From an uncultured Ignavibacteriaceae bacterium (GTDB lineage: Bacteria; Bacteroidota; Ignavibacteria; Ignavibacteriales; Ignavibacteriaceae), in contig CAWEUT010000025.1 in assembly GCA_963812305.1 (NCBI GenBank), positions 8,930-72,929 of the forward strand: a stretch of 64,000 nt of DNA, read 5' to 3'. This document shows positions 1 through 64,000 of this stretch, in pieces. Within the stretch, counting starts at the first letter, position 1; each line of letters opens with the position of its first letter. Below the pieces are notes generated by a model. The model saw only the letters and a program-made list of their open reading frames with translations. It was not told where the DNA came from and searched no databases. The position numbers and the translations under genes were made by a program.

Positions 1-1
1 T

Positions 2-166
2 ATTGGTATTTCGCATTTGATAGAAGTTATTGAACAACTTAATCAGGGCAATGGTAAATTAGTTTTTACTAACCTTGATCCAACAATTGAAAAAACATTT
101 TCTATTATGGGATTGTTTCAGTTTGCCGATAAAGCCGATACTGTAGAGGCTGCTTTAAGTGCTTGA
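2..166 (+). CDS. STAS-domain protein (anti-sigma-factor antagonist family), C-terminal fragment; the 5' end is outside the window
   Basis: The frame is open from the window edge to TGA at 164-166 and translates IGISHLIEVIEQLNQGNGKLVFTNLDPTIEKTFSIMGLFQFADKADTVEAALSA. This is the typical C-terminal region of SpoIIAA/RsbV-like STAS proteins. It is absent from the ORF track because no start codon lies in the window. Confidence 0.5.
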   Translation: MGISHLIEVIEQLNQGNGKLVFTNLDPTIEKTFSIMGLFQFADKADTVEAALSA

Positions 167-222
167 TTATCATAGCGACTACAGATAAATATTTGTCTTC
201 GTTTTTTGGATAATTTTATTTC

Positions 223-314
223 TGTCATTTCGATCCCGATTCATCGGGAGAGAAATCTGATGAATATTGTCAAGCAGATTTCTCAGTCTGGCAGAGCCAT
301 TCTTCAAAATGACA
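223..314. repeat. REP/MITE-like imperfect palindromic element (TGTCATTTCGA ... TCAAAATGACA arms, inner CCCGATTCATCGGG hairpin)
   Basis: Outer arms tgtcatttcga / tcaaaatgaca and inner arms gagaaatctg / cagatttctc pair with each other. A clear second copy lies at 15222-15309, and related pieces lie at 38934-39021, 43275-43300 and 59505-59525. Confidence 0.7.
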
Positions 315-426
315 ATCTGGTAACTTGTCTTTAGACAGCATCATTAAAATTGTGTGATCAACAAATTCATCTTGCTTTTGATTTGAGCATCAAAAGTTAA
401 TATCCATTCATAAACAAAGATATATT

Positions 427-2028
427 TTGGAAAATAATAACCTTGTTGAAAAACTTGCTTTGCAGGTTGAGTCATTCCAGGAAGGATTTGAAGTTCTCTC
501 CAAATCCTTCAGTTTAGTTGAGATGGTAAAAAACTTTCTCCATATCATTCGCGGAAATTTTATAGTAACAGAAATCTATGCTTTTCATAAAATAAAAGAC
601 ATCCCTAATTGGAAAAATATTTCGCTGCAAAAAATTCCTGACGAATCATATTTAACTTACCTTTATGATTCTAATAATCCTTCAATAAAATATTTTGAGA
701 ATCAACAAATTGAAGTTTCAATTCTGCTTCCGCTTGTAGATCAATCCTATCTCGGAATTCTGATAGGTCCAAAGCTGGATAAATCCCGATTCACAGAACT
801 TGATAAAATTACATTACAGATATTAATTCAAGTGTTTGATAGTGCCCATAAATCATTCATAAATCAAAAAAAAGAAAAGTCATTAATATTTGGATTAAAT
901 GAAAAAGTAGTACAATTGAATAATCTAATCGACACTGTAATCGAAGCCTCGCGATACGATAAAAGAAGCGTGCTATTTGAATTGTCTCTTGAGAGGATTA
1001 CATCTCTGACAAATGCTTCTTCTGCGTTATTGCAAATCAGCAAAGAAGATAAAATTGAGCAGCACTATTCCTTTCCTGGAAATATTGATAAAAATAAGAT
1101 TCTAAATTCAAAGTTTAAATTAGAATCCTCATTCACCTATAACAATTTATCGTATCATTTTACACTTGCAGAAAAAGAAACACGTCACGGAGTTACTAAC
1201 TTTAATGAACTTGACAAACTACTCTTAGATGCTATTGCCCGTCAGGTACAGGCTTCAATCGAAAATCAATTTCTTAATAGTCAGGCTATTGAAAAAGAAA
1301 AAATGGAGCAGGAGTTAAATGTTGCCGCTTCAATTCAGCAAAGAATTCTTCCAACAGCATTACCAAAAATAGAAGGATTCGATCTTGCAGGAATTAATAT
1401 TCCATCAAAAGAAGTTGGCGGAGATTATTATAATTGCATTGATCTTGGAAACGGTAAGTTTGCTTTAATTATTGCTGATGTTGCAGGAAAAGGAATTGGA
1501 GCAGCATTGCTTGTTAGCACTTTAGATGCATCATTATATTCATATTTACAATTCGATATTCCTCTCACGGAAATGGCAGATAGATTAAATAAATTAATTT
1601 ATAAATCTTCTCCTGCGGATAAATACATAACATTTTTTATTGCCGTATTGGAATCAAAAACAGGTGAGTTGGATGTTGTTAATGCAGGACATAATCCGAT
1701 TTTCCTATTAAGAGAAAACGGTACAATGGAAAAACTTGATGCTGGTGGTGTGGGACTTGGAATGTTTGACTTTGGAATCCCATTCGCCGGACAAAAATCA
1801 ATTATGAATCCGGGTGATAAACTTTTCCTTTACACAGATGGCATCCCTGAAGCGATGAATGAAAAAGAAGAAGAATACTCAGATGAAAAAATGATTAAGT
1901 TTTTTACAGATAATTCAAACGCACCCTCCAAAGAATTTATTGATTCATTAGTAAAAGATGTTAAAGGATATTCAGGAACAGCTCCGCAAAGCGATGATAT
2001 AACAGCAATGATTCTTAAAAGAAATTGA
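427..2028 (+). CDS. SpoIIE-family PP2C serine phosphatase (RsbU-like) with an N-terminal GAF-like sensor region
   Basis: 533-aa ORF with a TTG start per the track. The C-terminal half carries SpoIIE motifs: EVGGDYYNCI, IADVAGKGIGAAL, NAGHNP, LYTDGIPEA, QSDDITAMIL. It is the most divergent of the eleven phosphatases in the window. Confidence 0.85.
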   Translation: MENNNLVEKLALQVESFQEGFEVLSKSFSLVEMVKNFLHIIRGNFIVTEIYAFHKIKDIPNWKNISLQKIPDESYLTYLYDSNNPSIKYFENQQIEVSILLPLVDQSYLGILIGPKLDKSRFTELDKITLQILIQVFDSAHKSFINQKKEKSLIFGLNEKVVQLNNLIDTVIEASRYDKRSVLFELSLERITSLTNASSALLQISKEDKIEQHYSFPGNIDKNKILNSKFKLESSFTYNNLSYHFTLAEKETRHGVTNFNELDKLLLDAIARQVQASIENQFLNSQAIEKEKMEQELNVAASIQQRILPTALPKIEGFDLAGINIPSKEVGGDYYNCIDLGNGKFALIIADVAGKGIGAALLVSTLDASLYSYLQFDIPLTEMADRLNKLIYKSSPADKYITFFIAVLESKTGELDVVNAGHNPIFLLRENGTMEKLDAGGVGLGMFDFGIPFAGQKSIMNPGDKLFLYTDGIPEAMNEKEEEYSDEKMIKFFTDNSNAPSKEFIDSLVKDVKGYSGTAPQSDDITAMILKRN

Positions 2029-2079
2029 ATCTTTCATAAACAGTTCACCTCATTTATTTAAATTTTATTTGGATTTACT

Positions 2080-5000
2080 ATGCGACTAATTAATAATACT
2101 TTCTTAATAATAGTTTTTCTGATATTGAATTATGCGGAAATTCATTCGCAGGAAATTCATGTAGAAAAAATCTCAATACCGGAAGGTCTCTCCAATACAA
2201 CTGTCAAAAGATTATTCCAGGATAGTTACGGACTTATCTGGATACCCACAGAAGATGGTCTTAATGTTTATGATGGATATAAAATAAAAATTTATAAAAA
2301 TATTCCTGGTAACCCCAAAAGTATTGTAGATAATAGTGTTTGGTGTGTTTCTGAAGATAAAGACAGAAATATCTGGATCGCTACGGAAGCAGGTGTTTCA
2401 AAATATATTCCTTCAGAAAATACATTTGTCAACTATGAAACTAAAGATATGGTTGCAAATATAAATGTCGGTTTAGCAAGAATTAATTTTATTTATGTTG
2501 ATTCAAAAAATAATGTCTGGGCTTCAACCAATTCGGTTGGAATAGTTAAGTACGATCGCAAATCTGATAAATGGGAACAAATAAAAGTAATTGTATCAGA
2601 TTCAATTTCTTATTATGCACCAAGTAGTGAAAGCAGTTATCCTATTACTGAAGACAATGATGGCAAGATTTGGGCTGGCAATTTTGGTTATGGGTTACTC
2701 TATTATGATTCAGATAAAAACGTTTTTAGACAGGCAGAAATAAAACGAAATTCTAAAACTCCAAATTTTGCACAAACGGGCAAAGAGATAACAGAACTTT
2801 ATTTCGATCAGAATAATGTTTTATGGTTAACTAACAGAAGTGGTGTTTATAAATACTATCCAAAGTCCTGCGAGTTAAAAACGATTGAAGAATATTCTGA
2901 TTACCAGTTAACATTTTTTGCTTATTATAATGGCATCACGCAGGACAAAGACGGAAATATCTGGATAGCAAATAATTTTCGCGGCTTATTAAAGTTTGAT
3001 GGTATTTCTGATAGTTATAAACGAATCCAAATTGAAGGAATTGGCTCTTTTTCAGATGGAAGATCAGAGATATTATTATCTGATGTTATGTTAGATAATA
3101 CCGGACTTCTATGGTTTGGTACAACGCTTGGCCGGTGTATTTAAATACAATCCGGATGCAGAACCCTTTATTCATTATAAAAATGATCCCAAAAATAAGT
3201 CCAGCATAAATAGCAGCCAGATATTTAGTATTGTCGAATCAAAAAAATATCCCGGTAAAATTTATGTTGGAACAAGGGGCGGAGGATTAAACTCATTTAA
3301 TCCTGTAACAAAATCATTTACGAATATTCCTTACAAAGTTATAAAGGATGTTTTTGGCGGATCGGTCCGGGCTATTTTAGAAGAACCTGATGGTTCATTA
3401 TGGCTCGGTACCTGGGGTGACGGACTTCTCAAAATGAATTCCAATTATGAGGTTGTTGAAAGATATACCCGCGATTCAACTAATACTAACAGTCTTTCTG
3501 ACGATAATATAAGAGTGATAAAGAAAGATAATAATGGAAATTATTGGTTAGGTGGTGCTGACCAAAGTTTAAATTTTATGGACGGAAAAACTAAAAAGAT
3601 ATCAAGAATCAATGAAGGAATATCTAATTATCCACAGGAATTAATTAATCTTCTAAAACAAAAGAACAAAGAAAAAAAATATTTAGCAGAGATAAAAGAA
3701 ATTGGTGATGCACAAGATCTAACACAAAAATTCTCCATATCTCAAAGTGGTGAATATCTTATTGTATCCGCAGGAGAAGGTGTAATTAGCAGAGATTCAT
3801 CGATGGCTGATTATGGATGGTTAGAAGACAGTAAAGGAAAAAAAATCTGGACATCTGTCGACATTTTAAAATCATATCATCTGGGCGGTGCGCCTAAAAA
3901 TAGAATTTATGCGGAGTTAATAAAACTTACGCCCGGTCAATATTCTTTACGATATGTTTCTGATAACAGCCATTCTTATAATCGATGGAATGCTGTTTCT
4001 CCTTATAACAAAGAATTTTGGGGTATAAGAATTTATCAAATGAGTGATGATGCTGAAGTTCAGACAATTCGCAATTATATAAAAGAAGCTGAAGGAAACA
4101 GATTTGCAAAAGGCGGAAACATAAGATCAATTAATGTTTCCGGGGATATTGTTTGGATTGGCAGTGATGATAATGGATTAACTAAATACAATATCAAAAC
4201 AAAGGAAGCAAAAAATTATTATTATCAGTTAAACAATCCCAATTCAATTAGTAACAACAGCGTTCAATTTATTTATGTAGATCCGAATGGCATTTTATGG
4301 TTAGCAACTAACGGTGGACTAAATAAGTTTGATCCAAAAACTGAAAAGTTCACTATCTATACAGAAGAAGACGGACTGCCTACAAATTATATTGCTTCAA
4401 TTTTACCCGGCAATAATGATGATCTTTGGCTGGCAACACGAAGCGGTATTTCTAAAATGATAAAGAATAAAATTACGGGTAAAGTTACATTTGTAAATTA
4501 TGATACCGAAGATGGATTAGGCGGAACAGACTTTGTAGCATTGGTTGCTCTTAAATCCAGCAGCGGCAAATATTATTTTGGCGGAGAGCATGGCTTGAAT
4601 GAATTTGGTGATGTTACAGTAAATCAAACTCCTCCAGCACTGATATTTTCAGATTTAAAAATATCCAACAAATCTGTTTTTATAATGGGTGATGATTCAC
4701 CTTTAACAACATCGATTTATGATTTAGAAAGTTTAACTCTAACTCATACTCAAAATGATTTAAGTTTTGAATATGCAGCTTTGCATTATGCCAAACCATC
4801 AAAAAACCAATATGCTCATATGCTAAAGGGCTACGATGAAGATTGGATTTATGATAATAAAAGATTTGCAACCTACACAAATTTAGATCCCGGTGAATAT
4901 GTGTTTATGATTAAAGGGTCAAACAGAGATGGAGTTTGGAATGAGAAGGGCAAATCTATTAACATTACAATACTTCCTCCGTGGTGGCTTACAACCTGGG

Positions 5001-5908
5001 CATACATCGGTTATGGGTTTTTATTCTTAGGATTTGTTTTTGTTGTGGATAGAGTTCAAAGAATAAGATTACTTACTAAAGAAAAAGAAAAACAAAAGTT
5101 AATTGAAGCCGAACATCGTATTGAAGCTGCAGAACTTAAAGCTAAAGCAACAGAAGCAGAAAGAAAAGTTCTGCAAGTTGAATTTGATATGAAGAAAAAA
5201 GAACTTGAAGAAGCTCGCGAACTTCAATTATCCATGCTTCCAAAAGAACTGCCTAATCTGCCACATCTTGATATTGCTGTTTATATGAAAACAGCTACTG
5301 AAGTAGGTGGGGATTATTATGATTTTCACGTTGGTATGGATGGAACTTTAACTGTTGTTATCGGCGATGCTACAGGACACGGAATGAAAGCCGGAACTAT
5401 GGTTACTGCAACTAAAAGTTTATTCAGTTCACATGCCGGCAATCCGGATATACTTTTTACATTTCAGGAAATTACTCGCTGCATAAAACATATGAATATG
5501 CACCTGGTTTCTATGTGTCTTTCAATTTTAAAAATACAGGGAAATAAAATACAGCTATCTGCAGCGGGTATGCCTCCTGCACTTTTATATAGAAGCAAAA
5601 CTAAATCAGTTGAAGAAATTGTTTTAAAAGGTATGCCTCTCGGAGCCTATCAGGATTTTCCTTATGAATTACGAGAGATGGAAATATTTTCAGGAGATAC
5701 AATCTTTCTAATGAGTGACGGATTGCCTGAATTATTCAACAGAAAAAAAGAAATGTTTGGATATGAAAGAATACTGGAACTGTATAAAAACTCTGCTGTC
5801 AAAAATCCGGAAGAGATAATTCAAGTACTCAAAACTGCTGGTTCAGACTGGACAAATAATGACGCACCTGATGATGACATTACGTTTGTTGTGATTAAAG
5901 TAAAATAA
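2080..5908 (+). pseudogene. Periplasmic Reg_prop beta-propeller / Y_Y_Y sensor - TM - coiled coil - SpoIIE phosphatase; one frameshift as assembled (possibly a sequence error)
   Basis: Track fragments 2080..3144 and 3116..5908 overlap. The first ends LLWFGTTLGRCI* and the second reads ...LAGVFKYNPD. Removing one base near 3131-3133 gives LLWFGTTLGGVFKYNP, a normal propeller blade. Other evidence: signal peptide, repeated G(L/F)xxYDG...IW(I/L)(A/G)T blades, Y_Y_Y (LSFEYAALHYAKPSKNQYAHMLKGYDEDW...YTNLDPGEYVF), TM WAYIGYGFLFLGFVFVV, and SpoIIE motifs GGDYYDF, GDATGHG, MSDGLPE, DDDITFVVIKVK*. Confidence 0.85.
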
Positions 5909-5920
5909 AAATTTTAATAG

Positions 5921-6049
5921 CCCCAGACCTTTAGGTCGGGGTAAGTAAGTATAATCTCAATGATTGCGGGCTTTAGCCCAATATTGAATTACAATTTGGC
6001 TAAAGCCAATTCCTAGATTTTGATTTAGTCCCCGACCTAAAGGTCGGGG
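5921..6049. repeat. Nested palindromic intergenic element bounded by two CCCCGACC-TTTA/TAAA-GGTCGGGG hairpins
   Basis: The outer hairpins are ccccagacctttaggtcgggg (5921-5941) and ccccgacctaaaggtcgggg (6030-6049). They enclose the smaller hairpins gggctttagccc and ttggctaaagccaa. The whole 5909-6144 spacer is homologous to 15172-15436, sharing the start aatagccccgac and the end ctaaagaatta...gattcg(c/t)aa(c/t)gacaaa. Confidence 0.7.
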
Positions 6050-6150
6050 CAATCTAAAGAATTAATTAGTTTGCTTCGCCCACAAAGTGGGATTCGCAAC
6101 GACAAAAAAATAATAAATAATATGTTATTAATTAAAGAAAGGAATTGTTT

Positions 6151-6516
6151 ATGAAAATTATGGTAGTTGATGATGAACAAGATATGAAACTCCTCTTTGA
6201 GCAAAGATTTAGAAAAGAGATTAAGACCGGTCAGGTTGCTTTTCTCTTTGCTTTTTCTGGTGAAGAGGCTCGTGATTATCTTAAATCAAATGGAACGGAA
6301 AACGTTAACAAGATATTATCGGATATAAATATGCCCGGAATGAATGGATTAGAATTACTTAAGTGGATAAAAGAAAATTATCCAGAACTAAAGGTTGCGA
6401 TGATAACCGCATATGGTGATCAAAATAATTATAATCAAGCAATAGAATATGGATGTGACGACTATATGACTAAACCAATCGATTTTGATCAATTAAAAGA
6501 AAAAGTTTTTAAGTAA
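6151..6516 (+). CDS. Stand-alone response-regulator receiver (CheY-like REC) protein
   Basis: MKIMVVDDEQD..., the phospho-acceptor context ILSDINMPGMNGLELL, ITAYGD, and TKPIDF. The track starts the ORF at TTG 6145; ATG 6151 follows aggaa and is preferred here. It is paralogous to the REC of 10631..11788. Confidence 0.85.
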   Translation: MKIMVVDDEQDMKLLFEQRFRKEIKTGQVAFLFAFSGEEARDYLKSNGTENVNKILSDINMPGMNGLELLKWIKENYPELKVAMITAYGDQNNYNQAIEYGCDDYMTKPIDFDQLKEKVFK

Positions 6517-6565
6517 TCTTTTTTAAGCAATAAAAATATTAATTAAAAATAATTGTGGATCTGGA

Positions 6566-9500
6566 ATGAAAACAATCAAAACTGAAACTATTAATCCTAA
6601 AAAAGAAAATGAATTATTAAAAAAACAGCTTGCTCAGAAAGAAGCTGAACTTGCAATTATTAATAGTGTTGGCGAAGCGATGTCCAAAGAGTTGGATATA
6701 AACACTGTTACAAAAATTGTTGGAGATAAGGTAAGAGAAATATTTAATACTGAAGTAACAGAGATTCTATTACTGGATCATGAAAAAATGATGATTGAAA
6801 TTCCTTATTCATATTATAATGGATATCAGACTTTTGAAGCTTTTCCTCTGGGTGGTGGGTTGACTTCAAAAGTTATTAATTCCAGAAAACCACTGTTATT
6901 ACATACGCTTGAAGATCAAATTAAAAATGGTGCAATAATTCAAAGCGATGAAGACAAGACAGAGTCCTACATGGGAGTACCTATTTTGTTTAATGATAGG
7001 GTGTTGGGAGTAGTTAGCGTACAGAGTTATAAGAAAAATGTATATGATGAAAACAATGTTCGGCTTCTTTCAACTCTATCAACAAATATGGGTGTAGCTC
7101 TTCAAAATGCCAAACTGTTTGATAAAACAAAAAAATTACTAAATGAAACTGAGCAGCGCACGGCAGAACTAGTCAGTAATTAACAGCGTACAGGAAGGTC
7201 TTGCACGTGAACTTGAAATAAACGGGATATATGTAATGTGGTAGGCGAAAAACTACGAGAAATATTTAATGCTCAGGTCATAGACTATAGGCACTATGAT
7301 AAGTATGACGATAACCAGATATGCAGACATTAGCTTTGTTTGTACGAAAAAGGTGAACAGCCTTAACATTCCACCTCGGCCACCAAGAGCCTTCAGGGAT
7401 GTAATGGAAACAATGTAATCGAAACATGACAGCCATTAATGCTTAATAAAGATGTCAGATAAGGAAATGACTAAAATATGGTAACGTTCAGTTGCAATTG
7501 GTGAAATACCAGGAAATCTAATATTTTTGTTCCAATGATAGTTGGCGATGAACGTGTACACGGAGTAATAAGTTTACAAGAATCTCGAAAACGAAAATGC
7601 ATTTAATGATTCGGATGTAAGCCTGCTTACCACTCTAGCAAATCGTAATGAGCATTGCTCTGGAAAATGCAAGACTATTTGATGAAACAAATAAACTTTT
7701 GGAAAAAACAAAACAACAAGCTATTGAATTGGGTATAATCAATAGTGTTGGCGAGGGCTTAGCTAAACAATTGGACTTTCAATCTATCGTTGATTTGGTG
7801 GGAGACAAAATTAGAGAAGTATTTAATGCAGAAGTAGTTTCAATTTCAACATACGATGCAAGTAATGAAAAAATTCATCACAGGTATGTTGTTGAAAAAG
7901 ATGAAAGGTTTTACTTTGACACACCAATTGAAATCGATCCCGATAGAAAAGAAATAATCGAAACAAAACTCCCATTAATTTTTGGATCAAGTCAGGAAAT
8001 TATTGAACACAGTGGTGAACAAGTTCTCGATGGCGAAATGCCGGAATCATTTTTGGGCGTACCAATCATTCATAATCAAATGGCTACCGGTGTAATTACT
8101 ATTCAGGATTTAGATCGAAAAAATCTATATACAGAAAAGGATGGACAGTTACTTCTTACACTTGCATCTAATATGGGTGTTGCGCTTGAGAACGCTAGAT
8201 TATTCGAAGAAACAAAAAGATTATTAAATGAAACTCAGCAAAGAAATGTTGAACTTGCTATATTAAACGCTATACAGGAAGGGCTAGTAATGGAGATGGA
8301 TTTTCACTCCATAATTAATCTTGTTGGTGACAAATTCAGAGAAGCTTTGGGATTTCTTGATCTTGGAATTAGAATTTATGATAAAGAAAAAAATATTCTT
8401 CATTTCCCTTACGAATATGAGCATGGAGAAAAACTAGATCTTCCTTCAGGCGAACCAACTGTATTTTCCAAATATGTTTTGGAAAAAGGTGAGACACTTC
8501 TGTTAAATGAGAATACAGATGAAGAAGCCGCAAAACTGGGAATCACCGGTAACTTGACTATACCTGGAACCGACAGAAGCAAATGTCTTATAATGGTTCC
8601 GATTATGCTCGGCAACATTGCCAAGGGATTAATTCTGATTGAGAATTATGAACGAGAAAATGCATTTACGGAATCAGAAATTCGGTTACTTACAACAATC
8701 GCCAACAGCATGAGTGTTGCTTTAGAAAATGCACGATTATTTGATGAGACAAACCGATTATTAAAAGAAACTGAGCAACGTACTGCGGAATTATCTGTAA
8801 TAAATAGTGTGCAGGAAGGATTAGCAAAAGAACTAGATACAATGGGAATTTATAATCTAGTTGGTGACAGGCTCTGCAGTTTATTTCCCGATTCTCAAAC
8901 TCTGGTTATCCGAACATTTAATCATGATACTGGTCTTGAAGAGTGGCAGTTATGCCGTGGAAAAGGGAATTCGATTAGAAGTTGAACCACGTCCATTCAT
9001 TTGGGCAAATAAACAACTTATAGAAACTAAGAAACACCTTGATATACGTGAAAATTATGTAGAGACAGCAAAAAAATATGGCGGTACGGGAGTTTCAAAA
9101 GGTCAGCCTCCTAAATCTGCGGTCTTTGTTCCAATGATAGCAGGAGATGTAGTTATTGGTTCAATTAGTCTCCAAAATATTGATAAAGAAAATGCGTTTA
9201 GTGAATCCGATGTTAGATTGCTGACCACAGTGGCAAATAGTATGAGTGTTGCTCTGGAGAATGCACGTTTATTTGATGAAACATTAAGACTTCTTGATGA
9301 AAGTAAAAAGCGCGCAGCAGAATTAGGTACTGTTAATAGTATTAGTCAGGCTATAGCAGGACACCTTGAAATTGACAAACTTATTCACCTAGTTGGTGAA
9401 AAGGTTCGAACATTATTCAATGCAAATATCGTTTACCTGGCATTGCTGGATAAGGAAAAAGAAATTATTGAGTTCCCGTATGGTTACGGAGATGATTATC

Positions 9501-10630
9501 CACCGCTAAAATTAGGTGAGGGATTAACATCGAAAATAATTTTGAAGAAAGAACCCCTCCTTATAAATCATGAAGTTGATAAAAAAACTGAACAACTTGG
9601 TGTACAAAGAATAGGAACTCGTTCTGCATCTTATCTTGGTGTTCCAATTCCTGTCGGTGAAGAGATAATTGGAGTATTAAGTGTTCAAAGTACTGAAAAT
9701 GAAAATGTTTTTTCTGATGATGATATGAGGCTTCTTGGAACCATTGCTGCTCATGTAGGTATAGCAATTAATAATGCCAATGCTTATGAAGAGTTAACTA
9801 AGACTTTACAAAATCTTGAAGCTACGCAAGTACAGCTTATCGCTCAGGAAAAACTTGCCTCACTCGGTCAGTTAACTGCAGGTATTGCTCATGAAATAAA
9901 AAATCCTTTGAACTTTGTTAACAATTTTTCTGAGCTCTCGGTTAATTTAGTTGATGAGCTAAGAGAAGAGTTTGAAAAACTTAAAGGCAAAGTTGACGCA
10001 ACCGTACTGGAAGAATTGGAAGATATTCTAAAAACATTAAAACAGAATTCTGAAAAAATTAAAGAGCACGGAAAGAGAGCTGATAGTATTGTTCATAGCA
10101 TGCTGCAGCATTCAAGAGGTAAGACAAGTGACAAACAGTTGACAGATATTAATTCAATGCTTGACGAAGATCTAAATCTTGTGTATCACGGTATGCGCGC
10201 ACAGGATAGCACCTTTAATATTAAGATTGAAAGGGAATACGATAAAACCATAAGTAAGATAAATGTAATACCGCAGGATATAAGTCGTGTGTTTTTAAAT
10301 ATACTTACTAATGGATGTTATGAAGCCCATAGGAAAAAGTTAGAATTAAAAACAGAAGACCCTGCAAAGATAAAAGTTAGAACTTCTGAAACTGATAAGT
10401 TTATTGAAGTACGAATCAGAGATAACGGCAGCGGTATTCCTGAAAAAATCAGAGGCGATCTTTTTACACCTTTCTTTACAACCAAACCAACAGGAAAAGG
10501 TACCGGTCTTGGTTTATCGATAAGCTATGACATAGTAGCAAGAGAACATCATGGTGAACTTCTATTTGAAACTGAAATAGACAAGTACACTGAATTTATT
10601 ATCCGATTACCTAAAAATCTTAAAAACTAA
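6566..10630 (+). pseudogene. Cytoplasmic sensor histidine kinase with six tandem GAF modules + HisKA + HATPase_c; the frame is broken several times as assembled
   Basis: Track fragments are 6566..7183, 7648..8985 and 8861..10630, with a heavily frame-shifted stretch at 7184-7647. The linker ALENARLFDET(N/L)(K/R)LL(K/N/D)E(T/S).(Q/K)R..EL..(I/V)NS(V/I) recurs about every 540 nt: 7120, 7660, 8190, 8710, 9250 and 9780. Kinase motifs: H-box LTAGIAHEIKNPLNFV, N-box LNILTNGCYEA, G1 RDNGSGIP, G2 GKGTGLGLSISYDIV. Frame breaks lie near 7178, at many positions in 7184-7647, and near 8948. Confidence 0.8.
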
Positions 10631-11788
10631 ATGAACATGAATACTATACCACCAAAAATACTAGTAGTTGATGACGAGCCTGATCTGGAATTACTTATTA
10701 ACCAGAAATTCAGGAGAGAGATTAAAGAAAATAAATACAATTTCATTTTCGCAAACAATGGTGTTGATGCTCTCAATAAATTAAATGACGACCCTGAAAT
10801 TGAGTTAGTCCTGACAGATATCAATATGCCTGAGATGGATGGTCTAACTCTACTAACTAAAATTAAAGAGTTAAAAAATCCTCTGATGCATTCCGTTATA
10901 GTATCTGCTTACGGTGATATTCTGAACATAAGAACTGCTATGAATGGCGGAGCATTTGATTTTATTGTAAAACCAATCGACCTTACCGATCTGGAAATCA
11001 CTATTAAAAAAGCAGTGGATAATCTTGCTACTTTTAAAAATGCACTGAAATCAAGAGATGAATTGATGGTTGTTCGTAAAGAACTGGAAGAAGCCAGAAC
11101 ACTTCAGCTTTCAATGCTTCCAAATTCTACTCCTCAAATCAGCGAACTTGAATTTGCCGTGTTTATGAATACCGCAAGCGAAGTTGGTGGAGATTATTAT
11201 GATTTTTCATTTAAAGTAGATGGCTCATTAAATATTGCTGTCGGAGATGCAACAGGACACGGTATGAGAGCCGGTATTATGGTTGCAATAATGAAAGCTC
11301 TTTTTATTTCTGATTCAGCAGAATTGGACCTAGTTGATTTCTTTAGCAACTCCAATAAAACTATAAAAGCTTTGAATCTCGGACGAATGATGATGGCATT
11401 TACAGTATTGAACATAAAAAACAATCAGGTTCAGTTTGTTAATGCAGGAATGCCTCCAATCTTTATTTATAAAAAATCAGACAACACCGTTACTGAATTT
11501 GAAACACAAGGCATGCCGCTTGGTGCTATTTCAGAATCCACTTTTAAGATAAATAAGTTTGATGTTGAAACCGGCGATGCAATATTAATTCTAAGTGATG
11601 GATTACCTGAGTTGAAGAATGAGAAGCATGAACAATATGATTATGCAAAAGTGAAAGATGAATTTAAGTCTGTTGCAGATAGGACCCCGAATGATGTAGT
11701 TGAATATTTAAAATCCTCTGCATCTGAATGGGCAAATGGTGTAGAGCCTGATGATGATGTTACGTTTGTGGTAATAAAAGTAAAATAA
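10631..11788 (+). CDS. Response regulator with a SpoIIE/PP2C phosphatase output (REC-PP2C)
   Basis: The ATG directly abuts the kinase stop codon (taaATG). REC motifs: KILVVDDEPD, LTDINMPEMDGLTLL, VSAYGD, VKPID. These are followed by ARTLQLSMLP and the SpoIIE motifs GGDYYDF, GDATGHGMRAG, NAGMPP, LSDGLPE, DDDVTFVVIKVK*. Confidence 0.9.
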   Translation: MNMNTIPPKILVVDDEPDLELLINQKFRREIKENKYNFIFANNGVDALNKLNDDPEIELVLTDINMPEMDGLTLLTKIKELKNPLMHSVIVSAYGDILNIRTAMNGGAFDFIVKPIDLTDLEITIKKAVDNLATFKNALKSRDELMVVRKELEEARTLQLSMLPNSTPQISELEFAVFMNTASEVGGDYYDFSFKVDGSLNIAVGDATGHGMRAGIMVAIMKALFISDSAELDLVDFFSNSNKTIKALNLGRMMMAFTVLNIKNNQVQFVNAGMPPIFIYKKSDNTVTEFETQGMPLGAISESTFKINKFDVETGDAILILSDGLPELKNEKHEQYDYAKVKDEFKSVADRTPNDVVEYLKSSASEWANGVEPDDDVTFVVIKVK

Positions 11789-11802
11789 ACTGGATAAAAT
11801 TT

Positions 11803-14800
11803 ATGAAGAAAATTAATACCCTACAGAGAGCACTTAAATATGTAGTATGCATACTGATATTGATGGCTTTTTATTCAAACACTTTTGCACAGAAAAAGCC
11901 GGTTAAGTTTAATCGTCTAACATCCAGCAATGGCTTATCCCAAAATAGAGTCAGCTCAATAGTGCAAGATCACGATGGATTTATTTGGATTGGCACTGAA
12001 GATGGTTTGAACAAATATGATGGATATAATTTTGAAATATTTAAAAGAAATCCAGGTGATAGTCTTTCATTAAACGATAATCAAGCCCTTGCTATGCATG
12101 TAGCCAAAGATGGAGCACTTTGGATTGGCGGCTCGCTAACCGGATTAAGCAGATACAATTCAGCAACAAAAACTTTTACCAGATACAATAACAATCATTC
12201 CGACCCAAACTCTTTGGCTGAGGATATAATTATTTCTTTTAGTGAAGACACCAAAGGTAACTTATGGATTGTTACTCAGAATAAAGGTTTTGATTACATG
12301 ATTGTGAGCGATGGAAAATTTATCCACATGGCAAACATGCTTCCACCCGATTATAAAATTCCGGAAGATAGAATCTATTTTATTCATCAGGACAAACAAA
12401 ATAATTTATGGATCGGTGCAGATGGAAAGGTACATTATTTCAAAATAAGTTATAGTGAAACCGGTGTTCCGAAATTGCAGCCAATAAAAATTGAAAATCA
12501 AATTCTTAAGACAGCGGCTACTTCTATTGAAGAAGATAATGATGGTAATATTTGGATTGGCACTCCTGGTGAAGGTCTTTTAAGATTTGATTATAAAGAT
12601 AAAGTCATCAGAAAATTTGAACCAATCGATAATAGTGACTTTATACATTCGCTAATAATCATAGCAATGGAAACTGATGAAACCGGTAATCTCTGGATTG
12701 GTGGAATTCCGATAGAAGAAAATCCTAATCCTAGAAACGACGAAACTGCGAATCCTACAATCGAAACAGTGCCTGGTTTATTAAAACTAAATATTCAGTC
12801 AAGAAAACTGCAGGGTTTTTTATCCGATCCCAAAGATGGAAATAGTGTTAGCAGTAATGGCATCATTTCATTATTAGTGGATAAAACTGGTGTGCTCTGG
12901 GTTGGAACTTTTCTTTCGGGACTTAATGTGTATGATAAATCAGTTATTAAATTTTCTTTAGTTAATACTGGTCAGGAAGACTTCAATGCTATCAGAGGAC
13001 CGATCAGAGGATTTTATATTGATGAGAACAAAATTTTGTGGATTGCCTCCCAAGGCAGCGGTTTAGTTTCTTATGATAGAAGTAAAGATAAATATGAGTT
13101 TTTTACATACCGGGAAAATGATCCCTCATCTATCAGCAGTGATATTGTTCGCTGTAGTTACGATGATGGAAAATACATGTGGATTGGAACCGAGGAGGGG
13201 TTAAACAGATTTGATAAAAAAACTAAAACATTTAAAAGATTTTATATCGACCCTTCAAATCCAAAATTTAATGTTAACGGAATTAATTATAATATAATCG
13301 AAATAGATAATATGCCCGGCTATTTATGGTTCGGTACAAACGGAAGCGGGTTGGTTCGGTTTGATAAAGAGAAGGAAACATTTAAAAAGTATACTTATGA
13401 TCCGGAAGATGCAGCCAGCTTAAGCAGTAGAGCTAACTTTGTTAGAACTGTTTGGTATTCAAAATCCCGACCGGATGAGCTATGGGCAGGAACCACAAAT
13501 GGAATTAATATTCTGAACCTTAAGACAGAGACGTTTCGATATTATAATTATGACCCAAAAGATTCTTCCAGTTTGAGTCACCCGAATGTGATGCATTTCT
13601 ACGAGGATAAATCCGGATTTGTTTGGGTAGCAACTTATGGAGGCGGATTAAATCGGTTTGATCCTAAAACACAAAAATTTTTACGCTTTACACAAGAGAA
13701 CAGTGATCTTCCAAACAACGGAGTTTATGGAATATTAGCAGATGAAAATGGAAATCTCTGGATATCAACTAATAGTGGAATAACTAAATTTAATCCGAGC
13801 ACATTTCATTTTAGAAATTATACTGTAGATGATGGATTACAGAGCGAAGAGTTCAACGGAGGAGCATATTATAAATCACCGGATGGTGAAATGTTTTTCG
13901 GCGGTATTAAGGGATACAATTCATTTTATCCTTCTGAGGTTACGGACAATAAATTTATTCCAGCTATTGTTTTAACAGATATAAAAATATTTAATGAATC
14001 CATAAAAGTTGGAGAAGATTCACCTCTAAAAAAACAAGTTTCAAAAACTGATGAAATAGTTTTATCATATTGGCAGAATGATATTTCATTCGAGTATGTA
14101 GCATTGCATTATTCAAATCCATCAAAAAATAAATATGCTTTTAAGCTGGAGAATTATGAAGATGAATGGCGCTATGTAGGTAATGTAAGAATAGCTACAT
14201 ACACAAATCTTGATCCCGGTGAATATGTATTTAGAGTTAAAGGATCAAACAATGATGGATTGTGGAATGAAGAAGGTAAGTCAATCCGGCTTATAATTAA
14301 ACCTCCGTGGTGGAAAACAAATTGGGCTTATGCTTCGTACTTTGTACTCTTTTTGGTTGGCGGATTTTCATTCGACAGATATCAGAGATCCAGGATAAAA
14401 GGTATTGAACAAAGAAGAGCACAGTTAGCATTACTCCGTGCTGAAAATCAGCGCAAGACACAAGAGCTTGAAGAAGCACGTCAGCTTCAGCTATCAATGC
14501 TTCCGAAAGTGCTGCCGCAATTACCGCATCTTGATATTGCTGTTTATATGAAAACCGCAACGGAAGTTGGCGGTGATTATTATGATTTTCATGTTGGTAT
14601 GGATGGAACTTTAACAGTTGTTATTGGTGATGCAACCGGACACGGAATGAGAGCAGGAACTATGGTAACAACCACAAAAAGTTTATTCAGTTCACACGCA
14701 TCAAATCCTGATATACTTTTTACATTCCAGGAAATTACCAGATGCATAAAAACTATGAATATGCATATGCTTTCAATGTGTCTTTCAATATTGAAGATTC

Positions 14801-15171
14801 AGGGAAATAAGATGCAGATATCCGCAGCGGGTATGCCTCCTGCTTTATTATACCGAAGCAAAACAAAATCAGTTGAAGAGATTGTTCTAAAAGGAATGCC
14901 GCTTGGAGCAGTGCAGGATTTCCCTTATGAATTAAGAGTAACAGAAATTTCTACAGGTGATACAATCTTTCTAATGAGTGATGGATTACCTGAATTATTC
15001 AATAAAGAGAAAGAAATGTTTGGATACGAAAGAGTAATGGATATTTACAAAAACTCTGCAAGTAAAAATCCTGAAGAGATAATTGAAGAGCTTAAGAATG
15101 CAGGAAATAGTTGGACAAACGATGAAGCACCAGATGATGATGTAACTTTTGTTGTAATAAAAGTTAAGTAA
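11803..15171 (+). CDS. Reg_prop beta-propeller / Y_Y_Y sensor - TM - coiled coil - SpoIIE phosphatase
   Basis: Intact 1122-aa ORF that starts 14 nt after the previous stop. It has a signal peptide, many propeller blades (DHDGFIWIGTEDGLNKYDGYNF etc.), Y_Y_Y (ISFEYVALHYSNPSKNKYAFKLENYEDEW...YTNLDPGEYVFRVKGSNNDGLWNE), TM WAYASYFVLFLVGGFSF, and a SpoIIE domain about 85-90 percent identical by eye to that of 2080..5908. Confidence 0.9.
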   Translation: MKKINTLQRALKYVVCILILMAFYSNTFAQKKPVKFNRLTSSNGLSQNRVSSIVQDHDGFIWIGTEDGLNKYDGYNFEIFKRNPGDSLSLNDNQALAMHVAKDGALWIGGSLTGLSRYNSATKTFTRYNNNHSDPNSLAEDIIISFSEDTKGNLWIVTQNKGFDYMIVSDGKFIHMANMLPPDYKIPEDRIYFIHQDKQNNLWIGADGKVHYFKISYSETGVPKLQPIKIENQILKTAATSIEEDNDGNIWIGTPGEGLLRFDYKDKVIRKFEPIDNSDFIHSLIIIAMETDETGNLWIGGIPIEENPNPRNDETANPTIETVPGLLKLNIQSRKLQGFLSDPKDGNSVSSNGIISLLVDKTGVLWVGTFLSGLNVYDKSVIKFSLVNTGQEDFNAIRGPIRGFYIDENKILWIASQGSGLVSYDRSKDKYEFFTYRENDPSSISSDIVRCSYDDGKYMWIGTEEGLNRFDKKTKTFKRFYIDPSNPKFNVNGINYNIIEIDNMPGYLWFGTNGSGLVRFDKEKETFKKYTYDPEDAASLSSRANFVRTVWYSKSRPDELWAGTTNGINILNLKTETFRYYNYDPKDSSSLSHPNVMHFYEDKSGFVWVATYGGGLNRFDPKTQKFLRFTQENSDLPNNGVYGILADENGNLWISTNSGITKFNPSTFHFRNYTVDDGLQSEEFNGGAYYKSPDGEMFFGGIKGYNSFYPSEVTDNKFIPAIVLTDIKIFNESIKVGEDSPLKKQVSKTDEIVLSYWQNDISFEYVALHYSNPSKNKYAFKLENYEDEWRYVGNVRIATYTNLDPGEYVFRVKGSNNDGLWNEEGKSIRLIIKPPWWKTNWAYASYFVLFLVGGFSFDRYQRSRIKGIEQRRAQLALLRAENQRKTQELEEARQLQLSMLPKVLPQLPHLDIAVYMKTATEVGGDYYDFHVGMDGTLTVVIGDATGHGMRAGTMVTTTKSLFSSHASNPDILFTFQEITRCIKTMNMHMLSMCLSILKIQGNKMQISAAGMPPALLYRSKTKSVEEIVLKGMPLGAVQDFPYELRVTEISTGDTIFLMSDGLPELFNKEKEMFGYERVMDIYKNSASKNPEEIIEELKNAGNSWTNDEAPDDDVTFVVIKVK

Positions 15172-15183
15172 AAAAAATAATAG

Positions 15184-15345
15184 CCCCGAACTTTTAGGGT
15201 CTGTTGCAGAAGTCAACTGAGTGTCATTTCGACCCCGATTCATCGGGGGAGAAATCCTTTATACTATACAGTAGAAAGATTTCTCAGTCGAAGACTCCTT
15301 CGAAATGACCTGAAAAAGTTATGCAACAGACTCTAAAGGACGAAG
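15184..15345. repeat. Nested palindromic intergenic element (outer arms enclosing a second copy of the 223-314 element)
   Basis: The outer arms are ccccgaacttttagggtctgttgca (15184-) and tgcaacagactctaaaggacg (-15345). The inner element is tgtcatttcgaccccgattcatcgggggagaaatc ... gatttctcagtcgaagactccttcgaaatgac (15222-15309). Confidence 0.7.
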
Positions 15346-15436
15346 CAAACTAAAGAATTATCTGAGATTGCTTTATTCTGCAAAACCAGGATTCGTAATG
15401 ACAAACAATTGTGAATAAATTTTAAAAGAAAGATCA

Positions 15437-18400
15437 ATGAAAAGGAATCCAATGTTTAGAATAAAAGTTTTATCACAACTATTTTTTGCGATATTATGTT
15501 TGATTTTAGCAACTTCAAACTACGCACAACGAAACTACCTATTTGAAAATATCTCGGTGCCCGAAGGACTCTCGAATTCTACAGTCAATTATATCTTTCA
15601 GGACAGCAATGGATTTCTCTGGATTTCTACAGCAGACGGACTAAACAGATACGATGGAAATAGTATAAAAGTATTTAAAAACGATCCAAATGATTCTACT
15701 ACGATTCCAACTAATGATTGTTCTGCCATTGCAGAAGATGCGGATGGATTTATCTGGGTCGGTGTTTCCAGGAATGCCATTACAAGATACGATCCGAAAA
15801 ATGAAACCTTTCAAAGTTATCGCATAGAAACCGCCGGTGTAACTAACCCATCATACTTTTATTCTGCTCTTTTTGATTCTAAAGGAAATTTGTGGTTTGG
15901 GTCCACGAATCATGGAATACAAAAATTCAACAAATCAAAAAATAAATTTGAACAGGTACGTCTTGAAGTTTCTAATAATAATGCTCAATGGGGTAATATT
16001 TTTAGTATAGTTGAATTAAAGAATGGAAATATTATAGTTGCTGATTATGGTAACGGCATTAAAACATACAATGAAAAACTGAATGTATTTCAGCCCTATT
16101 ACTTAAATACAAATTTTAGTCCGAATGAAATTCAGGTTATTTACGAGGATGCATCCGGATATATTTGGCTTGGCGGCAGAAATCAATTAATAAAATATTC
16201 GCCATCATTTTACACACTCGATAATTACGATTTATCCGGCTTAATCAAAAATCCCACTAATTACGATAACGTTACCGGAATAGCGCAGGATGATGAGGGA
16301 TATATATGGGCTGGGGTCTATTCACAAGGACTTTATAGAATTGAACCGAAGACAAAAAATATTCAGCAATTTGATTACAATATTTATGAATTAAACAACT
16401 TTGGTCGCAATATTATTTCTAATATTTATAAAGACAGATACGGAGTAATCTGGATTGGCATTTGGGGAAAAGGAGTTACAAAATTCGACCCGCTTAGAGA
16501 ACCTTTTAATTTCCATAAGTTTATCACCAATGACATTGCAAATTCTAATGCAAATTTTTCAACCGTAATTTCGGGTTCACATCAGAGTAAGGAAATAGTA
16601 GTTGGAACTTCTGAGAAGGGTTTATTTACTTACAATCTCGAAAATCAAAAGTCCGATAAATTGAATTTCACTCCTGGCAAATCTAATGTTTCAGATGAGA
16701 AGATAAACATTCAGGCTCTTGCTATTGACAATGCGGGGAATAAATGGTTCGCATATAATAATCTCGGTCTGCACAAAATTGATAAGAATAATTTACTAAG
16801 CACTATTCAATCACCTCATAAAAATAAAACTTCAATTTATTATATAAATTCAATTAAAATAGATTTATCGGGTAATATCTTGATGGCATCAAGACAGGGA
16901 TTTGAGAAATATAATCCTGTCCAAAATCAATACACACTCTTACCTACTATTATGAATAAACCAATGAGTGAAAATCTTAAAAATAAAATTCATAAAATAT
17001 CAGAATCCGGTGAGCCAATAGCTTCAATATTAAAAGTTGGTGAAGCATCTAATTTAGAAAAAACATTTTCTTTGAATCAGGATAAAAAAGTTTTGATAAT
17101 TTGTGTTGGTGAAGGTGAAATGAATAATGCCGGCATAGGTCTTTCAGATGCCGGATCACTTTTAACTGAAGATGGCAAAACGATCTGGTCAATGAATGAT
17201 TTATTCAAAACATTTAATGATGGTGGAGCATTTAAAAACCGTATTGCACTTGGATGTTTGAATCTAAAGAAAGGTGATTATAAAATTTCATACGCAACGG
17301 ATGTTGGGCATTCTTACGGAACCTGGAATGCAATTGCACCACCAGATTCAATGTGGTATGGGATTCAGGTTTTGAGTTTAAATGAGTCTGATTATAACAA
17401 CATTAATGAAATGAATGAAAAAGAAATCAACTCCGATAAATTTATGCCGATGGAAGTAGGAACCTGTATTGAATTTAGTAAGCGGTTCAACAATGTTCTC
17501 TGGTTAGGCTCAAGTGCAAGTGGGTTTTTTAAGTATGATCTGGAAGCAGGAAATTTTAAGCAATACAATTTTGATAATAAAAGTGTTAATTCTCTAAACA
17601 ATTATATTAATTACATTTTTGAGGATAGTAAAGGAATAGTCTGGATTGCCACAGCAAACAGTTTATTAAGATTTGATCCGACTTCAGAAAAAATTGATAA
17701 GTATGATCAAAAAGATGGTCTGCCTTCAAATCAAATAAATTCTATTGTTGAAGATCTTGATGGAAATCTCTGGATAAACACATCTGCCGGGTTGTCCAAA
17801 CTAAATAAAAATATTTCTAGGGATAAGTGGAACTTTGTAAATTTTAATGCTCAAGATGGTCTTCAGGGTTTTACCTCCAGCAAGGCAAACTGGATAGGTA
17901 AAGATGGCGAGATATTTTTAGGAGGCATAGATGGCTTTACTTATTTCTATCCGGGAAAAATAAATGAGACAAAACCTGATATAGTAATTGAAGATATAAA
18001 AGTTTCTGATATATCTCTTAAATCAGATTCGGCTGTTGTGAAGCTGGAAAAAAGTATAATGAAAACTGATGAGCTGGCTCTTTCTTATACACAAAATAAC
18101 ATCTCATTTGAATTTGCATCCATACATTTTTCAAGACCAGAAAAAAATAAAATTATTTATATGCTGGAAGGATTTAATGATCATTGGATAGCTGCTGATA
18201 GAAATTTTGCTTCTTACACAAATTTAAATCCCGGCGAATATACCTTTAGAGTAAAAGGATCAAATGGTGATGGAATCTGGAATGATGAAGGAAAATCAAT
18301 TCGAATAATTATAGCACCGCCATGGTGGAGAACTACTTCAGCTTATGTTGGATATTTCTTCTTATTTGCCGGAGTAGTGTTTGGAATAGATAGGATTCAA

Positions 18401-19207
18401 CGAAGAAGAATTGTAAACAAAGAACGTAATGCCGCCGCAATTAAAGAAGCTAACCTGCGTGCACAGCTTGCAGAAACTGAAAACGAACGTAAGTCAAAAG
18501 AATTGGAAGAAGCTCGGCAACTCCAGCTTTCTATGCTTCCAAAAGTTTTGCCGCAATTATCGCATCTTGATATTGCAGTTTATATGAAAACAGCAACAGA
18601 AGTCGGCGGCGATTATTATGATTTTAATGTTGGCATGGATGGAACTTTAACAGTTGTACTTGGTGATGCAACGGGACACGGAATGAGAGCAGGAACGATG
18701 GTTACTTCTGCTAAATCTTTGTTCAACAGTTACGCTGCAAATCCGGATATAATTTTTACTTTCAGAGAAATGACGCGATGTATAAAACAAATGCAATTCC
18801 AATCTCTTGCAATGAGTATGATGATGTTAAAAATTAAGAACAACAAACTACTGATGTCCTCTGCAGGAATGCCTCCTGCTTATCTATTCCGAAACAAGCA
18901 TAAAATAATTGAAGAATATTTAATTGAAGGAATGCCATTGGGAACAATGGATAATTTTCCTTATGAATTAAAAGAAATGGAATTGTTTTCCGGTGATACA
19001 ATATTATTAATGAGCGACGGTTTTCCAGAACTAAACAATCAGCATAATGAAATGTTTGGCTACAGACGTGCCAGAAATTCATTTGAAGAAGTAGCAGAAA
19101 AAGATCCTGAAAAAATTATTACTTATCTAAAAGAAGATGGTAATCGCTGGTCTGAAAATAAAGAGCCTGATGATGATGTTACGTTTGTGGTAATAAAAGT
19201 TAAGTAA
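15437..19207 (+). CDS. Reg_prop beta-propeller / Y_Y_Y sensor (with an inserted domain) - TM - coiled coil - SpoIIE phosphatase
   Basis: Intact 1256-aa ORF. It has a signal peptide, propeller blades, an inserted domain of about 165 aa (16950-17450) shared only with 2080..5908, Y_Y_Y (ISFEFASIHFSRPEKNKIIYMLEGFNDHW...YTNLNPGEYTFRVKGSNGDGIWND), TM AYVGYFFLFAGVVFGI, and SpoIIE motifs ending DDDVTFVVIKVK*. Confidence 0.9.
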   Translation: MKRNPMFRIKVLSQLFFAILCLILATSNYAQRNYLFENISVPEGLSNSTVNYIFQDSNGFLWISTADGLNRYDGNSIKVFKNDPNDSTTIPTNDCSAIAEDADGFIWVGVSRNAITRYDPKNETFQSYRIETAGVTNPSYFYSALFDSKGNLWFGSTNHGIQKFNKSKNKFEQVRLEVSNNNAQWGNIFSIVELKNGNIIVADYGNGIKTYNEKLNVFQPYYLNTNFSPNEIQVIYEDASGYIWLGGRNQLIKYSPSFYTLDNYDLSGLIKNPTNYDNVTGIAQDDEGYIWAGVYSQGLYRIEPKTKNIQQFDYNIYELNNFGRNIISNIYKDRYGVIWIGIWGKGVTKFDPLREPFNFHKFITNDIANSNANFSTVISGSHQSKEIVVGTSEKGLFTYNLENQKSDKLNFTPGKSNVSDEKINIQALAIDNAGNKWFAYNNLGLHKIDKNNLLSTIQSPHKNKTSIYYINSIKIDLSGNILMASRQGFEKYNPVQNQYTLLPTIMNKPMSENLKNKIHKISESGEPIASILKVGEASNLEKTFSLNQDKKVLIICVGEGEMNNAGIGLSDAGSLLTEDGKTIWSMNDLFKTFNDGGAFKNRIALGCLNLKKGDYKISYATDVGHSYGTWNAIAPPDSMWYGIQVLSLNESDYNNINEMNEKEINSDKFMPMEVGTCIEFSKRFNNVLWLGSSASGFFKYDLEAGNFKQYNFDNKSVNSLNNYINYIFEDSKGIVWIATANSLLRFDPTSEKIDKYDQKDGLPSNQINSIVEDLDGNLWINTSAGLSKLNKNISRDKWNFVNFNAQDGLQGFTSSKANWIGKDGEIFLGGIDGFTYFYPGKINETKPDIVIEDIKVSDISLKSDSAVVKLEKSIMKTDELALSYTQNNISFEFASIHFSRPEKNKIIYMLEGFNDHWIAADRNFASYTNLNPGEYTFRVKGSNGDGIWNDEGKSIRIIIAPPWWRTTSAYVGYFFLFAGVVFGIDRIQRRRIVNKERNAAAIKEANLRAQLAETENERKSKELEEARQLQLSMLPKVLPQLSHLDIAVYMKTATEVGGDYYDFNVGMDGTLTVVLGDATGHGMRAGTMVTSAKSLFNSYAANPDIIFTFREMTRCIKQMQFQSLAMSMMMLKIKNNKLLMSSAGMPPAYLFRNKHKIIEEYLIEGMPLGTMDNFPYELKEMELFSGDTILLMSDGFPELNNQHNEMFGYRRARNSFEEVAEKDPEKIITYLKEDGNRWSENKEPDDDVTFVVIKVK

Positions 19208-19291
19208 AATAGATCATGAGTATATCTTATATCCCGAACCGGAGATTAATTATATCTCAATATTTGAAAATTATTATAAAGGATTCATTTA

Positions 19292-21380
19292 GTGAAAAAA
19301 AATATGGGCTTCATATTTCTGTATTTGCTGACTTTTACCGCAATTAGTTATTCCCAAAATAAAGATACGCTCTACATAACAGCTGATAGTCTTGCTAGTA
19401 CTGAGTATTACTTAGGTAGGTGGGATAAAGCTGATTGGTATTATAAATCTGGAGATGATCCTTCGTGGGCGCTTCCAGAGTATAACCACAGTGATTGGGA
19501 TACGGTTAACTCGTTTTTGCAAATTGGGAAATTTGATCAAAGTGAATGGAAAGGTGTTGCATGGTTAAGAATAGTATTTGAAATTGATTCTTCGCTTAAA
19601 GGTAAAACGGTTGGTCTTAAGAATGCACCACGACGGAGCTTCGGAAATTTATTTAAATGGTAAAAAAGTATTAACCTTTGGCGAAATCGGTAAAAATGCT
19701 GATGAAGAAAAGCCTTATGATCCCAATTTTTTTCCTACAACAATAAGTCTCGATACCAGTTCTGTTTACACACTAGCAGTAAGAATTTCAAATCAGGAAG
19801 CAGTAAAGCACGAATATCTTTATAATAAATTTATTGGTCACATAGGGGTTAGTATTAATCTGTTCGATAATAATACTCAGAGTAAAAAGATATTAGAAAG
19901 TCATTATAAAGGATTTTCTTTTGATTGGGGTATCAAGGGATTTAGTTTAGCCTTCGCTGTTATATTTATTTTACTATACTTTTTCTATTCAAAACAGAAA
20001 GAAAATCTTTTTTTCTCATTATTTGTTTTCGGTATATTTTTAATTTTTACAGCGGCAACAATTGAGTATATATTTAAAAATTCTTTTTATGTTGTCGTAT
20101 TTGCACGCTTTCTAGGTTTTATTTCGTTTACTATCATCTTTATCAACTTATTACTTTTCTTATATCAAATCGTTTACAAAAAAACAATCAAGTTATTTTG
20201 GTTTTTTCTAATCGTCTTTCTCATTATTAATTTTATAATATTCTTTAGCTTTGACCAACTAACTTCAAATAGCCTTCCCATGTTAATTGGGGTAGCAATT
20301 CTTGGAATAGAGACTGTGAGAGTAATTGTCATCGGTATTAGAAAAAAAATTCCGAACATTAAAATAATAGCCGGCGGAATAGGTGTTTCTCTAACACTGA
20401 TTTTTTTCTTTGTTACTTTGTTTTTGAGTGAACTTTATTTTGAATGGCTTGAGACATCATTTGACTATTTGTTTCCAATACTTATCTGTTCAATTCCTCT
20501 TTCTATGGCTATTTATCTCGCTAAAACTTTTGCTAAAACAAATAAAGATCTCGGGGAACAAATAATAACAATTCAGGAAATGTCTGAGAGACAAATTGAA
20601 CAGGAAAGGAAAAACGCCGAGCTACAATTAGAAGCTGAACGGGAACGTGTTGAGAATGAACGTAAATCAGAAGAATTAGAAGCGGCTAGACAGATTCAGA
20701 TTTCAATGCTGCCTACAGAACTGCCAAATCTTCCGAGCCTTGATATTGCAGTTTATATGAAAACCGCAACAGAAGTTGGCGGAGACTACTATGATTTTCG
20801 TGTTGGTCAGGATGGAATATTAAATATCGCTCTTGGTGATGCTACTGGCCACGGCTTGCAGGCAGGAACTCTTGTAACAATTATGAAAGGCATATTTACT
20901 CTCGAATCAGAAAACAACGACGTACTCTCTTTCTTTGAAAAATCAGTGAAAGCGCTAAAAGAAATTAAACTAGGCAGATTGATGATGGCGTTTGCTTTCC
21001 TGAAAATTAAAGGGAACCAGTTATCGCTTTCGAATGCTGGAGTCCCTCCGGTTTACATTTACAGACATAACAATAAGGAAGTGGAAGAAATTGATAACAA
21101 GGGAATGCCTCTCGGAGCTATGAATAATTATCCATACAAAGAAACAAAAACCGAATTAAACTCTGGAGATGTAATATTCTTGTTGAGCGATGGTTTTCCT
21201 GAATTGAAAAGTAAAGAGAAAGAACCTTTCGGTTACGAAAGAGTTATAAAAACATTTAAGGAAACCGGAGAAAGATCAGCGGAAGCAATAATTGAGCACT
21301 TAAGGAACACGGTAAAAGAGTGGTCAGGTGTAAATGTGCCAGACGATGATGTTACGTTTGTGGTGATAAAGGTTAAGTAG
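19292..21380 (+). pseudogene. 7TMR-DISM-type receptor (DISMED2-like extracellular domain + 7 TM) fused to a SpoIIE phosphatase; one frameshift as assembled
   Basis: Fragments are 19292..19663 and 19578..21380. The joined reading ...GVAWLRIVFEIDSSLKGKTVGL(R)MHHDGASEIYLNGKKV is restored by dropping one A near 19620. A signal peptide and a jelly-roll-like N-domain are followed by about 7 hydrophobic helices (19930-20540), a coiled coil, ARQIQISMLP, and SpoIIE motifs ending DDDVTFVVIKVK*. Confidence 0.8.
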
Positions 21381-21416
21381 GACATTTATAAAAATTATAA
21401 AAACATATTATATGAT

Positions 21417-24400
21417 ATGAAAAAATTAAAACACATTTCTCTATTACTAGCTTTTTTTACAATTAGTTTAGCTGCCCAGATGGATGATATTGAATTTCGA
21501 CGATATACCACATCTGATGGGCTATCAACCAACTGGAATATAAATGCAATTGCTCAAGATAAAGATGGTTACATATGGATTGCTACTTCAGAGGGATTGA
21601 ACAGATTCGATGGATATGATTTTAAAGTTTTCCGATATGATCCGCTTAATAGTAACTCATTGAGAACAAATAATGTTACTTCTTTATTGATAGATAGCAA
21701 AAATAGATTTTGGCTTGCCTCTTTCGGAGCACCAAACGGGGGAATTAGTCAATGGAATCCGAAAACGGAAACCTTCATTAATTATGTGCCGGAAAATAGT
21801 GATACGAATTATTTATTTCCCTGGGCTCTTACAAAATTATATGAAGATAGATCGGGAAATATATGGGTTGGTACGGTGGCAGGATTAGATATTTTTAACC
21901 CGGAAACAGGTAAGTACTTACATTATACTGACAAGAAATCAGGATTCTCTTCTTTAGTGCATAATTATATAACTGCAATAATTGAAGATTCAAGGGGAAA
22001 TTTGTGGATTGGTACTTTGGATAGCGGACTAGTAAAATATAATCCTGCAACTAAAGAATTTCAGCGATTTAAATATGAAAAGAGTAATATAAAAAGCTTA
22101 TTGTCAAATCATATTAATTCAATATATGAGGATCCGGATGGTACGCTATTCATTGGAACTAATCTTGGCGGATTACATACTTATAATTACTCCTATAATT
22201 CAATAGTTCGACTGCCGGATAATTCGACCGACTTTCAAAATTTAAGAGCCCCAGTTAGTAAAGGACCGGTGTTCGGACAAAATGGTGGAATTGCTATTAT
22301 CAAACGAACTGGGGACGGAAGCTTGTGGCTTGGAACTTCGAACGGTGGAATAAAGGTTTATGATAATAATTTTTCAAGATTTAATTTGTTCATAAATGAT
22401 CCATTAGATAATACAAGCTTAAGTGACGACTATGTAACAACAATATTTGAAGATAATCAAAATAATATTTGGCTTGGAACGATTTCGCGTGGATTAATGA
22501 AAGTTGTGCCATCTCAATCTTTATTTAAACCAAATGGAAATAATCTAGATTTATTAAACACATTAAAGGAGAAACAAATTCGTGCGATATATGAAAGCAA
22601 CAATGGAAATTTATGGATCGGAACAATAGATGGGCTACTACTTGAGTATGATCCGCAAAAAAAAATAATTAAAGAATTTAAATCCGACCTTACCACTGGT
22701 TCAAAGCATAAACTAAGCGGTCCTGACATCGATGCAATTTATGAAGACAAGGAAGGAATTATCTGGATCGGCACGTTCAGTGGTATAGATAAATATGATC
22801 CTAAAAAAGGTACAGTAAATCATATTCAAGTTAAATATCAGAATGATATAAATGATTTTAATTTAGATATTGAAGCTATTATTGATGCAGATAATGAAAA
22901 TCTTTGGATTGCCGTTTGGGATGCAGGTATATTTAAATTTAATAAGAAGACAACTGTAATTGAATATTATGGTTGGAAGGATTTTGATTCAACAAGTTTA
23001 TCCAATAACCAGGTATTTACTCTTTTCAAATCAAATAAGAGAGATTTGTGGGTGGGTACTTCCGATGGACTAAATTTATTTGATAACTCATCTAAAATTT
23101 TTAAACATTTTTTAATGGGCACAACTGTCAGTTCCATTCAAGAAGATAAAAAAGGAAATATATGGGCTGGAACAAACAATGGACTTTTTAAGCTTGATCT
23201 TATATCTAATATTATTACTCACTATACAAAAGAAAACGGATTGCCTAGCAATTTAATAGGTGGAATTTTAACTGATAAGGAAGATTATCTTTGGATTGGC
23301 ACGTCTGCCGGACTAGTTCGATTTAATCCCAGAGACAAAACATTTCTAAAGTATGATGAATCTGACGGCGCTCAATCAGATCTCTATGAAACCGGTAATT
23401 CATACTTCAAAACAAAAGAGGGACTTTTATTATTTGGAAGTTTCGATGGTATAACTGTATTCGATCCTGCTAAAATAAGACATAGTACTGACCGCCCAAA
23501 GTTTAATAACAGGTAGTTAACATTTTTAATAGCGGGAGTAATTCAGATGTCTTCAGCGCCAAATTATTGGAGAAACCATATTTCAAATTCCTTAACGCTA
23601 AACCATACCGAAAACGAATTAGTATTTGACTATTTGGGCATTCACTTTACTCATTCTAAACGGAACACTTACCAATATAAGCTTGAGCCATATGACCAGA
23701 ACTGGCAACCAATTACCTATCAGAGATCAGCAAGATATACAAATTTAGCCCCGGGGGATTATACTTTTAAAGTTAAAGCTTCAAACAGTGACGGTATTTG
23801 GAGTGAAAAATATGCTTCAATAAACATTACTGTACTTCCCCCGTGGTGGCAAACCTGGTGGGCTTATGCTCTTTATCTTTTGGGATTCGTGAGTTTACTT
23901 GGTGGAGTAAGAAAAGTTGAATTAGATAGAAGAAGAGAAAAAGAAAATAAAAAGCTTCTGCAGCTTGAGAATGATAGAAAAACAAAAGAGCTTGAGGAAG
24001 CACGACAGCTTCAGCTATCTATGCTTCCAAAAGAACTTCCCAAACTTCCTAATCTTGATATTGCAGTGTATATGAAAACTGCAACAGAAGTTGGCGGCGA
24101 TTACTATGATTTTATTGTAGGTCTTGATGGGACGCTTATTGTCGCAATTGGTGATGCAACGGGACACGGAATGAAGGCAGGTACAATTGTCTCAATGGTA
24201 AAAGCACTCTTTGCTTCCGGCGGTTCAAGACTGGAGATGAAAACATATTTTAATCAAAGCAGTGATGCACTTAAAGGAATTGAGTTAGGCAGATTAATGA
24301 TGGCATTTATGATGCTAAAAGTAAAATCAAACAAAATTGAGATTGCCAATGCCGGTATGCCTCCATTATTTATTTACAGACAAAAAACAAAATCAGTTGA

Positions 24401-24694
24401 AGAAATAATGTTAAAAGGAATGCCATTAGGAGCAATTAAAAATTTTCCGTATGAGATAAAAGAAACAGAAATCTCTACCGGTGATACGTTGCTATTGCTG
24501 AGCGATGGATTACCCGAATTGCAGAACGCACATAAAGAACAGTATGGTTATCCCGAATAAAAGATTCATTTGAAAAAGTTGCAGAAAAAAAATCGGAAGA
24601 AATTATTAATTACTATAAGAATGAATCTTCAAAATGGGCAAGTGGTAATGACCCGGATGATGATATTACGTTTGTAGTTATAAAAGTTAAGTAA
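21417..24694 (+). pseudogene. Reg_prop beta-propeller / Y_Y_Y sensor - TM - SpoIIE phosphatase; at least four frame disruptions as assembled
   Basis: Fragments 21417..23516 and 23547..24560 are in the same frame, separated by TAG 23514-23516. Homology runs through three frames across 23495-23590. The C-terminus (KDSFEKVAEKKSEEIINYYKNESSKWASGNDPDDDITFVVIKVK*, stop 24692-24694) is in another frame after about 24555. Y_Y_Y (LVFDYLGIHFTHSKRNTYQYKLEPYDQNW...YTNLAPGDYTFKVKASNSDGIW), a TM helix and SpoIIE motifs are all present. Confidence 0.8.
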
Positions 24695-24717
24695 TAAAAA
24701 TAATGGCATCGACGGTT

Positions 24718-24834
24718 AGAGGTTGGACTAAACTGATTAGTCTAACGCAGGAACTCAACTCCAACCTCTTCTCTTACAAAGAGAAGGGGAATTTTGATTC
24801 TGGTTTAAAAGTCCCTCTCTTTTTAAGAGAGGGA
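24718..24834. repeat. Three consecutive strong hairpins in the spacer after the 21417..24694 gene
   Basis: The three hairpins are agaggttgg(24718-24726)/ccaacctct(24761-24769), cttctct-tacaa-agagaag (24768-24786), and tccctctct-tttta-agagaggga (24812-24834). Confidence 0.65.
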
Positions 24835-24938
24835 TTTAGGGTGAGTTAAATAATTTAAAATAAATTTTAATAGTTTCCATAATATAGGATAGGCTGATTG
24901 TTTATCAATTTCAAAATCAAGTTAACAAGGAAAGTTTT

Positions 24939-27900
24939 ATGAAAGTAACATATTTAAAAAATCTAATTCTACTTATGATTTTTGTTTTTTCATCGCTGCT
25001 TATAGCACAGCAAAAACTAAAAACTGAAGCCAATGCAGATATTGTTGAATACACTAACAGAGAAGGTTTGCCTACGACAAACATTACAAATGGAATTCAA
25101 ACTAAAGATGGTTTTATTTGGATTTCCAGTGTTGAAGGAACATACAGGTTTAATGGATATGAGTTTGAAGAAGTAGGAACAGATATTGGATTACCCACAA
25201 TGCAGAATATGTATTACGATTCAACAAAAAATGTAATGTACTTCGCTTCGCCTGCAAAATTTATAACATTCGATGGAAAAGAATTTAAAGTATATACTGA
25301 AAATGAAGGATATAAAATAAATGGATTATCAGGTCAGTTAATAACTTTTGTTAGAGCTGATAGCAAAGGCAGTATATGGATTGGTTCTTCAACACCATTC
25401 GTAGATAAAAATAATAACGGCGGTCTTACAAAATTTGAAAACGGAAAATTTACAGTTTATGATTCTAAAAATTTCCCTCTTGATAATGCAACAAACTTCA
25501 TTGAAACTCCTTATGGTGATCTAATTTTTAATTCAGCCGGTCGTAATACTCAAACGCGCGAAGGATCGTATGTGGCTTTATTTAAAAATGGGGTCTTCAA
25601 AAGAATTGATGAATCTGCTGGAATAACTTTGCAGAACGCAAGTATGTACCCGGAAGAAAACGTAACAGCAATCGATAAAGAAGGAAATACCTGGCTGCCT
25701 TGTTCTGGTGTTATAAGTGGGTCAGAGGGATCTGAAAAATATTCCGGAGTTTTGATGTATGATGGTAATAAATTTTATCAATTCACGGAATTCAAGAATC
25801 AACTTAAAAGAGATCAATTTCCAATTCAAGTATACTTTAGTTCAAAAATGAATAAGCTGTTCATGACAACTTTAACCAGAGGTGGTGAAATTTTTAATGG
25901 AAAAAATAATAGTGTTTTTGAATTTGAAAATGGTAAATGGAAGGTTTCAAATATTTTACAGGAAATTAATGAAATCAGAGATCTGAAAACAGATAGAGTT
26001 ATTAATGATTTTAATTATCAGAGCGTTTTTTTTCTGAAATCGACTAAATATTTTCCGGAGCGGCTTATATTTCAAGTCACAGCCCAAAATCAAAGTTCAA
26101 AATATCCGAATCAATTATTTTCATTTACGGATAACAAATGGAAAAAATTTGATTCATTTGAATCAGCTCCAGGTATAGTGTTAAGTGATGGAGTTGCAAT
26201 GAAAACTTCAAAAGGCATCGCAATTTATTATCCCAACTATTCCAGAATGCTTACCTCAAAAGATGGCTTGCTGGTTACTCAATCTGGAATTGTAACACCT
26301 TATACAGATTATAGTGGGTTGGTCTGGTTTTCATATTCATATACTGATTTACCGGCTTACGCCTTAACTGCCAATGTTGGAATTAATGTTTGGGATGGAA
26401 AAAAATTAAGAACAATTACAGAAAAAGAAGGGCTTGCAAGTAATATAACATTCAAAACGTTTCAAGATAGTAAAAAAAGAGTTTGGATTACCACCTCAAA
26501 AGGTTTGACGATGATTCGGGAAATTAAAAACAGCGAGGGTGAACAAATATTTAAAATGAATTCAATTTTAAGTGAAGAAGGAAAATCTTATAATACTTCT
26601 AGTATACTCGAATCAAAAAGTGGTGATATTTATGCATGGCAAAATTATGTTAGACCCGAATCAGAGGATCTTATAGAAGCCGATTACTACCTGGGACGAT
26701 TAGAAGGAGAGAAGTTCGTTAAAATAAATTCACCTTTTAGTGATGTTGATAATGGTAAAAAATATCAGCTGTTTGATCTTAAGGAAGATAATAAAGGAAG
26801 GCTATGGCTCTTTGGATTATTCTCTGATAATATTAAGGATATAACATCTGTCCAGTCAAAAATAATGTTGTACGATGGTAAATCATGGTCAAAGCCTCCG
26901 GAAAACTGGAACGTTCCAACTGATCAATTGCACTTTGTAGGTAAGTTAAAAAACGGAATGTACTTTTTAACGGTTGGTGGCTTTTATGTTTTTAACGGAA
27001 ACGGTTTTGTGAATTTAATTGATAGTGTAAATGCCACTGCTGATTTTAGAATTTTGAAAGGTGCAAGTGTTATTGGAACAAAAACAGACATACAGGCAGG
27101 AGATAATTTATATATACGGCTGAGAGGCAGAGGACTTGCAATCTTTGATGGTACAAACTTAAATTATTTCACAAAAAAGAATGGGCTTCTATCTACTAAT
27201 CTTTCAAATCCTATTGTCGATGAAATTAGAGACGCAGTTTATTTTTCGTCTCCTTCAGGTGCATTAAAAATAAGCGGGAATAAATTTCAAACGTTCTATC
27301 ATGATGAAAGTGTTGCCAGCGGCGGTCCCTATATTTCCGCGATGGATGGATTCGGAAATATGATTGAGTTTTATAACGGAGTGGGTCTTTACATTAATAA
27401 GAGTGAAGAAAAAAATTATCCATTATTAATTTCGTCTGTATCCATCAGCGGCCAATCTCATTACTACAATTTTCCAGATGAATTACCATATTCTCAAAAT
27501 TCTTTTATATTCAATTATGCTGCGTTGAATTTCAAAGATCCGAAACAAACAACCTATGAACATTTTCTTGAAGGCTTCGATAAAGGCTGGTCAAAAGCAA
27601 GCAATCTTCCTTTTGCAGAGTACCAAAATCTTCCTTTTGGTAAATACACATTCAAAGTACGTGGTATTACTTCAAATGGCGCAAAAACAAATGAAGCTTC
27701 TTATTCGTTTCAGGTAAATCCACCAATCTGGCGGACCTGGTGGGCATACTTGTGCTATGTTATTGCTTTTGGATTGGCTTTAGTTGGAATAAGAAAGTTT
27801 GAGTTAGAGAGAAGAAAAGAAAACGAAAATAAAAAATTCCTTCAGCTTGAGAATGATAGAAAGACAAAAGAACTTGATGAAGCCAAACAGCTTCAGCTTT

Positions 27901-28577
27901 CAATGCTTCCTAAACAGCTTCCATCCGTTCCTCACTTGGATATTGCAGTATTTATGAAAACAGCAACAGAAGTCGGCGGTGATTATTATGATTTTCATGT
28001 TCATATGGATGGAACATTAACCGTAATACTTGGAGATGCAACAGGACATGGTATGATGTCCGGAATGATGGTTTCAATTATGAAATCTCTATTTATGTCA
28101 GACAGAACAAACAAAGAACTTAAACCATTCTTTGAAAATGCGAATGAAGCGATAAAGGATATGCAGCTTGGCAGACTAATGATGGCTCTTACTTGTGTGC
28201 AAATCAGCAATAATAAAATTATAACCACAAATGCCGGTATGCCGCCGTTATTTATTTACAGAAATAATTCACAAACAATTGAAGAAGTTGTAATTAACAA
28301 TTTGCCTCTTGGTGCGATGAAGGGAATCATATATGATATTAAAGAAATCAAGATAGAAAGGGGAGATACACTATTATTAATGAGTGATGGTTTTGCAGAA
28401 CTAAAAAATCAAAATCAGGAGATGTACGGCTACAAGAGAGCAAGAAATAGTTTTGAGGAATCTGCAAAGAGAGAACCGGAAGAGATTATCACATTTTTAA
28501 GAGCAGAAGCCAGATGCTGGACAAATGATAAAGAACCCGATGATGATGTGACGTTTGTAGTGATCAAGATTAAATAA
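24939..28577 (+). CDS. Large extracytoplasmic sensor (divergent propeller-like repeats + Y_Y_Y) - TM - SpoIIE phosphatase
   Basis: Intact 1212-aa ORF. It has a signal peptide, a first blade TKDGFIWISSVEGTYRFNGYEF, Y_Y_Y (FIFNYAALNFKDPKQTTYEHFLEGFDKGW...YQNLPFGKYTFKVRG), TM WAYLCYVIAFGLALVGI, AKQLQLSMLPK, and SpoIIE motifs ending DDDVTFVVIKIK*. It is paralogous over its full length to 28605..32297. Confidence 0.85.
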   Translation: MKVTYLKNLILLMIFVFSSLLIAQQKLKTEANADIVEYTNREGLPTTNITNGIQTKDGFIWISSVEGTYRFNGYEFEEVGTDIGLPTMQNMYYDSTKNVMYFASPAKFITFDGKEFKVYTENEGYKINGLSGQLITFVRADSKGSIWIGSSTPFVDKNNNGGLTKFENGKFTVYDSKNFPLDNATNFIETPYGDLIFNSAGRNTQTREGSYVALFKNGVFKRIDESAGITLQNASMYPEENVTAIDKEGNTWLPCSGVISGSEGSEKYSGVLMYDGNKFYQFTEFKNQLKRDQFPIQVYFSSKMNKLFMTTLTRGGEIFNGKNNSVFEFENGKWKVSNILQEINEIRDLKTDRVINDFNYQSVFFLKSTKYFPERLIFQVTAQNQSSKYPNQLFSFTDNKWKKFDSFESAPGIVLSDGVAMKTSKGIAIYYPNYSRMLTSKDGLLVTQSGIVTPYTDYSGLVWFSYSYTDLPAYALTANVGINVWDGKKLRTITEKEGLASNITFKTFQDSKKRVWITTSKGLTMIREIKNSEGEQIFKMNSILSEEGKSYNTSSILESKSGDIYAWQNYVRPESEDLIEADYYLGRLEGEKFVKINSPFSDVDNGKKYQLFDLKEDNKGRLWLFGLFSDNIKDITSVQSKIMLYDGKSWSKPPENWNVPTDQLHFVGKLKNGMYFLTVGGFYVFNGNGFVNLIDSVNATADFRILKGASVIGTKTDIQAGDNLYIRLRGRGLAIFDGTNLNYFTKKNGLLSTNLSNPIVDEIRDAVYFSSPSGALKISGNKFQTFYHDESVASGGPYISAMDGFGNMIEFYNGVGLYINKSEEKNYPLLISSVSISGQSHYYNFPDELPYSQNSFIFNYAALNFKDPKQTTYEHFLEGFDKGWSKASNLPFAEYQNLPFGKYTFKVRGITSNGAKTNEASYSFQVNPPIWRTWWAYLCYVIAFGLALVGIRKFELERRKENENKKFLQLENDRKTKELDEAKQLQLSMLPKQLPSVPHLDIAVFMKTATEVGGDYYDFHVHMDGTLTVILGDATGHGMMSGMMVSIMKSLFMSDRTNKELKPFFENANEAIKDMQLGRLMMALTCVQISNNKIITTNAGMPPLFIYRNNSQTIEEVVINNLPLGAMKGIIYDIKEIKIERGDTLLLMSDGFAELKNQNQEMYGYKRARNSFEESAKREPEEIITFLRAEARCWTNDKEPDDDVTFVVIKIK

Positions 28578-28604
28578 AAATGTATTCATAATAGAAACTG
28601 AGAA

Positions 28605-31600
28605 ATGAAAAAAATAAATATTCTAATCCATACAATATTATTTTCAATTTTTATCTTAAATAGCAGCGTTGCTCAACAGAGATATAAATCTGAAGCCAAT
28701 GCTGATTTAGTTAAATATACTATAAAAGATGGTTTGCCAATCACCAACATTGCCAGTGTTTCGCAAACGGCGGATGGTTACGTTTGGATATCCGGTTTAG
28801 AAGGAACGGTACGCTTTAATGGATACGAATTTCAGGAACCCGGTAAAGAATTCGGATTGCCGGATATGCAGTCTAACTATTATGACTCCACTACTAATAC
28901 AATGTATTTTGCTTCGCCAAATAAATTTCTAATTCTAAAAGAAAATAAATTTCAATCATTCACTAAAGAAGATGGTTACAAAACATCTGGGTTGCCGGGC
29001 AGATCTGTTTCATTTATAAAAAAGGACAGCAAAAACAGAGTCTGGATTGGCACAACAACATTATATATAGATTCTAAAAACAATGGTAGTTTAACACTTT
29101 TTGAAAACGGAAAATTTACCTTATTTGATTCTACAACATTTCCGTTACATAACTGTACTGATATGTTTGAAACACCCTACGGAGATTTAATTTTTCTTTC
29201 TGATGGCAAAAATACTTCGACTCAAACCGAGGCTTACATAGCACTTTATAAGAATGATAAATTCAAAAAAATAGATAAAACCAAAGGTGTAATGTATTAT
29301 GGAACTAAATATTCGTACGAGAAAGTTTTGCCGGTTACTGATGATAAAGGCAATATGTGGATCCCGTTTATCGGCAGTGGAATACTTAATGAATTAACAA
29401 GTGGTACTTCCGGGGTTTTAATGTATGATGGGAAAGATTTTCATACATACCCTGGTCTCGAAAAATATCTCGTTGGAAATACCAGGGTAACATCTGTTTT
29501 ATATTTAGAAAAAGATAATGGCATCTATGCAACTATAGCTGATATTAATGGGACTGTCTATTCAAAAAATTCCAACATTCTCTTTAAACTGGTTAATAAT
29601 AAATGGGAAAAGGTTGATTTATATAAGGACACAGGTCCTATAACAGATTTATCAACAGAAGATAAAATACCGGATTATAAATTTTCTTATGCAAAACTCA
29701 TTCCCGGTAACAATATATTTCCTGATTTACTTTTAGTGGGCGTTCTTGAAGAGACGATAACTGCAGAGCACAATGATCAATATTTTTATTTTGATGGCAG
29801 ATGGAAAAAGTATGATGGTTTTAAAGGATTCCCATTGTCTCCAATAAATGATGCAGAAGTTATTCTTAACCCGCTTGGATTTAGTTTTTACTTTCCGAAT
29901 AAATCTATTTTTCTAAAAGGGAGTGATGGCTTAAGCGGAATCAAAACTCAATATCCATACATGTATTCCGATAAAAATGGAATTATATGGATATATTTTT
30001 CTTGGATAGAAAATCCTCCGGATGTTCTTTTTGGTAATGATGGACTAAATGTATGGGATGGTACTAAACTTCATAAAATTACCACAAATGAAGGATTAAG
30101 CAGTAATACTGTACTTAGGGTATTTGAGGATTCGAAAGGTAGAATTTGGCTGACTACAGATAAAGGATTGGATTTAGCAAAAGCAATTTCAACAAGAAAA
30201 GACCAATGGGTTATAAAAATAAATCCTATTAAAAAGAATGATGGTAAAATTTATGTCTCCTCTTATATCCTTGAAACCAAATCGGGTGATATTTTTACCT
30301 GGCAGAATTATGTTCGAACCGCTTACGGTAATGTACCTCAAGCAGATTTTTTCTTAGGAAAATTAGTTGACGATAAAATTGTTGAAATACCAAACCCGCT
30401 GCCTGATAATTTAAAAAAAATAAAATATCAGGAACATAATCTTTATGAATTGCCTAACGGAAATTTATTGCTGGCAAGCAGTTATTCCGAATCTGCTTCG
30501 AATTTGGAATCAAGTAAATCAAATTTGTTAATTTATGATTTTAAAAAATGGTCAGAACCACCATCGAGTTGGAATGTTCCCGAGGAAATCTTGAACTATG
30601 TTGGAACAGTCAACAACAAAATGTATTTCTTAAGTCCGGGACATTTTTACAGTTTCGATGGGGCTAAATTCATCGATCTTTCCGATAGTGTAAATAGTAA
30701 TGCTGATTTCCGAATTCTTAAAGAGGCAAACACTGCGGGTACAACTACGAATATTCAGGCAGGGAATTATTTATATATTCGTCTCCGCCTTAAGGGTATG
30801 GCAATTTTTGATGGGACAAAGCTGGACTTTTATACTACAAAAAATGGATTGCCAACGGCGAATATTTATAACCCGCTTACTGATCTGAAAGGGAATGTAT
30901 ATTTCATTCATAATTTAGGCGGATTGATTATAAATGGCGAAAGGTTTAATACATATTATAATGATAATTCTTCTTTTGCAGGTCAAAGTGCAATAACTCA
31001 GGATCGTAACGGCAGCATTTTAACATGGTATAATAATTTTGGTGTATATGTTGATAGAGAAAACAAATCACAAGGAAGTATTAATTTATCTTCTATAAAA
31101 GTTAATTCATCTCAATATTTCTACAATAAACCATCTGAATATACATATTCTGATAACTCATTTATTTTTAATTACTCAACTCTAAATTACAAAGATCCCA
31201 AATCTGCAATCTACCAGCACAAATTGGAAGGATATGATTTGGATTGGTCAAAATCCAGCAACTTACAATTTTCCGAATATCAGAATGTACCGCCGGGTGA
31301 CTATGTGTTTAAGGTTATAGCAATAGATAAAGCAGGTTCAAAAGCTAATCAGGTTACCTACGCTTTTACAATATCACCTCCATTCTGGAAAACCTGGTGG
31401 GCATATGCATTTTATGCTTTTCTTTTCGGTGGATTTCTGTTCTCAGTTAGAAAGTTTGAATTAAACAGACAACGAAAGAATACCGCTATCAGAGAAAGTC
31501 AGTTGCGGGCAGAAGCAGCTGAACTCCAGGCTAAAGCCGCAGAGGCACAGTCAAAAGTAATTCAAGCTGAGAATGATAGAAAATCCATTGAGCTTGAAGA

Positions 31601-32297
31601 AGCCAGACAATTACAATTATCTATGCTTCCTAAAGAACTTCCGCAATTACCAAATCTTGAAATTGCAGTTTATATGAAAACTGCAACAGAAGTTGGAGGT
31701 GATTATTATGACTTCTCAACAAAGAATGACGGATCGTTAAATATTGTATTAGGTGATGCAACCGGACATGGAATGAAAGCAGGCACTCTTGTTTCAATGA
31801 TGAAATCACTTTTCACTGCAAATTCAATAGACAAAAGTCTGGAAGATTTTTTTAACACATCTAATGAAGCGTTAAAAAATTCAAGACTGGATAAAATGAT
31901 GATGGCTTTTGCAATGATAAATATTAATTCCAATAAACTAAAAATTGCAAATGCAGGAATACCTCCAGTTTATATTTATAGAAAAAAGAAAAATGATGTT
32001 GAAGAAATAAACCTTTACGGGCTGCCGCTTGGGGCAATGTATAATTCTAAATATGATATTTATGAAAGTGATCTTGCAGGAGGCGATACAATTTTATTGT
32101 TAAGTGATGGATTACCCGAATTGAAGAATGAAAAAGACGAGCAGTATAATTACGTAAGAGTAAAGGATGAATTCAAATCAGCAGCACAAAAAAGTCCACA
32201 TGAAATTGTTGAGCATTTAAACAACTCAGCATCTCAGTGGATTAACGGAGTAGAACCAGATGACGATGTAACGTTTGTTGTAATAAAAGTAAAATGA
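28605..32297 (+). CDS. Large extracytoplasmic sensor (divergent propeller-like repeats + Y_Y_Y) - TM - SpoIIE phosphatase
   Basis: Intact 1230-aa ORF that starts 27 nt after the previous stop and has the same architecture as 24939..28577. Y_Y_Y FIFNYSTLNYKDPKSAIYQHKLEGYDLDW...YQNVPPGDYVFKV, TM WAYAFYAFLFGGFLFSV, and SpoIIE motifs ending DDDVTFVVIKVK*. Confidence 0.85.
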   Translation: MKKINILIHTILFSIFILNSSVAQQRYKSEANADLVKYTIKDGLPITNIASVSQTADGYVWISGLEGTVRFNGYEFQEPGKEFGLPDMQSNYYDSTTNTMYFASPNKFLILKENKFQSFTKEDGYKTSGLPGRSVSFIKKDSKNRVWIGTTTLYIDSKNNGSLTLFENGKFTLFDSTTFPLHNCTDMFETPYGDLIFLSDGKNTSTQTEAYIALYKNDKFKKIDKTKGVMYYGTKYSYEKVLPVTDDKGNMWIPFIGSGILNELTSGTSGVLMYDGKDFHTYPGLEKYLVGNTRVTSVLYLEKDNGIYATIADINGTVYSKNSNILFKLVNNKWEKVDLYKDTGPITDLSTEDKIPDYKFSYAKLIPGNNIFPDLLLVGVLEETITAEHNDQYFYFDGRWKKYDGFKGFPLSPINDAEVILNPLGFSFYFPNKSIFLKGSDGLSGIKTQYPYMYSDKNGIIWIYFSWIENPPDVLFGNDGLNVWDGTKLHKITTNEGLSSNTVLRVFEDSKGRIWLTTDKGLDLAKAISTRKDQWVIKINPIKKNDGKIYVSSYILETKSGDIFTWQNYVRTAYGNVPQADFFLGKLVDDKIVEIPNPLPDNLKKIKYQEHNLYELPNGNLLLASSYSESASNLESSKSNLLIYDFKKWSEPPSSWNVPEEILNYVGTVNNKMYFLSPGHFYSFDGAKFIDLSDSVNSNADFRILKEANTAGTTTNIQAGNYLYIRLRLKGMAIFDGTKLDFYTTKNGLPTANIYNPLTDLKGNVYFIHNLGGLIINGERFNTYYNDNSSFAGQSAITQDRNGSILTWYNNFGVYVDRENKSQGSINLSSIKVNSSQYFYNKPSEYTYSDNSFIFNYSTLNYKDPKSAIYQHKLEGYDLDWSKSSNLQFSEYQNVPPGDYVFKVIAIDKAGSKANQVTYAFTISPPFWKTWWAYAFYAFLFGGFLFSVRKFELNRQRKNTAIRESQLRAEAAELQAKAAEAQSKVIQAENDRKSIELEEARQLQLSMLPKELPQLPNLEIAVYMKTATEVGGDYYDFSTKNDGSLNIVLGDATGHGMKAGTLVSMMKSLFTANSIDKSLEDFFNTSNEALKNSRLDKMMMAFAMININSNKLKIANAGIPPVYIYRKKKNDVEEINLYGLPLGAMYNSKYDIYESDLAGGDTILLLSDGLPELKNEKDEQYNYVRVKDEFKSAAQKSPHEIVEHLNNSASQWINGVEPDDDVTFVVIKVK

Positions 32298-32325
32298 TAT
32301 TCATAAAATTATTAATGGAACAAAT

Positions 32326-33465
32326 ATGAAAGCAAAATCAATAAAAGGTAAATCACCGGAAGAAATTAAAAATGAATTAGCAAAAAGTATTGCTGATGGA
32401 TTTACACCGACATTGGCGATTATTTTTTTATCTGTAAATCTGGATCGAGATTCTATCTGCAAAATATTTGATGAGAAAGGGATTACAATCTTTGGATCAA
32501 CTGCTGCAGGAGAATTTATTAATGGAGAATTGGAAAAAGAATCGGCCGCAATTCTTTTACTTAATATGGACAAGAATAATTTTTTTGTGCACATTGAAGA
32601 AAGAAGTGGAAAAAGTAAATTGAGAACTGCTGCAGAAATCAGTAAAAAGGGTTTAGATAGATTTTCAAATCCTGCTTATCTTGTTGCAACAGGAGGTTCA
32701 ATCATTGATGGCGAAACAATTATCAGCGGAATAAATAGTACTTCAGGAAAAAACTCAATTGTATATGGAGGTATAGCCGGTGACGAGTTGCGTGGAACTG
32801 AAACACATTTATTTACAAATAAAAAATCCACCCAGGATGGAATAATTGCATTAATTGTAGATCATGATAAAATACAATTGACCGGTTTAGCATCACATGG
32901 CTGGAAACCAATTGGAACAATAAGAACGATTACAGATTGTGAAGATTGTAAAGTTTATACGATCGATGATGAACCTGCACTTGATATTATGACAAAATTC
33001 CTTGGTATTTCTTTAGAAGATTATCCAGGAGATGAATTAATAAATAATGTAGGAAATCTGGATCCCATACAGTTGATGAGGGATGATGGAACCACAATAA
33101 CCAGGGCTATCAGAAATCTTAATAAAATAGAAAGATCAATACTACTTGCGGGACCAGTAACGCGCGGAACAAAAATCAGGTTTTCTTTACCTCCGGATAA
33201 TAATAATATACAGCAGGTTACCGAGGAGTGTAGATATTTAAAGGAAATATTTCAACCTCAAGCAGAGGCAATGATAATGTTTTCCTGCATTGGACGATAT
33301 TATTCTTTGGGTCCATTAGTGTCATCTGAGATTGAAGAAGTTAAAGATGTTTGGGATTCTCCAATGGCGGGGTTCTTCTGTTATGGCGAAATCGGAAATT
33401 CTTTAAAAGGCAAGCAGGAATTTCATAATAATACTTGCTGCATCGTAGTGATGAAAGAAAGATAA
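32326..33465 (+). CDS. Stand-alone FIST-domain sensor protein (FIST_N + FIST_C), paralog 1 of 4
   Basis: 379 aa. N-terminus MKAKSIKGKSPEEIKNELAKSIADGFTPTLAIIFLSV. C-terminus PMAGFFCYGEIGNSLKGKQEFHNNTCCIVVMKER, a GEI...FHN.T ending typical of FIST_C. It aligns over its full length with the three downstream paralogs. Confidence 0.7.
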   Translation: MKAKSIKGKSPEEIKNELAKSIADGFTPTLAIIFLSVNLDRDSICKIFDEKGITIFGSTAAGEFINGELEKESAAILLLNMDKNNFFVHIEERSGKSKLRTAAEISKKGLDRFSNPAYLVATGGSIIDGETIISGINSTSGKNSIVYGGIAGDELRGTETHLFTNKKSTQDGIIALIVDHDKIQLTGLASHGWKPIGTIRTITDCEDCKVYTIDDEPALDIMTKFLGISLEDYPGDELINNVGNLDPIQLMRDDGTTITRAIRNLNKIERSILLAGPVTRGTKIRFSLPPDNNNIQQVTEECRYLKEIFQPQAEAMIMFSCIGRYYSLGPLVSSEIEEVKDVWDSPMAGFFCYGEIGNSLKGKQEFHNNTCCIVVMKER

Positions 33466-33513
33466 TGTCATCCTGATTATTATGAAAATAAAATTAGTAA
33501 ATGTAATTAAACT

Positions 33514-34314
33514 ATGATAAAATTCTTCCGTAACATCCGAAAAAAACTTTCAGCTGAAAACAAAGCAGCAAGCTATCTCCGTTATGCTATCGGTGAAATT
33601 GTTCTTGTAGTTATTGGAATACTCATTGCTTTGCAGATTAATAATTGGAATGAAGCGAGAAAAGAAAGAAACAATGAAATAAAATATCTTAAAAATCTAA
33701 AACTAGATTTAAAAACTGATTTAGTTAATTTGGATTCAATGATAGTTGATCGGCGTAATAAAATGTTGTCAGCGAACACATTATTAACGCTTCAACCACC
33801 AAAAACAATAGACCAATTAAAATCGTTTGATAGACTATTATGGAAAGTTTATGGCTGGACAAGTTTTACACCGCGAACAATTACGTTAGATGAATTGATT
33901 AGCTCCGGAAGTTTAAACATTATTAAAAATGATTCTATTAAGTTCTATTTGTTAAGTATTAAAGAAAAAAATGAAACGATAGTAATTTATCGTGAGCATA
34001 TGAGACATGAATACGATAACTACTTATATGATCGCACTTGGCCTATTCTTGAAATCAGACCCTTTTTGGATTTTGAAAAAACAATAACGCAAAAAACAAG
34101 AATTGATATTGAAATATCAGAGGATAAAAGAAAACAACTTGCGTCTCAAGCAGCAATCTTCTTAAATGATATGACTATCAGAAATGGTCTCAGATTAGCG
34201 GCAATGAATAACTTTGGTATTCTTAATTTATATGAATCACTTTATGCAGAAATACAAAAACTAATTAAATTTATTGATGAAGACATAGATGAAGAGCCAT
34301 TAAAAAATTCATAA
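33514..34314 (+). CDS. N-terminally anchored membrane protein, DUF6090-like
   Basis: The N-terminus MIKFFRNIRKKLSAENKAASYLRYAIGEIVLVVIGILIALQINNWNE matches, from memory, the signature N-terminus of DUF6090 family proteins of Bacteroidota. The rest of the protein is helical. It interrupts the FIST array. Confidence 0.55.
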   Translation: MIKFFRNIRKKLSAENKAASYLRYAIGEIVLVVIGILIALQINNWNEARKERNNEIKYLKNLKLDLKTDLVNLDSMIVDRRNKMLSANTLLTLQPPKTIDQLKSFDRLLWKVYGWTSFTPRTITLDELISSGSLNIIKNDSIKFYLLSIKEKNETIVIYREHMRHEYDNYLYDRTWPILEIRPFLDFEKTITQKTRIDIEISEDKRKQLASQAAIFLNDMTIRNGLRLAAMNNFGILNLYESLYAEIQKLIKFIDEDIDEEPLKNS

Positions 34315-34320
34315 GAAAGT

Positions 34321-34356
34321 ACAACCTGCAGTTGGGTGGCATTAAAAGAAAAATGA
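34321..34356 (+). other. Relic 3' end (last ~11 codons + stop) of a lost FIST paralog
   Basis: acaacctgcagttgggtggcattaaaagaaaaatga aligns with the 3' end of FIST2 (acaacggtaagctgggttgcattaaaagaaaaatga) and encodes ...WVALKEK*. It is followed by the same 22-nt spacer (tctaatagaaggactgttgtaa) that separates FIST2/3 and FIST3/4. Confidence 0.75.
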
Positions 34357-34378
34357 TCTAATAGAAGGACTGTTGTAA

Positions 34379-35539
34379 ATGAAAGCAAAATCAATTAAAG
34401 GAAAATCACCGGAAGAAATTAAAACCGCTTTGGCTGAAAGTATGTCAGATGCCCACCTGCCGGATGGGCAGGGATTCAAGCCCACACTAGCCATCATCAT
34501 TTTAAGCCACAATGAAGATACTGAACAACTCCAATCAATTTTTGAGGCAAAAGGTATTGCGATTTTCGGAATTACAGCACCCCAAAAATTTACCGAACAA
34601 GGTATGGAAACTGATGATATTGTAGCATTGCTAATGGATATGAAACCGGAATATTTCAGAATTGTACTAAACGATTACGGGGAGTCGTCTGCGTATGAGG
34701 CCGGACACCAGGCGGGAATAACCGGAAAGAACTTATTTGCGAATCCCGGCTTCATCATTTCACCAATAGATTTCAAAATGTCTGGCGATGAATTGATTAG
34801 GGGATTAACGGATGCGGCAGGCCAGGGTGTCACCATTATGGGCGGTGTGGCTGGTAACCCAGATGATTTCTCAGGTATTTTATTCACAAATACCTTATCC
34901 AGTAAAGGGGGTTTACTTGCACTCATTATTGATCAGGACAAAATTTTGATAAATGGATTGGCAGTTTCAGGATGGAAACCGGTTGGGACAACAAAAAAAA
35001 TCACAAAAAGTGAAGGCTCCTGGGTTTTTACGATTGATAATGAACCGGCAATGAATGTCATTCAGCGGTTTTTGGGAGATGAAATAATAATTTCTACCAA
35101 CCAGGCGAGCGGGCTGCTTCCTACTGACCTTGGCTATCCTTTACAATTTGAGAGAGCATCAGGAAATGTAATAATGAAGCCAGCTTTATTTTTCAACACT
35201 GCTAATCAATCAGTAATGATAGGAGGTGAAGTGAAGGAAGGTGACCTTTTTCGTTTTTCCCTGCCACCGGATTTTGATGTGATTGATAAAGTGGTGGAAA
35301 GTACAAAGACCATCAAAGAAAAGGATATGCCAGAGGCAGATGCCATGCTCATTTTTTCCTGCGTTGGCAGGCTGGGCACATTTGGGCCCATGATTACAAC
35401 AGAAATAGAAGGTCTGGCAGCAACGTGGAATAAGCCTATGCTGGGCTTTTTTTCATTGGGTGAATTTGGAAAACTGGATGAGGGCCGCTGTGAATTTCAC
35501 GGAACAACGGTAAGCTGGGTTGCATTAAAAGAAAAATGA
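34379..35539 (+). CDS. Stand-alone FIST-domain sensor protein, paralog 2 of 4
   Basis: 386 aa. MKAKSIKGKSPEEIKTALAESMSD... to ...PMLGFFSLGEFGKLDEGRCEFHGTTVSWVALKEK*. It is visibly GC-richer than its surroundings. Confidence 0.7.
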   Translation: MKAKSIKGKSPEEIKTALAESMSDAHLPDGQGFKPTLAIIILSHNEDTEQLQSIFEAKGIAIFGITAPQKFTEQGMETDDIVALLMDMKPEYFRIVLNDYGESSAYEAGHQAGITGKNLFANPGFIISPIDFKMSGDELIRGLTDAAGQGVTIMGGVAGNPDDFSGILFTNTLSSKGGLLALIIDQDKILINGLAVSGWKPVGTTKKITKSEGSWVFTIDNEPAMNVIQRFLGDEIIISTNQASGLLPTDLGYPLQFERASGNVIMKPALFFNTANQSVMIGGEVKEGDLFRFSLPPDFDVIDKVVESTKTIKEKDMPEADAMLIFSCVGRLGTFGPMITTEIEGLAATWNKPMLGFFSLGEFGKLDEGRCEFHGTTVSWVALKEK

Positions 35540-35561
35540 TTTAACAGAAAGAATGTAGTAA

Positions 35562-36746
35562 ATGAAAGCGAAAACAATCAAAGGAAAATCTACAGAAGAA
35601 ATCAGTTCTGCATTAACTGAAAGCATGTCCGACGGATACAAGCCAACTTTAGCTGTTGTGTTCTTATCTGTAAAACAGGACAGAGAAGCTATTTCCAAAT
35701 TACTCGACGATAAAGGAATTCAGATCTTTGGTGCTACCACTGCTGGCGAATTTATTGATGACGAAATTGAAGAAGGCAGTATTGTCATGATGTTGCTCAA
35801 CATGAATCCCGCTTATTTTAAAATAGAATTTCTTGAAACAAGCCAGAAGTCCGCCTTCGAAGACGCAGCCAAACTAGGCATTATCGGAAAAGAAACCTTC
35901 ACTAACCCTGCGTTTATAATTGCAAACAGTGGAGTGTCCTTAGACGGGGAACCATTTGTTGAAGGTATCCTACAAGGGTTTGGAAAACCTTCCTCGTCGG
36001 AAGACAGTGAAGTAACCATATTCGGAGGTAAGGCTGGAGATGATTTGGCACTTGAAGCAACATTTGTTTTTACCTACGGAAAAAGTAGCGACTGCGCACT
36101 TGTAGCACTCATTATTGATGAAGATAAAATAGATGTTAAAGGTATAGCAACTTGTGGCTGGAAGGCTATTGGCACCACAAAAACAGTTACTAAAAGCGAA
36201 GGTAATATTGTTTATACCATCGACGATAAACCAGCATTGGATGTGTTACTAAATTACCTTGGCGTTGAGATAAAGCTGGATGGCAACAAGGAAATCGTGA
36301 CATTCCTAAACTCCTGGTATTATCCATTACAAGTGGAACGTGAAAATACAGATCCTGTAATACGTACAGCTATGTTTGCCAATAGTGAGGACCGATCACT
36401 TATTTGTTCCGGAAAAGTACCGCAAGGGTCAAAAATTAAATTTTCGCTGCCGCCAGATTTTGATTCTATCGATACCGTAGTTGCAGAGTGTAAAAGCATT
36501 AAAGACAATGCACAGCAGCGAGCTGATGCATTGATTATGTTTTCCTGCGTGAGCAGATATTTATCTTTTGGGATGGTAATAAAAGAGGAGTTAGAACAAG
36601 TACAAAAAATTTGGGATGCACCTATGGCAGGTTTTTTTTCCTATGGCGAATATGGAAAATCCTTGTCTAGCGTAAAGGTTGGAAAGGCCGTTAAAAATGA
36701 TTATCATAATAATACTTGCTGCGTAGTGGCATTAAAAGAAAAATGA
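35562..36746 (+). CDS. Stand-alone FIST-domain sensor protein, paralog 3 of 4
   Basis: 394 aa, starting 22 nt after the previous stop. MKAKTIKGKSTEEISSALTESMSDGYKPTLAVVFLSV... to ...PMAGFFSYGEYGK...DYHNNTCCVVALKEK*. Confidence 0.7.
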   Translation: MKAKTIKGKSTEEISSALTESMSDGYKPTLAVVFLSVKQDREAISKLLDDKGIQIFGATTAGEFIDDEIEEGSIVMMLLNMNPAYFKIEFLETSQKSAFEDAAKLGIIGKETFTNPAFIIANSGVSLDGEPFVEGILQGFGKPSSSEDSEVTIFGGKAGDDLALEATFVFTYGKSSDCALVALIIDEDKIDVKGIATCGWKAIGTTKTVTKSEGNIVYTIDDKPALDVLLNYLGVEIKLDGNKEIVTFLNSWYYPLQVERENTDPVIRTAMFANSEDRSLICSGKVPQGSKIKFSLPPDFDSIDTVVAECKSIKDNAQQRADALIMFSCVSRYLSFGMVIKEELEQVQKIWDAPMAGFFSYGEYGKSLSSVKVGKAVKNDYHNNTCCVVALKEK

Positions 36747-36768
36747 TTTAACAGAAAGATTGTAGTAA

Positions 36769-37908
36769 ATGAAAGCAAAATCAATAAAAGGAAAATCCCC
36801 AGAAGAAATTAAAACAGCACTGGAACAAAGCATTGCTGATGGTTTTAAACCGACGCTTGCCGTTGTTTTTCTTTCTGTAAAACAGGACAGAACGGCCATC
36901 AGTAAATTGTTGGATTCGCATGGTATAGCCATTTTTGGAGCTACCACGAGCGGTGAGTTCATTGATGAAGTGACGGAAAAAGGAACAGTTGTGATGTTAC
37001 TGCTTGATATCAAAAGGGACCACTTCCAGATTTATCTCGATGATTTTCATGAAAAAAACTTCCGCGAAAGTGCATCGGGCATAGCTAAAAAAGCGAAGGG
37101 AATATTCCCGAAACCTGCATTCCTTATTTCCGGCTCTCACCTTGAAACGGATGCTGAGCAGTTGCTTTTTGGATTTGAAGATGTTGTGGGTAAAGATGTG
37201 AATGTTTATGGCGGCATGGCTTCCGATGATTACACATTCACAGAGCAGTTTGTTTTTACCAATGGTAAGGAAAGCAATCAGGGCATCGTTGCCCTGGCTC
37301 TTGATGAAGATAAAATCCTCATCAAAGGAAAAGCAACCTGTGGCTGGAAAGCTGTAGGAACAGAGAAAACAGTAACAAAAAGTGAAGGGAACCATGTTTA
37401 TACGGTAGATGATATTCCTGTATTGGATCTTACTGTAAAATATGGCGGGTTGAAAAATGTATCCCCTGACAATACCGGATTGATGCTTGAGATTGCTGCA
37501 AATCTGCCCTTGCAACTGCAGCGTGAAAAAGGTGATCCGGTCATGCGTCCCGGTCTCCTTGTTGACTGGAGCGACCGTTCTTTCTTTTGCAGCGGATCAG
37601 TCCCCCAAGGTTCGAAAATCAGATTCTCACTTCCTCCAGATTTTGATGTGATGGAAACCGTAATTAAGGGTGCCGAAGAATTGAAAAATACAGAAATGCC
37701 TGAAGCTGATACAATAATTGTATTTAGCTGTGCAGGCAGAATTCTCGTTTTTGGACCAATGATGAATATGGAGATTGAAGGGCTAAAAAAAATCTGGAAT
37801 GTCCCAATGGTGGGGATGTTCAGTAACGCAGAATTGGCAAGAGCAACCGGTGGTGATTTAGAAATGCACAACCTGACAACTTGTTGTGTTGTATTAAAAG
37901 AAAAGTAA
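36769..37908 (+). CDS. Stand-alone FIST-domain sensor protein, paralog 4 of 4
   Basis: 379 aa, starting 22 nt after the previous stop. MKAKSIKGKSPEEIKTALEQSIADGFKPTLAVVFLSV... to ...PMVGMFSNAELARATGGDLEMHNLTTCCVVLKEK*. Confidence 0.7.
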   Translation: MKAKSIKGKSPEEIKTALEQSIADGFKPTLAVVFLSVKQDRTAISKLLDSHGIAIFGATTSGEFIDEVTEKGTVVMLLLDIKRDHFQIYLDDFHEKNFRESASGIAKKAKGIFPKPAFLISGSHLETDAEQLLFGFEDVVGKDVNVYGGMASDDYTFTEQFVFTNGKESNQGIVALALDEDKILIKGKATCGWKAVGTEKTVTKSEGNHVYTVDDIPVLDLTVKYGGLKNVSPDNTGLMLEIAANLPLQLQREKGDPVMRPGLLVDWSDRSFFCSGSVPQGSKIRFSLPPDFDVMETVIKGAEELKNTEMPEADTIIVFSCAGRILVFGPMMNMEIEGLKKIWNVPMVGMFSNAELARATGGDLEMHNLTTCCVVLKEK

Positions 37909-37916
37909 ATTATAAA

Positions 37917-38889
37917 ATGAATCAAAAGCTTCAAAACATATTAAAAATTCTTGAGCAAAATCAAAACCTTTCTGCTGAGGAGAAGGAATCAGCATTAAAG
38001 GCTTTAAAGGATGCTGACAAAGAATTTGAAATAACAGCCTTTAAACTTGAACGTACAGAGAAAGTAAAAAAAACGACAGCGATTTTGCTTGAAGAAACAA
38101 TTGAGGAACTTGAACAAAAGCGAAAAGCTGTTGAAGAACAAACTAAAATAATTCACGCAGAGAACGACAGGAAATCCAAAGAGCTTGAGGATGCAAGACA
38201 ATTACAATTGGCAATGCTTCCTCGTGAACTTCCAAGAGTTGCTAATCTTGATATTGCTGTGCATATGAGAACAGCAACAGAAGTTGGTGGTGATTATTAT
38301 GATTTTCATGTCCAGCCCGATGGTACTTTGACTGTTCTTGTCGGTGATGCGACGGGTCATGGAATGATGTCGGGAATGATGGTATCAATTATGAAATCGT
38401 TTTTCATTTCTAATCGATCGAATCTGGAATTGAAACAATTTTTTGAAAACTGTAACAACTCTATTAAAGATATGCACCTTGGACAGATTAATGATGGCTA
38501 CAATGGGTGTTCAAATTACTTCTGAAAAAGTTATTGCTACTAATGCTGGAATGCCATCACTGCTTTACTTTAGAAATAAATCTAAGAAAGCCGGAGAGTT
38601 TGTTAGCAATAATTTGCCCTTGGGTGGAATGAAGAATACAAATTATTCACTAAAAGAGATCAGATATGAAAAAGGCGATACATTGTTACTTATGAGTGAT
38701 GGATTTGCTGAATTAATGAATGAGAAAAATGAACAATATGGATATGAAAGAGTGAAGAAGGAATTTATGTCTGTTGCACAAAAAAGTCCTAATGAAATAG
38801 TTGAACATCTTAAAAACTCAGCATCTCAATGGATTAACGGAATAGAGCCCGATGATGATGTAACGTTTGTGGTAATAAAAATTAAATAA
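37917..38889 (+). pseudogene. Sensor-less coiled-coil - SpoIIE phosphatase; a single inserted base as assembled
   Basis: ATG 37917 lies 8 nt after the FIST4 stop; the track ORF starts earlier, in frame, at 37881. The N-terminal ~95 aa is only predicted coiled coil (LERTEKVKKTTAILLEETIEELEQKRKAVEEQTKIIHAENDRKSKELEDARQLQLAMLP). Fragments are 37881..38525 and 38443..38889. Compared with the paralog at 42811-42860, aaagatatgcaccttggaCagattaatgatgg carries one extra C at 38484. SpoIIE motifs are intact and the protein ends DDDVTFVVIKIK*. Confidence 0.8.
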
Positions 38890-38933
38890 ATAATCACCCC
38901 GACTTTAGGTATTGTGTTAAAATATGTATGACG

Positions 38934-39021
38934 TCACACCGAGCGAAGTCGAGGTGTGAAATGATCTTAAAATGTCAGTCTTCGACGGAGTTTATCCCGA
39001 TTTATCGGGGCTCAGACTGAC
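38934..39021. repeat. REP/MITE-like palindromic elements in the spacer after the 37917..38889 gene
   Basis: The elements are tcacacc-gagcgaagtcga-ggtgtga (38934-38959) and gtcagtct...cccgatttatcgggg...agactgac (38974-39021). They are flanked by caccccgactttaggt (38896-) and cagcctctaaagagcgtggc (39040-), the same layout as in 5909-6144 and 15172-15436. Confidence 0.65.
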
Positions 39022-39177
39022 GAATTGTATTTTTCACCCAGCCTCTAAAGAGCGTGGCTATTAAGAGGAAAAAAACATTGTTGCAGCAAACCCATGAGCC
39101 TTTATAACCTGTAGTCAGGTTCGGGTTAAGACTAGTTGGATATTTTAAGAACTCAATCAATAAAAGATTTGTGAACT

Positions 39178-42100
39178 ATGAACGATAAAAAAGAAAAATT
39201 ATTAAACGATACATACCAGAAATGGATTCATACAAGTTTGTATGATTTACCATTGGATGCAATAAATGATTTTGTTGATCCTAAGATAATGGGATACGGT
39301 ACTGCTGTTGATGAAAAAGTTCTTTCCATAACTGACTATCGTAAATTGTTAAATACACAAAGAAAACAGGCTGTTGGTCTTGATATGAGTTTTGAAATTA
39401 CTCCTGTTTTCAGAAGTATATCAAACAAAGAAGATTCTGCAATTTTTGTTGATGAAATCACTGTTTCAATAATTGTAAATAAAAATAAACAGGGACTCTT
39501 TTTAAGACTCACCACTATTTTAGATTACATTGATAGTAAATGGATAGTGGTCCATTGGCATGGTTCTATACCGACTGAAACAACTGCTGAATCCGATACC
39601 TGGCTTGTAAATGAATGGAAAAGAAAAAATGAAGAACTTCAAAAACTTGTTGATGAAAAAACTTCAGAGCTATTGAATAAAAACCGTGAGCTTGAAATTG
39701 AAGCCTCATTGGAAAAAGTTCGCACAATTGCAATGGGGATGAGGAAACCAGATGATATGCTGGATGTGTGCAAGACAATTTCACTTCAACTCCATTCATT
39801 GGGTGTAAAGGAAATTCGTAATGTGCAAACAGCTATCTTTTATGAGCAACTCGGCACTTATATGAATTATGAATATTATGCAAAGCACGACAAGACCTTT
39901 ATTACAGAAACTTCATATACAAACCATGAAATGCATAAAGAATTTGCGGCAAAAATGCTGAGGGGCAAGGGAGAAACCTTTATCACACATATAAAAGGCG
40001 ATGACGTAAAAGACTGGATTGATTATCAAAAAACGACAAATGTTTTTATTGACAAGTATCTGGAAACTGCTTCTTCAGTTAACTATTATTGGTTTTCTCT
40101 CGGTCCAGTTGCACTTGGAATTTCAACATACCGCCCTTTAACAGAAGAAGGTATAAATCTATTCAAACGATTTGTAAAAGTGTTTGAATTGGCATATCAA
40201 AGGCACCTGGATATTGAAAAAGCTGAAGCTCAGGCAAGGGAAGCGAAGATAGAAACTTCGCTTGAAAGAGTGCGCGCAAGAACAATGGCGATGCAAAAAA
40301 GTGAAGAACTGAATGATGTAGTAATGACATTATTCGGTCAAATGAAAGACCTGGGAATTGATATTGATGGAATTAATATCAATATATTGATTGATGACCT
40401 AACCGGTTTTGAGTCCTGGTTTACAGCCCCTGGTTATACAAAAGCCGTTTGCCTGTATACTCCTTATTTCAACACCCCTGTAATGAATGATATTTTTAAT
40501 GCGGTTAAAAGCAAACAGGATCTTCTCAGTAAGATTTACCCGAAAGAAGAAAAAGACGCCTACTTCTCTTACCTATATGAACATACTGATTATAAAAACC
40601 TGCCGGATGAAAGAAAAAAAATGATCCTTGACGCTGAAGGCTGGTGCCTGTCTGTAGGACTTGCAAATAATATAGGCATCAGTATACATAGCTACACTGA
40701 TAGAACATTTTCTGAAAAGGAACATGATATTTTAAAACGGTTTGCCAAAGTATTTGAACAAACCTACACCCGTTTTCTCGATCTAAAAAAAGCAGAAGCA
40801 CAAGCAAGAGAAGCTAAGATAGAAGCTGCTTTGGAAAGAGTTCGTGCTGTTGCTATGAGCATGCACAAATCTGATGATATTATTAGTATTTGCGAAGTGT
40901 CATTCAAAGAGTTTCAAAAGTTGGGCTTTGATAACCTCCGGAATGCTATCATCCATATTCCAAATGACGAACAAAAATATTTCATGGATTATGACTATTC
41001 AGAATTTACCGGTGGCGCAATAACGAAAATTAAATATGGTTCACATCCCATTGTAGATGAATATCTGGAAAAAATCAGAATAGCCGAAGATGCCTATTTT
41101 GAAGTAGTCATAAATGAAAACCAGCTGGCAGGATGGAAAGACTTCAGAAAAGAATCCGGACAGCTGGATGATCCACGATTAGATGATGCAAGAGCACTTT
41201 ATTACTATCTCTTTTCCATCGGAATCGGTGATATCGGTATATCTACGTTTAGACCGATTGAGGACTCCCAAATTAAAATTCTTAAACGATTCAGAAATGT
41301 GTTCGATCTTGCATACCGAAGGTATAATGATATTTCACTTGCAGAAGCACAGACAAGAGAAGCTCAGATTGAAAGCGCGCTTGAAAAAATTCGTTCCCGA
41401 TCTCTTGCAATGCAAAAAAGTGATGAGTTGAAGGAAGTGATAACAGTGGTTATTATGAAACTGCAGGAGCTGGGTATGGCAATGGAAGGTCGTGTAGCTG
41501 GAATCTACACTTTTGAAGATGATTCAAAAGATCATATTCAGTGGGTAGCTTCACCTCAATTTACTTCTACATTGAGCATCCATGTTCCTTATTTTGTTCA
41601 TCCCATTATTGACGAATTCATTGAGTTCCACGAAAAGAGAGGTATACTCAATAAAATATATTCTCGTGAATTAAAAGATAGTGCATTCCGGATTATGTAT
41701 CAGCTTCCAGAATTGAGAGACAATCCAGAAAGTGAAAAGGAATGGGTTTTTGGAGCAAAGGATTATTCGTTGAGTGTTGCATTTGAAGACTATTCCGCAG
41801 TTGGTATTGCCAGCTTCCCCGCAAAATTATTTACTGAAAATGAGATAGCAATTCTGAAAAGATTTGCCAAAGTTTTTGAACAAGCATATATCCGTTTTCT
41901 CGATCTCCAAAAAGCCGAAGCACAAGCCAAGGAGGCTCATATAGAAGCAGCATTGGAAAGAGTGAGAAGCAGAACAATGGGTATGCAAAAAAGCGAAGAA
42001 CTGAAAGAGGTAATTCGGGTTGTTTATGAACAGTTCGTACACTTAAAGATCAGTGTTGACCATGCAGGTTTTGTAGTTGATTATAAACCAAAAGGCGATT

Positions 42101-43234
42101 GGCATTTTTGGATCGCTGATGAGCAGGACATTCCTTCTAAAATAACTCATCCATATTTTGAGTCTGTTTGGGCAAATCAATTTAATGAAGCAAAAGAAAA
42201 AGGTGCAGACTTCTTTGCCACCAATTTAAATTTTGAAGAAAAGAACAAATTTTACAATGAACTTTTATCACACGTTAACGGGTTACCGGAAGCATCAAAA
42301 GATTTTTATTTGAGCTGCCCCGGCCTTGCAATATCAACAGTGTTGTTAGAGAACGTTAGTCTGTACATCGAGAATTTTTCGGGTATTCCTTACTCAGATG
42401 AAGAGAATAACACGCTTATGCGATTTGGAAAAGTATTCCAGCAAACCTATACACGTTTCCTTGATTTACAAAGGGCAGAAGAACAGAATAGAATTATACA
42501 AGCAGATAATGACCGTAAAACAAAAGAGCTTGAAGATGCACGTCAGCTACAACTATCTATGCTTCCAAAAGAACTTCCTCAACTTACCTCATCTGGATAT
42601 TGCTGTTTATATGAAAACTGCAACAGAAGTTGGCGGAGATTATTATGATTTTAATGTTGATGCTTATGGCACTTTAACTATTCTTGTTGGTGATGCTACA
42701 GGACACGGAATGATGTCGGGAATGATGGTTTCGATTATGAAATCGTTTTTCATTTCTAATAGAAACAATATTGAGTTAAAACAATTTTTTGAGGATGCAA
42801 ACAATTCAATAAAAGATATGCACCTTGGAAGATTAATGATGGCTACAATGGGTGTTCAAATTACATCCCAAAAATTAATCGCTACAAATGCCGGAATGCC
42901 ATCTTTACTTTATTTTAGAAATAAATCGCAAAAGGCTGGTGAGTTTGTTAGTCATAATTTTCCATTAGGAGCAATGAAAGAAACAAAATATTTGTTGAAA
43001 GAAATTAACTATGAGAAAGGTGATACACTATTGCTGATGAGTGATGGATTTGCAGAGTTAAAAAATGATAAGAATGAGCAATACGGTTATGACAGAGTAA
43101 AAAAAGAATTTCTGTCTGTTGCACAAAAAAGTCCGAATGAAATAGTTGAACATTTAAAAAACTCAGCATCCGAATGGATTATTGGAGTAGAACCTGATGA
43201 CGATGTTACATTTGTTGTAATAAAAGTAAAGTAA
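39178..43234 (+). pseudogene. Cytoplasmic NTF2/SnoaL-like domain + five tandem ~185-aa modules + SpoIIE phosphatase; a single inserted base as assembled
   Basis: Fragments are 39178..42648 and 42398..43234. ...LPKELPQL(T)SSGYCC versus the expected LPQLPHLDIAVYMKTATEVGGDYYDF; there is one extra A near 42586. The linker F(A/V/R/G)KVF(E/D)..Y.R(F/H/Y)(L/N)D(L/I)..AEAQ(A/T)(R/K)EA.IE(A/T/S)(A/S)LE(R/K)(V/I)R(A/S)....(A/G/S)M(Q/H)KS(E/D)(E/D) recurs at about 40216, 40786, 41338 and 41908, with a shorter first copy at 39693 and a last copy at 42469 that leads into the phosphatase. Confidence 0.8.
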
Positions 43235-43420
43235 AAAGAATAACCCCAATTTTTAAAAATTATGTGAAAATTATGTTTGTCACTTCGAGCAAGGGAGAAG
43301 TCTTTTGATTTGTATAGTTTTTTATAAAGAATAATTGATGAATATTATTATTGCATTTTTATTAAACAAATATTTTTTGTAATTATAATATGTAATAAAT
43401 ACAAACTTGAAAGGATAGAG

Positions 43421-43735
43421 ATGGAAATAAATGTTGACGCCCGCGAAGACTTCACGATTATAAAGTTTAACAAAAGTAAACTATTAGGCACAGAGGCAGT
43501 AGAGTTTCAAGATTCTGTTCTTAATACATTAGACAAAGGCATACACTCTATTGTTGTTGATCTTTCTACTGTAGAGTATGTTACAAGTTGGGCAATAGGA
43601 ATGCTCGTGCACGCCTTTACAACCTCAAGTAACCGTAATGCACAACTTAGTTTGGTCGGAGTAACTCAGAGGGTTAAGGATATTTTAGCAAAGGTTAAAC
43701 TGGATACAATATTTTTGATTCGAGAATCCATTTAA
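43421..43735 (+). CDS. STAS-domain protein (SpoIIAA/RsbV-type anti-sigma-factor antagonist)
   Basis: 104 aa. ...SIVVDLSTVEYVTSWAIGMLVHAF... aligns with the DLSxVxF(M/I)DS(S/T)GLG phosphorylation segment of SpoIIAA/RsbV and keeps the Ser. The C-terminal part LVGVTQRVKDILAKVKLDTIF is also STAS-like. Confidence 0.75.
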   Translation: MEINVDAREDFTIIKFNKSKLLGTEAVEFQDSVLNTLDKGIHSIVVDLSTVEYVTSWAIGMLVHAFTTSSNRNAQLSLVGVTQRVKDILAKVKLDTIFLIRESI

Positions 43736-43906
43736 ATTTTATAATAATTAAAAATAAATAATCGCATTAAGAGAAGGGGACTTGTTATGCGGGGGAGACT
43801 CTGTTTCAAGAGTTGCTGCTCAATTCCTAATTTATTACCAACGATCTGCTAAAAAATCCTTACTGTATAAAACACAATCTTAAAAAGAAAATTGGATAGG
43901 TAGAAA

Positions 43907-43936
43907 TAAAAAAAGGGTGTCTCGAAAGACACCCTT
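43907..43936 (-). terminator. Rho-independent terminator of the OmpA-family gene
   Basis: On the minus strand the sequence reads agggtgtc-tttcga-gacaccct followed by ttttttt, beginning about 20 nt after the stop codon at 43958-43960. Confidence 0.75.
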
Positions 43937-43957
43937 AAATCTAATTCTAGATCAGAA

Positions 43958-45547
43958 TTATTTTGTTCTTGTGAACTCAATTCTTCTGTTCTTTTGTTTT
44001 CCTTCTTTTGTCTTGTTATCAGCAATTGGTTTGTCTTCACCATAGCCAACTAGTCGATATTCTATTAGCATCGATACCTTTCGTAACTAACCAATCTTTA
44101 ACAGATTCAGCTCTTGCTTCAGAAAGTTTTTGATTGCTCTTTGCACTACCATCACTATCAGTATGTCCGCTTATTTCAACAGAAATATCTGAATAGGTCT
44201 GTAATGTTTTTAGGAGCTTTTTTTAACTTATCTTCTGATTCAGGTTTAATTGTTGCTTTGTTAACATCGAAGTAAATATCTTCCAGTACATATACGAACA
44301 CCAATTTTAACAACATCATCTTCAGCATTTAATGGATCTGTACCGCGTTTAACTTCTGTACCATCATCAACTGTACCATGCATCAGTATCTACCTTTAAA
44401 GGATTGGTTTTGTGGGTAAGAACTTCTTCAGAATCACTTAATCCATCACCATCTGTATCAGCTTTTAGTGGATTGGTTTTGTATTTTAGAACTTCGTCAC
44501 CATCAGTTAAACCGTCACCATCTGTATCAGCTTTTAATGGATTTGTTTATACTGGTAATAACTTCATATCCATCATTTAATCCGTCTTTATCTGTATCAG
44601 CAACTAATGGATCAGTTTTGTACTTGTTTACTTCTTCACCATCATTCAAACCGTCAGCGTCTGTATCAGCAATTAAAGGATTGGTACCTGTTGATTTAAC
44701 TTCATCATAATCTGTTAAACCGTCTAAATCAGTATCAACCTTTAAAGGATTTGTTTTGTAGGTTAGATATTCTTCACCGTCTAATAATCCATCACCATCC
44801 GTATCAGCAACTTCAGGATTTGTTCCGATTTTTCCTTCATCACATTTACCTAAACCGTCCATATCTTTATCGGCTTTACAGTTTTCACCAACAAAGGTTA
44901 GACCTAATGAAGCATTTAGATAAGAATCCCAAATATCTTCTGATAGCACCTCTGTATGAATCAAGATCATAAGTTGAAGACATTGCACCACCAAGAGCAA
45001 AATCTAACCATACTCTTTCACTAAGGGCAAATTCAGCACCAATACCAGCAGGAATAATTGCAACCCAGCCATCTTCTTCAACTGAGCCTGGAGAAACAAG
45101 ATCAGGTTTTGTATCAACGCTAAAATTCATAACTCCGCCGCCAACATAAAAGTAAGGATTCCATCCCTTTAAATCCCAAGGACTAACTTTAAAACGTAAG
45201 GAGATTGGAATTATTGTGGTTTCATATTCACCAAAATCACTTCCTTCTTCCTGCATAGCAACACCGGCATATTTACCGTAACCGCCGTTTATTGATAATT
45301 CTAATGCTTTTGATAATTCGAAACCGAAGAAAGCTTCACCTAAATATGATGTTTTGAACCAGTCGAATGATGTATTATCATTTCCACTGAATCCTAAATT
45401 TGCAAATTCGTTTTCCGGGAATAATATACTTCCACGAATACCGAATTTTGTTCCCCAATCCTTAAACTGAGCGTAGTTTTGTTGACTCATTGCAACTAAA
45501 CCGAGCACTACAAACAAGTAAATTAGTTTTTTCATTTTTTTCCTCAT
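43958..45547 (-). pseudogene. OmpA-family outer-membrane protein: N-terminal beta-barrel + thrombospondin type-3-like Ca-binding repeats + OmpA C-terminal domain; many frame breaks as assembled
   Basis: Track fragments are 44885..45547 (signal peptide plus barrel) and 44527..45000 (DTDGDGLLDGEE / DTDLDGLTDYDE / DTDADGLNDGEE / DTDKDGLNDGYE). By hand translation 43958-44530 continues with more TSP3 repeats and an OmpA domain (DIYFDVNKATIKPES, EISGHTDSDGS, SEARAESVKDWLVTKGIDANRIST, VGYGEDKPIADNKTKEGKQKNRRIEFTRTK*). This stretch is split by indels near 44050, 44222 (a T7 run), 44295, 44385, 44550 (two A-run deletions) and about 44960. Confidence 0.8.
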
Positions 45548-45664
45548 TTTGTGAATGAATATACGTACTTTAGATTTTTTACGTTATATATCGAAATACT
45601 TTAAGATATACCGTCAAAAGATAAAATTATTCTAACAAAAGACAAAACAAACAGAATAAATATT

Positions 45665-47276
45665 TTACTCTGTTAAGTAATCTGCATCACAAGGAATTTC
45701 AGGCTTAACCAGTAGAACTTCCTCTTTAAGCAAGGACACCTGACCTGCAGGTTGTGATTTACGCTTAACAACGTATTTTTTAAGAGTGTAAGAAACCGGA
45801 ACAATTCCAGCAGTTTTTGCTTTGCTGTGGTATGCAGCGAGAGAAGCTACTTTTTTGAGAATGCTTTTAGGCACAACTTCTTTTGTATTATCAATTCTTA
45901 AGACTACATGCGATCCGGACACTGATCTTGCATGAAACCAGAAATCATTTTGCTTTGCAAATCTTGTTGTTAATAAATCATTATTTACAGAATCTTTACC
46001 AACAAATACGTGATACTTCTTTTCGATTAAATAATGCTTGAATTTTGAACTTATATCTTCGGTGTAATTTTGTTTTTCTTCGTCTTTTATTTTCAATTCT
46101 TTCATAATCTTGTTTATATCCTCTAAAGTTGGATTTTTATCTATTTGCTCTTGATATGATTGTAATTTTTCATACTCCTTTTTGGTGCTTAGAATATAGC
46201 TTACTCGATTTTTCAAAATTGATTTTGCTGTCACGGGATTTTTCAAAATATCTATCAATATTTTTTTTAGGGGATAACTTAGCATCCAATTTAATTTTAA
46301 CTTTTGAATCAGGGGAATAAATATCATCAACTTCAATTTCTGAAAGTCCGGGATGTATTTTATTTAAGTTTATTAAAAGCAGATTTGCAATTTTATTTAA
46401 TTGTTCTTCCTGCGATCCTTTCTCAATAACAACAAGCAGATTATTTAATCGGGAAGAAATTTTCTTTAACTCTCTATCTAAAAATGATATTATTTTCTTT
46501 AGTTTGTTGTTTTTTTCTTCGTACTGATATTTCTTAATTAAAAATTGATTGAAGGCTTCAATCATTGTGTCAAATAAATGTTTCTCAAATGTTGAATATA
46601 TTTTTAATGAATTAAATCCGATATGCACTTCGCCTGAATTATCATCAACATAAACTGCGGGAGCTTCCGTAAAAATATCCTGAAGAACATTTAATAATAT
46701 TTCAGAATCACTCTCATTACTTTGTTTTCTGGCATTTACTTCGTTTTCAATCTCTCGTCCGATGAATTTATATCTATTCCTGATTTCATCTATACTTTTC
46801 CCTTCAATAAAATCAGATTCAGGAATATTGAAACTTTTGTGAAAAAATTTATTTTCAAATTCCTGCTTGAACGAAATTAAATTTTCTTCACTTTCATTTT
46901 TAAATGAGATAAGATTTTTTGAATTGAAAAATAGATTAGTGTATTTACCGCGTATTGCAAAAATTAAATCACCCTCATCTGTAGTGATTTTTATTATTCG
47001 ATCATCCGAAGCTATCAAAACTTCTTTGATGGTTTTGCTTATAAGTTCATTAAAGAATTCTATCGTATTTTTTTTTGCACGTGAATATTTGGTCCTGATG
47101 TTAATGAAAGGTTCGGAATGATTAACCGAGAATTCAATAAATAATTCTTCGGCTCCATCTAACTGTACAATCAAACGATCTTTATCCTGGGAAAAAATAC
47201 TTACAATTTTTTTTCCAGCTAGAACAGAATTTAGCTCGAGTGTTAATCTGTTTAGATAATAATAGCTTTTGTACAT
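45665..47276 (-). pseudogene. NFACT-family protein (FbpA/RqcH-like N-domain + DUF814/NFACT-R); one frameshift as assembled
   Basis: Fragments are 46170..47276 (N-terminal MYKSYYYLNRLTLELN...) and 45665..46336 (C-terminal ...DFWFHARSVSGSHVVLR...AAYHSKAKTAGIVPVSYTLKKYVVK, the DUF814 signature). The frames join near 46185-46200. Confidence 0.7.
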
Positions 47277-47386
47277 AAATTAAATCTCATTACTAGTTGC
47301 AATCTAATTATTTTAAGAATAAAAGATAGATTAATGGTTGCAAATGTAGTTTGTTAAAAATTTGCACTATCGATATATTTGAATCA

Positions 47387-48155
47387 ATGAAAAAGCTTCT
47401 CCAATATCCAATAGTAAAAAAGTTTCTTATTGCCTTAGGAATACTAATCGCACTAATATCTTGTATTCGATTTTATTTTGTTACCGTTATATGTAAGCGG
47501 TTCAGAAATTAATGTTCCCAATGTTGTGGGAATGACTACAGAAGAAGCTTTTCAAACTTTGGAAGATGATGATTTTAATCCTTCAATTGCTGATACGTCA
47601 TTCGGTGTTTCTCTGCCGCCCGGCAGAATATTTTTACAAAAACCTGAATCGGGAAAGCTTGTTAAAGAGGGGAGAACTGTTTATTTATTTGTTAGCGGCG
47701 GTGAGCAAGTGATATCAGTTCCTTTACTAAAAGGTAAATCCGTGAGAGATGCAAGATTATCTTTAGAAAGAATTGGATTAAAACTTGGGTCAATTGAAGA
47801 AGTAGCCTCAACTCATCCTAAGGATATGGTTTTTGATCAGCAATTTGCCGAAGGTACAAACATTAGAAAAGGACAGAGTGTTGGTATATCTGTTAGCATT
47901 GGTAAAGGAGATGGAGAAATTGAAGTACCGGATTTGATTGGAAAATCTTTAACTGAAGCTAGAAAAATTCTTTCAGACAGTACGCTTACTGTTGGAAAAG
48001 TTAACTATCAAATTTCCAGCACACTGCTTCCAAATACTGTCCTTGATCAATATCCTGCACCAGGAAACAAATTAAATTCCGGTAATACTGTTGATCTATT
48101 TATTACAAAAGAAGGAACGATACAGGAAAGACCAGAATTTCCTCAGGAGAATTAA
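47387..48155 (+). pseudogene. Membrane-anchored protein with three PASTA domains; the N-terminal TM anchor is in a different frame as assembled
   Basis: Track ORF 47478..48155 contains three PASTA units (VPNVVGMTTEEA..., VPLLKGKSVRDA..., VPDLIGKSLTEA...). ATG 47387 encodes MKKLLQYPIVKKFLIALGILIALI, a TM anchor, and the frame switches near 47455-47460. The stop abuts the rpe start. Confidence 0.7.
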
Positions 48156-48812
48156 ATGAAAATTTTAGCCCCATCAATATTGTCTGCCGATCTTTCTAAT
48201 CTTGCTCAGCAAATAAGAATGGTTGAGATAGGCGGCGCGGATTGGATTCATTGCGACATAATGGATGGACATTTTGTTCCGAATATTACTTTTGGTCCTG
48301 TTGTGGTTAAAGCCGCAAGAAAATGTACTAAGCTTCCGCTTGATGTTCACTTGATGATTAAAAATCCCGATAATTATTTGGAAGATTTTCGTAACGCTGG
48401 TGCCGATATTATTTCTGTTCATTTTGAAGAAGTTGTTCATCTAAATAGAACAGTAAATAGAATTAAGGAATTAGGTGCAAAGGCTGGAGTTGTGATAAAT
48501 CCATCCACTCCGGTTTCATCTTTAAAAGATATTGCAGAGTATATTGATTTACTTTTAATTATGACTGTTAATCCCGGGTTTGGCGGACAAAGTTTTATTT
48601 CAAATTCTGAAAGAAGAATTAGTGAAGCCGTTGAACTAAGAAAATCTTTGAATGCAAAATTTTTAATTGAAGTAGATGGTGGGATTAGTAACAAGACAAT
48701 CAAACCCGCTTTAAAGGCTGGTTGTGATGCGTTTGTAGCGGGTTCATCGATATTTCATAATGATAATATTTCTGCTGCCACCGCTGAATTAAAAAATTTA
48801 ATTTCATCTTAA
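48156..48812 (+). CDS. rpe: Ribulose-phosphate 3-epimerase
   Basis: MKILAPSILSADLSNLAQQIRMVEIGGADWIHCDIMDGHFVPNITFGP..., MTVNPGFGGQSF, and EVDGGI. The alignment runs the full length of the protein. Confidence 0.93.
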   Translation: MKILAPSILSADLSNLAQQIRMVEIGGADWIHCDIMDGHFVPNITFGPVVVKAARKCTKLPLDVHLMIKNPDNYLEDFRNAGADIISVHFEEVVHLNRTVNRIKELGAKAGVVINPSTPVSSLKDIAEYIDLLLIMTVNPGFGGQSFISNSERRISEAVELRKSLNAKFLIEVDGGISNKTIKPALKAGCDAFVAGSSIFHNDNISAATAELKNLISS

Positions 48813-48837
48813 TATTTTATTTGTATTTTAATTTCAA

Positions 48838-48864
48838 CAAAGCGGCTTATAACCGCTTTTTTTA
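48838..48864 (+). terminator. Rho-independent terminator after rpe
   Basis: aaagcgg-cttataa-ccgcttt followed by a T-run, 26 nt after the rpe stop. Confidence 0.7.
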
Positions 48865-48908
48865 TTTAGTTTTATTTAAGTTTAACCTAAGAATTTTTAA
48901 TACCATAA

Positions 48909-49739
48909 ATGAATAACATTCAATACAATTTTAACGATAAGATTTTAAGTTTCAACACTCCAAAAATAATGGGGATTGTTAATGTTACACCAGATTCATT
49001 TTCTGACGGCGGAAAATATTTTTCCGTTGATGATGCAGTTAATCACGCATTAAAACTTATTGATGAAGGTGCAGATATTATTGATATCGGAGGCGAATCA
49101 ACTCGTCCTGGTTCTGATCCTGTATCACTTGAAGAAGAATTGCGGAGAACTATTCCTGTAGTAAAAAATATTCATCAGCAAAGAAAAGATGTAATCATAT
49201 CAATCGATACAACAAAAAGTGAAGTAGCAAAACAGGCTTTGGATTCCGGTGCTCAAATAATAAATGATATAAGTGGTTTAACTTTTGATGAAAAAATGAT
49301 TGATATAGCTAAGGAATATAATTCTGGGGTTGTGATAATGCACATCAAAGGTAATCCAAAAACAATGCAAGAAAATCCCGAATATAGTGATGTTGTAAAA
49401 GAAGTATATGATTTTTTACTTGTTCAAAGTATAAAAGCAAAACAGAATGATATTGATAAAATAATTGTTGATCCCGGAATAGGTTTCGGAAAGCGAATTG
49501 AAGATAATTTTACCCTTATTAAAAATTTGGATTACTTTCAATCACTTGGTTATCCTGTAATGATTGGACTATCCAAAAAATCTTTTATCGGTAAAACTTT
49601 AAATCTTGATAACGATCAAAGAGAAATTGGTACGATAATCTTAGAGACGATTTCTGTAATAAAATCAGCAAGAATTATTCGCACACACAATGTAAAATAT
49701 TGCAATCAATTAGTTAAATTAGCTTCACACATTCTCTAA
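48909..49739 (+). CDS. folP: Dihydropteroate synthase
   Basis: IMGIVNVTPDSFSDGGKY, GADIIDIGGESTRPGS, SIDT, DISG, DPGIGFGK, and RTHNV. Confidence 0.92.
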   Translation: MNNIQYNFNDKILSFNTPKIMGIVNVTPDSFSDGGKYFSVDDAVNHALKLIDEGADIIDIGGESTRPGSDPVSLEEELRRTIPVVKNIHQQRKDVIISIDTTKSEVAKQALDSGAQIINDISGLTFDEKMIDIAKEYNSGVVIMHIKGNPKTMQENPEYSDVVKEVYDFLLVQSIKAKQNDIDKIIVDPGIGFGKRIEDNFTLIKNLDYFQSLGYPVMIGLSKKSFIGKTLNLDNDQREIGTIILETISVIKSARIIRTHNVKYCNQLVKLASHIL

Positions 49740-49746
49740 TTATATA

Positions 49747-50565
49747 ATGATAGATCTTTTCAAAATAGGTTTTTTAACAATAACACTATCCGATGTAATT
49801 GATATTGCGATTGTATCGTTCATCTTTTACAAACTTTATACGACGCTACGCGGAACAATTGCAGCACAAATATTTATCGGACTGCTAATAATTATTTTAG
49901 TTTCATTTATAGCTCAGGTATTAAATTTTAGAGCAGTAAGCTGGCTGTTAAGATTGATAACAGATATTTGGGTAATCGCATTTGTAATATTGTTTCAACC
50001 TGAAATAAGAAGATTATTAGTTTTATTAGCACGTAATCCTTTCTTCAAAGTATTTGCTAAGGCGGAATCACACGAAGTTTCTGATGTTATTGCCGAGGCA
50101 GCTTTCCGGTTATCTCAGAATCAACACGGTGCATTAATCGTTCTCATAAAATCCTCCGGCATAAGAGGATTTGCAGAGACAGGCGAAATATTAAACGCAC
50201 GATTGAGTGCTTCACTTTTAACATCTATCTTTTATCCAAGATCGCCATTACACGATGGGGCAGTGATTGTAAATAAAAATTTTATTGAAGCCGCCAGATG
50301 TACTTTACCGCTTTCACAACAGACTTCAGTAAAAGGTGTAAGCTTAGGTATGCGGCATCGTGCCGGATTAGGAATTTCGGAGCAAGCAGATGTTATTAGT
50401 GTTATAGTTTCTGAAGAAACCGGCAGCATTTCGATTGCTGAAAATGGTGAACTTACAAAAGGTCTTTCTAAAGATGCACTAAAACGACGATTGAATTCTT
50501 TGTTGAAAGGTCCTGAAAAAAAAGGCTGGAAAGGTTTTTTTGAACAACTTAAATCAAAAAGCTAA
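49747..50565 (+). CDS. cdaA: Diadenylate cyclase CdaA (membrane-anchored DisA_N/DAC domain)
   Basis: Three N-terminal TM helices, then GALIVL, SPLHDGAVIV, and LGMRHRAGLGISEQADVISVIVSEETGSISIAENGEL. The folP-cdaA adjacency is common. Confidence 0.88.
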   Translation: MIDLFKIGFLTITLSDVIDIAIVSFIFYKLYTTLRGTIAAQIFIGLLIIILVSFIAQVLNFRAVSWLLRLITDIWVIAFVILFQPEIRRLLVLLARNPFFKVFAKAESHEVSDVIAEAAFRLSQNQHGALIVLIKSSGIRGFAETGEILNARLSASLLTSIFYPRSPLHDGAVIVNKNFIEAARCTLPLSQQTSVKGVSLGMRHRAGLGISEQADVISVIVSEETGSISIAENGELTKGLSKDALKRRLNSLLKGPEKKGWKGFFEQLKSKS

Positions 50566-51209
50566 AGTTTGTGCAGTCATTCCTTTTTATAATGAAATAG
50601 ATTTTTTATTTGATGTTGTTTCTGAAACTCTAAATTTTGTAGATAAAGTAATAGCTGTAAATGATGGTTCTACTGATGGTTCAGAAAAAACTATTGATAA
50701 TATGGAGCGGGTGCAGGTAATTTCGTTAGATCGTAATTATGGCAAGGGATACGCTCTTCAAATTGGATTTAATGAAAGTATTAATACAAAGCTTTGATAC
50801 TATAATTACTCTCGATGCTGATAAACAGCATAACCCTGCATTCATTCCTCAATTTATTTCTCAACTTAATTATTTTGATATTGTAATTGGCAACAGATTA
50901 AATGATACTAAAGATATGCCGATTCAGAGAATTCTGAGCAATAGAATTACATCTTCTTTATTATCAATAAAGACCGGACAGAAGATTTCGGATAGCCAAT
51001 GCGGATATCGTGGTTATAAAGCTGCTGTATTAAAAAATGTAAAATCATATTCTTCTGGATATGAGGCAGAAAGTGAAATGATAATATATGCTGCTCGTGC
51101 TGGTTTTAAGATCGGCTTTGTAAATATTCCAACTATTTACGGTAATGAAAAAAGTAAAATGAATCCTGTTGAGGCAATACTTGGTTTTATAAAAATATTA
51201 TTCAAGTAA
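50540..51209 (+). pseudogene. Family 2 glycosyltransferase; one frameshift as assembled
   Basis: Fragments are 50540..50797 (CAVIPFYNE...VNDGSTDGS...GKGYAL) and 50739..51209 (TLDADKQHNP...QCGYRGY). The frames join near 50778-50790. The start codon is uncertain; the track uses a TTG that overlaps the cdaA end. Confidence 0.75.
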
Positions 51210-51215
51210 GATATT

Positions 51216-51671
51216 ATGAATCGCAAATGGGAAATTGAAAAGTTAAAAAGCACAAAACAGTTTAAGAAATCCGCAGATCTGATTTTAAGAAACCGAATTG
51301 AAAGTCTTTTATCTTATATTGAAAAATACTTTAGAGATCTATCTGTGGAGAGTTTACACGATGTTAGAATTGCTTTAAGAAGAGTTCGATATTCTATGGA
51401 GTTATTCATCGTTTGTTATGATAAGAAAATATTCATAAAGTTTTATAATAAAGTTCAGTTGCTTCAGGATCTTTCCGGCAATGTTCGAGATGTTGATATT
51501 TCTTTAGAAAATATTAATTATTTAGTTACAGATAATCATATTAAAATAGATGATGAAATAATCTCTAAAGCAAAGGAAAAGAAAATTTTATTAGAGGAAA
51601 AATTTAAATTAGAATTAATGAAATTTACTTTAAGTAAGGCTCTAAAAGATTTTTTAAAACTGATTAACTAA
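51216..51671 (+). CDS. CHAD-domain-like protein
   Basis: 151 aa, all-helical. SLHDVRIALRRVRYSMELF and LQDLSGNVRDVDI resemble the CHAD signature HD(L/V)R(V/I)alRRlR...lG..rD. Confidence 0.5.
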   Translation: MNRKWEIEKLKSTKQFKKSADLILRNRIESLLSYIEKYFRDLSVESLHDVRIALRRVRYSMELFIVCYDKKIFIKFYNKVQLLQDLSGNVRDVDISLENINYLVTDNHIKIDDEIISKAKEKKILLEEKFKLELMKFTLSKALKDFLKLIN

Positions 51672-51687
51672 CAGAGGAGAATAATTT

Positions 51688-52366
51688 ATGAAACTTAGAT
51701 ATTTTGGTCATTCAGCTTTTCAAATTACAACTATACAACGGTATAAAGATTTTAATTGATCCATTTTTGGATGATAATCCTGTTAGTCCTGTAAAATCTA
51801 AAGATGTTGATGCAGAATTTATTATTCTAACACACGGACATGGAGATCATGTTGGTGATGGTTTGAAAATAGGGAAGCGTTGTAACTCGTTATTTATTTG
51901 TGTTAATGAATTGGCTGAATGGGTTAAATCTAAAGGACTTAACGCCCATAATATGCATATTGGTGGAGCACATAATTTTGATTTTGGAAGAGTTAAATTT
52001 ACGATTGCACATCACGGATCGCTTTCTCCCGATAATCAATATACTGGTGAGGCATCAGGAGTTTTAGTTACAATTGAAGGAAAAACTATTTATCATACCG
52101 GCGACACTGGGCTATTTTATGATATGAAATTAATCGGTGAAATGAATCCAATTGATTATATGCTTCTTCCAATCGGTGATAATTTTACAATGGGAATTAA
52201 AGATGCAGTAAAAGCGGTGGAATTGGCAAATCCCAAAACAGCAATTCCAATTCATTATAATACTTTTCCTGTAATCAATTCTGATCCATTAGAATTTAAA
52301 GCGCTTGTTGAAGCTAGTGGCAAAAAATGTAGAGTTTTATCTTTTGGTGAAGAGATAGAATTATAA
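51688..52366 (+). pseudogene. UPF0173-family metal-dependent hydrolase (beta-lactamase fold); one frameshift as assembled
   Basis: ATG 51688, preceded by aggaga, gives MKLRYFGHSAFQIT. The frame then changes near 51728 into track ORF 51704..52366 (...YNGIKILIDPFLDDNP...LTHGHGDHVGD...). Confidence 0.8.
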
Positions 52367-52434
52367 CTTTAGATGTTTATATATAACTTTCATTGGATTA
52401 TCTTTGAACTCAATTTTTTAACAATTCTATTTAG

Positions 52435-53208
52435 ATGGCAAAAATAATTTCTATAGCAAATCAGAAGGGTGGAGTAGGAAAGACAACTACTACCATAAAT
52501 TTATCTTCATTGCTGGCTGCTGCCGAAAAGCGAACTTTACTTGTAGATATTGATCCACAATCGAATTCATCTTCAGGATTAAGCGTAACCAATCAAACTC
52601 CATCGGTTTATGAAGTATTAGTTGGTACCAGAAATATTAACGAAGTAATCATTAATACCTTTATGCCGTTTCTTGATATGCTTCCATCAAACATAAATCT
52701 TGTTGGAGCAGAAATAGAAATGGTTGATATGGAAAATCGCGAAACTCTTTTACGAACCGCTCTTGCAGAAGTAAATGATCGGTATGATTATATCCTGATT
52801 GATTGTCCGCCGTCTTTAGGTTTGCTAACACTTAACTCTCTAACGGCTTCAAATTCTGTACTTATTCCTGTTCAATGTGAGTACTTTGCATTAGAAGGAT
52901 TAGGACAATTACTTAATACAATCAACATAGTTAAAAAGCATTTTAATAAAGATCTAGCGATTGAAGGTGTATTGCTTACAATGTTTGATACAAGATTAAG
53001 ATTATCACATCAGGTGGCTGAAGAAGTTAGAAAGTATTTTGGTGATAAAGTATATAACACTGTAATCAATAGAAATGTTAGGATTTCAGAAGCACCAAGT
53101 TATGGTAAACCAATAATTCTTTATGATGCTATCTCAAGCGGAGCACAAAATTATATGGCATTAGCCTCCGAATTTCTGGAAAATAATTCAGCTATTTTAG
53201 ATAACTAA
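52435..53208 (+). CDS. parA: Chromosome-partitioning ATPase ParA/Soj
   Basis: [22 protein letters not shown] (deviant Walker A), DIDPQ, and [13 protein letters not shown]. Confidence 0.93.
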
Positions 53209-53212
53209 TGAT

Positions 53213-54160
53213 ATGAGCAAAATGAAATCAAGTTTAGGAAGAGGATTGGATGCGTTAATCAATCCAAACAGATTTAATGAAAATGAGGAACAAAAGAATC
53301 CAGACTATTCTAACATTAAGTTTGATGATGGAAAACAAGTTGATGTTCTAGCAAAAATCGCAGTTGATTTCATCTCTCCAAATCCTTTCCAGCCAAGAAT
53401 GAATTTTGATCCTGTTACTCTTGAGGAATTAAAGAAATCAATTATAGCCAATGGATTAATTCAGCCAATTACTGTTAGGCGCATTGCCGGAAATCAATAT
53501 CAACTAGTCTCAGGCGAAAGGCGTTTGCGTGCTTACACCGATATTGGATACAAGGAAATTCCCGCTTACATAATCAAGGTAGATTCTGACGAAATAATGT
53601 TAGCTCTTGCGTTGATCGAGAATATTCAAAGGGAAACATTAAATCCAATTGAAGTAAGCAGGGCTTATAAAAGATTGATGGACGAGTGTCATTTAACGCA
53701 GGAACAAATTGCAGATAAAGTTGGTAAAGATAGAACCACAATTGCAAACTCAATAAGATTATTAAAACTTCCGGATAAAATTCAGGAATGTCTGGTTGAT
53801 GAAAGCATATCAGCAGGACACGCAAGAGCATTGATAAATTTACCCGGTGAAGATCTTCAACTATACGCCCTTGAAAGAATTTTAGCTGATAATTTATCTG
53901 TTAGAAAAGTAGAATATCTTACAAAAAAACTTATCGCTGAGGGGATTCCGAATAAAAAATCATTTACCATCAAAACAAAAAAAACGGTTAATTCTAACTT
54001 AAATGATGTTGAAGATAAATTAAGAAAAATTTTCGGTACTAAAGTTCAGTGTAAACAGAATAAAACTGGCGGCGGCGAAATTATTATCGAATATTTCTCC
54101 CACGATGAATTAGAAAGATTGTTTGAACTTTTTGAAATCATTGACAGCAAATACAATTAA
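53213..54160 (+). CDS. parB: Chromosome-partitioning protein ParB/Spo0J
   Basis: GLIQPITVRR, VSGERRLRA, IENIQRE.LNPIE, and the HTH region LTQEQIADKVGKDRTTIANSIRLL. It starts 4 nt after parA. Confidence 0.93.
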   Translation: MSKMKSSLGRGLDALINPNRFNENEEQKNPDYSNIKFDDGKQVDVLAKIAVDFISPNPFQPRMNFDPVTLEELKKSIIANGLIQPITVRRIAGNQYQLVSGERRLRAYTDIGYKEIPAYIIKVDSDEIMLALALIENIQRETLNPIEVSRAYKRLMDECHLTQEQIADKVGKDRTTIANSIRLLKLPDKIQECLVDESISAGHARALINLPGEDLQLYALERILADNLSVRKVEYLTKKLIAEGIPNKKSFTIKTKKTVNSNLNDVEDKLRKIFGTKVQCKQNKTGGGEIIIEYFSHDELERLFELFEIIDSKYN

Positions 54161-54629
54161 GATACTTTCACTTATCATCCTTCTTAATTTAAGTTTATTC
54201 TCGCAGCAGGATACAACTGAAATTCAGGATACCACAACAATCAGTTCCGATGTTTTTGTTATGCAGAAGTCCCCCTGGGGTGCGGTCGGACGAAGTGCGA
54301 TTTTACCCGGGTGGGGACAAATCTACAATGAATCTTATTGGAAAGCTCCTGTTATATGGGGTGTGATGGGATGGTTTATATATGGCTGGATTGATAACAA
54401 CAACAATTATAAAGACTACAAAAATCTCTACACACAAACTGGAGATGAAACTTATATTAATTACCGTGATTTTTATCATGATCAGAGAGATGAATTTGCA
54501 ATTTATTTGGTGCTAACATATTTCTTAAATCTTGTGGATGCTTATGTTGATGCACATCTTTTTGATTTTAGTGTTGATGAAAATTATATGACCGGAACCA
54601 AAATGTTAAATGTTAGAGTGAATTTTTAA
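54123..54629 (+). CDS. DUF5683-like membrane protein
   Basis: RSAILPGWGQIYNESYWKAPVIWG is the DUF5683 hallmark. Its position directly after parB is the usual Bacteroidota synteny. The start codon is uncertain (TTG in the track). Confidence 0.55.
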   Translation: MNFLKSLTANTIKILSLIILLNLSLFSQQDTTEIQDTTTISSDVFVMQKSPWGAVGRSAILPGWGQIYNESYWKAPVIWGVMGWFIYGWIDNNNNYKDYKNLYTQTGDETYINYRDFYHDQRDEFAIYLVLTYFLNLVDAYVDAHLFDFSVDENYMTGTKMLNVRVNF

Positions 54630-54642
54630 GAGAAATATAAAT

Positions 54643-55356
54643 ATGCTTTTTGAACACACAACATGTAAAAAGTGCAATCATATTAATCCGCCTTATAAAA
54701 ATATCTGCTCGGAATGTAAATCGTACCTTAGAGAGAGAATTGTAAATATTGATTTATGGGATACGATTCGATTAGTAATCGAAGAGCCAGCAAAGGCGTT
54801 TAGAAATATCATTTTTGCTGAACACAAGAATTTTATAATATTTATAACATTTTTTATTGCAATCAAGAATTTGATAATCGCTCGATTCTTATCAGTGCCA
54901 GAATTGGGAATGAATGGAGTAGTAACATCTTTTGTTTTAAGCTTAGTGTTAATATTAATTGTAACTTCACTTTTGATTGTATCATTCAGTTTAATACAGA
55001 AAAATATTTACAGTAAAAAAGAAGTTAAACTAAGATTTAAAGATATCTATGCGGTTAATACATACTCATTTACTCCTTATCTATTTGGATTAGTTTTTAT
55101 TTTCCCTGTTGAGTTAGTTGTTTTGGGGGGCGATATTTTCTCGAACAATCCATATTCATTTGAGATTAAACCATTAATTACATACATCTTAATGGGATTT
55201 GAACTCATTACCATTTCGTGGTCATTCTATTTGATTTATAAAAATATAATGACAATAAGTTTGAACAAAAATTACTCCATCTTTTTCACCGTTTTATATT
55301 TCCTCACTTGGTTTGCCGCACTTTATTTTTCATCAAAAATTATTTTTACTTTATAA
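54643..55356 (+). CDS. Zinc-ribbon + multi-pass membrane protein (Yip1-like)
   Basis: The N-terminus carries CKKCNHINPPYKNICSECKSY (CxxC...CxxC), followed by about 5 hydrophobic helices. Confidence 0.4.
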   Translation: MLFEHTTCKKCNHINPPYKNICSECKSYLRERIVNIDLWDTIRLVIEEPAKAFRNIIFAEHKNFIIFITFFIAIKNLIIARFLSVPELGMNGVVTSFVLSLVLILIVTSLLIVSFSLIQKNIYSKKEVKLRFKDIYAVNTYSFTPYLFGLVFIFPVELVVLGGDIFSNNPYSFEIKPLITYILMGFELITISWSFYLIYKNIMTISLNKNYSIFFTVLYFLTWFAALYFSSKIIFTL

Positions 55357-55424
55357 TACTCTTTTTAATTATCGTTAATTAAGTATTTTACTTTATACTT
55401 TAATTAAAAATAATTGGAATTAAA

Positions 55425-57050
55425 ATGTCATTTAAAACAGATGTACTCATAATAGGAAGTGGGATTGCAGGATTATTTGCTGCACTAAAAATATCTGAAT
55501 ATGCTGATGTAATTCTTGTTACTAAGAAAAATAAAGCGGAATCAAATACTAATTACGCTCAGGGTGGGATTGCTACGGTTATTGATCCTAATGACTCTTT
55601 TGAAAAGCATGTTGAAGATACATTAATCGCAGGTGCAGGATTATGTGATCGAACAGTTGTTGAATCGATGGTGAAGGAAGGACCCGACCGAATTACAGAT
55701 CTTATTGATATCGGAACGATGTTCACAAAAAAAGGCAATGATTTTGATCTTGCAAAAGAAGGAGGGCATTCGATGTCGAGAATTCTTCACGCAAAAGATT
55801 TGACAGGACAGGAGATTGAACGTGCACTTATTCATGCGGTGGAAGAGAAACCGAATATAACAATCTATGAAAATGCAATTGCAATTGATTTATTAACGGA
55901 ACACAATATCTCTGGCAAATCGGAGTCATTGAGTGAAAATAAGAATTGTTGGGGAGCTTATATATTAGATTCAACAAAAAATGAAGTTATAAAAATTACC
56001 TCAAAGGCTACTGTATTAGCAACAGGTGGATTGGGACAAGTTTATCTTCATACAACTAATCCACTAATTGCTACAGGTGATGGATTTGCAATGGCTTACC
56101 GTGCTGGAGTTGAACTAGGAAATATGGAATTTATTCAATTTCATCCAACTTCTTTTTATAGCATAAAAGCTAGTTCCGATTTTGACGGACACTCATTTTT
56201 AATATCAGAAGCAGTTAGGGGATTTGGTGGATTACTCCGGACAAAAGATGGCAATCTGTTTATGGAGCATTACGATCCAAGAAAGGAATTAGCTCCAAGA
56301 GATATTGTTGCACGCGCAATTGATAATGAGCTAAAAAAACGAGGGGATGATTTTGTCTATCTTGATTTGACCCATAAAAACGCTAACAATATAATTGAAC
56401 ACTTTCCCAATATTTATTCAACTTGCTTGAAGAATGGAATTGATATCACAAAAGAATTTATTCCTGTTGTACCTGCTGCACATTATGCGTGTGGTGGAAT
56501 TGTAGTTGATCTAAATGGACATACTTCTTTAACTGGGTTATATGCTGCTGGAGAAGTTACAATGACAGGTGTTCACGGAGCTAATAGGCTTGCCAGCAAC
56601 TCTCTATTAGAAGCACTTGTTTATGCTTACAGATGTTCAAATTCAATAAAAGAATTTTTTAATAGTACTGATGTTACAATACCTAAATTATTAGATTGGG
56701 ATGATTCCGGCACATTATCTGCAGATGAAAAAGTTTTAATTACTCATAGCGTAAATGAAGTGAAGCAAACTATGTGGGACTATGTTGGGATCGTTCGTTC
56801 AGATTTAAGATTGGAAAGAGCTGCTAGAAGAATTCATAATCTCTATTTAGAAACTGAGAAGTTATATAAAAGGACAAATGTCTTTCAGGAAATATTAGAA
56901 TTAAGAAACCTCATAACTTGCTCCCATACAATTATTAAATCTGCTCAACAAAGGAAAGAAAGCAGGGGATTGCACTTTACGATTGACTATCCAAATTCGT
57001 TCCCTTCTGACAAAATCAGGAATACTATTTTAAAGAACAGAAAAATATAG
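55425..57050 (+). CDS. nadB: L-aspartate oxidase
   Basis: DVLIIGSGIAGL, TNYAQGGIA, FIQFHPT, HYACGGIVVD, GLYAAGEVTMTGVHGANRLASNSLLE, and ESRGLHF. Confidence 0.93.
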   Translation: MSFKTDVLIIGSGIAGLFAALKISEYADVILVTKKNKAESNTNYAQGGIATVIDPNDSFEKHVEDTLIAGAGLCDRTVVESMVKEGPDRITDLIDIGTMFTKKGNDFDLAKEGGHSMSRILHAKDLTGQEIERALIHAVEEKPNITIYENAIAIDLLTEHNISGKSESLSENKNCWGAYILDSTKNEVIKITSKATVLATGGLGQVYLHTTNPLIATGDGFAMAYRAGVELGNMEFIQFHPTSFYSIKASSDFDGHSFLISEAVRGFGGLLRTKDGNLFMEHYDPRKELAPRDIVARAIDNELKKRGDDFVYLDLTHKNANNIIEHFPNIYSTCLKNGIDITKEFIPVVPAAHYACGGIVVDLNGHTSLTGLYAAGEVTMTGVHGANRLASNSLLEALVYAYRCSNSIKEFFNSTDVTIPKLLDWDDSGTLSADEKVLITHSVNEVKQTMWDYVGIVRSDLRLERAARRIHNLYLETEKLYKRTNVFQEILELRNLITCSHTIIKSAQQRKESRGLHFTIDYPNSFPSDKIRNTILKNRKI

Positions 57051-57387
57051 AGCTATTAACTATATTATATAAATATGTATAAACTATATATAATTATTAT
57101 ATTAAAAGATATATTAATTTAGTTAATAGCACTATATTTTAATGAATTTTAATTATTTTACTGACATATTTCACTTAAGTCTCAAAGAATATTTAATAGC
57201 ACATGCTGCTTTATTCATCATAGTAACTTGCTCCCTATCAATGCCTATTTTTTATTAAGAAAATCCTAAACAATATTGTGTACTCAAATTCTATACTTAA
57301 CAGATTTATTTTAATCTGAAATTAGTAAGTGTTTCAAAAAAGTATCAACTATTTTATTTATTTTCGCTATAACTTAATGAGTAAACT

Positions 57388-57905
57388 ATGAAGAATATTT
57401 CAATATTATCTAAAATATTTGCGGTGCTTGCTTTAATCTCAGCAGCAATTTGGGTTGGCTCATATCTTATCAAGATTATTTTTAGTATATCAATTATTTG
57501 AAGGACCCGATTTAGTATTAAGAAATTATATTAACCAAGAAAATATTAATGGAATATTATTCTCCATGTTCCCATCATTCGTAGTTCACTTTGCTGCGTT
57601 TATTATAATGTTTATTTCTACTATTCTGTTCTATTTAACTTCTAAAATTAATCTGAGGTTTAACGGATGGTTATTTATTATTCTTATTGCGGTGCTTATA
57701 ACCACTCCCTTCGAAATTTATCTTAATGATAATAGATTACAAAGTTATCACGATGCTTTACAGCAATTCATTTGATCCAAACACAGTTATAAATTTACTA
57801 AGGGACAGAATTAAAGATCTAAGCAGTTATTCTATTGTGGCAATATTAACATATCTTTCATTTTATTATTTTATTGTATTTCAACCGCTTTCAAAAAAGG
57901 ATTAG
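57388..57905 (+). pseudogene. Hypothetical small multi-pass membrane protein, read through three frames as assembled
   Basis: ATG 57388 gives MKNISILSKIFAVLALISAAIWVGSYLIKIIF, which continues in track ORF 57455..57775 and then in a third frame to TAG 57903-57905. It is hydrophobic throughout and I recognise no family. Confidence 0.3.
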
Positions 57906-57917
57906 ATTTTTATAAAG

Positions 57918-58190
57918 ATGAAATTAAAAGAAAAAGAATTTGAAGAAATAATCCAGGATTTAAGATCTGTTGCAGACCAGCTTGGTGCTTCAGTAAGATT
58001 TGAGAAAGGTGACTTTAAAGGTGGTTACTGTCTTTTGAAAGAGAGCAAAGTTATTGTGATCAATAAAAACGCTAATCTACAACGCAAAGCTATGATACTA
58101 TCTGTTGCCTTAAAAGAACTCGGTGTTGATGAAATTTATCTTAATCCTAAACTACGAGAACTTATTGAGGAAATGGGAGACATTAAATGA
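57918..58190 (+). CDS. Hypothetical 90-aa protein, translationally coupled to aroQ
   Basis: The ORF has an ATGA stop/start overlap with aroQ at 58187-58190. I recognise no motif. Confidence 0.5.
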   Translation: MKLKEKEFEEIIQDLRSVADQLGASVRFEKGDFKGGYCLLKESKVIVINKNANLQRKAMILSVALKELGVDEIYLNPKLRELIEEMGDIK

Positions 58191-58612
58191 AAATCCTAGT
58201 AATCAATGGTCCAAATTTGAATATGCTCTCCAGAAGAGATGAAACAAAGTACTCATCATTAAATCTTGAACAAATAATTGAGTTGCTCAAACAAGAATTT
58301 CCAACGATAGAATTTTCATCATTCCAATCAAATCTTGAAGGTGAACTCGTTTCTTTAATTCAATCAGCCGGTGAGAATTATGACGGTATTATAATTAATC
58401 CTGGTGGATATTCTCATACTTCTATTGCCATTATGGATGCTCTTGAGATATGTAAAATTCCAAAAATTGAGGTTCATCTATCGCATCTAGCTAACAGAGA
58501 AGAATACAGACAGAACCTACTAACTGCTAAGAATACAAACGGTTACATCTCGGGATTCAAAGAAAATAGTTACCTTGCTGCTGCATATATTCTGACAAAA
58601 TTGATTAAATAA
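58187..58612 (+). CDS. aroQ: Type II 3-dehydroquinate dehydratase
   Basis: MKILVINGPNLNML..R, IIINPGGYSHTSIAIMDAL, and IEVHLSHLANREEYR. Confidence 0.92.
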   Translation: MKILVINGPNLNMLSRRDETKYSSLNLEQIIELLKQEFPTIEFSSFQSNLEGELVSLIQSAGENYDGIIINPGGYSHTSIAIMDALEICKIPKIEVHLSHLANREEYRQNLLTAKNTNGYISGFKENSYLAAAYILTKLIK

Positions 58613-58772
58613 ATTTTCAATATTTGCTTAAATCACTTTAGCCGCCAATGAATGATAACCACTCATTTCATACAGGTTAGTTAGATCCACTAATAATAAA
58701 ATTAAATAAGTCCATAAAGTTGATATTAATAAGAGGATTAGTTATTTTCGATTAAACAATTTTAAGAAGCCT

Positions 58773-59165
58773 ATGAAGGATTTGTCAATAAAGAAACTTT
58801 ACTATTCAATAAGTGAAGTAAGTAAAATTACAAACATAGAGCAGTATGTTCTCAGATACTGGGAAACAGAGTTTGAACAGTTAAAACCTCAAAAGAACAG
58901 AGCTGGGAATAGGATTTACACAAATAAAGATATTCAGCTTATACTTCACATAAAAACTTTGTTAAGAGAACGCAAATACACTATTGAAGGTGCAAAAAAG
59001 ATATTGGAAAATTATGCACCAGAAAAAGTTTTGCAATCCAGTGAAGTTGAAAAAGAGGTTATTGAGAATGAAGAACCTCAAAGTTTTAAGAGAGAAAAGT
59101 CATCACTTCAAAATGATCTTGAAGAAGTAAAAAGTTTATTAGAACTGTTAGTGTCTAAATTATAA
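58773..59165 (+). CDS. MerR-family transcriptional regulator
   Basis: YYSISEVSKITNIEQYVLRYWETEF...RAGNRIYTNKDIQLILHIKTLLRERKYTIEGAKKIL is a MerR-type HTH plus wing. Confidence 0.8.
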   Translation: MKDLSIKKLYYSISEVSKITNIEQYVLRYWETEFEQLKPQKNRAGNRIYTNKDIQLILHIKTLLRERKYTIEGAKKILENYAPEKVLQSSEVEKEVIENEEPQSFKREKSSLQNDLEEVKSLLELLVSKL

Positions 59166-59169
59166 AATT

Positions 59170-59243
59170 CGGAACGTGGCGCAGTCCGGTAGCGTACTTG
59201 AATGGGGTTCAAGGGGTCGCGGGTTCAAATCCCGCCGTTCCGA
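59170..59243 (+). tRNA. tRNA-Pro (anticodon GGG)
   Basis: The 74-nt cloverleaf was folded by hand. Acceptor stem CGGAACG/CGTTCCG, D-arm GCGC-AGTCCGGTA-GCGT, anticodon arm CTTGA-AT GGG GT-TCAAG (U33, G37), variable loop GGGTC, T-arm GCGGG-TTCAAAT-CCCGC, discriminator A. C1:G72 and A73 are typical of bacterial tRNA-Pro. No CCA is encoded. Confidence 0.9.
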
Positions 59244-59887
59244 CGAAAAAACAAACATTTCAAAGATAAAACCTATCCGAATTCACCCCTTTTCATCCCA
59301 TTTTGGGCACGATTTAAAATCCAAAAAATTTAATTTAAAAAAAATTATTACGCTGTATATGCGAAGGCGTTATTTTTGTTTTAGCTGTGGAAGATAGGAG
59401 GGAAGCGACCCTGCACACAGCCACAAAAAGAATGACTGAGCAGGATTAACTGATAAGGTTACGTGCCGAGTTTACATAAGCCAATATTATGAGACTTTAG
59501 TTGCATAATATTTCTTATCCCGATGAATATCGGGACAAGTTGTAAGCTGGATGAGGATAAAAGAAGAAGGTGAGTCCTTCCGAAGTTGAATTTAGATTGC
59601 AAAGAAGAAAGAATTGCTTTGTGTGCTAATTGCTCTTCTGTTAAACCTACCTGACGCTAAGCAAATTTATCTGATCCAACACTTTTTATGTTTTGAGTGC
59701 AGCGACCCGCTGGGACAAGCCAAGCCCGGCGAGTGGGAGTGAGGACGACGACTGTGAGGAATCGAGCATAAGGACGAACCTGCCTGTCCGGTAGGCAGGG
59801 CGAGCGAGCAGGGGAATAATCATTTCTTCGTTATCGTGTTTGCAGCGAAGGCTGGGAATTTGAAAACCGATGTTAGTAAAATTTCTT

Positions 59888-60647
59888 TTACTGAATCTTA
59901 AATAAGTTAATTGTATAATCAAGTAATTTTTTGTTTCCATATTCTCCGTGTCCCAGGAACAATAATTTTCACATTTGGATATTCTTTTTTAACTCTTTCA
60001 ACTGTACCTGACCAATCTGCAACATTAGCATCGCCTAAATAACCTTTACTTGCATCTAATTCTTTTATTAAACAACCTCCAAACATTACGTTTTCACTTG
60101 GGAAATATCCAACTACATTATCTTTTGTATGTCCTTCTCCGAAAAACTTTACAATAATATTTTCATCGCCAACTTTTAAAATAAGTGAATCCCTGAAGCT
60201 ATTTTTAGGAACAACAAAATTATTTTCTTTTGCAAGTTCAATTGTTTTGAAATATGCATAAGAAGGGATATCATTTTCATCAAATGCTTTTAGACCTCCT
60301 AAACAATCATCGTGGAAATGTGTTGGAATAATTGCGTCTATTTTGCATTGAAGCGTTTCTTTGATCCAATTGATTAACTCTTCTGAATTTTTGTCGTTGG
60401 TCGGTGTATCAAAAACAATTACTTCATTATTATTTCTAACGATCAGTCCGTTACAAGGGACATTCCCAAAATCATTAGTTTGTTTAAAGGAAGTATGTAC
60501 AAAAGAATTTTCGGCAATTTGTGTTATAATTAAATCATTGGATTTGTAAATCTCTTCAGGTTTAAATGCTTCCAGTTTTTGAGAACTACAATTTAAAATT
60601 GTTATTGAGATTACAATTATTGATAAAGTATTTATGATGATTTTCAT
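59888..60647 (-). pseudogene. Subclass B1 metallo-beta-lactamase (lipoprotein-type signal); one extra base near the 3' end as assembled
   Basis: Track ORF 59919..60716; the likely start is MKIIINTLSIIVISITILNCSS at 60647. Motifs: IPTHFHDDCLGGL (H116-x-H118-x-D120), GEGHTKDN (H196), GGCLIK (C221). The track ORF ends IVPGTRRIWKQKIT*, but removing one G from the run at about 59952-59954 gives IVPGHGEYGNKKLLDYTINLFKIQ*, which restores H263 with a stop at 59888-59890. Confidence 0.8.
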
Positions 60648-60672
60648 TTTATTTTGCTGTTTTTTTTTATTT

Positions 60673-60738
60673 CCGCTAATGGTTCTCGGCTTTGCATAGT
60701 GGGGCATTAGACGCACTACTCAAAACCGATGTTAGCGG
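60673..60738. repeat. 66-nt imperfect palindrome (attC-like) between the SRPBCC and MBL genes
   Basis: ccgctaa(60673-79) pairs with ttagcgg(60732-38), cgg(60687-89) with ccg(60726-28), and tttg(60691-94) with caaa(60721-24). There is an asymmetric internal loop and a 26-nt central region. The structure starts 11 nt after the SRPBCC stop codon. Confidence 0.5.
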
Positions 60739-60748
60739 TTCGGACTTT

Positions 60749-61180
60749 TTATCCGTTAAATATTTTTTCTATTGCAGGCAAAACAATATTGTCCCATCCA
60801 CCCGCAATGTGGTCTAATCTTTTTGGGTCTCCGTTAAAATTTTCAACAGTTGTTGTCAATTCCGTTTTTCCTCCAATATCTTTTAGGTTATATGAGATAT
60901 GTAGATAATTTTCGGGTTTGATTTCAATTCCAAAATTTGGGTCAATCGAAGAGTATTTTAAATGTTTATTTTTTTCGATTTCCAAAATTTTTCCTCGCTC
61001 TCCACTTTCATATCCCTGATAGTTTCCTTTCCATTTAATATCGCTTCCCACGTTCCAATCCGAGGATACTTCACAATTGAACATATATTTTTTTGTTTCG
61101 GAAGGAGTTGTCAATGTTAACCACACTTTTTCAGGAGTAGCATTCAAAATTATTTTTCTTGTTATTTTATTGGTGTCCAT
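60749..61180 (-). CDS. SRPBCC-superfamily protein (AHSA1/START-like)
   Basis: 143 aa. ILNATPEKVWLTLTTPSETKKYMFNCEVSSDWNVGSDIKWKGNYQGYESGERGKILEIEKNKHLKYS is typical of the Aha1-like SRPBCC family. Confidence 0.7.
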   Translation of the reverse strand: MDTNKITRKIILNATPEKVWLTLTTPSETKKYMFNCEVSSDWNVGSDIKWKGNYQGYESGERGKILEIEKNKHLKYSSIDPNFGIEIKPENYLHISYNLKDIGGKTELTTTVENFNGDPKRLDHIAGGWDNIVLPAIEKIFNG

Positions 61181-61320
61181 ATAAAAATGTTGTTTTTGAT
61201 TTATTTAATTTTAATTGAATTTTCATTTAGTTTCCTTTAGCGCTTCCTTGATATTGTCTGTCCACTGTGTAATTCAGTTCAGTTACACCGTGGCAATTTA
61301 AAATCAATGATGTGCGCTTT

Positions 61321-61827
61321 TTAATAAGAATAAATATTAAAACGATAAAAAATTTCATCATCATCATTTAATACTTCTGAGATAACTATTCCATAGTCAT
61401 CAGTTTCAAACCTGAAACCTTCTGTTCCATCATCATTTTCCCAATAATCAGCAGGTTCAAGTCCAGCATCTGCAAGAACTGATGCTATATATAAAGTTCT
61501 CTCTTCTTCGTATGAAAATTCTATTACAATATAATTGTCTTCATCTGAATCAGCATCTACGCGCACATAACACTGATTACCGGGCCATTTTTTATGATAA
61601 GTTATCATATAATGAGTTGTATCATCCTCCTCATCATCTTCATCTATTATATACTCAAAATTATCAAAAGAAAATCCTTTGGACTGCAGGAATTTTTCTA
61701 CTTCTGTTCTTTCACTATCTTCTGCTATTTCAAGCAACTTTATAAAATCATCCAGGTACAGGTATTGTGCATTTGAATTACCAAGTCCCAATAGGAATAC
61801 GAAAAGGAAAACATAATTCTTTATCAT
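61321..61827 (-). CDS. Hypothetical secreted, highly acidic protein
   Basis: 168 aa with a signal peptide (MIKNYVFLFVFLLGLGNSNAQ) and D/E-rich stretches (DEDDEEDDT, DADSDEDN). I recognise no family. Confidence 0.55.
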   Translation of the reverse strand: MIKNYVFLFVFLLGLGNSNAQYLYLDDFIKLLEIAEDSERTEVEKFLQSKGFSFDNFEYIIDEDDEEDDTTHYMITYHKKWPGNQCYVRVDADSDEDNYIVIEFSYEEERTLYIASVLADAGLEPADYWENDDGTEGFRFETDDYGIVISEVLNDDDEIFYRFNIYSY

Positions 61828-62170
61828 AGTGATTTCTCCCTTGAAATAATTGATGAGATTTTTAGAGATGACTTCATTGATTATCTATTCTGCAAAAGTA
61901 ATATATAGATAGAAAAAACATTCTTTAGACTAATGAAAAATAAATTATAATTTCACTATTATCAAAATGAAGACGAATAAGTTTATCAGCGAAGGCGGTC
62001 CGCCACGGCAGATTGAGCAGATAAGATGCTGAGAACGGTTGCGTGCTTTGCATTCGGGCGGGTTTCGAAACACAAAGCTTCAATTTAATACCAAAGTTTC
62101 ATATTAGCATAAAACTTAAAATTGTACGTTAGCTCACTAACACAAAATCCCTGATTGCGGTAGTCCTAAT

Positions 62171-63145
62171 TTACGGATTGTATCCACTCATTGGTAATAT
62201 ATCTTTTATTGAGGTTGTAAAAATATCTTTCCAACTGTCTTCACCATTTTTCTTAACATAGGATTCGCAAATTCGGTAACCCAAAAAGTATCCAATGGCA
62301 CCAGGGCCATCTTTAAATACCTTTTGACCACGGTCAGCAAGTGCCATTGCGTGTTCTGAATTATTTGTGAAAAGAAATGGTTTTAACTTATTAAAAATAG
62401 TGGATTCATTATTAAGACAATAATTTAATTCTTGTTCTGAATATTGAAGGTAGTCTTTCAGATTATATTTTGGACCAAGCAATTTTTCATTCATATAAAC
62501 TGCCAAGCCTTCATTGATAATTCGATAGAGTCCTTTTGCGGTGGTATCTTCTTTGTTTTCAAAATCAAAAATCTGATGGGTCATTTCGTGAGGAAGTATG
62601 AATTTTGTATAATCTAATGATGTCTTGTAATGCGTTAAGTCAAGCACCATTACTCCACCTCCAAACCCACCCAAATCTGTTACACCGCTTCCAAAGGCAA
62701 GATACCATTCTCCTTTTGGGAAGTATCCTGTTGTTTTTTGCATTTTGTCTGCTAAACTTTCAAAATAAATGTCTATGTGTCCATTAGCAAAAAGCACTGC
62801 TTTATTTTCAAGAAGTTTTATGCTGTCTTTCAAAAGTGGCGTAATAATTTCATCAAAATAAGTAATGCTGTCACCAACATAACCAGACCAAAACTTTCTG
62901 AATGGAATATATGTTTTTTCTAGAATCACTTTTCTAAAAGCATCATTTGGCTTGTCTTGATTCTCATAAACCGTCTTTATTTGTATCTTAAAAATATTAT
63001 AGAGTTTCAGGTTGCCGTCATTAATAGAAATACTGTCAGCAAGTTTTAATACTGTCTCATAAGTGGAGTTTGAAATCTTTGTTTGTCCAAATGATTGTAC
63101 AAAAAAGTAAAGAAGTGATATTAACAAGAGTGATTTTATTTTCAT
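62171..63145 (-). CDS. Putative secreted Zn-dependent protease, DUF2268-like
   Basis: 324 aa with a signal peptide, an HExxH motif in FILPHEMTHQIF, and the overall DUF2268-like length. The family assignment is from memory only. Confidence 0.45.
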   Translation of the reverse strand: MKIKSLLLISLLYFFVQSFGQTKISNSTYETVLKLADSISINDGNLKLYNIFKIQIKTVYENQDKPNDAFRKVILEKTYIPFRKFWSGYVGDSITYFDEIITPLLKDSIKLLENKAVLFANGHIDIYFESLADKMQKTTGYFPKGEWYLAFGSGVTDLGGFGGGVMVLDLTHYKTSLDYTKFILPHEMTHQIFDFENKEDTTAKGLYRIINEGLAVYMNEKLLGPKYNLKDYLQYSEQELNYCLNNESTIFNKLKPFLFTNNSEHAMALADRGQKVFKDGPGAIGYFLGYRICESYVKKNGEDSWKDIFTTSIKDILPMSGYNP

Positions 63146-63635
63146 AATTATCAGATTTATTTAAATGGTTACAGCTAGCATAATTCTTTACGCATAGTAA
63201 TAACTGAAATTTAAATATGATTCAAGCAATATTAAAGACTAGTTACAAATTTTAATAATTCATTATTTCTTTAAATAAATTTAATAAAGAATTTTTTGAC
63301 TTCAAGAATTATATTAAACGATCTTTAATTGTTTTCAGCAAAGGCTGAGTTTTTGAGCGGAGAAGTTATTGAACTTGAATCGAAGGGAGGCAAGGGTAGC
63401 GGAACATAGTGAGCACAACCGCATCCTCCCTCTGGTAGGTAAACTGAGCGAGTAAAGGAAATAAAGTACCTTGCCTCTCGGTAGGCAGGCAAAAATAAAA
63501 ATTATCCCAAAGTGATGTCTATGCAAAACTGCAAGCATTTACAGGAACGGAACAGGTTTATTTTTTATCCTAATATTATTTATTTTTGATATGTACTTAG
63601 GAAAGGGTTCCCCCAGCTCTGATACTAAGGCAAGG

Positions 63636-63670
63636 CCCTGAGGCTTCGGTTTCAGGGTTCTTTATATTTT
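63636..63670 (+). terminator. Strong hairpin with a UUCG loop followed by a T-rich tract (orphan terminator or attenuator)
   Basis: ccctgaggc-ttcg-gtttcaggg forms 9 bp including two G-U pairs and is followed by ttctttatatttt. No plus-strand CDS lies upstream. It sits about 160 nt upstream of the ATG at 63830. Confidence 0.5.
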
Positions 63671-63829
63671 CGTTTTGAATTTAAGTCATTATGCAAAAAT
63701 TAGCCCATCAATAATTTATTATTACCTCTTATCATTATGCATCAAATAGACTAATAATTATTTAGAATATTATATCCATTAAAAACCTGAAATATTTAAA
63801 TCTTATAAACAAAATAAGGAAAAATTAAA

Positions 63830-64000
63830 ATGTGTATAAAAAAAGTATTTCTATCTATCGTCGCACTCATCATTTTACTCACCCCAATTTCTAATTCACA
63901 AACCAAGACAGAAAAAATTGATAATCTTATCAATCGATACCTGGAATATCGTCTTTTCAACGGAAGTGCTTTGGTAGCGGAAAATGGTGAAGTGATATTC
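63830..64000 (+). CDS. Serine hydrolase / class C beta-lactamase-family protein, N-terminal fragment (continues beyond the window)
   Basis: ATG 63830 follows aaggaaaa. The product has a signal peptide (MCIKKVFLSIVALIILLTPISNSQ), then IDNLINRYLEYRLFNGSALVAENGEVIF, the usual N-terminal strand of beta-lactamase-fold serine hydrolases. Confidence 0.45.
   Translation, partial: MCIKKVFLSIVALIILLTPISNSQTKTEKIDNLINRYLEYRLFNGSALVAENGEVIF

Follow-up and report, generated by a model that had tools for sequence, protein, structure and literature searches.

In the sigma-B switch of Bacillus subtilis, PP2C phosphatases with an N-terminal input and a helical linker are combined with a STAS protein bearing a conserved Ser and an adjacently encoded HATPase_c_2 kinase. 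More than one phosphatase (RsbU and RsbP) feeds the single STAS protein RsbV, RsbW is both kinase and anti-sigma factor, and the phosphatases are controlled in trans by partner proteins (RsbT for RsbU, RsbQ for RsbP). In Bacillus cereus, signalling passes from the sensor histidine kinase RsbK to the REC-PP2C protein RsbY and on to RsbV. The Rsb switch of Chlamydia trachomatis (RsbU, RsbW, RsbV1, RsbV2) combines one RsbW-type kinase with two STAS proteins and a membrane-bound sensor phosphatase whose head is periplasmic, and no dedicated sigma factor gene lies beside the switch (PMC11619594). Larger sets of SpoIIE-like phosphatases with varied sensors are known genome-wide, 46 in Streptomyces coelicolor and 13 in Sorangium cellulosum (PMC2887360). 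A coiled-coil linker mechanism has been put forward as a general feature of PPM phosphatases that carry PAS, GAF, REC or HAMP sensors (PMC12143880), and Bacteroidota use the propeller/Y_Y_Y head to sense glycans, joining it to interchangeable outputs (bioRxiv 10.64898/2026.01.10.698779).

The locus described here, from an uncultured Ignavibacteriaceae bacterium, is an unusually large, strain-variable version of this known bacterial circuit: a row of ~47 kb with 12 sensor-linked phosphatase genes, one small kinase gene and two STAS genes. Most of it lies in the window, the whole stretch of 64,000 nucleotides that was analysed. A sequence-only reading of the window had described eleven SpoIIE/PP2C genes among 20 co-directional genes, bracketed by two STAS genes and with neither kinase nor sigma factor in view. 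The counts stand: Pfam PF07228 calls eleven genes, all on the plus strand, with whole-domain E values of 1e-24 to 1e-43 and matches spanning the whole domain length; the 20 plus-strand genes hold after merging of split ORFs, and both STAS genes are called by Pfam. The bracketing and the missing kinase are due to the window edge. On a 98%-identical conspecific contig (L001) an RsbW/SpoIIAB-type kinase, the only one seen in the array, lies immediately upstream of STAS1, ~200 bp beyond that edge, and a twelfth phosphatase gene lies upstream of the kinase. The proposed fan-in of 11 to 2 therefore becomes 12 phosphatases to one kinase to two STAS proteins. The phosphatases form two classes, class A (g427) and class B (the 11 others). 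The array also holds a receiver (REC) gene, a histidine kinase gene with five GAF domains, four FIST genes and a DUF6090 gene, which the earlier reading did not mention.

L001:4392-4808 (conspecific contig): RsbW-like kinase, directly preceding STAS1
2..166, plus strand: C-terminal 54 aa of STAS1, RsbV/SpoIIAA-like (Pfam STAS)
427..2028, plus strand: g427, class-A PP2C, 533 aa (Pfam SpoIIE, 1.1e-42)
2080..5908, plus strand: g2080, class-B PP2C, 1275 aa with an inserted T at 3128 removed (Pfam)
6145..6516, plus strand: stand-alone REC protein (Pfam Response_reg, 6.9e-25)
6566..10630, plus strand: 5xGAF-HisKA-HATPase_c histidine kinase (Pfam)
10631..11788, plus strand: g10631, class-B REC-PP2C, 385 aa (Pfam REC and SpoIIE)
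11803..15171, plus strand: g11803, class-B Reg_prop/Y_Y_Y-TM-PP2C, 1122 aa, same length in L001 (Pfam)
15437..19207, plus strand: g15437, class-B Reg_prop/Y_Y_Y-TM-PP2C, 1256 aa (Pfam)
19292..21380, plus strand: g19292, class-B PP2C, 695 aa, frame-corrected near 19620
21417..24701, plus strand: g21417, class-B Reg_prop/Y_Y_Y-TM-PP2C, ~1085 aa
24939..28577, plus strand: g24939, class-B Reg_prop/Y_Y_Y-TM-PP2C, 1212 aa (Pfam)
28605..32297, plus strand: g28605, class-B Reg_prop/Y_Y_Y-TM-PP2C, 1230 aa (Pfam)
32326..33465, plus strand: stand-alone FIST_N+FIST_C protein, first of four (Pfam)
33514..34314, plus strand: DUF6090 protein (Pfam)
34379-35539, 35562-36746 and 36769-37908, plus strand: three further stand-alone FIST proteins (Pfam)
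37917..38889, plus strand: g37917, class-B PP2C, 323 aa, N-terminus an 83-aa coiled coil only
39178..43234, plus strand: g39178, class-B PP2C, 1351 aa, with SnoaL_3, five ~190-aa modules, linker and PP2C (Pfam for SnoaL_3)
43421..43735, plus strand: STAS2, 104 aa, final gene of the array (Pfam STAS/STAS_2)

The kinase (138 aa, HATPase_c_2) has its best PDB matches in RsbW (6M36) and SpoIIAB. STAS1, complete at 111 aa in the conspecific contig (L001:4822-5157), carries a Ser in the motif VVNSIG that aligns with SpoIIAA S58 and is invariant across 59 loci. The closest solved relatives of STAS2 are TM1081, RsbS and SpoIIAA, and both STAS proteins retain the Ser aligned to the phospho-Ser of SpoIIAA, RsbS and TM1081. 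STAS2 also ends the array in L009, L010 and L032. The order kinase-STAS-PP2C is kept in ~57 of 59 Ignavibacteriales genomes or loci, making g427 the conserved core phosphatase adjoining STAS1, while the added phosphatases vary; in over half of the 59 loci the gene immediately before the kinase is a class-B PP2C. The minimal relative, L032, has one class-B PP2C, the kinase, STAS1, a class-A PP2C and STAS2, and some relatives have two cassettes (L056/L061, L031/L044, L026/L053, L013/L058). No sigma factor or other output was found linked to the core across the 59 genomes, in line with the earlier statement that the output is not visible; an ECF sigma factor is present at only 3 of the loci, on inconsistent strands. 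STAS1 is better conserved than the kinase in just 20 of 41 comparisons and thus gives no extra signal of constraint on a hub.

The modelled g427 consists of two GAF-like alpha/beta domains linked by long helices and followed by the PP2C domain (AF2 pLDDT 78.8). Its N-terminus had been read as GAF-like; Pfam gives no match, but the predicted fold agrees, with Foldseek matches to the tandem GAF of PDE5A as well as to Rv1364c, SiaA, RssB and SpoIIE. This N-terminal domain is confined to 88 Ignavibacteria proteins. A long helix (261-307) continues into the PP2C domain of the model, matching the coiled-coil linker mechanism of PMC12143880.

All four metal-binding Asp motifs are retained in the eleven window genes, as the sequence-only reading held, and in 12 of 12 when the upstream gene is counted; g427 has them in variant forms (GGDYYN, ADVAGKG, TDGIPE, SDDIT). 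Ten of the eleven window genes, again as described, have the junction and the C-terminus DDD(V/I)TFVVIK(V/I)K in common. From the linker onward, the class-B output unit is exactly 240 aa long in all 10 window genes, with zero indels, and its linker is a conserved helical segment of ~20 aa. By sequence and fold the PP2C domains are related to Rv1364c, SpoIIE, RssB and SiaA, several of which are partner-switch phosphatases.

By contrast, the heads of these proteins differ. Seven of the eleven class-B phosphatases have propeller/Y_Y_Y heads, and Pfam bears out Reg_prop and Y_Y_Y inputs in the six window genes for which they had been proposed. In g2080 the layout is signal peptide, Reg_prop propellers, Y_Y_Y, TM, coiled-coil linker and PP2C. 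The 7TMR-DISM assignment of g19292 is sub-threshold in Pfam (E 0.0038), but the protein has a periplasmic domain and 7-8 hydrophobic TM segments (7TMR-DISM-like) before linker and PP2C, and its homologs P0035 and P0036 carry PF07695. The REC input of g10631 is clear from Pfam. Its gene starts where the stop of the histidine kinase gene (10630) ends, and the same HK-REC-PP2C order is found in L021 and L034. The g10631 protein is probably the phospho-acceptor of the upstream 5xGAF kinase, in an RsbK/RsbY-like arrangement.

The bare coiled-coil input of g37917 is as first described, with no sensor domain. The last FIST gene ends 8 nt before it, an order repeated in four assemblies (L062-L065) and in L018, and the four neighbouring FIST proteins probably regulate g37917 in trans, much as the partner proteins do the Bacillus phosphatases. 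NosP provides a precedent, in that stand-alone FIST_N+FIST_C sensors are encoded beside the signalling enzyme that they regulate; here, however, there are four tandem paralogs with only weak NosP similarity (28.7 bits against a cut-off of 450 bits), and they would act on a PP2C, not on a histidine kinase. Tandem runs of the DUF6090 family recur in related arrays. In g39178 the NTF2-like input was called by Pfam as SnoaL_3, and five tandem modules follow, as proposed. These are unrecognised by Pfam; they are GAF-fold as modelled (AF2 pLDDT 96.2, GAF Foldseek matches) and appear to be novel.

Repeat misassembly of the array was rejected: independent assemblies (L001/L064, L065, L062/L063), covering window positions 1-16434 and about 26.8-53.7 kb, give the same gene order at 98% identity. 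Phosphatase genes turn over between strains, g21417 and g28605 being absent from the conspecific strain L063. Orthologous modules are 82-97% identical (88-93% for g15437 in other species, up to 97% for g24939, whose L063 allele is 87% identical) and paralogs within the window 53-68%, values which mark the phosphatase paralogs as old and maintained.

We think it reasonably probable that the locus is a partner-switching hub with an extreme phosphatase fan-in. Its core is an rsbW-rsbV-rsbU-like cassette of serine kinase, STAS1 and the cytoplasmic, tandem-GAF-like g427, around which the eleven class-B genes have accreted, joining one plug-in output unit to varied sensors. Seven of these are periplasmic propeller/Y_Y_Y heads of the glycan-sensing kind known from the HTCS and BguR regulators of Bacteroidota, one is a 7TM receptor, one a REC that would receive its signal from the neighbouring 5xGAF histidine kinase, and one a cytoplasmic SnoaL with five GAF-fold modules; the remaining protein is sensor-less. 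The kinase presumably phosphorylates STAS1 on the conserved Ser. A stimulated sensor would order or dimerise its linker and switch the PP2C on, as in RsbU, RsbP and RsbZ; the active PP2C would take the phosphate off STAS1 and/or STAS2, and the dephosphorylated STAS would capture the kinase, so that an output partner not encoded nearby is released or otherwise changed. Enzymatic activities, phosphatase-STAS pairing, ligands and output are putative throughout. The adjoining kinase, the conserved gene order and the retained phospho-Ser strengthen the signal-integration hub of the sequence-only reading, whereas convergence of all phosphatases on STAS1 and STAS2 is inferred from co-location only.

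That convergence might be partial. Class A is only 23-30% identical to the eleven class-B phosphatases, which are 45-85% identical among themselves, and therefore one common substrate is not a given; the two classes may not share one. Only g427 might serve the kinase and STAS1, with class B acting on STAS2 alone, on a STAS protein encoded elsewhere or on unrelated Ser/Thr phosphoproteins, and clustering reflecting only local tandem duplication and domain shuffling. Specificity in this phosphatase family resides in variable surface loops (PMC11418112), and the two classes with two STAS proteins in L032 and the paired cassettes of some genomes also fit such wiring. Nevertheless, we consider it somewhat unlikely: a class-B gene often directly precedes the kinase, a single kinase is seen in the array, STAS2 keeps its phosphorylatable Ser but is not accompanied by a separate kinase, and even such wiring would leave 11 phosphatases acting on a small number of substrates.

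Two further explanations concern the phosphatases themselves. They might be non-catalytic adaptors, as is E. coli RssB, or dimerisation scaffolds, and RssB-type REC-PP2C proteins are indeed among the structural and sequence relatives; this is very improbable given the Asp motifs of all 12 genes, the end-to-end Pfam matches and the kinase/STAS pair with conserved phospho-Ser embedded in the array. That the array is a graveyard of duplicated sensors, with many phosphatase pseudogenes, is essentially refuted. Five of the eleven window phosphatase genes (2080, 19292, 21417, 37917, 39178) and the GAF histidine kinase gene are broken by frameshifts or a stop, but the breaks are assembly errors, because each of four conspecific assemblies, 98% identical, has its own set of private 1-nt indels, and other assemblies, Illumina MAGs among them, carry the genes unbroken. 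The indel of g2080 is private relative to L001, and its L003 ortholog is intact (1275 aa). The histidine kinase, disrupted in the window by 530 bp of noisy inserted sequence (7136-7665) and by an extra A at 8948, is intact in L001 (1167 aa); g21417, noisy near 23490-23560 and frameshifted near 24555, is intact in L021 (1106 aa). Corrected for frameshifts near 38480 and 42580, g37917 is identical to the intact L062 gene at 323/323 residues and g39178 at 1344/1351 (1351 aa in L062). Outside the array, too, housekeeping genes (NFACT, OmpA-type) are broken in the window and intact in L062.

Compared with the hub favoured here, the B. subtilis switch has two phosphatases rather than 12 contiguous ones. 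In the Ignavibacteriaceae array one kinase is encoded along with two STAS proteins, inputs are mostly periplasmic, the 59 genomes show no sigma-B-like gene either in the operon itself or less than 10 kb away, and the kinase, STAS1 and STAS2 fall below the NCBIfam equivalog cut-offs for RsbW, SpoIIAB and SpoIIAA. The REC, 5xGAF kinase and REC-PP2C genes (6145-11788) follow the logic of B. cereus RsbK-RsbY, but as one among twelve inputs, with a five-GAF kinase sensor and an extra stand-alone REC. The Chlamydia switch, alike in its one kinase, two STAS proteins and periplasmic-headed phosphatase, has a single sensor phosphatase and dispersed genes. Seven phosphatases share with the Bacteroidota HTCS and BguR regulators a signal peptide, Reg_prop beta-propellers, Y_Y_Y and a single TM helix (PPWW..WAY motif). 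Their output, however, is a coiled-coil linker and PP2C, and thus without direct DNA binding, rather than HisKA/HATPase/REC/AraC (HTCS) or GerE (BguR), and no PUL is adjacent. In Streptomyces and Sorangium the phosphatase genes are dispersed, and anti-sigma kinases and STAS proteins have expanded in parallel; here 12 contiguous genes accompany one kinase and two STAS proteins. It is this contiguity and lopsided stoichiometry, rather than phosphatase number alone, that makes the array unusual.

Every credible gene between window positions 2 and 43735 lies on the plus strand, as the sequence-only reading had stated, with the caveat that assembly-induced frame breaks interrupt the array. Pfam agrees with the earlier calls of eleven SpoIIE-type PP2C domains and two STAS domains: PF07228 is found at the C-terminus of eleven genes (E 1e-24 to 1e-43; 87-147 bits against a curated cut-off of 25). 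These phosphatase genes are named here by their window start (g427, g2080 and so on); the larger fragment of g37917, a split gene, scores 78.8 bits to the same model. GC content of the window is ~33%. The array genes that are not phosphatases include the following; the sequence-only reading counted all of them and discussed only the two STAS genes.

2-166, plus strand: STAS domain, C-terminal fragment truncated by the window edge (STAS1; Pfam)
6145 (start), plus strand: stand-alone REC protein
6566-10630, plus strand: histidine kinase with five GAF domains, ending directly where the REC-PP2C gene starts
32326, 34379, 35562 and 36769 (starts), plus strand: four stand-alone FIST proteins in tandem, each FIST_N + FIST_C (Pfam)
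33514 (start), plus strand: DUF6090 protein
43421-43735, plus strand: second STAS domain (STAS2; Pfam)

Past 43735 the strand switches, and the genes there are of ordinary kinds (OmpA-type protein, NFACT, rpe, folP, cdaA, parAB and others), among which no kinase or sigma factor is found within the window. One ORF of this region (47478-48155) encodes a stand-alone protein with three PASTA repeats and without a kinase or PBP domain; it adjoins rpe, folP and the c-di-AMP synthase gene cdaA (49747-50565).

The sequence-only reading had reported no kinase and had placed the two STAS genes as brackets around eleven phosphatases. These points are revised by L001, a 98%-identical conspecific contig that reaches 5 kb upstream of window position 1. 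Here, just off the window edge, a 138-aa HATPase_c_2 protein (PF13581, 1.7e-20) of the RsbW/SpoIIAB type directly precedes STAS1 with a spacing of 14 nt, and is itself preceded by a 12th Reg_prop/Y_Y_Y/PP2C gene (1070 aa, intact in the related locus L003). A giant T9SS cargo protein further upstream marks the left end of the array. Because L001 adds the kinase and the 12th phosphatase, the full unit is ~47 kb in length, with 12 phosphatases, one kinase and two STAS proteins, and the kinase/STAS1 pair is internal to the array, not at its edge.

Promoter and terminator scans over 1-40 kb were uninformative, with counts at or below shuffle expectation and a sigma-70 consensus that is ill-suited to this phylum; the only convincing hairpin is located at 24765-24789. 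Scanning the array for inverted repeats returned nothing notable. A 35-nt element able to form a hairpin (..TCATTTCGACCCCGATTCATCGGGG..GAAATC) is present with 94% identity in two intergenic gaps (223-257 and 15222-15256), and the intergenic gap downstream of g2080 (5913-6058) is occupied by an imperfect palindrome of ~150 bp; both could be REP-like sequences or terminators. Look-ups by exact sequence found no record for g427, FIST 32326, the DUF6090 protein, g28605 or FIST 34379.

In the window sequence, frameshifts or a stop interrupt five of the 11 phosphatase genes and the histidine kinase gene. They were compared with four other conspecific assemblies (L001/L064, ERZ25039545 contig_26854; L065, ERZ25039462; L062/L063, ERZ25039527), all ~98% identical to the window. 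Compared with L001, one extra base is present in the window at 3128 and another at 8948, and L001 has single-base deletions of its own at other places in g427 and g2080. Once frame-corrected, g37917 is identical to the intact L062 gene at 323/323 residues and g39178 at 1344/1351. Intact orthologs of g2080 (1275 aa, L003) and g21417 (1106 aa, L021) exist in short-read MAGs, as do SnoaL-PP2C genes of 1169-1726 aa. Beyond the array, housekeeping genes (OmpA-type, NFACT) are also broken in the window and intact in L062. The breaks in the array genes are assembly errors, and since they differ in each conspecific assembly, the window has the look of a long-read consensus from which not all indel errors were removed. 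Break sites include 3128, 8948, ~19620, 23490-23560, ~24555, ~38480, ~42580, 44527-45547 and 45665-47276. With indels private to each assembly and intact copies at hand, the broken genes are not pseudogenes. Repeat misassembly of the array can likewise be dismissed, because the conspecific assemblies show the genes in the same order across window 1-16434 and ~26.8-53.7 kb, three other assemblies being collinear with the window. Inside the histidine kinase gene, a 530-bp degenerate copy of the fourth GAF repeat (7136-7665) is multiply frame-broken, ~73% identical to 8758-8853 and 9125-9258, and missing from L001 and L003. This segment is probably an uncorrected or misassembled stretch, and possibly a decayed duplication.

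A kinase-query scan of one genome per GTDB species yielded 59 loci, nearly all assigned to Ignavibacteriales, Ignavibacteriaceae or Melioribacteraceae, which were labelled over flanks of +-10 kb by HMMs made from the window's own domains. The kinase stands beside a STAS gene in these loci too, and the order kinase-STAS-PP2C, with a PP2C of the g427 type, is kept in ~57 of the 59. The partner-switch context is well founded. The best solved relatives of the kinase are RsbW (6M36) and SpoIIAB. The Ser in the VVNSIG motif of STAS1 aligns with Ser58 of SpoIIAA and is invariant in the 59 loci (one genome per species), and the corresponding Ser of STAS2, kept in its orthologs, aligns with the DS-motif Ser of RsbS and TM1081. 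Against NCBIfam equivalogs, the kinase falls below cut-off (51.7 vs 145 bits for RsbW; 49.5 vs 135 for SpoIIAB), as does STAS1 (39.8 vs 114.75 bits for SpoIIAA); the only model near its cut-off is the broad ant_ant_sig superfamily, with STAS2 at 52.1 vs 53.45 bits. By these comparisons the locus seems to behave as a partner switch, yet is not an ortholog of the sigma-B or sigma-F module. No sigma factor is consistently linked to the kinase cassette in the 59 loci, which extends the earlier observation of none in the window: clustering of unlabelled ORFs yielded only an ECF sigma factor, in 3 loci and without a consistent strand, and an AraC-type gene, in 4. A conserved 165-aa upstream ORF (22 of 59 loci, no family match) encodes a small secreted protein and no regulator. 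On the upstream side of the kinase cassette, 32 of the 59 loci have the giant T9SS cargo protein (Laminin_G_3, beta-helix, VWA, Por_Secre_tail).

Region of the giant T9SS cargo protein and the 165-aa secreted ORF, the ORF preceding the cargo gene: L003 1291-6671; L001 34-1005

A class-B PP2C (defined below) sits immediately upstream of the kinase in more than half of the loci. Up to four phosphatase genes are visible per locus, approximately the maximum that a +-10 kb flank permits at 3.5 kb per gene. Runs of FIST genes, runs of DUF6090 genes, phosphatases with SnoaL modules, REC-GAF-HK-REC-PP2C units and a second STAS at the end occur repeatedly, with no fixed order. Some related genomes have two kinase-STAS(-PP2C) cassettes (L056/L061, L031/L044, L026/L053 and L013/L058); on the Melioribacteraceae chromosome OZ245062.1 (L056/L061) these are ~5 kb apart, with kinase starts separated by 4.9-5.5 kb.

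The modules of g427, g0, g15437, g21417, g24939 and g19292 are 77-97% identical in other species, and only 30-68% identical to their best in-window paralogs; the phosphatase paralogs are old. The array also undergoes fast turnover, with strain-level gain and loss and mosaicism. The conspecific strain L063 is 98.4% identical to the window over 34379-47919, but is without g21417 and g28605; its g24939 allele is 87% identical between stretches of 98-99% identical DNA, and its DUF6090 gene is 84% identical. Because two paralogs are lost at strain level, the sensor repertoire seems to be tuned on short evolutionary time-scales.

Segments variable between L063 and the window:
21417-24701
24927-28591
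28605-32250
33475-34353

Alignment of the twelve PP2C modules separates two classes. Class B, with eleven members, extends for exactly 240 aa from linker to stop, is indel-free at 45-85% mutual identity, and has a conserved helical linker (..EN(D/E)RK(S/T)KELEEARQLQLSMLP..) and a common C-terminus, DDD(V/I)TFVVIK(V/I)K. Class A consists of g427, only 23-30% identical to class B and with variant Asp-motif contexts (GGDYYN, ADVAGKG, TDG, SDDIT). The metal-binding Asp residues of the four motifs are kept in all twelve sequences, and a role as non-catalytic adaptors is improbable on that ground. Relatives of the modules in sequence and fold are Rv1364c, SpoIIE, RssB, SiaA and RsbX. For g427, the one phosphatase of the 12 on which fold and preceding helix were modelled, AlphaFold2 gives a PPM fold (Foldseek matches to Rv1364c, SiaA, RssB, SpoIIE and RsbX, E ~1e-12), into which a 47-residue helix (261-307) runs (pLDDT 78.8).

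For the inputs, Pfam bears out the earlier assignments of Reg_prop + Y_Y_Y to six window genes, REC to one and SnoaL_3 (NTF2-like) to one. The putative 7TMR-DISM domain of g19292 is sub-threshold (PF07695, 17.6 bits vs a cut-off of 29, E 0.0038) and is backed by seven to eight hydrophobic transmembrane segments and by homologs annotated with PF07695. The N-terminus of g427 has no family match in Pfam; its model contains two small alpha/beta domains linked by long helices, and Foldseek matches to tandem GAF (PDE5A) and phytochrome modules support the earlier description as GAF-like. Periplasmic Reg_prop propellers followed by Y_Y_Y and a single transmembrane segment are present in the six window genes and the upstream 12th, the transmembrane motif after Y_Y_Y being readable in the translations. 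The cytoplasmic part of these proteins is linker plus SpoIIE only, without the HisKA-HATPase_c-REC-AraC output of an HTCS.

Five tandem modules of ~190 aa in g39178 (window 39652-42474) have no Pfam GAF match even at E<=1, and are unlike the window's own GAF repeats (hhalign probability 0.6%). The one that was modelled has a GAF fold (AF2, pLDDT 96.2), and its listed Foldseek matches are mostly GAF domains or GAF-containing photosensory modules (TM 0.44-0.57, E down to 2e-5). There are 1211 detectable relatives of this module across Bacteroidota (Chitinophagaceae, Flavobacterium, Mucilaginibacter and others), each annotated only as 'hypothetical', in a homolog search that, like two others, covers proteins of up to ~1.75x query length. 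The number of modules of this type ranges from 3 to 7 between species. The sensor-less g37917 begins 8 nt past the last of the four FIST genes, an arrangement found in four assemblies and in the related locus L018. The FIST proteins resemble NosP, a FIST-type haem NO sensor, only weakly and are below its NCBIfam equivalog cut-off (28.7 vs 450 bits). Three of the FIST genes (34379-37908) have a GC content of 39-40%, compared with ~33% elsewhere, and FIST 34379 and 35562 are 86-91% identical to L018 at the DNA level, where neighbouring genes are ~79%; either recent transfer or exceptionally strong conservation of this block could be the cause.

The core of kinase, STAS protein and PP2C is built like an RsbW-RsbV-RsbU partner switch; its enzymatic activities, the pairing of individual phosphatases with STAS1 or STAS2, and an output are inferred. 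Partner switching is well known, as are phosphatases with PAS, GAF, REC or HAMP inputs, and in B. cereus a kinase and a REC-PP2C are paired as RsbK-RsbY, which the GAF kinase and REC-PP2C pair of the array mirrors. Work on RsbU proposed that sensor domains activate this phosphatase family through an ordered coiled-coil linker, which brings about dimerisation of the PPM domains, and AlphaFold models carry this mechanism over to PAS, GAF, REC and HAMP inputs (PMC12143880). The class-B unit of linker and PP2C is compatible with such a model. By analogy to RsbT/RsbU, RsbQ/RsbP and stand-alone FIST sensors like NosP, g37917 is probably controlled in trans by the FIST proteins. The propeller/Y_Y_Y/transmembrane head is that of the glycan-sensing HTCS regulators of Bacteroidota, and is combined with a GerE output in BguR (bioRxiv 10.64898/2026.01.10.698779); in the array, an HTCS-type head is wired to a phosphatase.

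We suggest, with confidence that falls a little short of even for the proposal as a whole, that across the order a single RsbW/RsbV-type switch without a linked sigma factor is the common sink of a strain-variable set of a dozen or more sensor phosphatases, mostly glycan-sensor-headed. Polysaccharide and other cues would be summed into one global decision, not passed to separate utilisation loci, and the 240-aa linker and PP2C would be a plug-and-play output cassette that recombination swaps between sensors. The serious rival is that the wiring is parallel, with class A and class B serving different STAS proteins, or with class-B substrates encoded elsewhere. The two classes are very different, specificity in the PP2C family resides in variable surface loops (PMC11418112), and in L032, a minimal relative, a lone class-B PP2C and a lone class-A PP2C accompany two STAS proteins; classes A and B may for these reasons act on different STAS proteins. 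Extra constraint on STAS1 as a hub was not seen: its conservation does not exceed that of the kinase, and there is thus no independent hub signal. Should the phosphatases instead work side by side on other substrates, the locus would be no more than a hotspot of duplication.

If convergence on a single switch is real, then a ratio of 12 phosphatases to 1 kinase to 2 STAS proteins would, to our knowledge, exceed the phosphatase fan-in of every contiguously encoded partner switch described so far. The array would be a natural experiment on how unrelated sensors drive one PPM module via a coiled-coil linker, with eleven different inputs atop an indel-free, 45-85% identical output, and on how paralogous phosphatases keep or relax substrate specificity. 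We know of such periplasmic glycan-sensor heads otherwise only from HTCS and BguR transcription regulators. A Ser/Thr phosphatase would then be the third type of output joined to the HTCS-type head, which would point to another logic of carbohydrate sensing in this widespread lineage of environmental bacteria.

No literature was found on PP2C arrays in Ignavibacteria, Y_Y_Y-SpoIIE proteins or FIST-PP2C pairs. The parts of the locus are known ones; what sets it apart is the contiguous and extreme stoichiometry, the new combination of an HTCS-type head with a PP2C, the unannotated GAF-fold module family and the strain-variable sensor repertoire. Compared with RsbW, SpoIIAB and SpoIIAA of Bacillus, the counterparts in the array are below equivalog thresholds and have no linked sigma factor. 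The propeller phosphatases match the Bacteroidota HTCS in their Reg_prop, Y_Y_Y and single transmembrane segment, and differ from them in that linker and SpoIIE replace the HTCS output. Genome-wide expansions of SpoIIE-like proteins are known from S. coelicolor (46) and S. cellulosum (13), where kinases and STAS proteins multiplied alongside the phosphatases and most of the genes are unlinked (PMC2887360). In contrast to that dispersed, parallel expansion, the array described here is contiguous and has an extreme excess of phosphatases.

Follow-up and report, generated by a model that had tools for sequence, protein, structure and literature searches.

Stand-alone FIST proteins are already known to act on the enzymes encoded beside them. 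NosP, a stand-alone FIST protein, binds NosK, an adjacent kinase lacking a sensor of its own, and sets the rate of its autophosphorylation in trans (PMC12570481, PMC11237717, PMC8846402); NosP-NosK/NahK systems, each consisting of a stand-alone FIST heme/NO sensor and an adjacent sensor-less histidine kinase, are found in Pseudomonas, Legionella, Vibrio and Burkholderia. Control of a signalling enzyme by the FIST family is also seen in Vibrio cholerae CdpA, a covalent FIST-EAL fusion (PMC8846402). A second type of trans control is exerted on PPM phosphatases, in which a partner protein acts through an N-terminal domain and a coiled-coil linker; this module is exchangeable with kinases, and the RsbU-type N-terminal module, which is also carried by histidine kinases and GGDEF enzymes, has been termed part of an "exchangeable toolkit" (PMC12143880).

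The window analysed here, a 64,000-nt stretch of DNA from an uncultured Ignavibacteriaceae bacterium, contains a FIST array followed by a SpoIIE/PPM (PP2C) phosphatase. Operons of this type are widespread in Bacteroidota and Ignavibacteria and usually have a histidine kinase as their output; the present one is the version with a phosphatase. We consider it reasonably probable that the Ignavibacteria form of this operon combines a bank of FIST proteins, a module-headed phosphatase under their control in trans, and a STAS protein as the target. A preliminary description, which had proposed trans regulation of the sensor-less PP2C by the free FIST proteins, knew of no precedent for such a pairing; control of this kind is, however, already known for NosP and its adjacent kinase (PMC12570481). 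The features concerned are the following:

2..166, + strand: second STAS gene, of which the 3' end is included, at the beginning of the phosphatase island; 89% identity with STAS of locus L090
32326..33465, + strand: FIST1, stand-alone FIST_N+FIST_C protein, 379 aa
33514..34314, + strand: DUF6090 gene, 266 aa (Pfam PF19578, 64.7 bits), splitting the array between FIST1 and FIST2
34315..34378, + strand: relic FIST 3' end and 22-nt spacer-like sequence, directly after the DUF6090 gene and before FIST2
34379..35539, + strand: FIST2, stand-alone FIST protein, 386 aa
35540..35561, + strand: spacer between FIST2 and FIST3, 22 nt, TTTAACAGAAAGAATGTAGTAA
35562..36746, + strand: FIST3, stand-alone FIST protein, 394 aa
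36747..36768, + strand: spacer between FIST3 and FIST4, 22 nt, TTTAACAGAAAGATTGTAGTAA
36769..37908, + strand: FIST4, stand-alone FIST protein, 379 aa
37917..38156, + strand: N-terminal helical module of about 80 residues, MNQKLQNILK...LERTEKVKKTTAILLEETIEELEQKRKAVEE, the first part of the output enzyme
38157..38889, + strand: linker helix and SpoIIE/PPM phosphatase domain, frameshifted, with Pfam SpoIIE on both fragments
38483..38485, + strand: 1-nt insertion breaking the PP2C frame, an extra base relative to loci L001 and L005
39178..43234, + strand: giant phosphatase (SnoaL_3, repeat domain and SpoIIE), a neighbouring paralog, also frameshifted in the window
43421..43735, + strand: STAS anti-sigma-factor-antagonist-like protein, 104 aa (TIGR00377 score 52.1 bits, cut-off 53.45)

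Assignment of the four genes to the FIST family was borne out by Pfam. All four products exceed the gathering cut-offs for both FIST (PF08495, 23.2 bits) and FIST_C (PF10442, 28.5 bits), scoring 68-104 bits and 54-86 bits, respectively (FIST1, 88.8 and 68.6; FIST2, 67.6 and 54.2; FIST3, 103.7 and 85.5; FIST4, 96.3 and 55.1), and no further FIST gene is present within the window. Judged from its AlphaFold2 model (pLDDT 84.8, pTM 0.86), whose top matches in the PDB are to the FBXO22 FIST domain (E 2e-11, TM 0.52-0.59), FIST4 adopts the FIST fold. The earlier statement that FIST domains are normally fused to output domains must be abandoned: the 120 best homologs all consist of FIST and FIST_C only, and free-standing FIST proteins are common. 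The reading frames of FIST1-4 are intact and, because they share only 41-50% identity as proteins and 57-64% as DNA, the genes are old paralogs. Their near-identical termini, as first quoted, match the sequence, and over their first 45 nt the genes show 78-96% identity, compared with 57-64% over their full length. Among 221 FIST proteins from related loci, the N-terminal ten residues form the best-conserved block (0.89; mean, 0.62); such terminal conservation is clade-wide and not peculiar to these four.

The spacing within the array is likewise as first reported: the two spacers of 22 nt differ from each other at one base, and 8 nt separate the FIST4 stop from the ATG of the PP2C gene at 37917. 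The preliminary description was right in counting four FIST genes, although they do not form the uninterrupted tandem array that it described, being split between FIST1 and FIST2 by a relic FIST end and, ahead of it, the DUF6090 gene. The relic, ESTTCSWVALKEK* (34315-34356), is what remains at the 3' end of a FIST gene that has been lost; together with its spacer-like sequence (34315-34378) it is identical at 49 of 64 nt to the 3' end and spacer of FIST2, and at 48 of 64 to the equivalent region of FIST3. The DUF6090 gene, which occupies the same position in loci L001, L004 and L172, probably lies outside the signalling module; at the equivalent position in the related L007 and L018 arrays, no ORF was called.

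The phosphatase, first described as a single gene at 37917-38889, proved to be interrupted. These 973 nt comprise two ORFs (37917-38525 and 38443-38889), and at the insertion site both the window and L004 read GGACAGATT, L005 reads GGAC-GATT, and L001 reads GG-CAGGTT. The two fragments score 20.5 and 78.8 bits against Pfam SpoIIE (PF07228), and their translations show the motifs GGDYYD, GDATGHG, SDG and DDDVT, across a broken frame; the intact L001 ortholog scores 107 bits and covers profile positions 1-191 of 192. The proposal of control in trans stands in its FIST identities and in the adjacency of the genes, but not in its assumption of a PP2C that is intact in the window. Either (i) the FIST-to-phosphatase branch may be inactive in this strain, or (ii) the extra base may be an assembly error. 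A decaying remnant, in which the PP2C linked to the FIST array is a genuine pseudogene here and the four FIST proteins are orphaned or act on another target, is a possibility to which we give some weight without favoring it. The insertion is common to the window and L004, an independent assembly about 3% divergent over 21 kb, and does not fall in a homopolymer, and the array also holds the DUF6090 insertion and the relic FIST end, all of which is consistent with decay. L004 bears different additional frameshifts, however, and at least seven genes that are split in the window are intact in relatives, which points to an error-prone assembly. Moreover, L001, L171 and L172 have an unbroken PP2C of 323 aa, while FIST1-4 are themselves intact, with FIST2, FIST3 and FIST4 highly conserved across taxa (FIST1 in near relatives only).

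The four FIST subtypes differ in their distribution. FIST1 is lineage-restricted: orthologs with 96-99% identity were found only in close relatives, with L007 at 69%, and its GC3 (0.23) is similar to that of the remaining window. FIST2, with a GC3 of 0.38, has orthologs of 90-94% identity in L027 (Bacteroidales) and L066, and FIST3 has orthologs of 80-87% identity in Chitinophagaceae and Saprospiraceae loci. Conservation is highest for FIST4, which is usually the subtype adjoining the output enzyme; its 120 best homologs are 83-100% identical, and 80 species genomes contain orthologs of 69-93% identity. FIST2, FIST3 and FIST4 each have orthologs from other classes or phyla that are 80-94% identical, and near-identical strains (97-99% identical) carry two, four or five FIST genes, a pattern that fits interchangeable plug-in sensors. 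That the paralogs instead form one hetero-oligomeric sensor complex, delivering a single integrated signal rather than four competing inputs, appears unlikely. Such a complex would accord with the presence of at least two FIST paralogs at most loci, with tight gene spacing that favors co-translation, and with strongly conserved N- and C-terminal segments, common to all subtypes, that could serve as an oligomerisation surface; a fixed stoichiometry is nevertheless not easily compatible with arrays whose make-up and gene number change freely even among those near-identical strains, or with the single FIST gene that precedes the kinase at some loci.

We compared two sets of loci: (i) a FIST-seeded set of 75 loci, from different species, found with FIST proteins, and (ii) a module-seeded set of 70 metagenome loci with enough upstream DNA to judge. 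In the first set, FIST arrays contain up to seven genes and mostly two or more, and the gene directly after the array encodes a HisKA/HATPase_c kinase at 59 of the 75 loci and a SpoIIE phosphatase at nine. The pairing of stand-alone FIST genes with a co-oriented enzyme lacking its own sensor recurs at 68 of the 75 FIST-seeded and 65 of the 70 module-seeded loci; in the latter set, a FIST gene lies within 400 nt upstream at 52 loci and farther upstream at 13, and is missing from the available upstream DNA at five. At the PP2C-type module-seeded loci (7/7), the FIST gene lies 0-13 nt upstream. The adjacency of FIST and PP2C genes noted at the outset is thus conserved in relatives, at the nine FIST-seeded and seven PP2C-type module-seeded loci and in L090, L171 and L172.

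The part of the phosphatase that adjoins the array is itself a recurrent element. Residues 1-80 of the PP2C align with residues 1-80 of the kinases and phosphatases encoded after FIST arrays elsewhere (62-177 bits), and the module-bearing kinases and phosphatases part ways exactly at the start of the catalytic portion. The module family, which matched 223 clusters among 1.84 billion representatives, is nearly always found at the protein N-terminus, and of the outputs that could be classified, 44 are kinases and 14 are SpoIIE phosphatases. There is one copy in the window, and no Pfam family covers it. A whole Pfam-A scan of the PP2C N-terminal fragment yielded SpoIIE and a weak, sub-threshold match to DUF5938 but nothing else, neither RsbU_N nor PAS. 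The suggestion of about 95 aa of coiled coil agrees with the structure prediction, in which a helix at residues 3-14 is followed by a continuous helix at 20-100 (pLDDT >93). We propose that the module acts as a receiver or docking site for FIST proteins; because the same module heads whichever enzyme follows the FIST array, kinase or phosphatase, the case for regulation in trans is strengthened. It would be surprising if FIST genes and PP2C were merely co-transcribed, with the FIST proteins acting elsewhere (as cofactor or heme carriers, or enzymes) and the helix serving only to dimerise, as the module is essentially confined to a FIST context, with a same-strand upstream FIST gene at 65 of 70 module-seeded loci whatever the output type, and NosP, the characterised relative, is known to act directly on the kinase encoded next to it (PMC12570481), even though L087 provides a counter-example (a 323-aa module-PP2C preceded by a secreted beta-helix protein and not by a FIST gene) and the 150 best module proteins include none with a fused FIST domain, and therefore lend the pairing no fusion ("Rosetta stone") support.

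Downstream of the array, the STAS protein at 43421-43735 is, judged from sequence, a likely substrate of the phosphatase. Its orthologs match Pfam STAS and STAS_2, it carries a Ser/Thr motif (...YVTSWAIG...), and in L001 the STAS gene lies directly 3' of the FIST-linked PP2C. The giant phosphatase, whose catalytic domain shares about 83% DNA identity with that of the FIST-linked PP2C, is intact (1351 aa) in L004 and L172 and absent from L001. In L090, the STAS gene is preceded by an RsbW-like HATPase_c_2 kinase in the same island; inside the window no RsbW/SpoIIAB-type HATPase_c_2 kinase is encoded, and one probably lies just upstream of it. The FIST-linked phosphatase most likely signals into a partner-switching network of the STAS type; about ten SpoIIE phosphatases with covalently fused sensors are encoded in the same island.

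The operon is headed by a bank of free cytoplasmic FIST paralogs, variable in size and numbering four here, with one output enzyme encoded 0-20 nt after it. The N-terminus of that enzyme is a dedicated, nearly invariant module of about 80 residues, predicted to continue into the catalytic domain through one long helix; at the present locus, the usual HisKA/HATPase_c histidine kinase has been swapped for a SpoIIE/PPM phosphatase. In the mechanism that we propose, each FIST paralog may bind its own ligand and, when liganded, dock in trans on the helical module, which is probably a dimeric coiled coil. Docking could then alter the state of the helix or dimer, turning the phosphatase on or off, which would parallel the action of NosP on NosK and of RsbT on RsbU. 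The phosphatase would in turn dephosphorylate the STAS protein at 43421-43735, so that the FIST-PP2C pair would supply one of the inputs to a partner-switching network presumably shared with the roughly ten sensor-fused SpoIIE phosphatases.

Among described systems, CdpA differs in that its sensor and enzyme are one polypeptide, while here they are separate. NosP-NosK resembles the present locus in that a free FIST_N+FIST_C gene adjoins a signalling enzyme without a sensor domain of its own, and in that most relatives of the present locus pair FIST with a short histidine kinase. The differences are that (i) NosK is a kinase acting on a response regulator, while the present output is a SpoIIE/PPM phosphatase directed at STAS; (ii) the present family has up to seven tandem FIST paralogs in place of one NosP; and (iii) its partner enzyme bears a specific N-terminal module. 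Identity with the NosP equivalog (NCBIfam NF041558) was rejected, FIST4 scoring 28.7 bits and FIST1 47.5 bits against a cut-off of 450; heme/NO sensing therefore cannot be assumed for FIST1-4, which by sequence are only distant homologs of NosP, and there is no solved structure of a bacterial FIST protein on which a heme site could be mapped. In the general stress response of Bacillus subtilis (RsbT-RsbU, RsbQ-RsbP), a separate partner binds the N-terminal domain and linker of a PPM phosphatase and so activates it, and the phosphatase then dephosphorylates a STAS anti-anti-sigma factor, a scheme akin to the one proposed here, although there the partner is the kinase-like RsbT or the hydrolase RsbQ, and here a FIST protein. 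The N-terminal dimerisation domain of RsbU is a four-helix bundle; the present N-terminus gave no RsbU_N match and is modelled as a short helix and one 80-residue helix. Finally, the stressosome sensors RsbRA-RD belong to an unrelated STAS/globin family, assemble into a large fixed complex and sequester RsbT, unlike the FIST proteins, yet there, as proposed here, several paralogous sensors feed one downstream phosphatase branch.

The window carries four FIST genes, numbered F1 to F4 from 5' to 3', and directly 3' of them a SpoIIE/PPM phosphatase gene, here called PP2C. The FIST coordinates come from the ORF listing and translation.

32326-33465, + strand, F1, 379 aa
33514-34314, + strand, DUF6090 gene, 266 aa, parting F1 from F2
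34379-35539, + strand, F2, 386 aa
35562-36746, + strand, F3, 394 aa
36769-37908, + strand, F4, 379 aa

Assignment of the four products as FIST proteins, made in the preliminary description, was borne out: all exceeded the Pfam cut-offs for both FIST and FIST_C, and a local FIST profile run against the six-frame translation of the window matched exactly these four genes and nothing else. The shared termini quoted for them are correct in the translations, the F2/F3 and F3/F4 spacers are equal in length (22 nt, one base different), and 8 nt separate the F4 stop from the PP2C ATG (37917). The array had also been described as tandem; there are indeed four paralogs, but the DUF6090 gene breaks the series between F1 and F2. 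Right after the DUF6090 stop, and in the same frame, lie a relic FIST 3' end, ESTTCSWVALKEK with its stop, and a spacer-like 22 nt (34315-34378 in all), which match the end of F2 plus its spacer at 49/64 nt. This relic points to an earlier FIST gene, replaced or cut back when DUF6090 arrived.

Pairwise identity among F1-F4 is 41-50% for protein and 57-64% for DNA; the first 45 nt, at 78-96%, lie well above that gene-wide DNA level. In 221 FIST proteins covering all subtypes, conservation peaks in the ten N-terminal residues and is also well above the mean in the nine C-terminal ones, so that conserved termini, which may be a docking surface, a structural core or recombination handles, are a clade-wide feature. 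The statement that FIST is normally fused to output domains did not hold, as the best 120 homologs all consisted of FIST plus FIST_C alone; free-standing FIST is the norm in the F1-F4 clade. Names carried by near-identical proteins assign the window to an Ignavibacteriales MAG. The predicted fold of F4 is confident, with the FIST domain of FBXO22 as its only PDB match, and a PDB sequence search returned no bacterial FIST structure, FBXO22 (E 0.16) being the sole match. Scores of 28.7-47.5 bits on the NCBI NosP equivalog model, against a cut-off of 450, mark the window proteins by sequence as distant relatives of NosP rather than NosP itself.

We compared gene neighborhoods in two sets of loci: (i) 80 loci recovered by searching one genome per species with a FIST alignment, and (ii) 70 metagenome loci, free of FIST bias, seeded with the N-terminal segment of about 80 residues of PP2C (the module) and having at least 400 nt of upstream DNA. 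The FIST-seeded loci came from Ignavibacteria, Bacteroidales, Chitinophagaceae, Flavobacteriaceae, Saprospiraceae, Balneolaceae and others, most with two or more FIST genes per array and some with up to seven. In 59 of 75 loci the gene right after the array, which usually starts 0-20 nt downstream, encodes a HisKA/HATPase_c kinase; in nine it encodes a SpoIIE phosphatase, almost all of these nine loci being from Ignavibacteria or Melioribacter. Among the module-seeded loci, a FIST gene ends within 400 nt upstream in 52 of 70 and farther upstream in 13, with none in five; all seven of the phosphatase type have FIST at 0-13 nt. FIST and SpoIIE thus co-occur across genomes in both sets. A counter-example, locus L087 (4948-7292), encodes a divergent 323-aa module-PP2C with no FIST gene upstream and a SnoaL_3 protein directly after, and shows that the module can exist without an adjoining FIST array.

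Residues 1-80 of PP2C, whose N-terminus is a predicted long helix, align with residues 1-80 of FIST-following kinases and phosphatases at 62-177 bits, nearly invariantly over ...FKL(D/E)RTEKVK(K/R)TTAILLEETIEELEQKRKA..., past which the proteins diverge into a kinase H-box helix, a phosphatase linker or a repeat domain. The module, present once in the window, has no Pfam family. As a word-index homolog search with the 85-aa module returned almost entirely short fragments and no architectures, we instead ran phmmer exhaustively over 1.84 billion representatives and obtained only 223 module clusters, the module nearly always at residue 1. The best 150 of these matches include 44 kinases and 14 SpoIIE phosphatases; none shows another type of output or a fused FIST domain. 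In 46 long module proteins whose output had not been classified, Pfam detected no additional kind of output (e.g., GGDEF); these are probably truncated by contig ends or built of unannotated repeats.

FIST arrays vary in composition among close relatives. Strains sharing an F4 of 98-100% identity carry (i) two FIST genes in loci L005 (6838-9139) and L171 (66-2369), F1 running straight into F4 across a spacer of 22-24 nt, (ii) four in the window (32326-37908), L001 and L004, or (iii) five in L172 (1213-8140), where a fifth subtype of 385 aa is added ahead of DUF6090. Recombination at the conserved ends and spacers appears to add units to the arrays and to remove them. The F2, F3 and F4 subtypes each have orthologs of 80-94% identity in other classes or phyla, including Bacteroidota; F1 occurs in close relatives only. 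F2-F4 (34379-37908) have a GC content of 0.39-0.42 and a GC3 of 0.33-0.38, against a GC3 of 0.19-0.31 in the other window genes sampled. Raised GC3 and distant orthologs together suggest, at the level of sequence, that FIST cassettes have been exchanged horizontally between phyla.

The PP2C gene is present at 37917-38889 as described, but not as a single ORF: its 973 nt fall into two ORFs because one extra base at 38483-38485 breaks the frame. The window and an independent assembly, L004, read GGACAGATT here, L005 reads GGAC-GATT and L001 reads GG-CAGGTT; L001, L171 and L172 keep the gene whole, at 323 aa. Programmed frameshifting at 38483 was ruled out, there being no slippery sequence and the relatives simply lacking the extra base. 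L004 differs from the window at approximately 3% of positions and its other frameshifts are partly different, the PP2C insertion, which may be real or an assembly error, being common to both. At least seven window genes are frameshift-split and whole in close relatives, suggesting that the window assembly is error-prone, probably long-read, or that pseudogenization is widespread.

Frameshift-split genes of the window (frameshifts absent from L001 and L172)
2080-5908, split gene
7648-10630, split gene
21417-24691, split gene
37917-38889, PP2C
39178-43234, split gene
44527-45547, split gene
45665-47276, split gene

PP2C is one of 11 SpoIIE phosphatase genes in the window, whose N-terminal parts bear Reg_prop/Y_Y_Y, a receiver domain, SnoaL_3 plus repeats, or regions lacking annotation. 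At its 5' edge this island starts within a STAS gene (2-166), 89% identical to the STAS gene downstream of an RsbW-like HATPase_c_2 kinase in locus L090; its 3' edge is a second STAS gene (43421-43735).

2-166, window, STAS gene fragment
427-2028, window, region of the same comparison
1421-3866, L090, region of the same comparison

The island, 11 phosphatases between two STAS genes, is a multi-input partner-switching layout, and given the match to L090 the RsbW-like kinase probably lies just outside the window. L090 itself groups an RsbW-like kinase, STAS, SpoIIE, three FIST genes and a 1625-aa module-SpoIIE protein.

The only strong terminator-like site on the + strand near the unit, a hairpin with an 11-bp stem and then a T-rich tail (24765-24789; AATTTTGATT), sits shortly before the gene that starts at 24939, which fits the transcription unit proposed to start there. 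A sigma-70 promoter scan was uninformative (79 sites vs 75 expected). Within 6566-11788, a receiver-SpoIIE phosphatase (10631-11788) directly follows GAF proteins and a GAF histidine kinase whose frame breaks at about 8861-8985, an arrangement that looks like a two-component input into the same island; the core of this kinase resembles the FIST-associated kinases, scoring 347 bits on their profile. A giant SnoaL_3 protein, in which a repeat of about 190 aa (...LERVRxxAMxM...; no Pfam family) recurs several times, ends in SpoIIE in the window (39178-43234) and in a histidine kinase in locus L002 (14255-21140); the same repeats sit between module and output in long module proteins downstream in loci L026, L045 and L011. 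The 288-nt gap at 38890-39177, missing in L001, contains two hairpins, TCACACC...GGTGTGA and GTCAGTCT...AGACTGAC, with no repeat elsewhere in the window and no Rfam match.

FIST is among the least understood widespread bacterial sensor domains and, to our knowledge, has been studied in NosP-type members only, each a single protein with a kinase or c-di-GMP enzyme as its partner. We consider the following points new: (i) the FIST-to-PPM pairing, on which no paper came up in literature searches for FIST together with SpoIIE, PP2C, STAS or partner-switching; (ii) a large, well-conserved FIST clade organized as tandem paralog banks; (iii) a previously undescribed N-terminal candidate receiver module of about 80 residues that marks the partner enzyme; and (iv) a natural output swap, the same sensor-plus-module unit preceding either a histidine kinase or a PPM phosphatase. 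The module offers a short, defined candidate docking surface and a clean natural test of whether kinases and phosphatases can exchange regulatory modules linked by coiled coils, and the island points to the way in which many signals reach a single partner-switching network in uncultured Ignavibacteria. Tentatively, and with rather less than even confidence, we propose a plug-in role for the FIST arrays of Bacteroidota and Ignavibacteriota: they would be banks of ligand sensors, interchangeable and horizontally mobile, whose members all dock on one short N-terminal helical receiver module, itself swapped between histidine-kinase and PPM-phosphatase outputs, so that a single enzyme could integrate several chemical inputs. 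If true, the proposed exchangeable coiled-coil toolkit would have a natural example here, and FIST sensing would be tied for the first time to sigma-factor control by partner switching.

Mechanistically, the FIST paralogs would act as ligand-binding partners that dock in trans on the helical module at the PP2C N-terminus, which is probably a dimeric coiled coil; docking would shift its helix or dimer state and thereby alter phosphatase activity on phosphorylated STAS. A main caveat to this picture is the broken PP2C frame in the window. The proposal that the paralogs act as competitive alternative inputs fits the variable array composition, the main alternative being a hetero-oligomeric FIST sensor. 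Trans docking on the module is supported by two characterised precedents: NosP binds and regulates the adjoining sensor-less kinase NosK (PMC12570481; also PMC11237717, PMC8846402), and RsbU is activated by RsbT via an N-terminal domain and coiled-coil linker, a module also found on kinases and cyclases (PMC12143880). The likeness to both NosP-NosK and RsbT-RsbU is one of kind, each being an auxiliary-sensor system.
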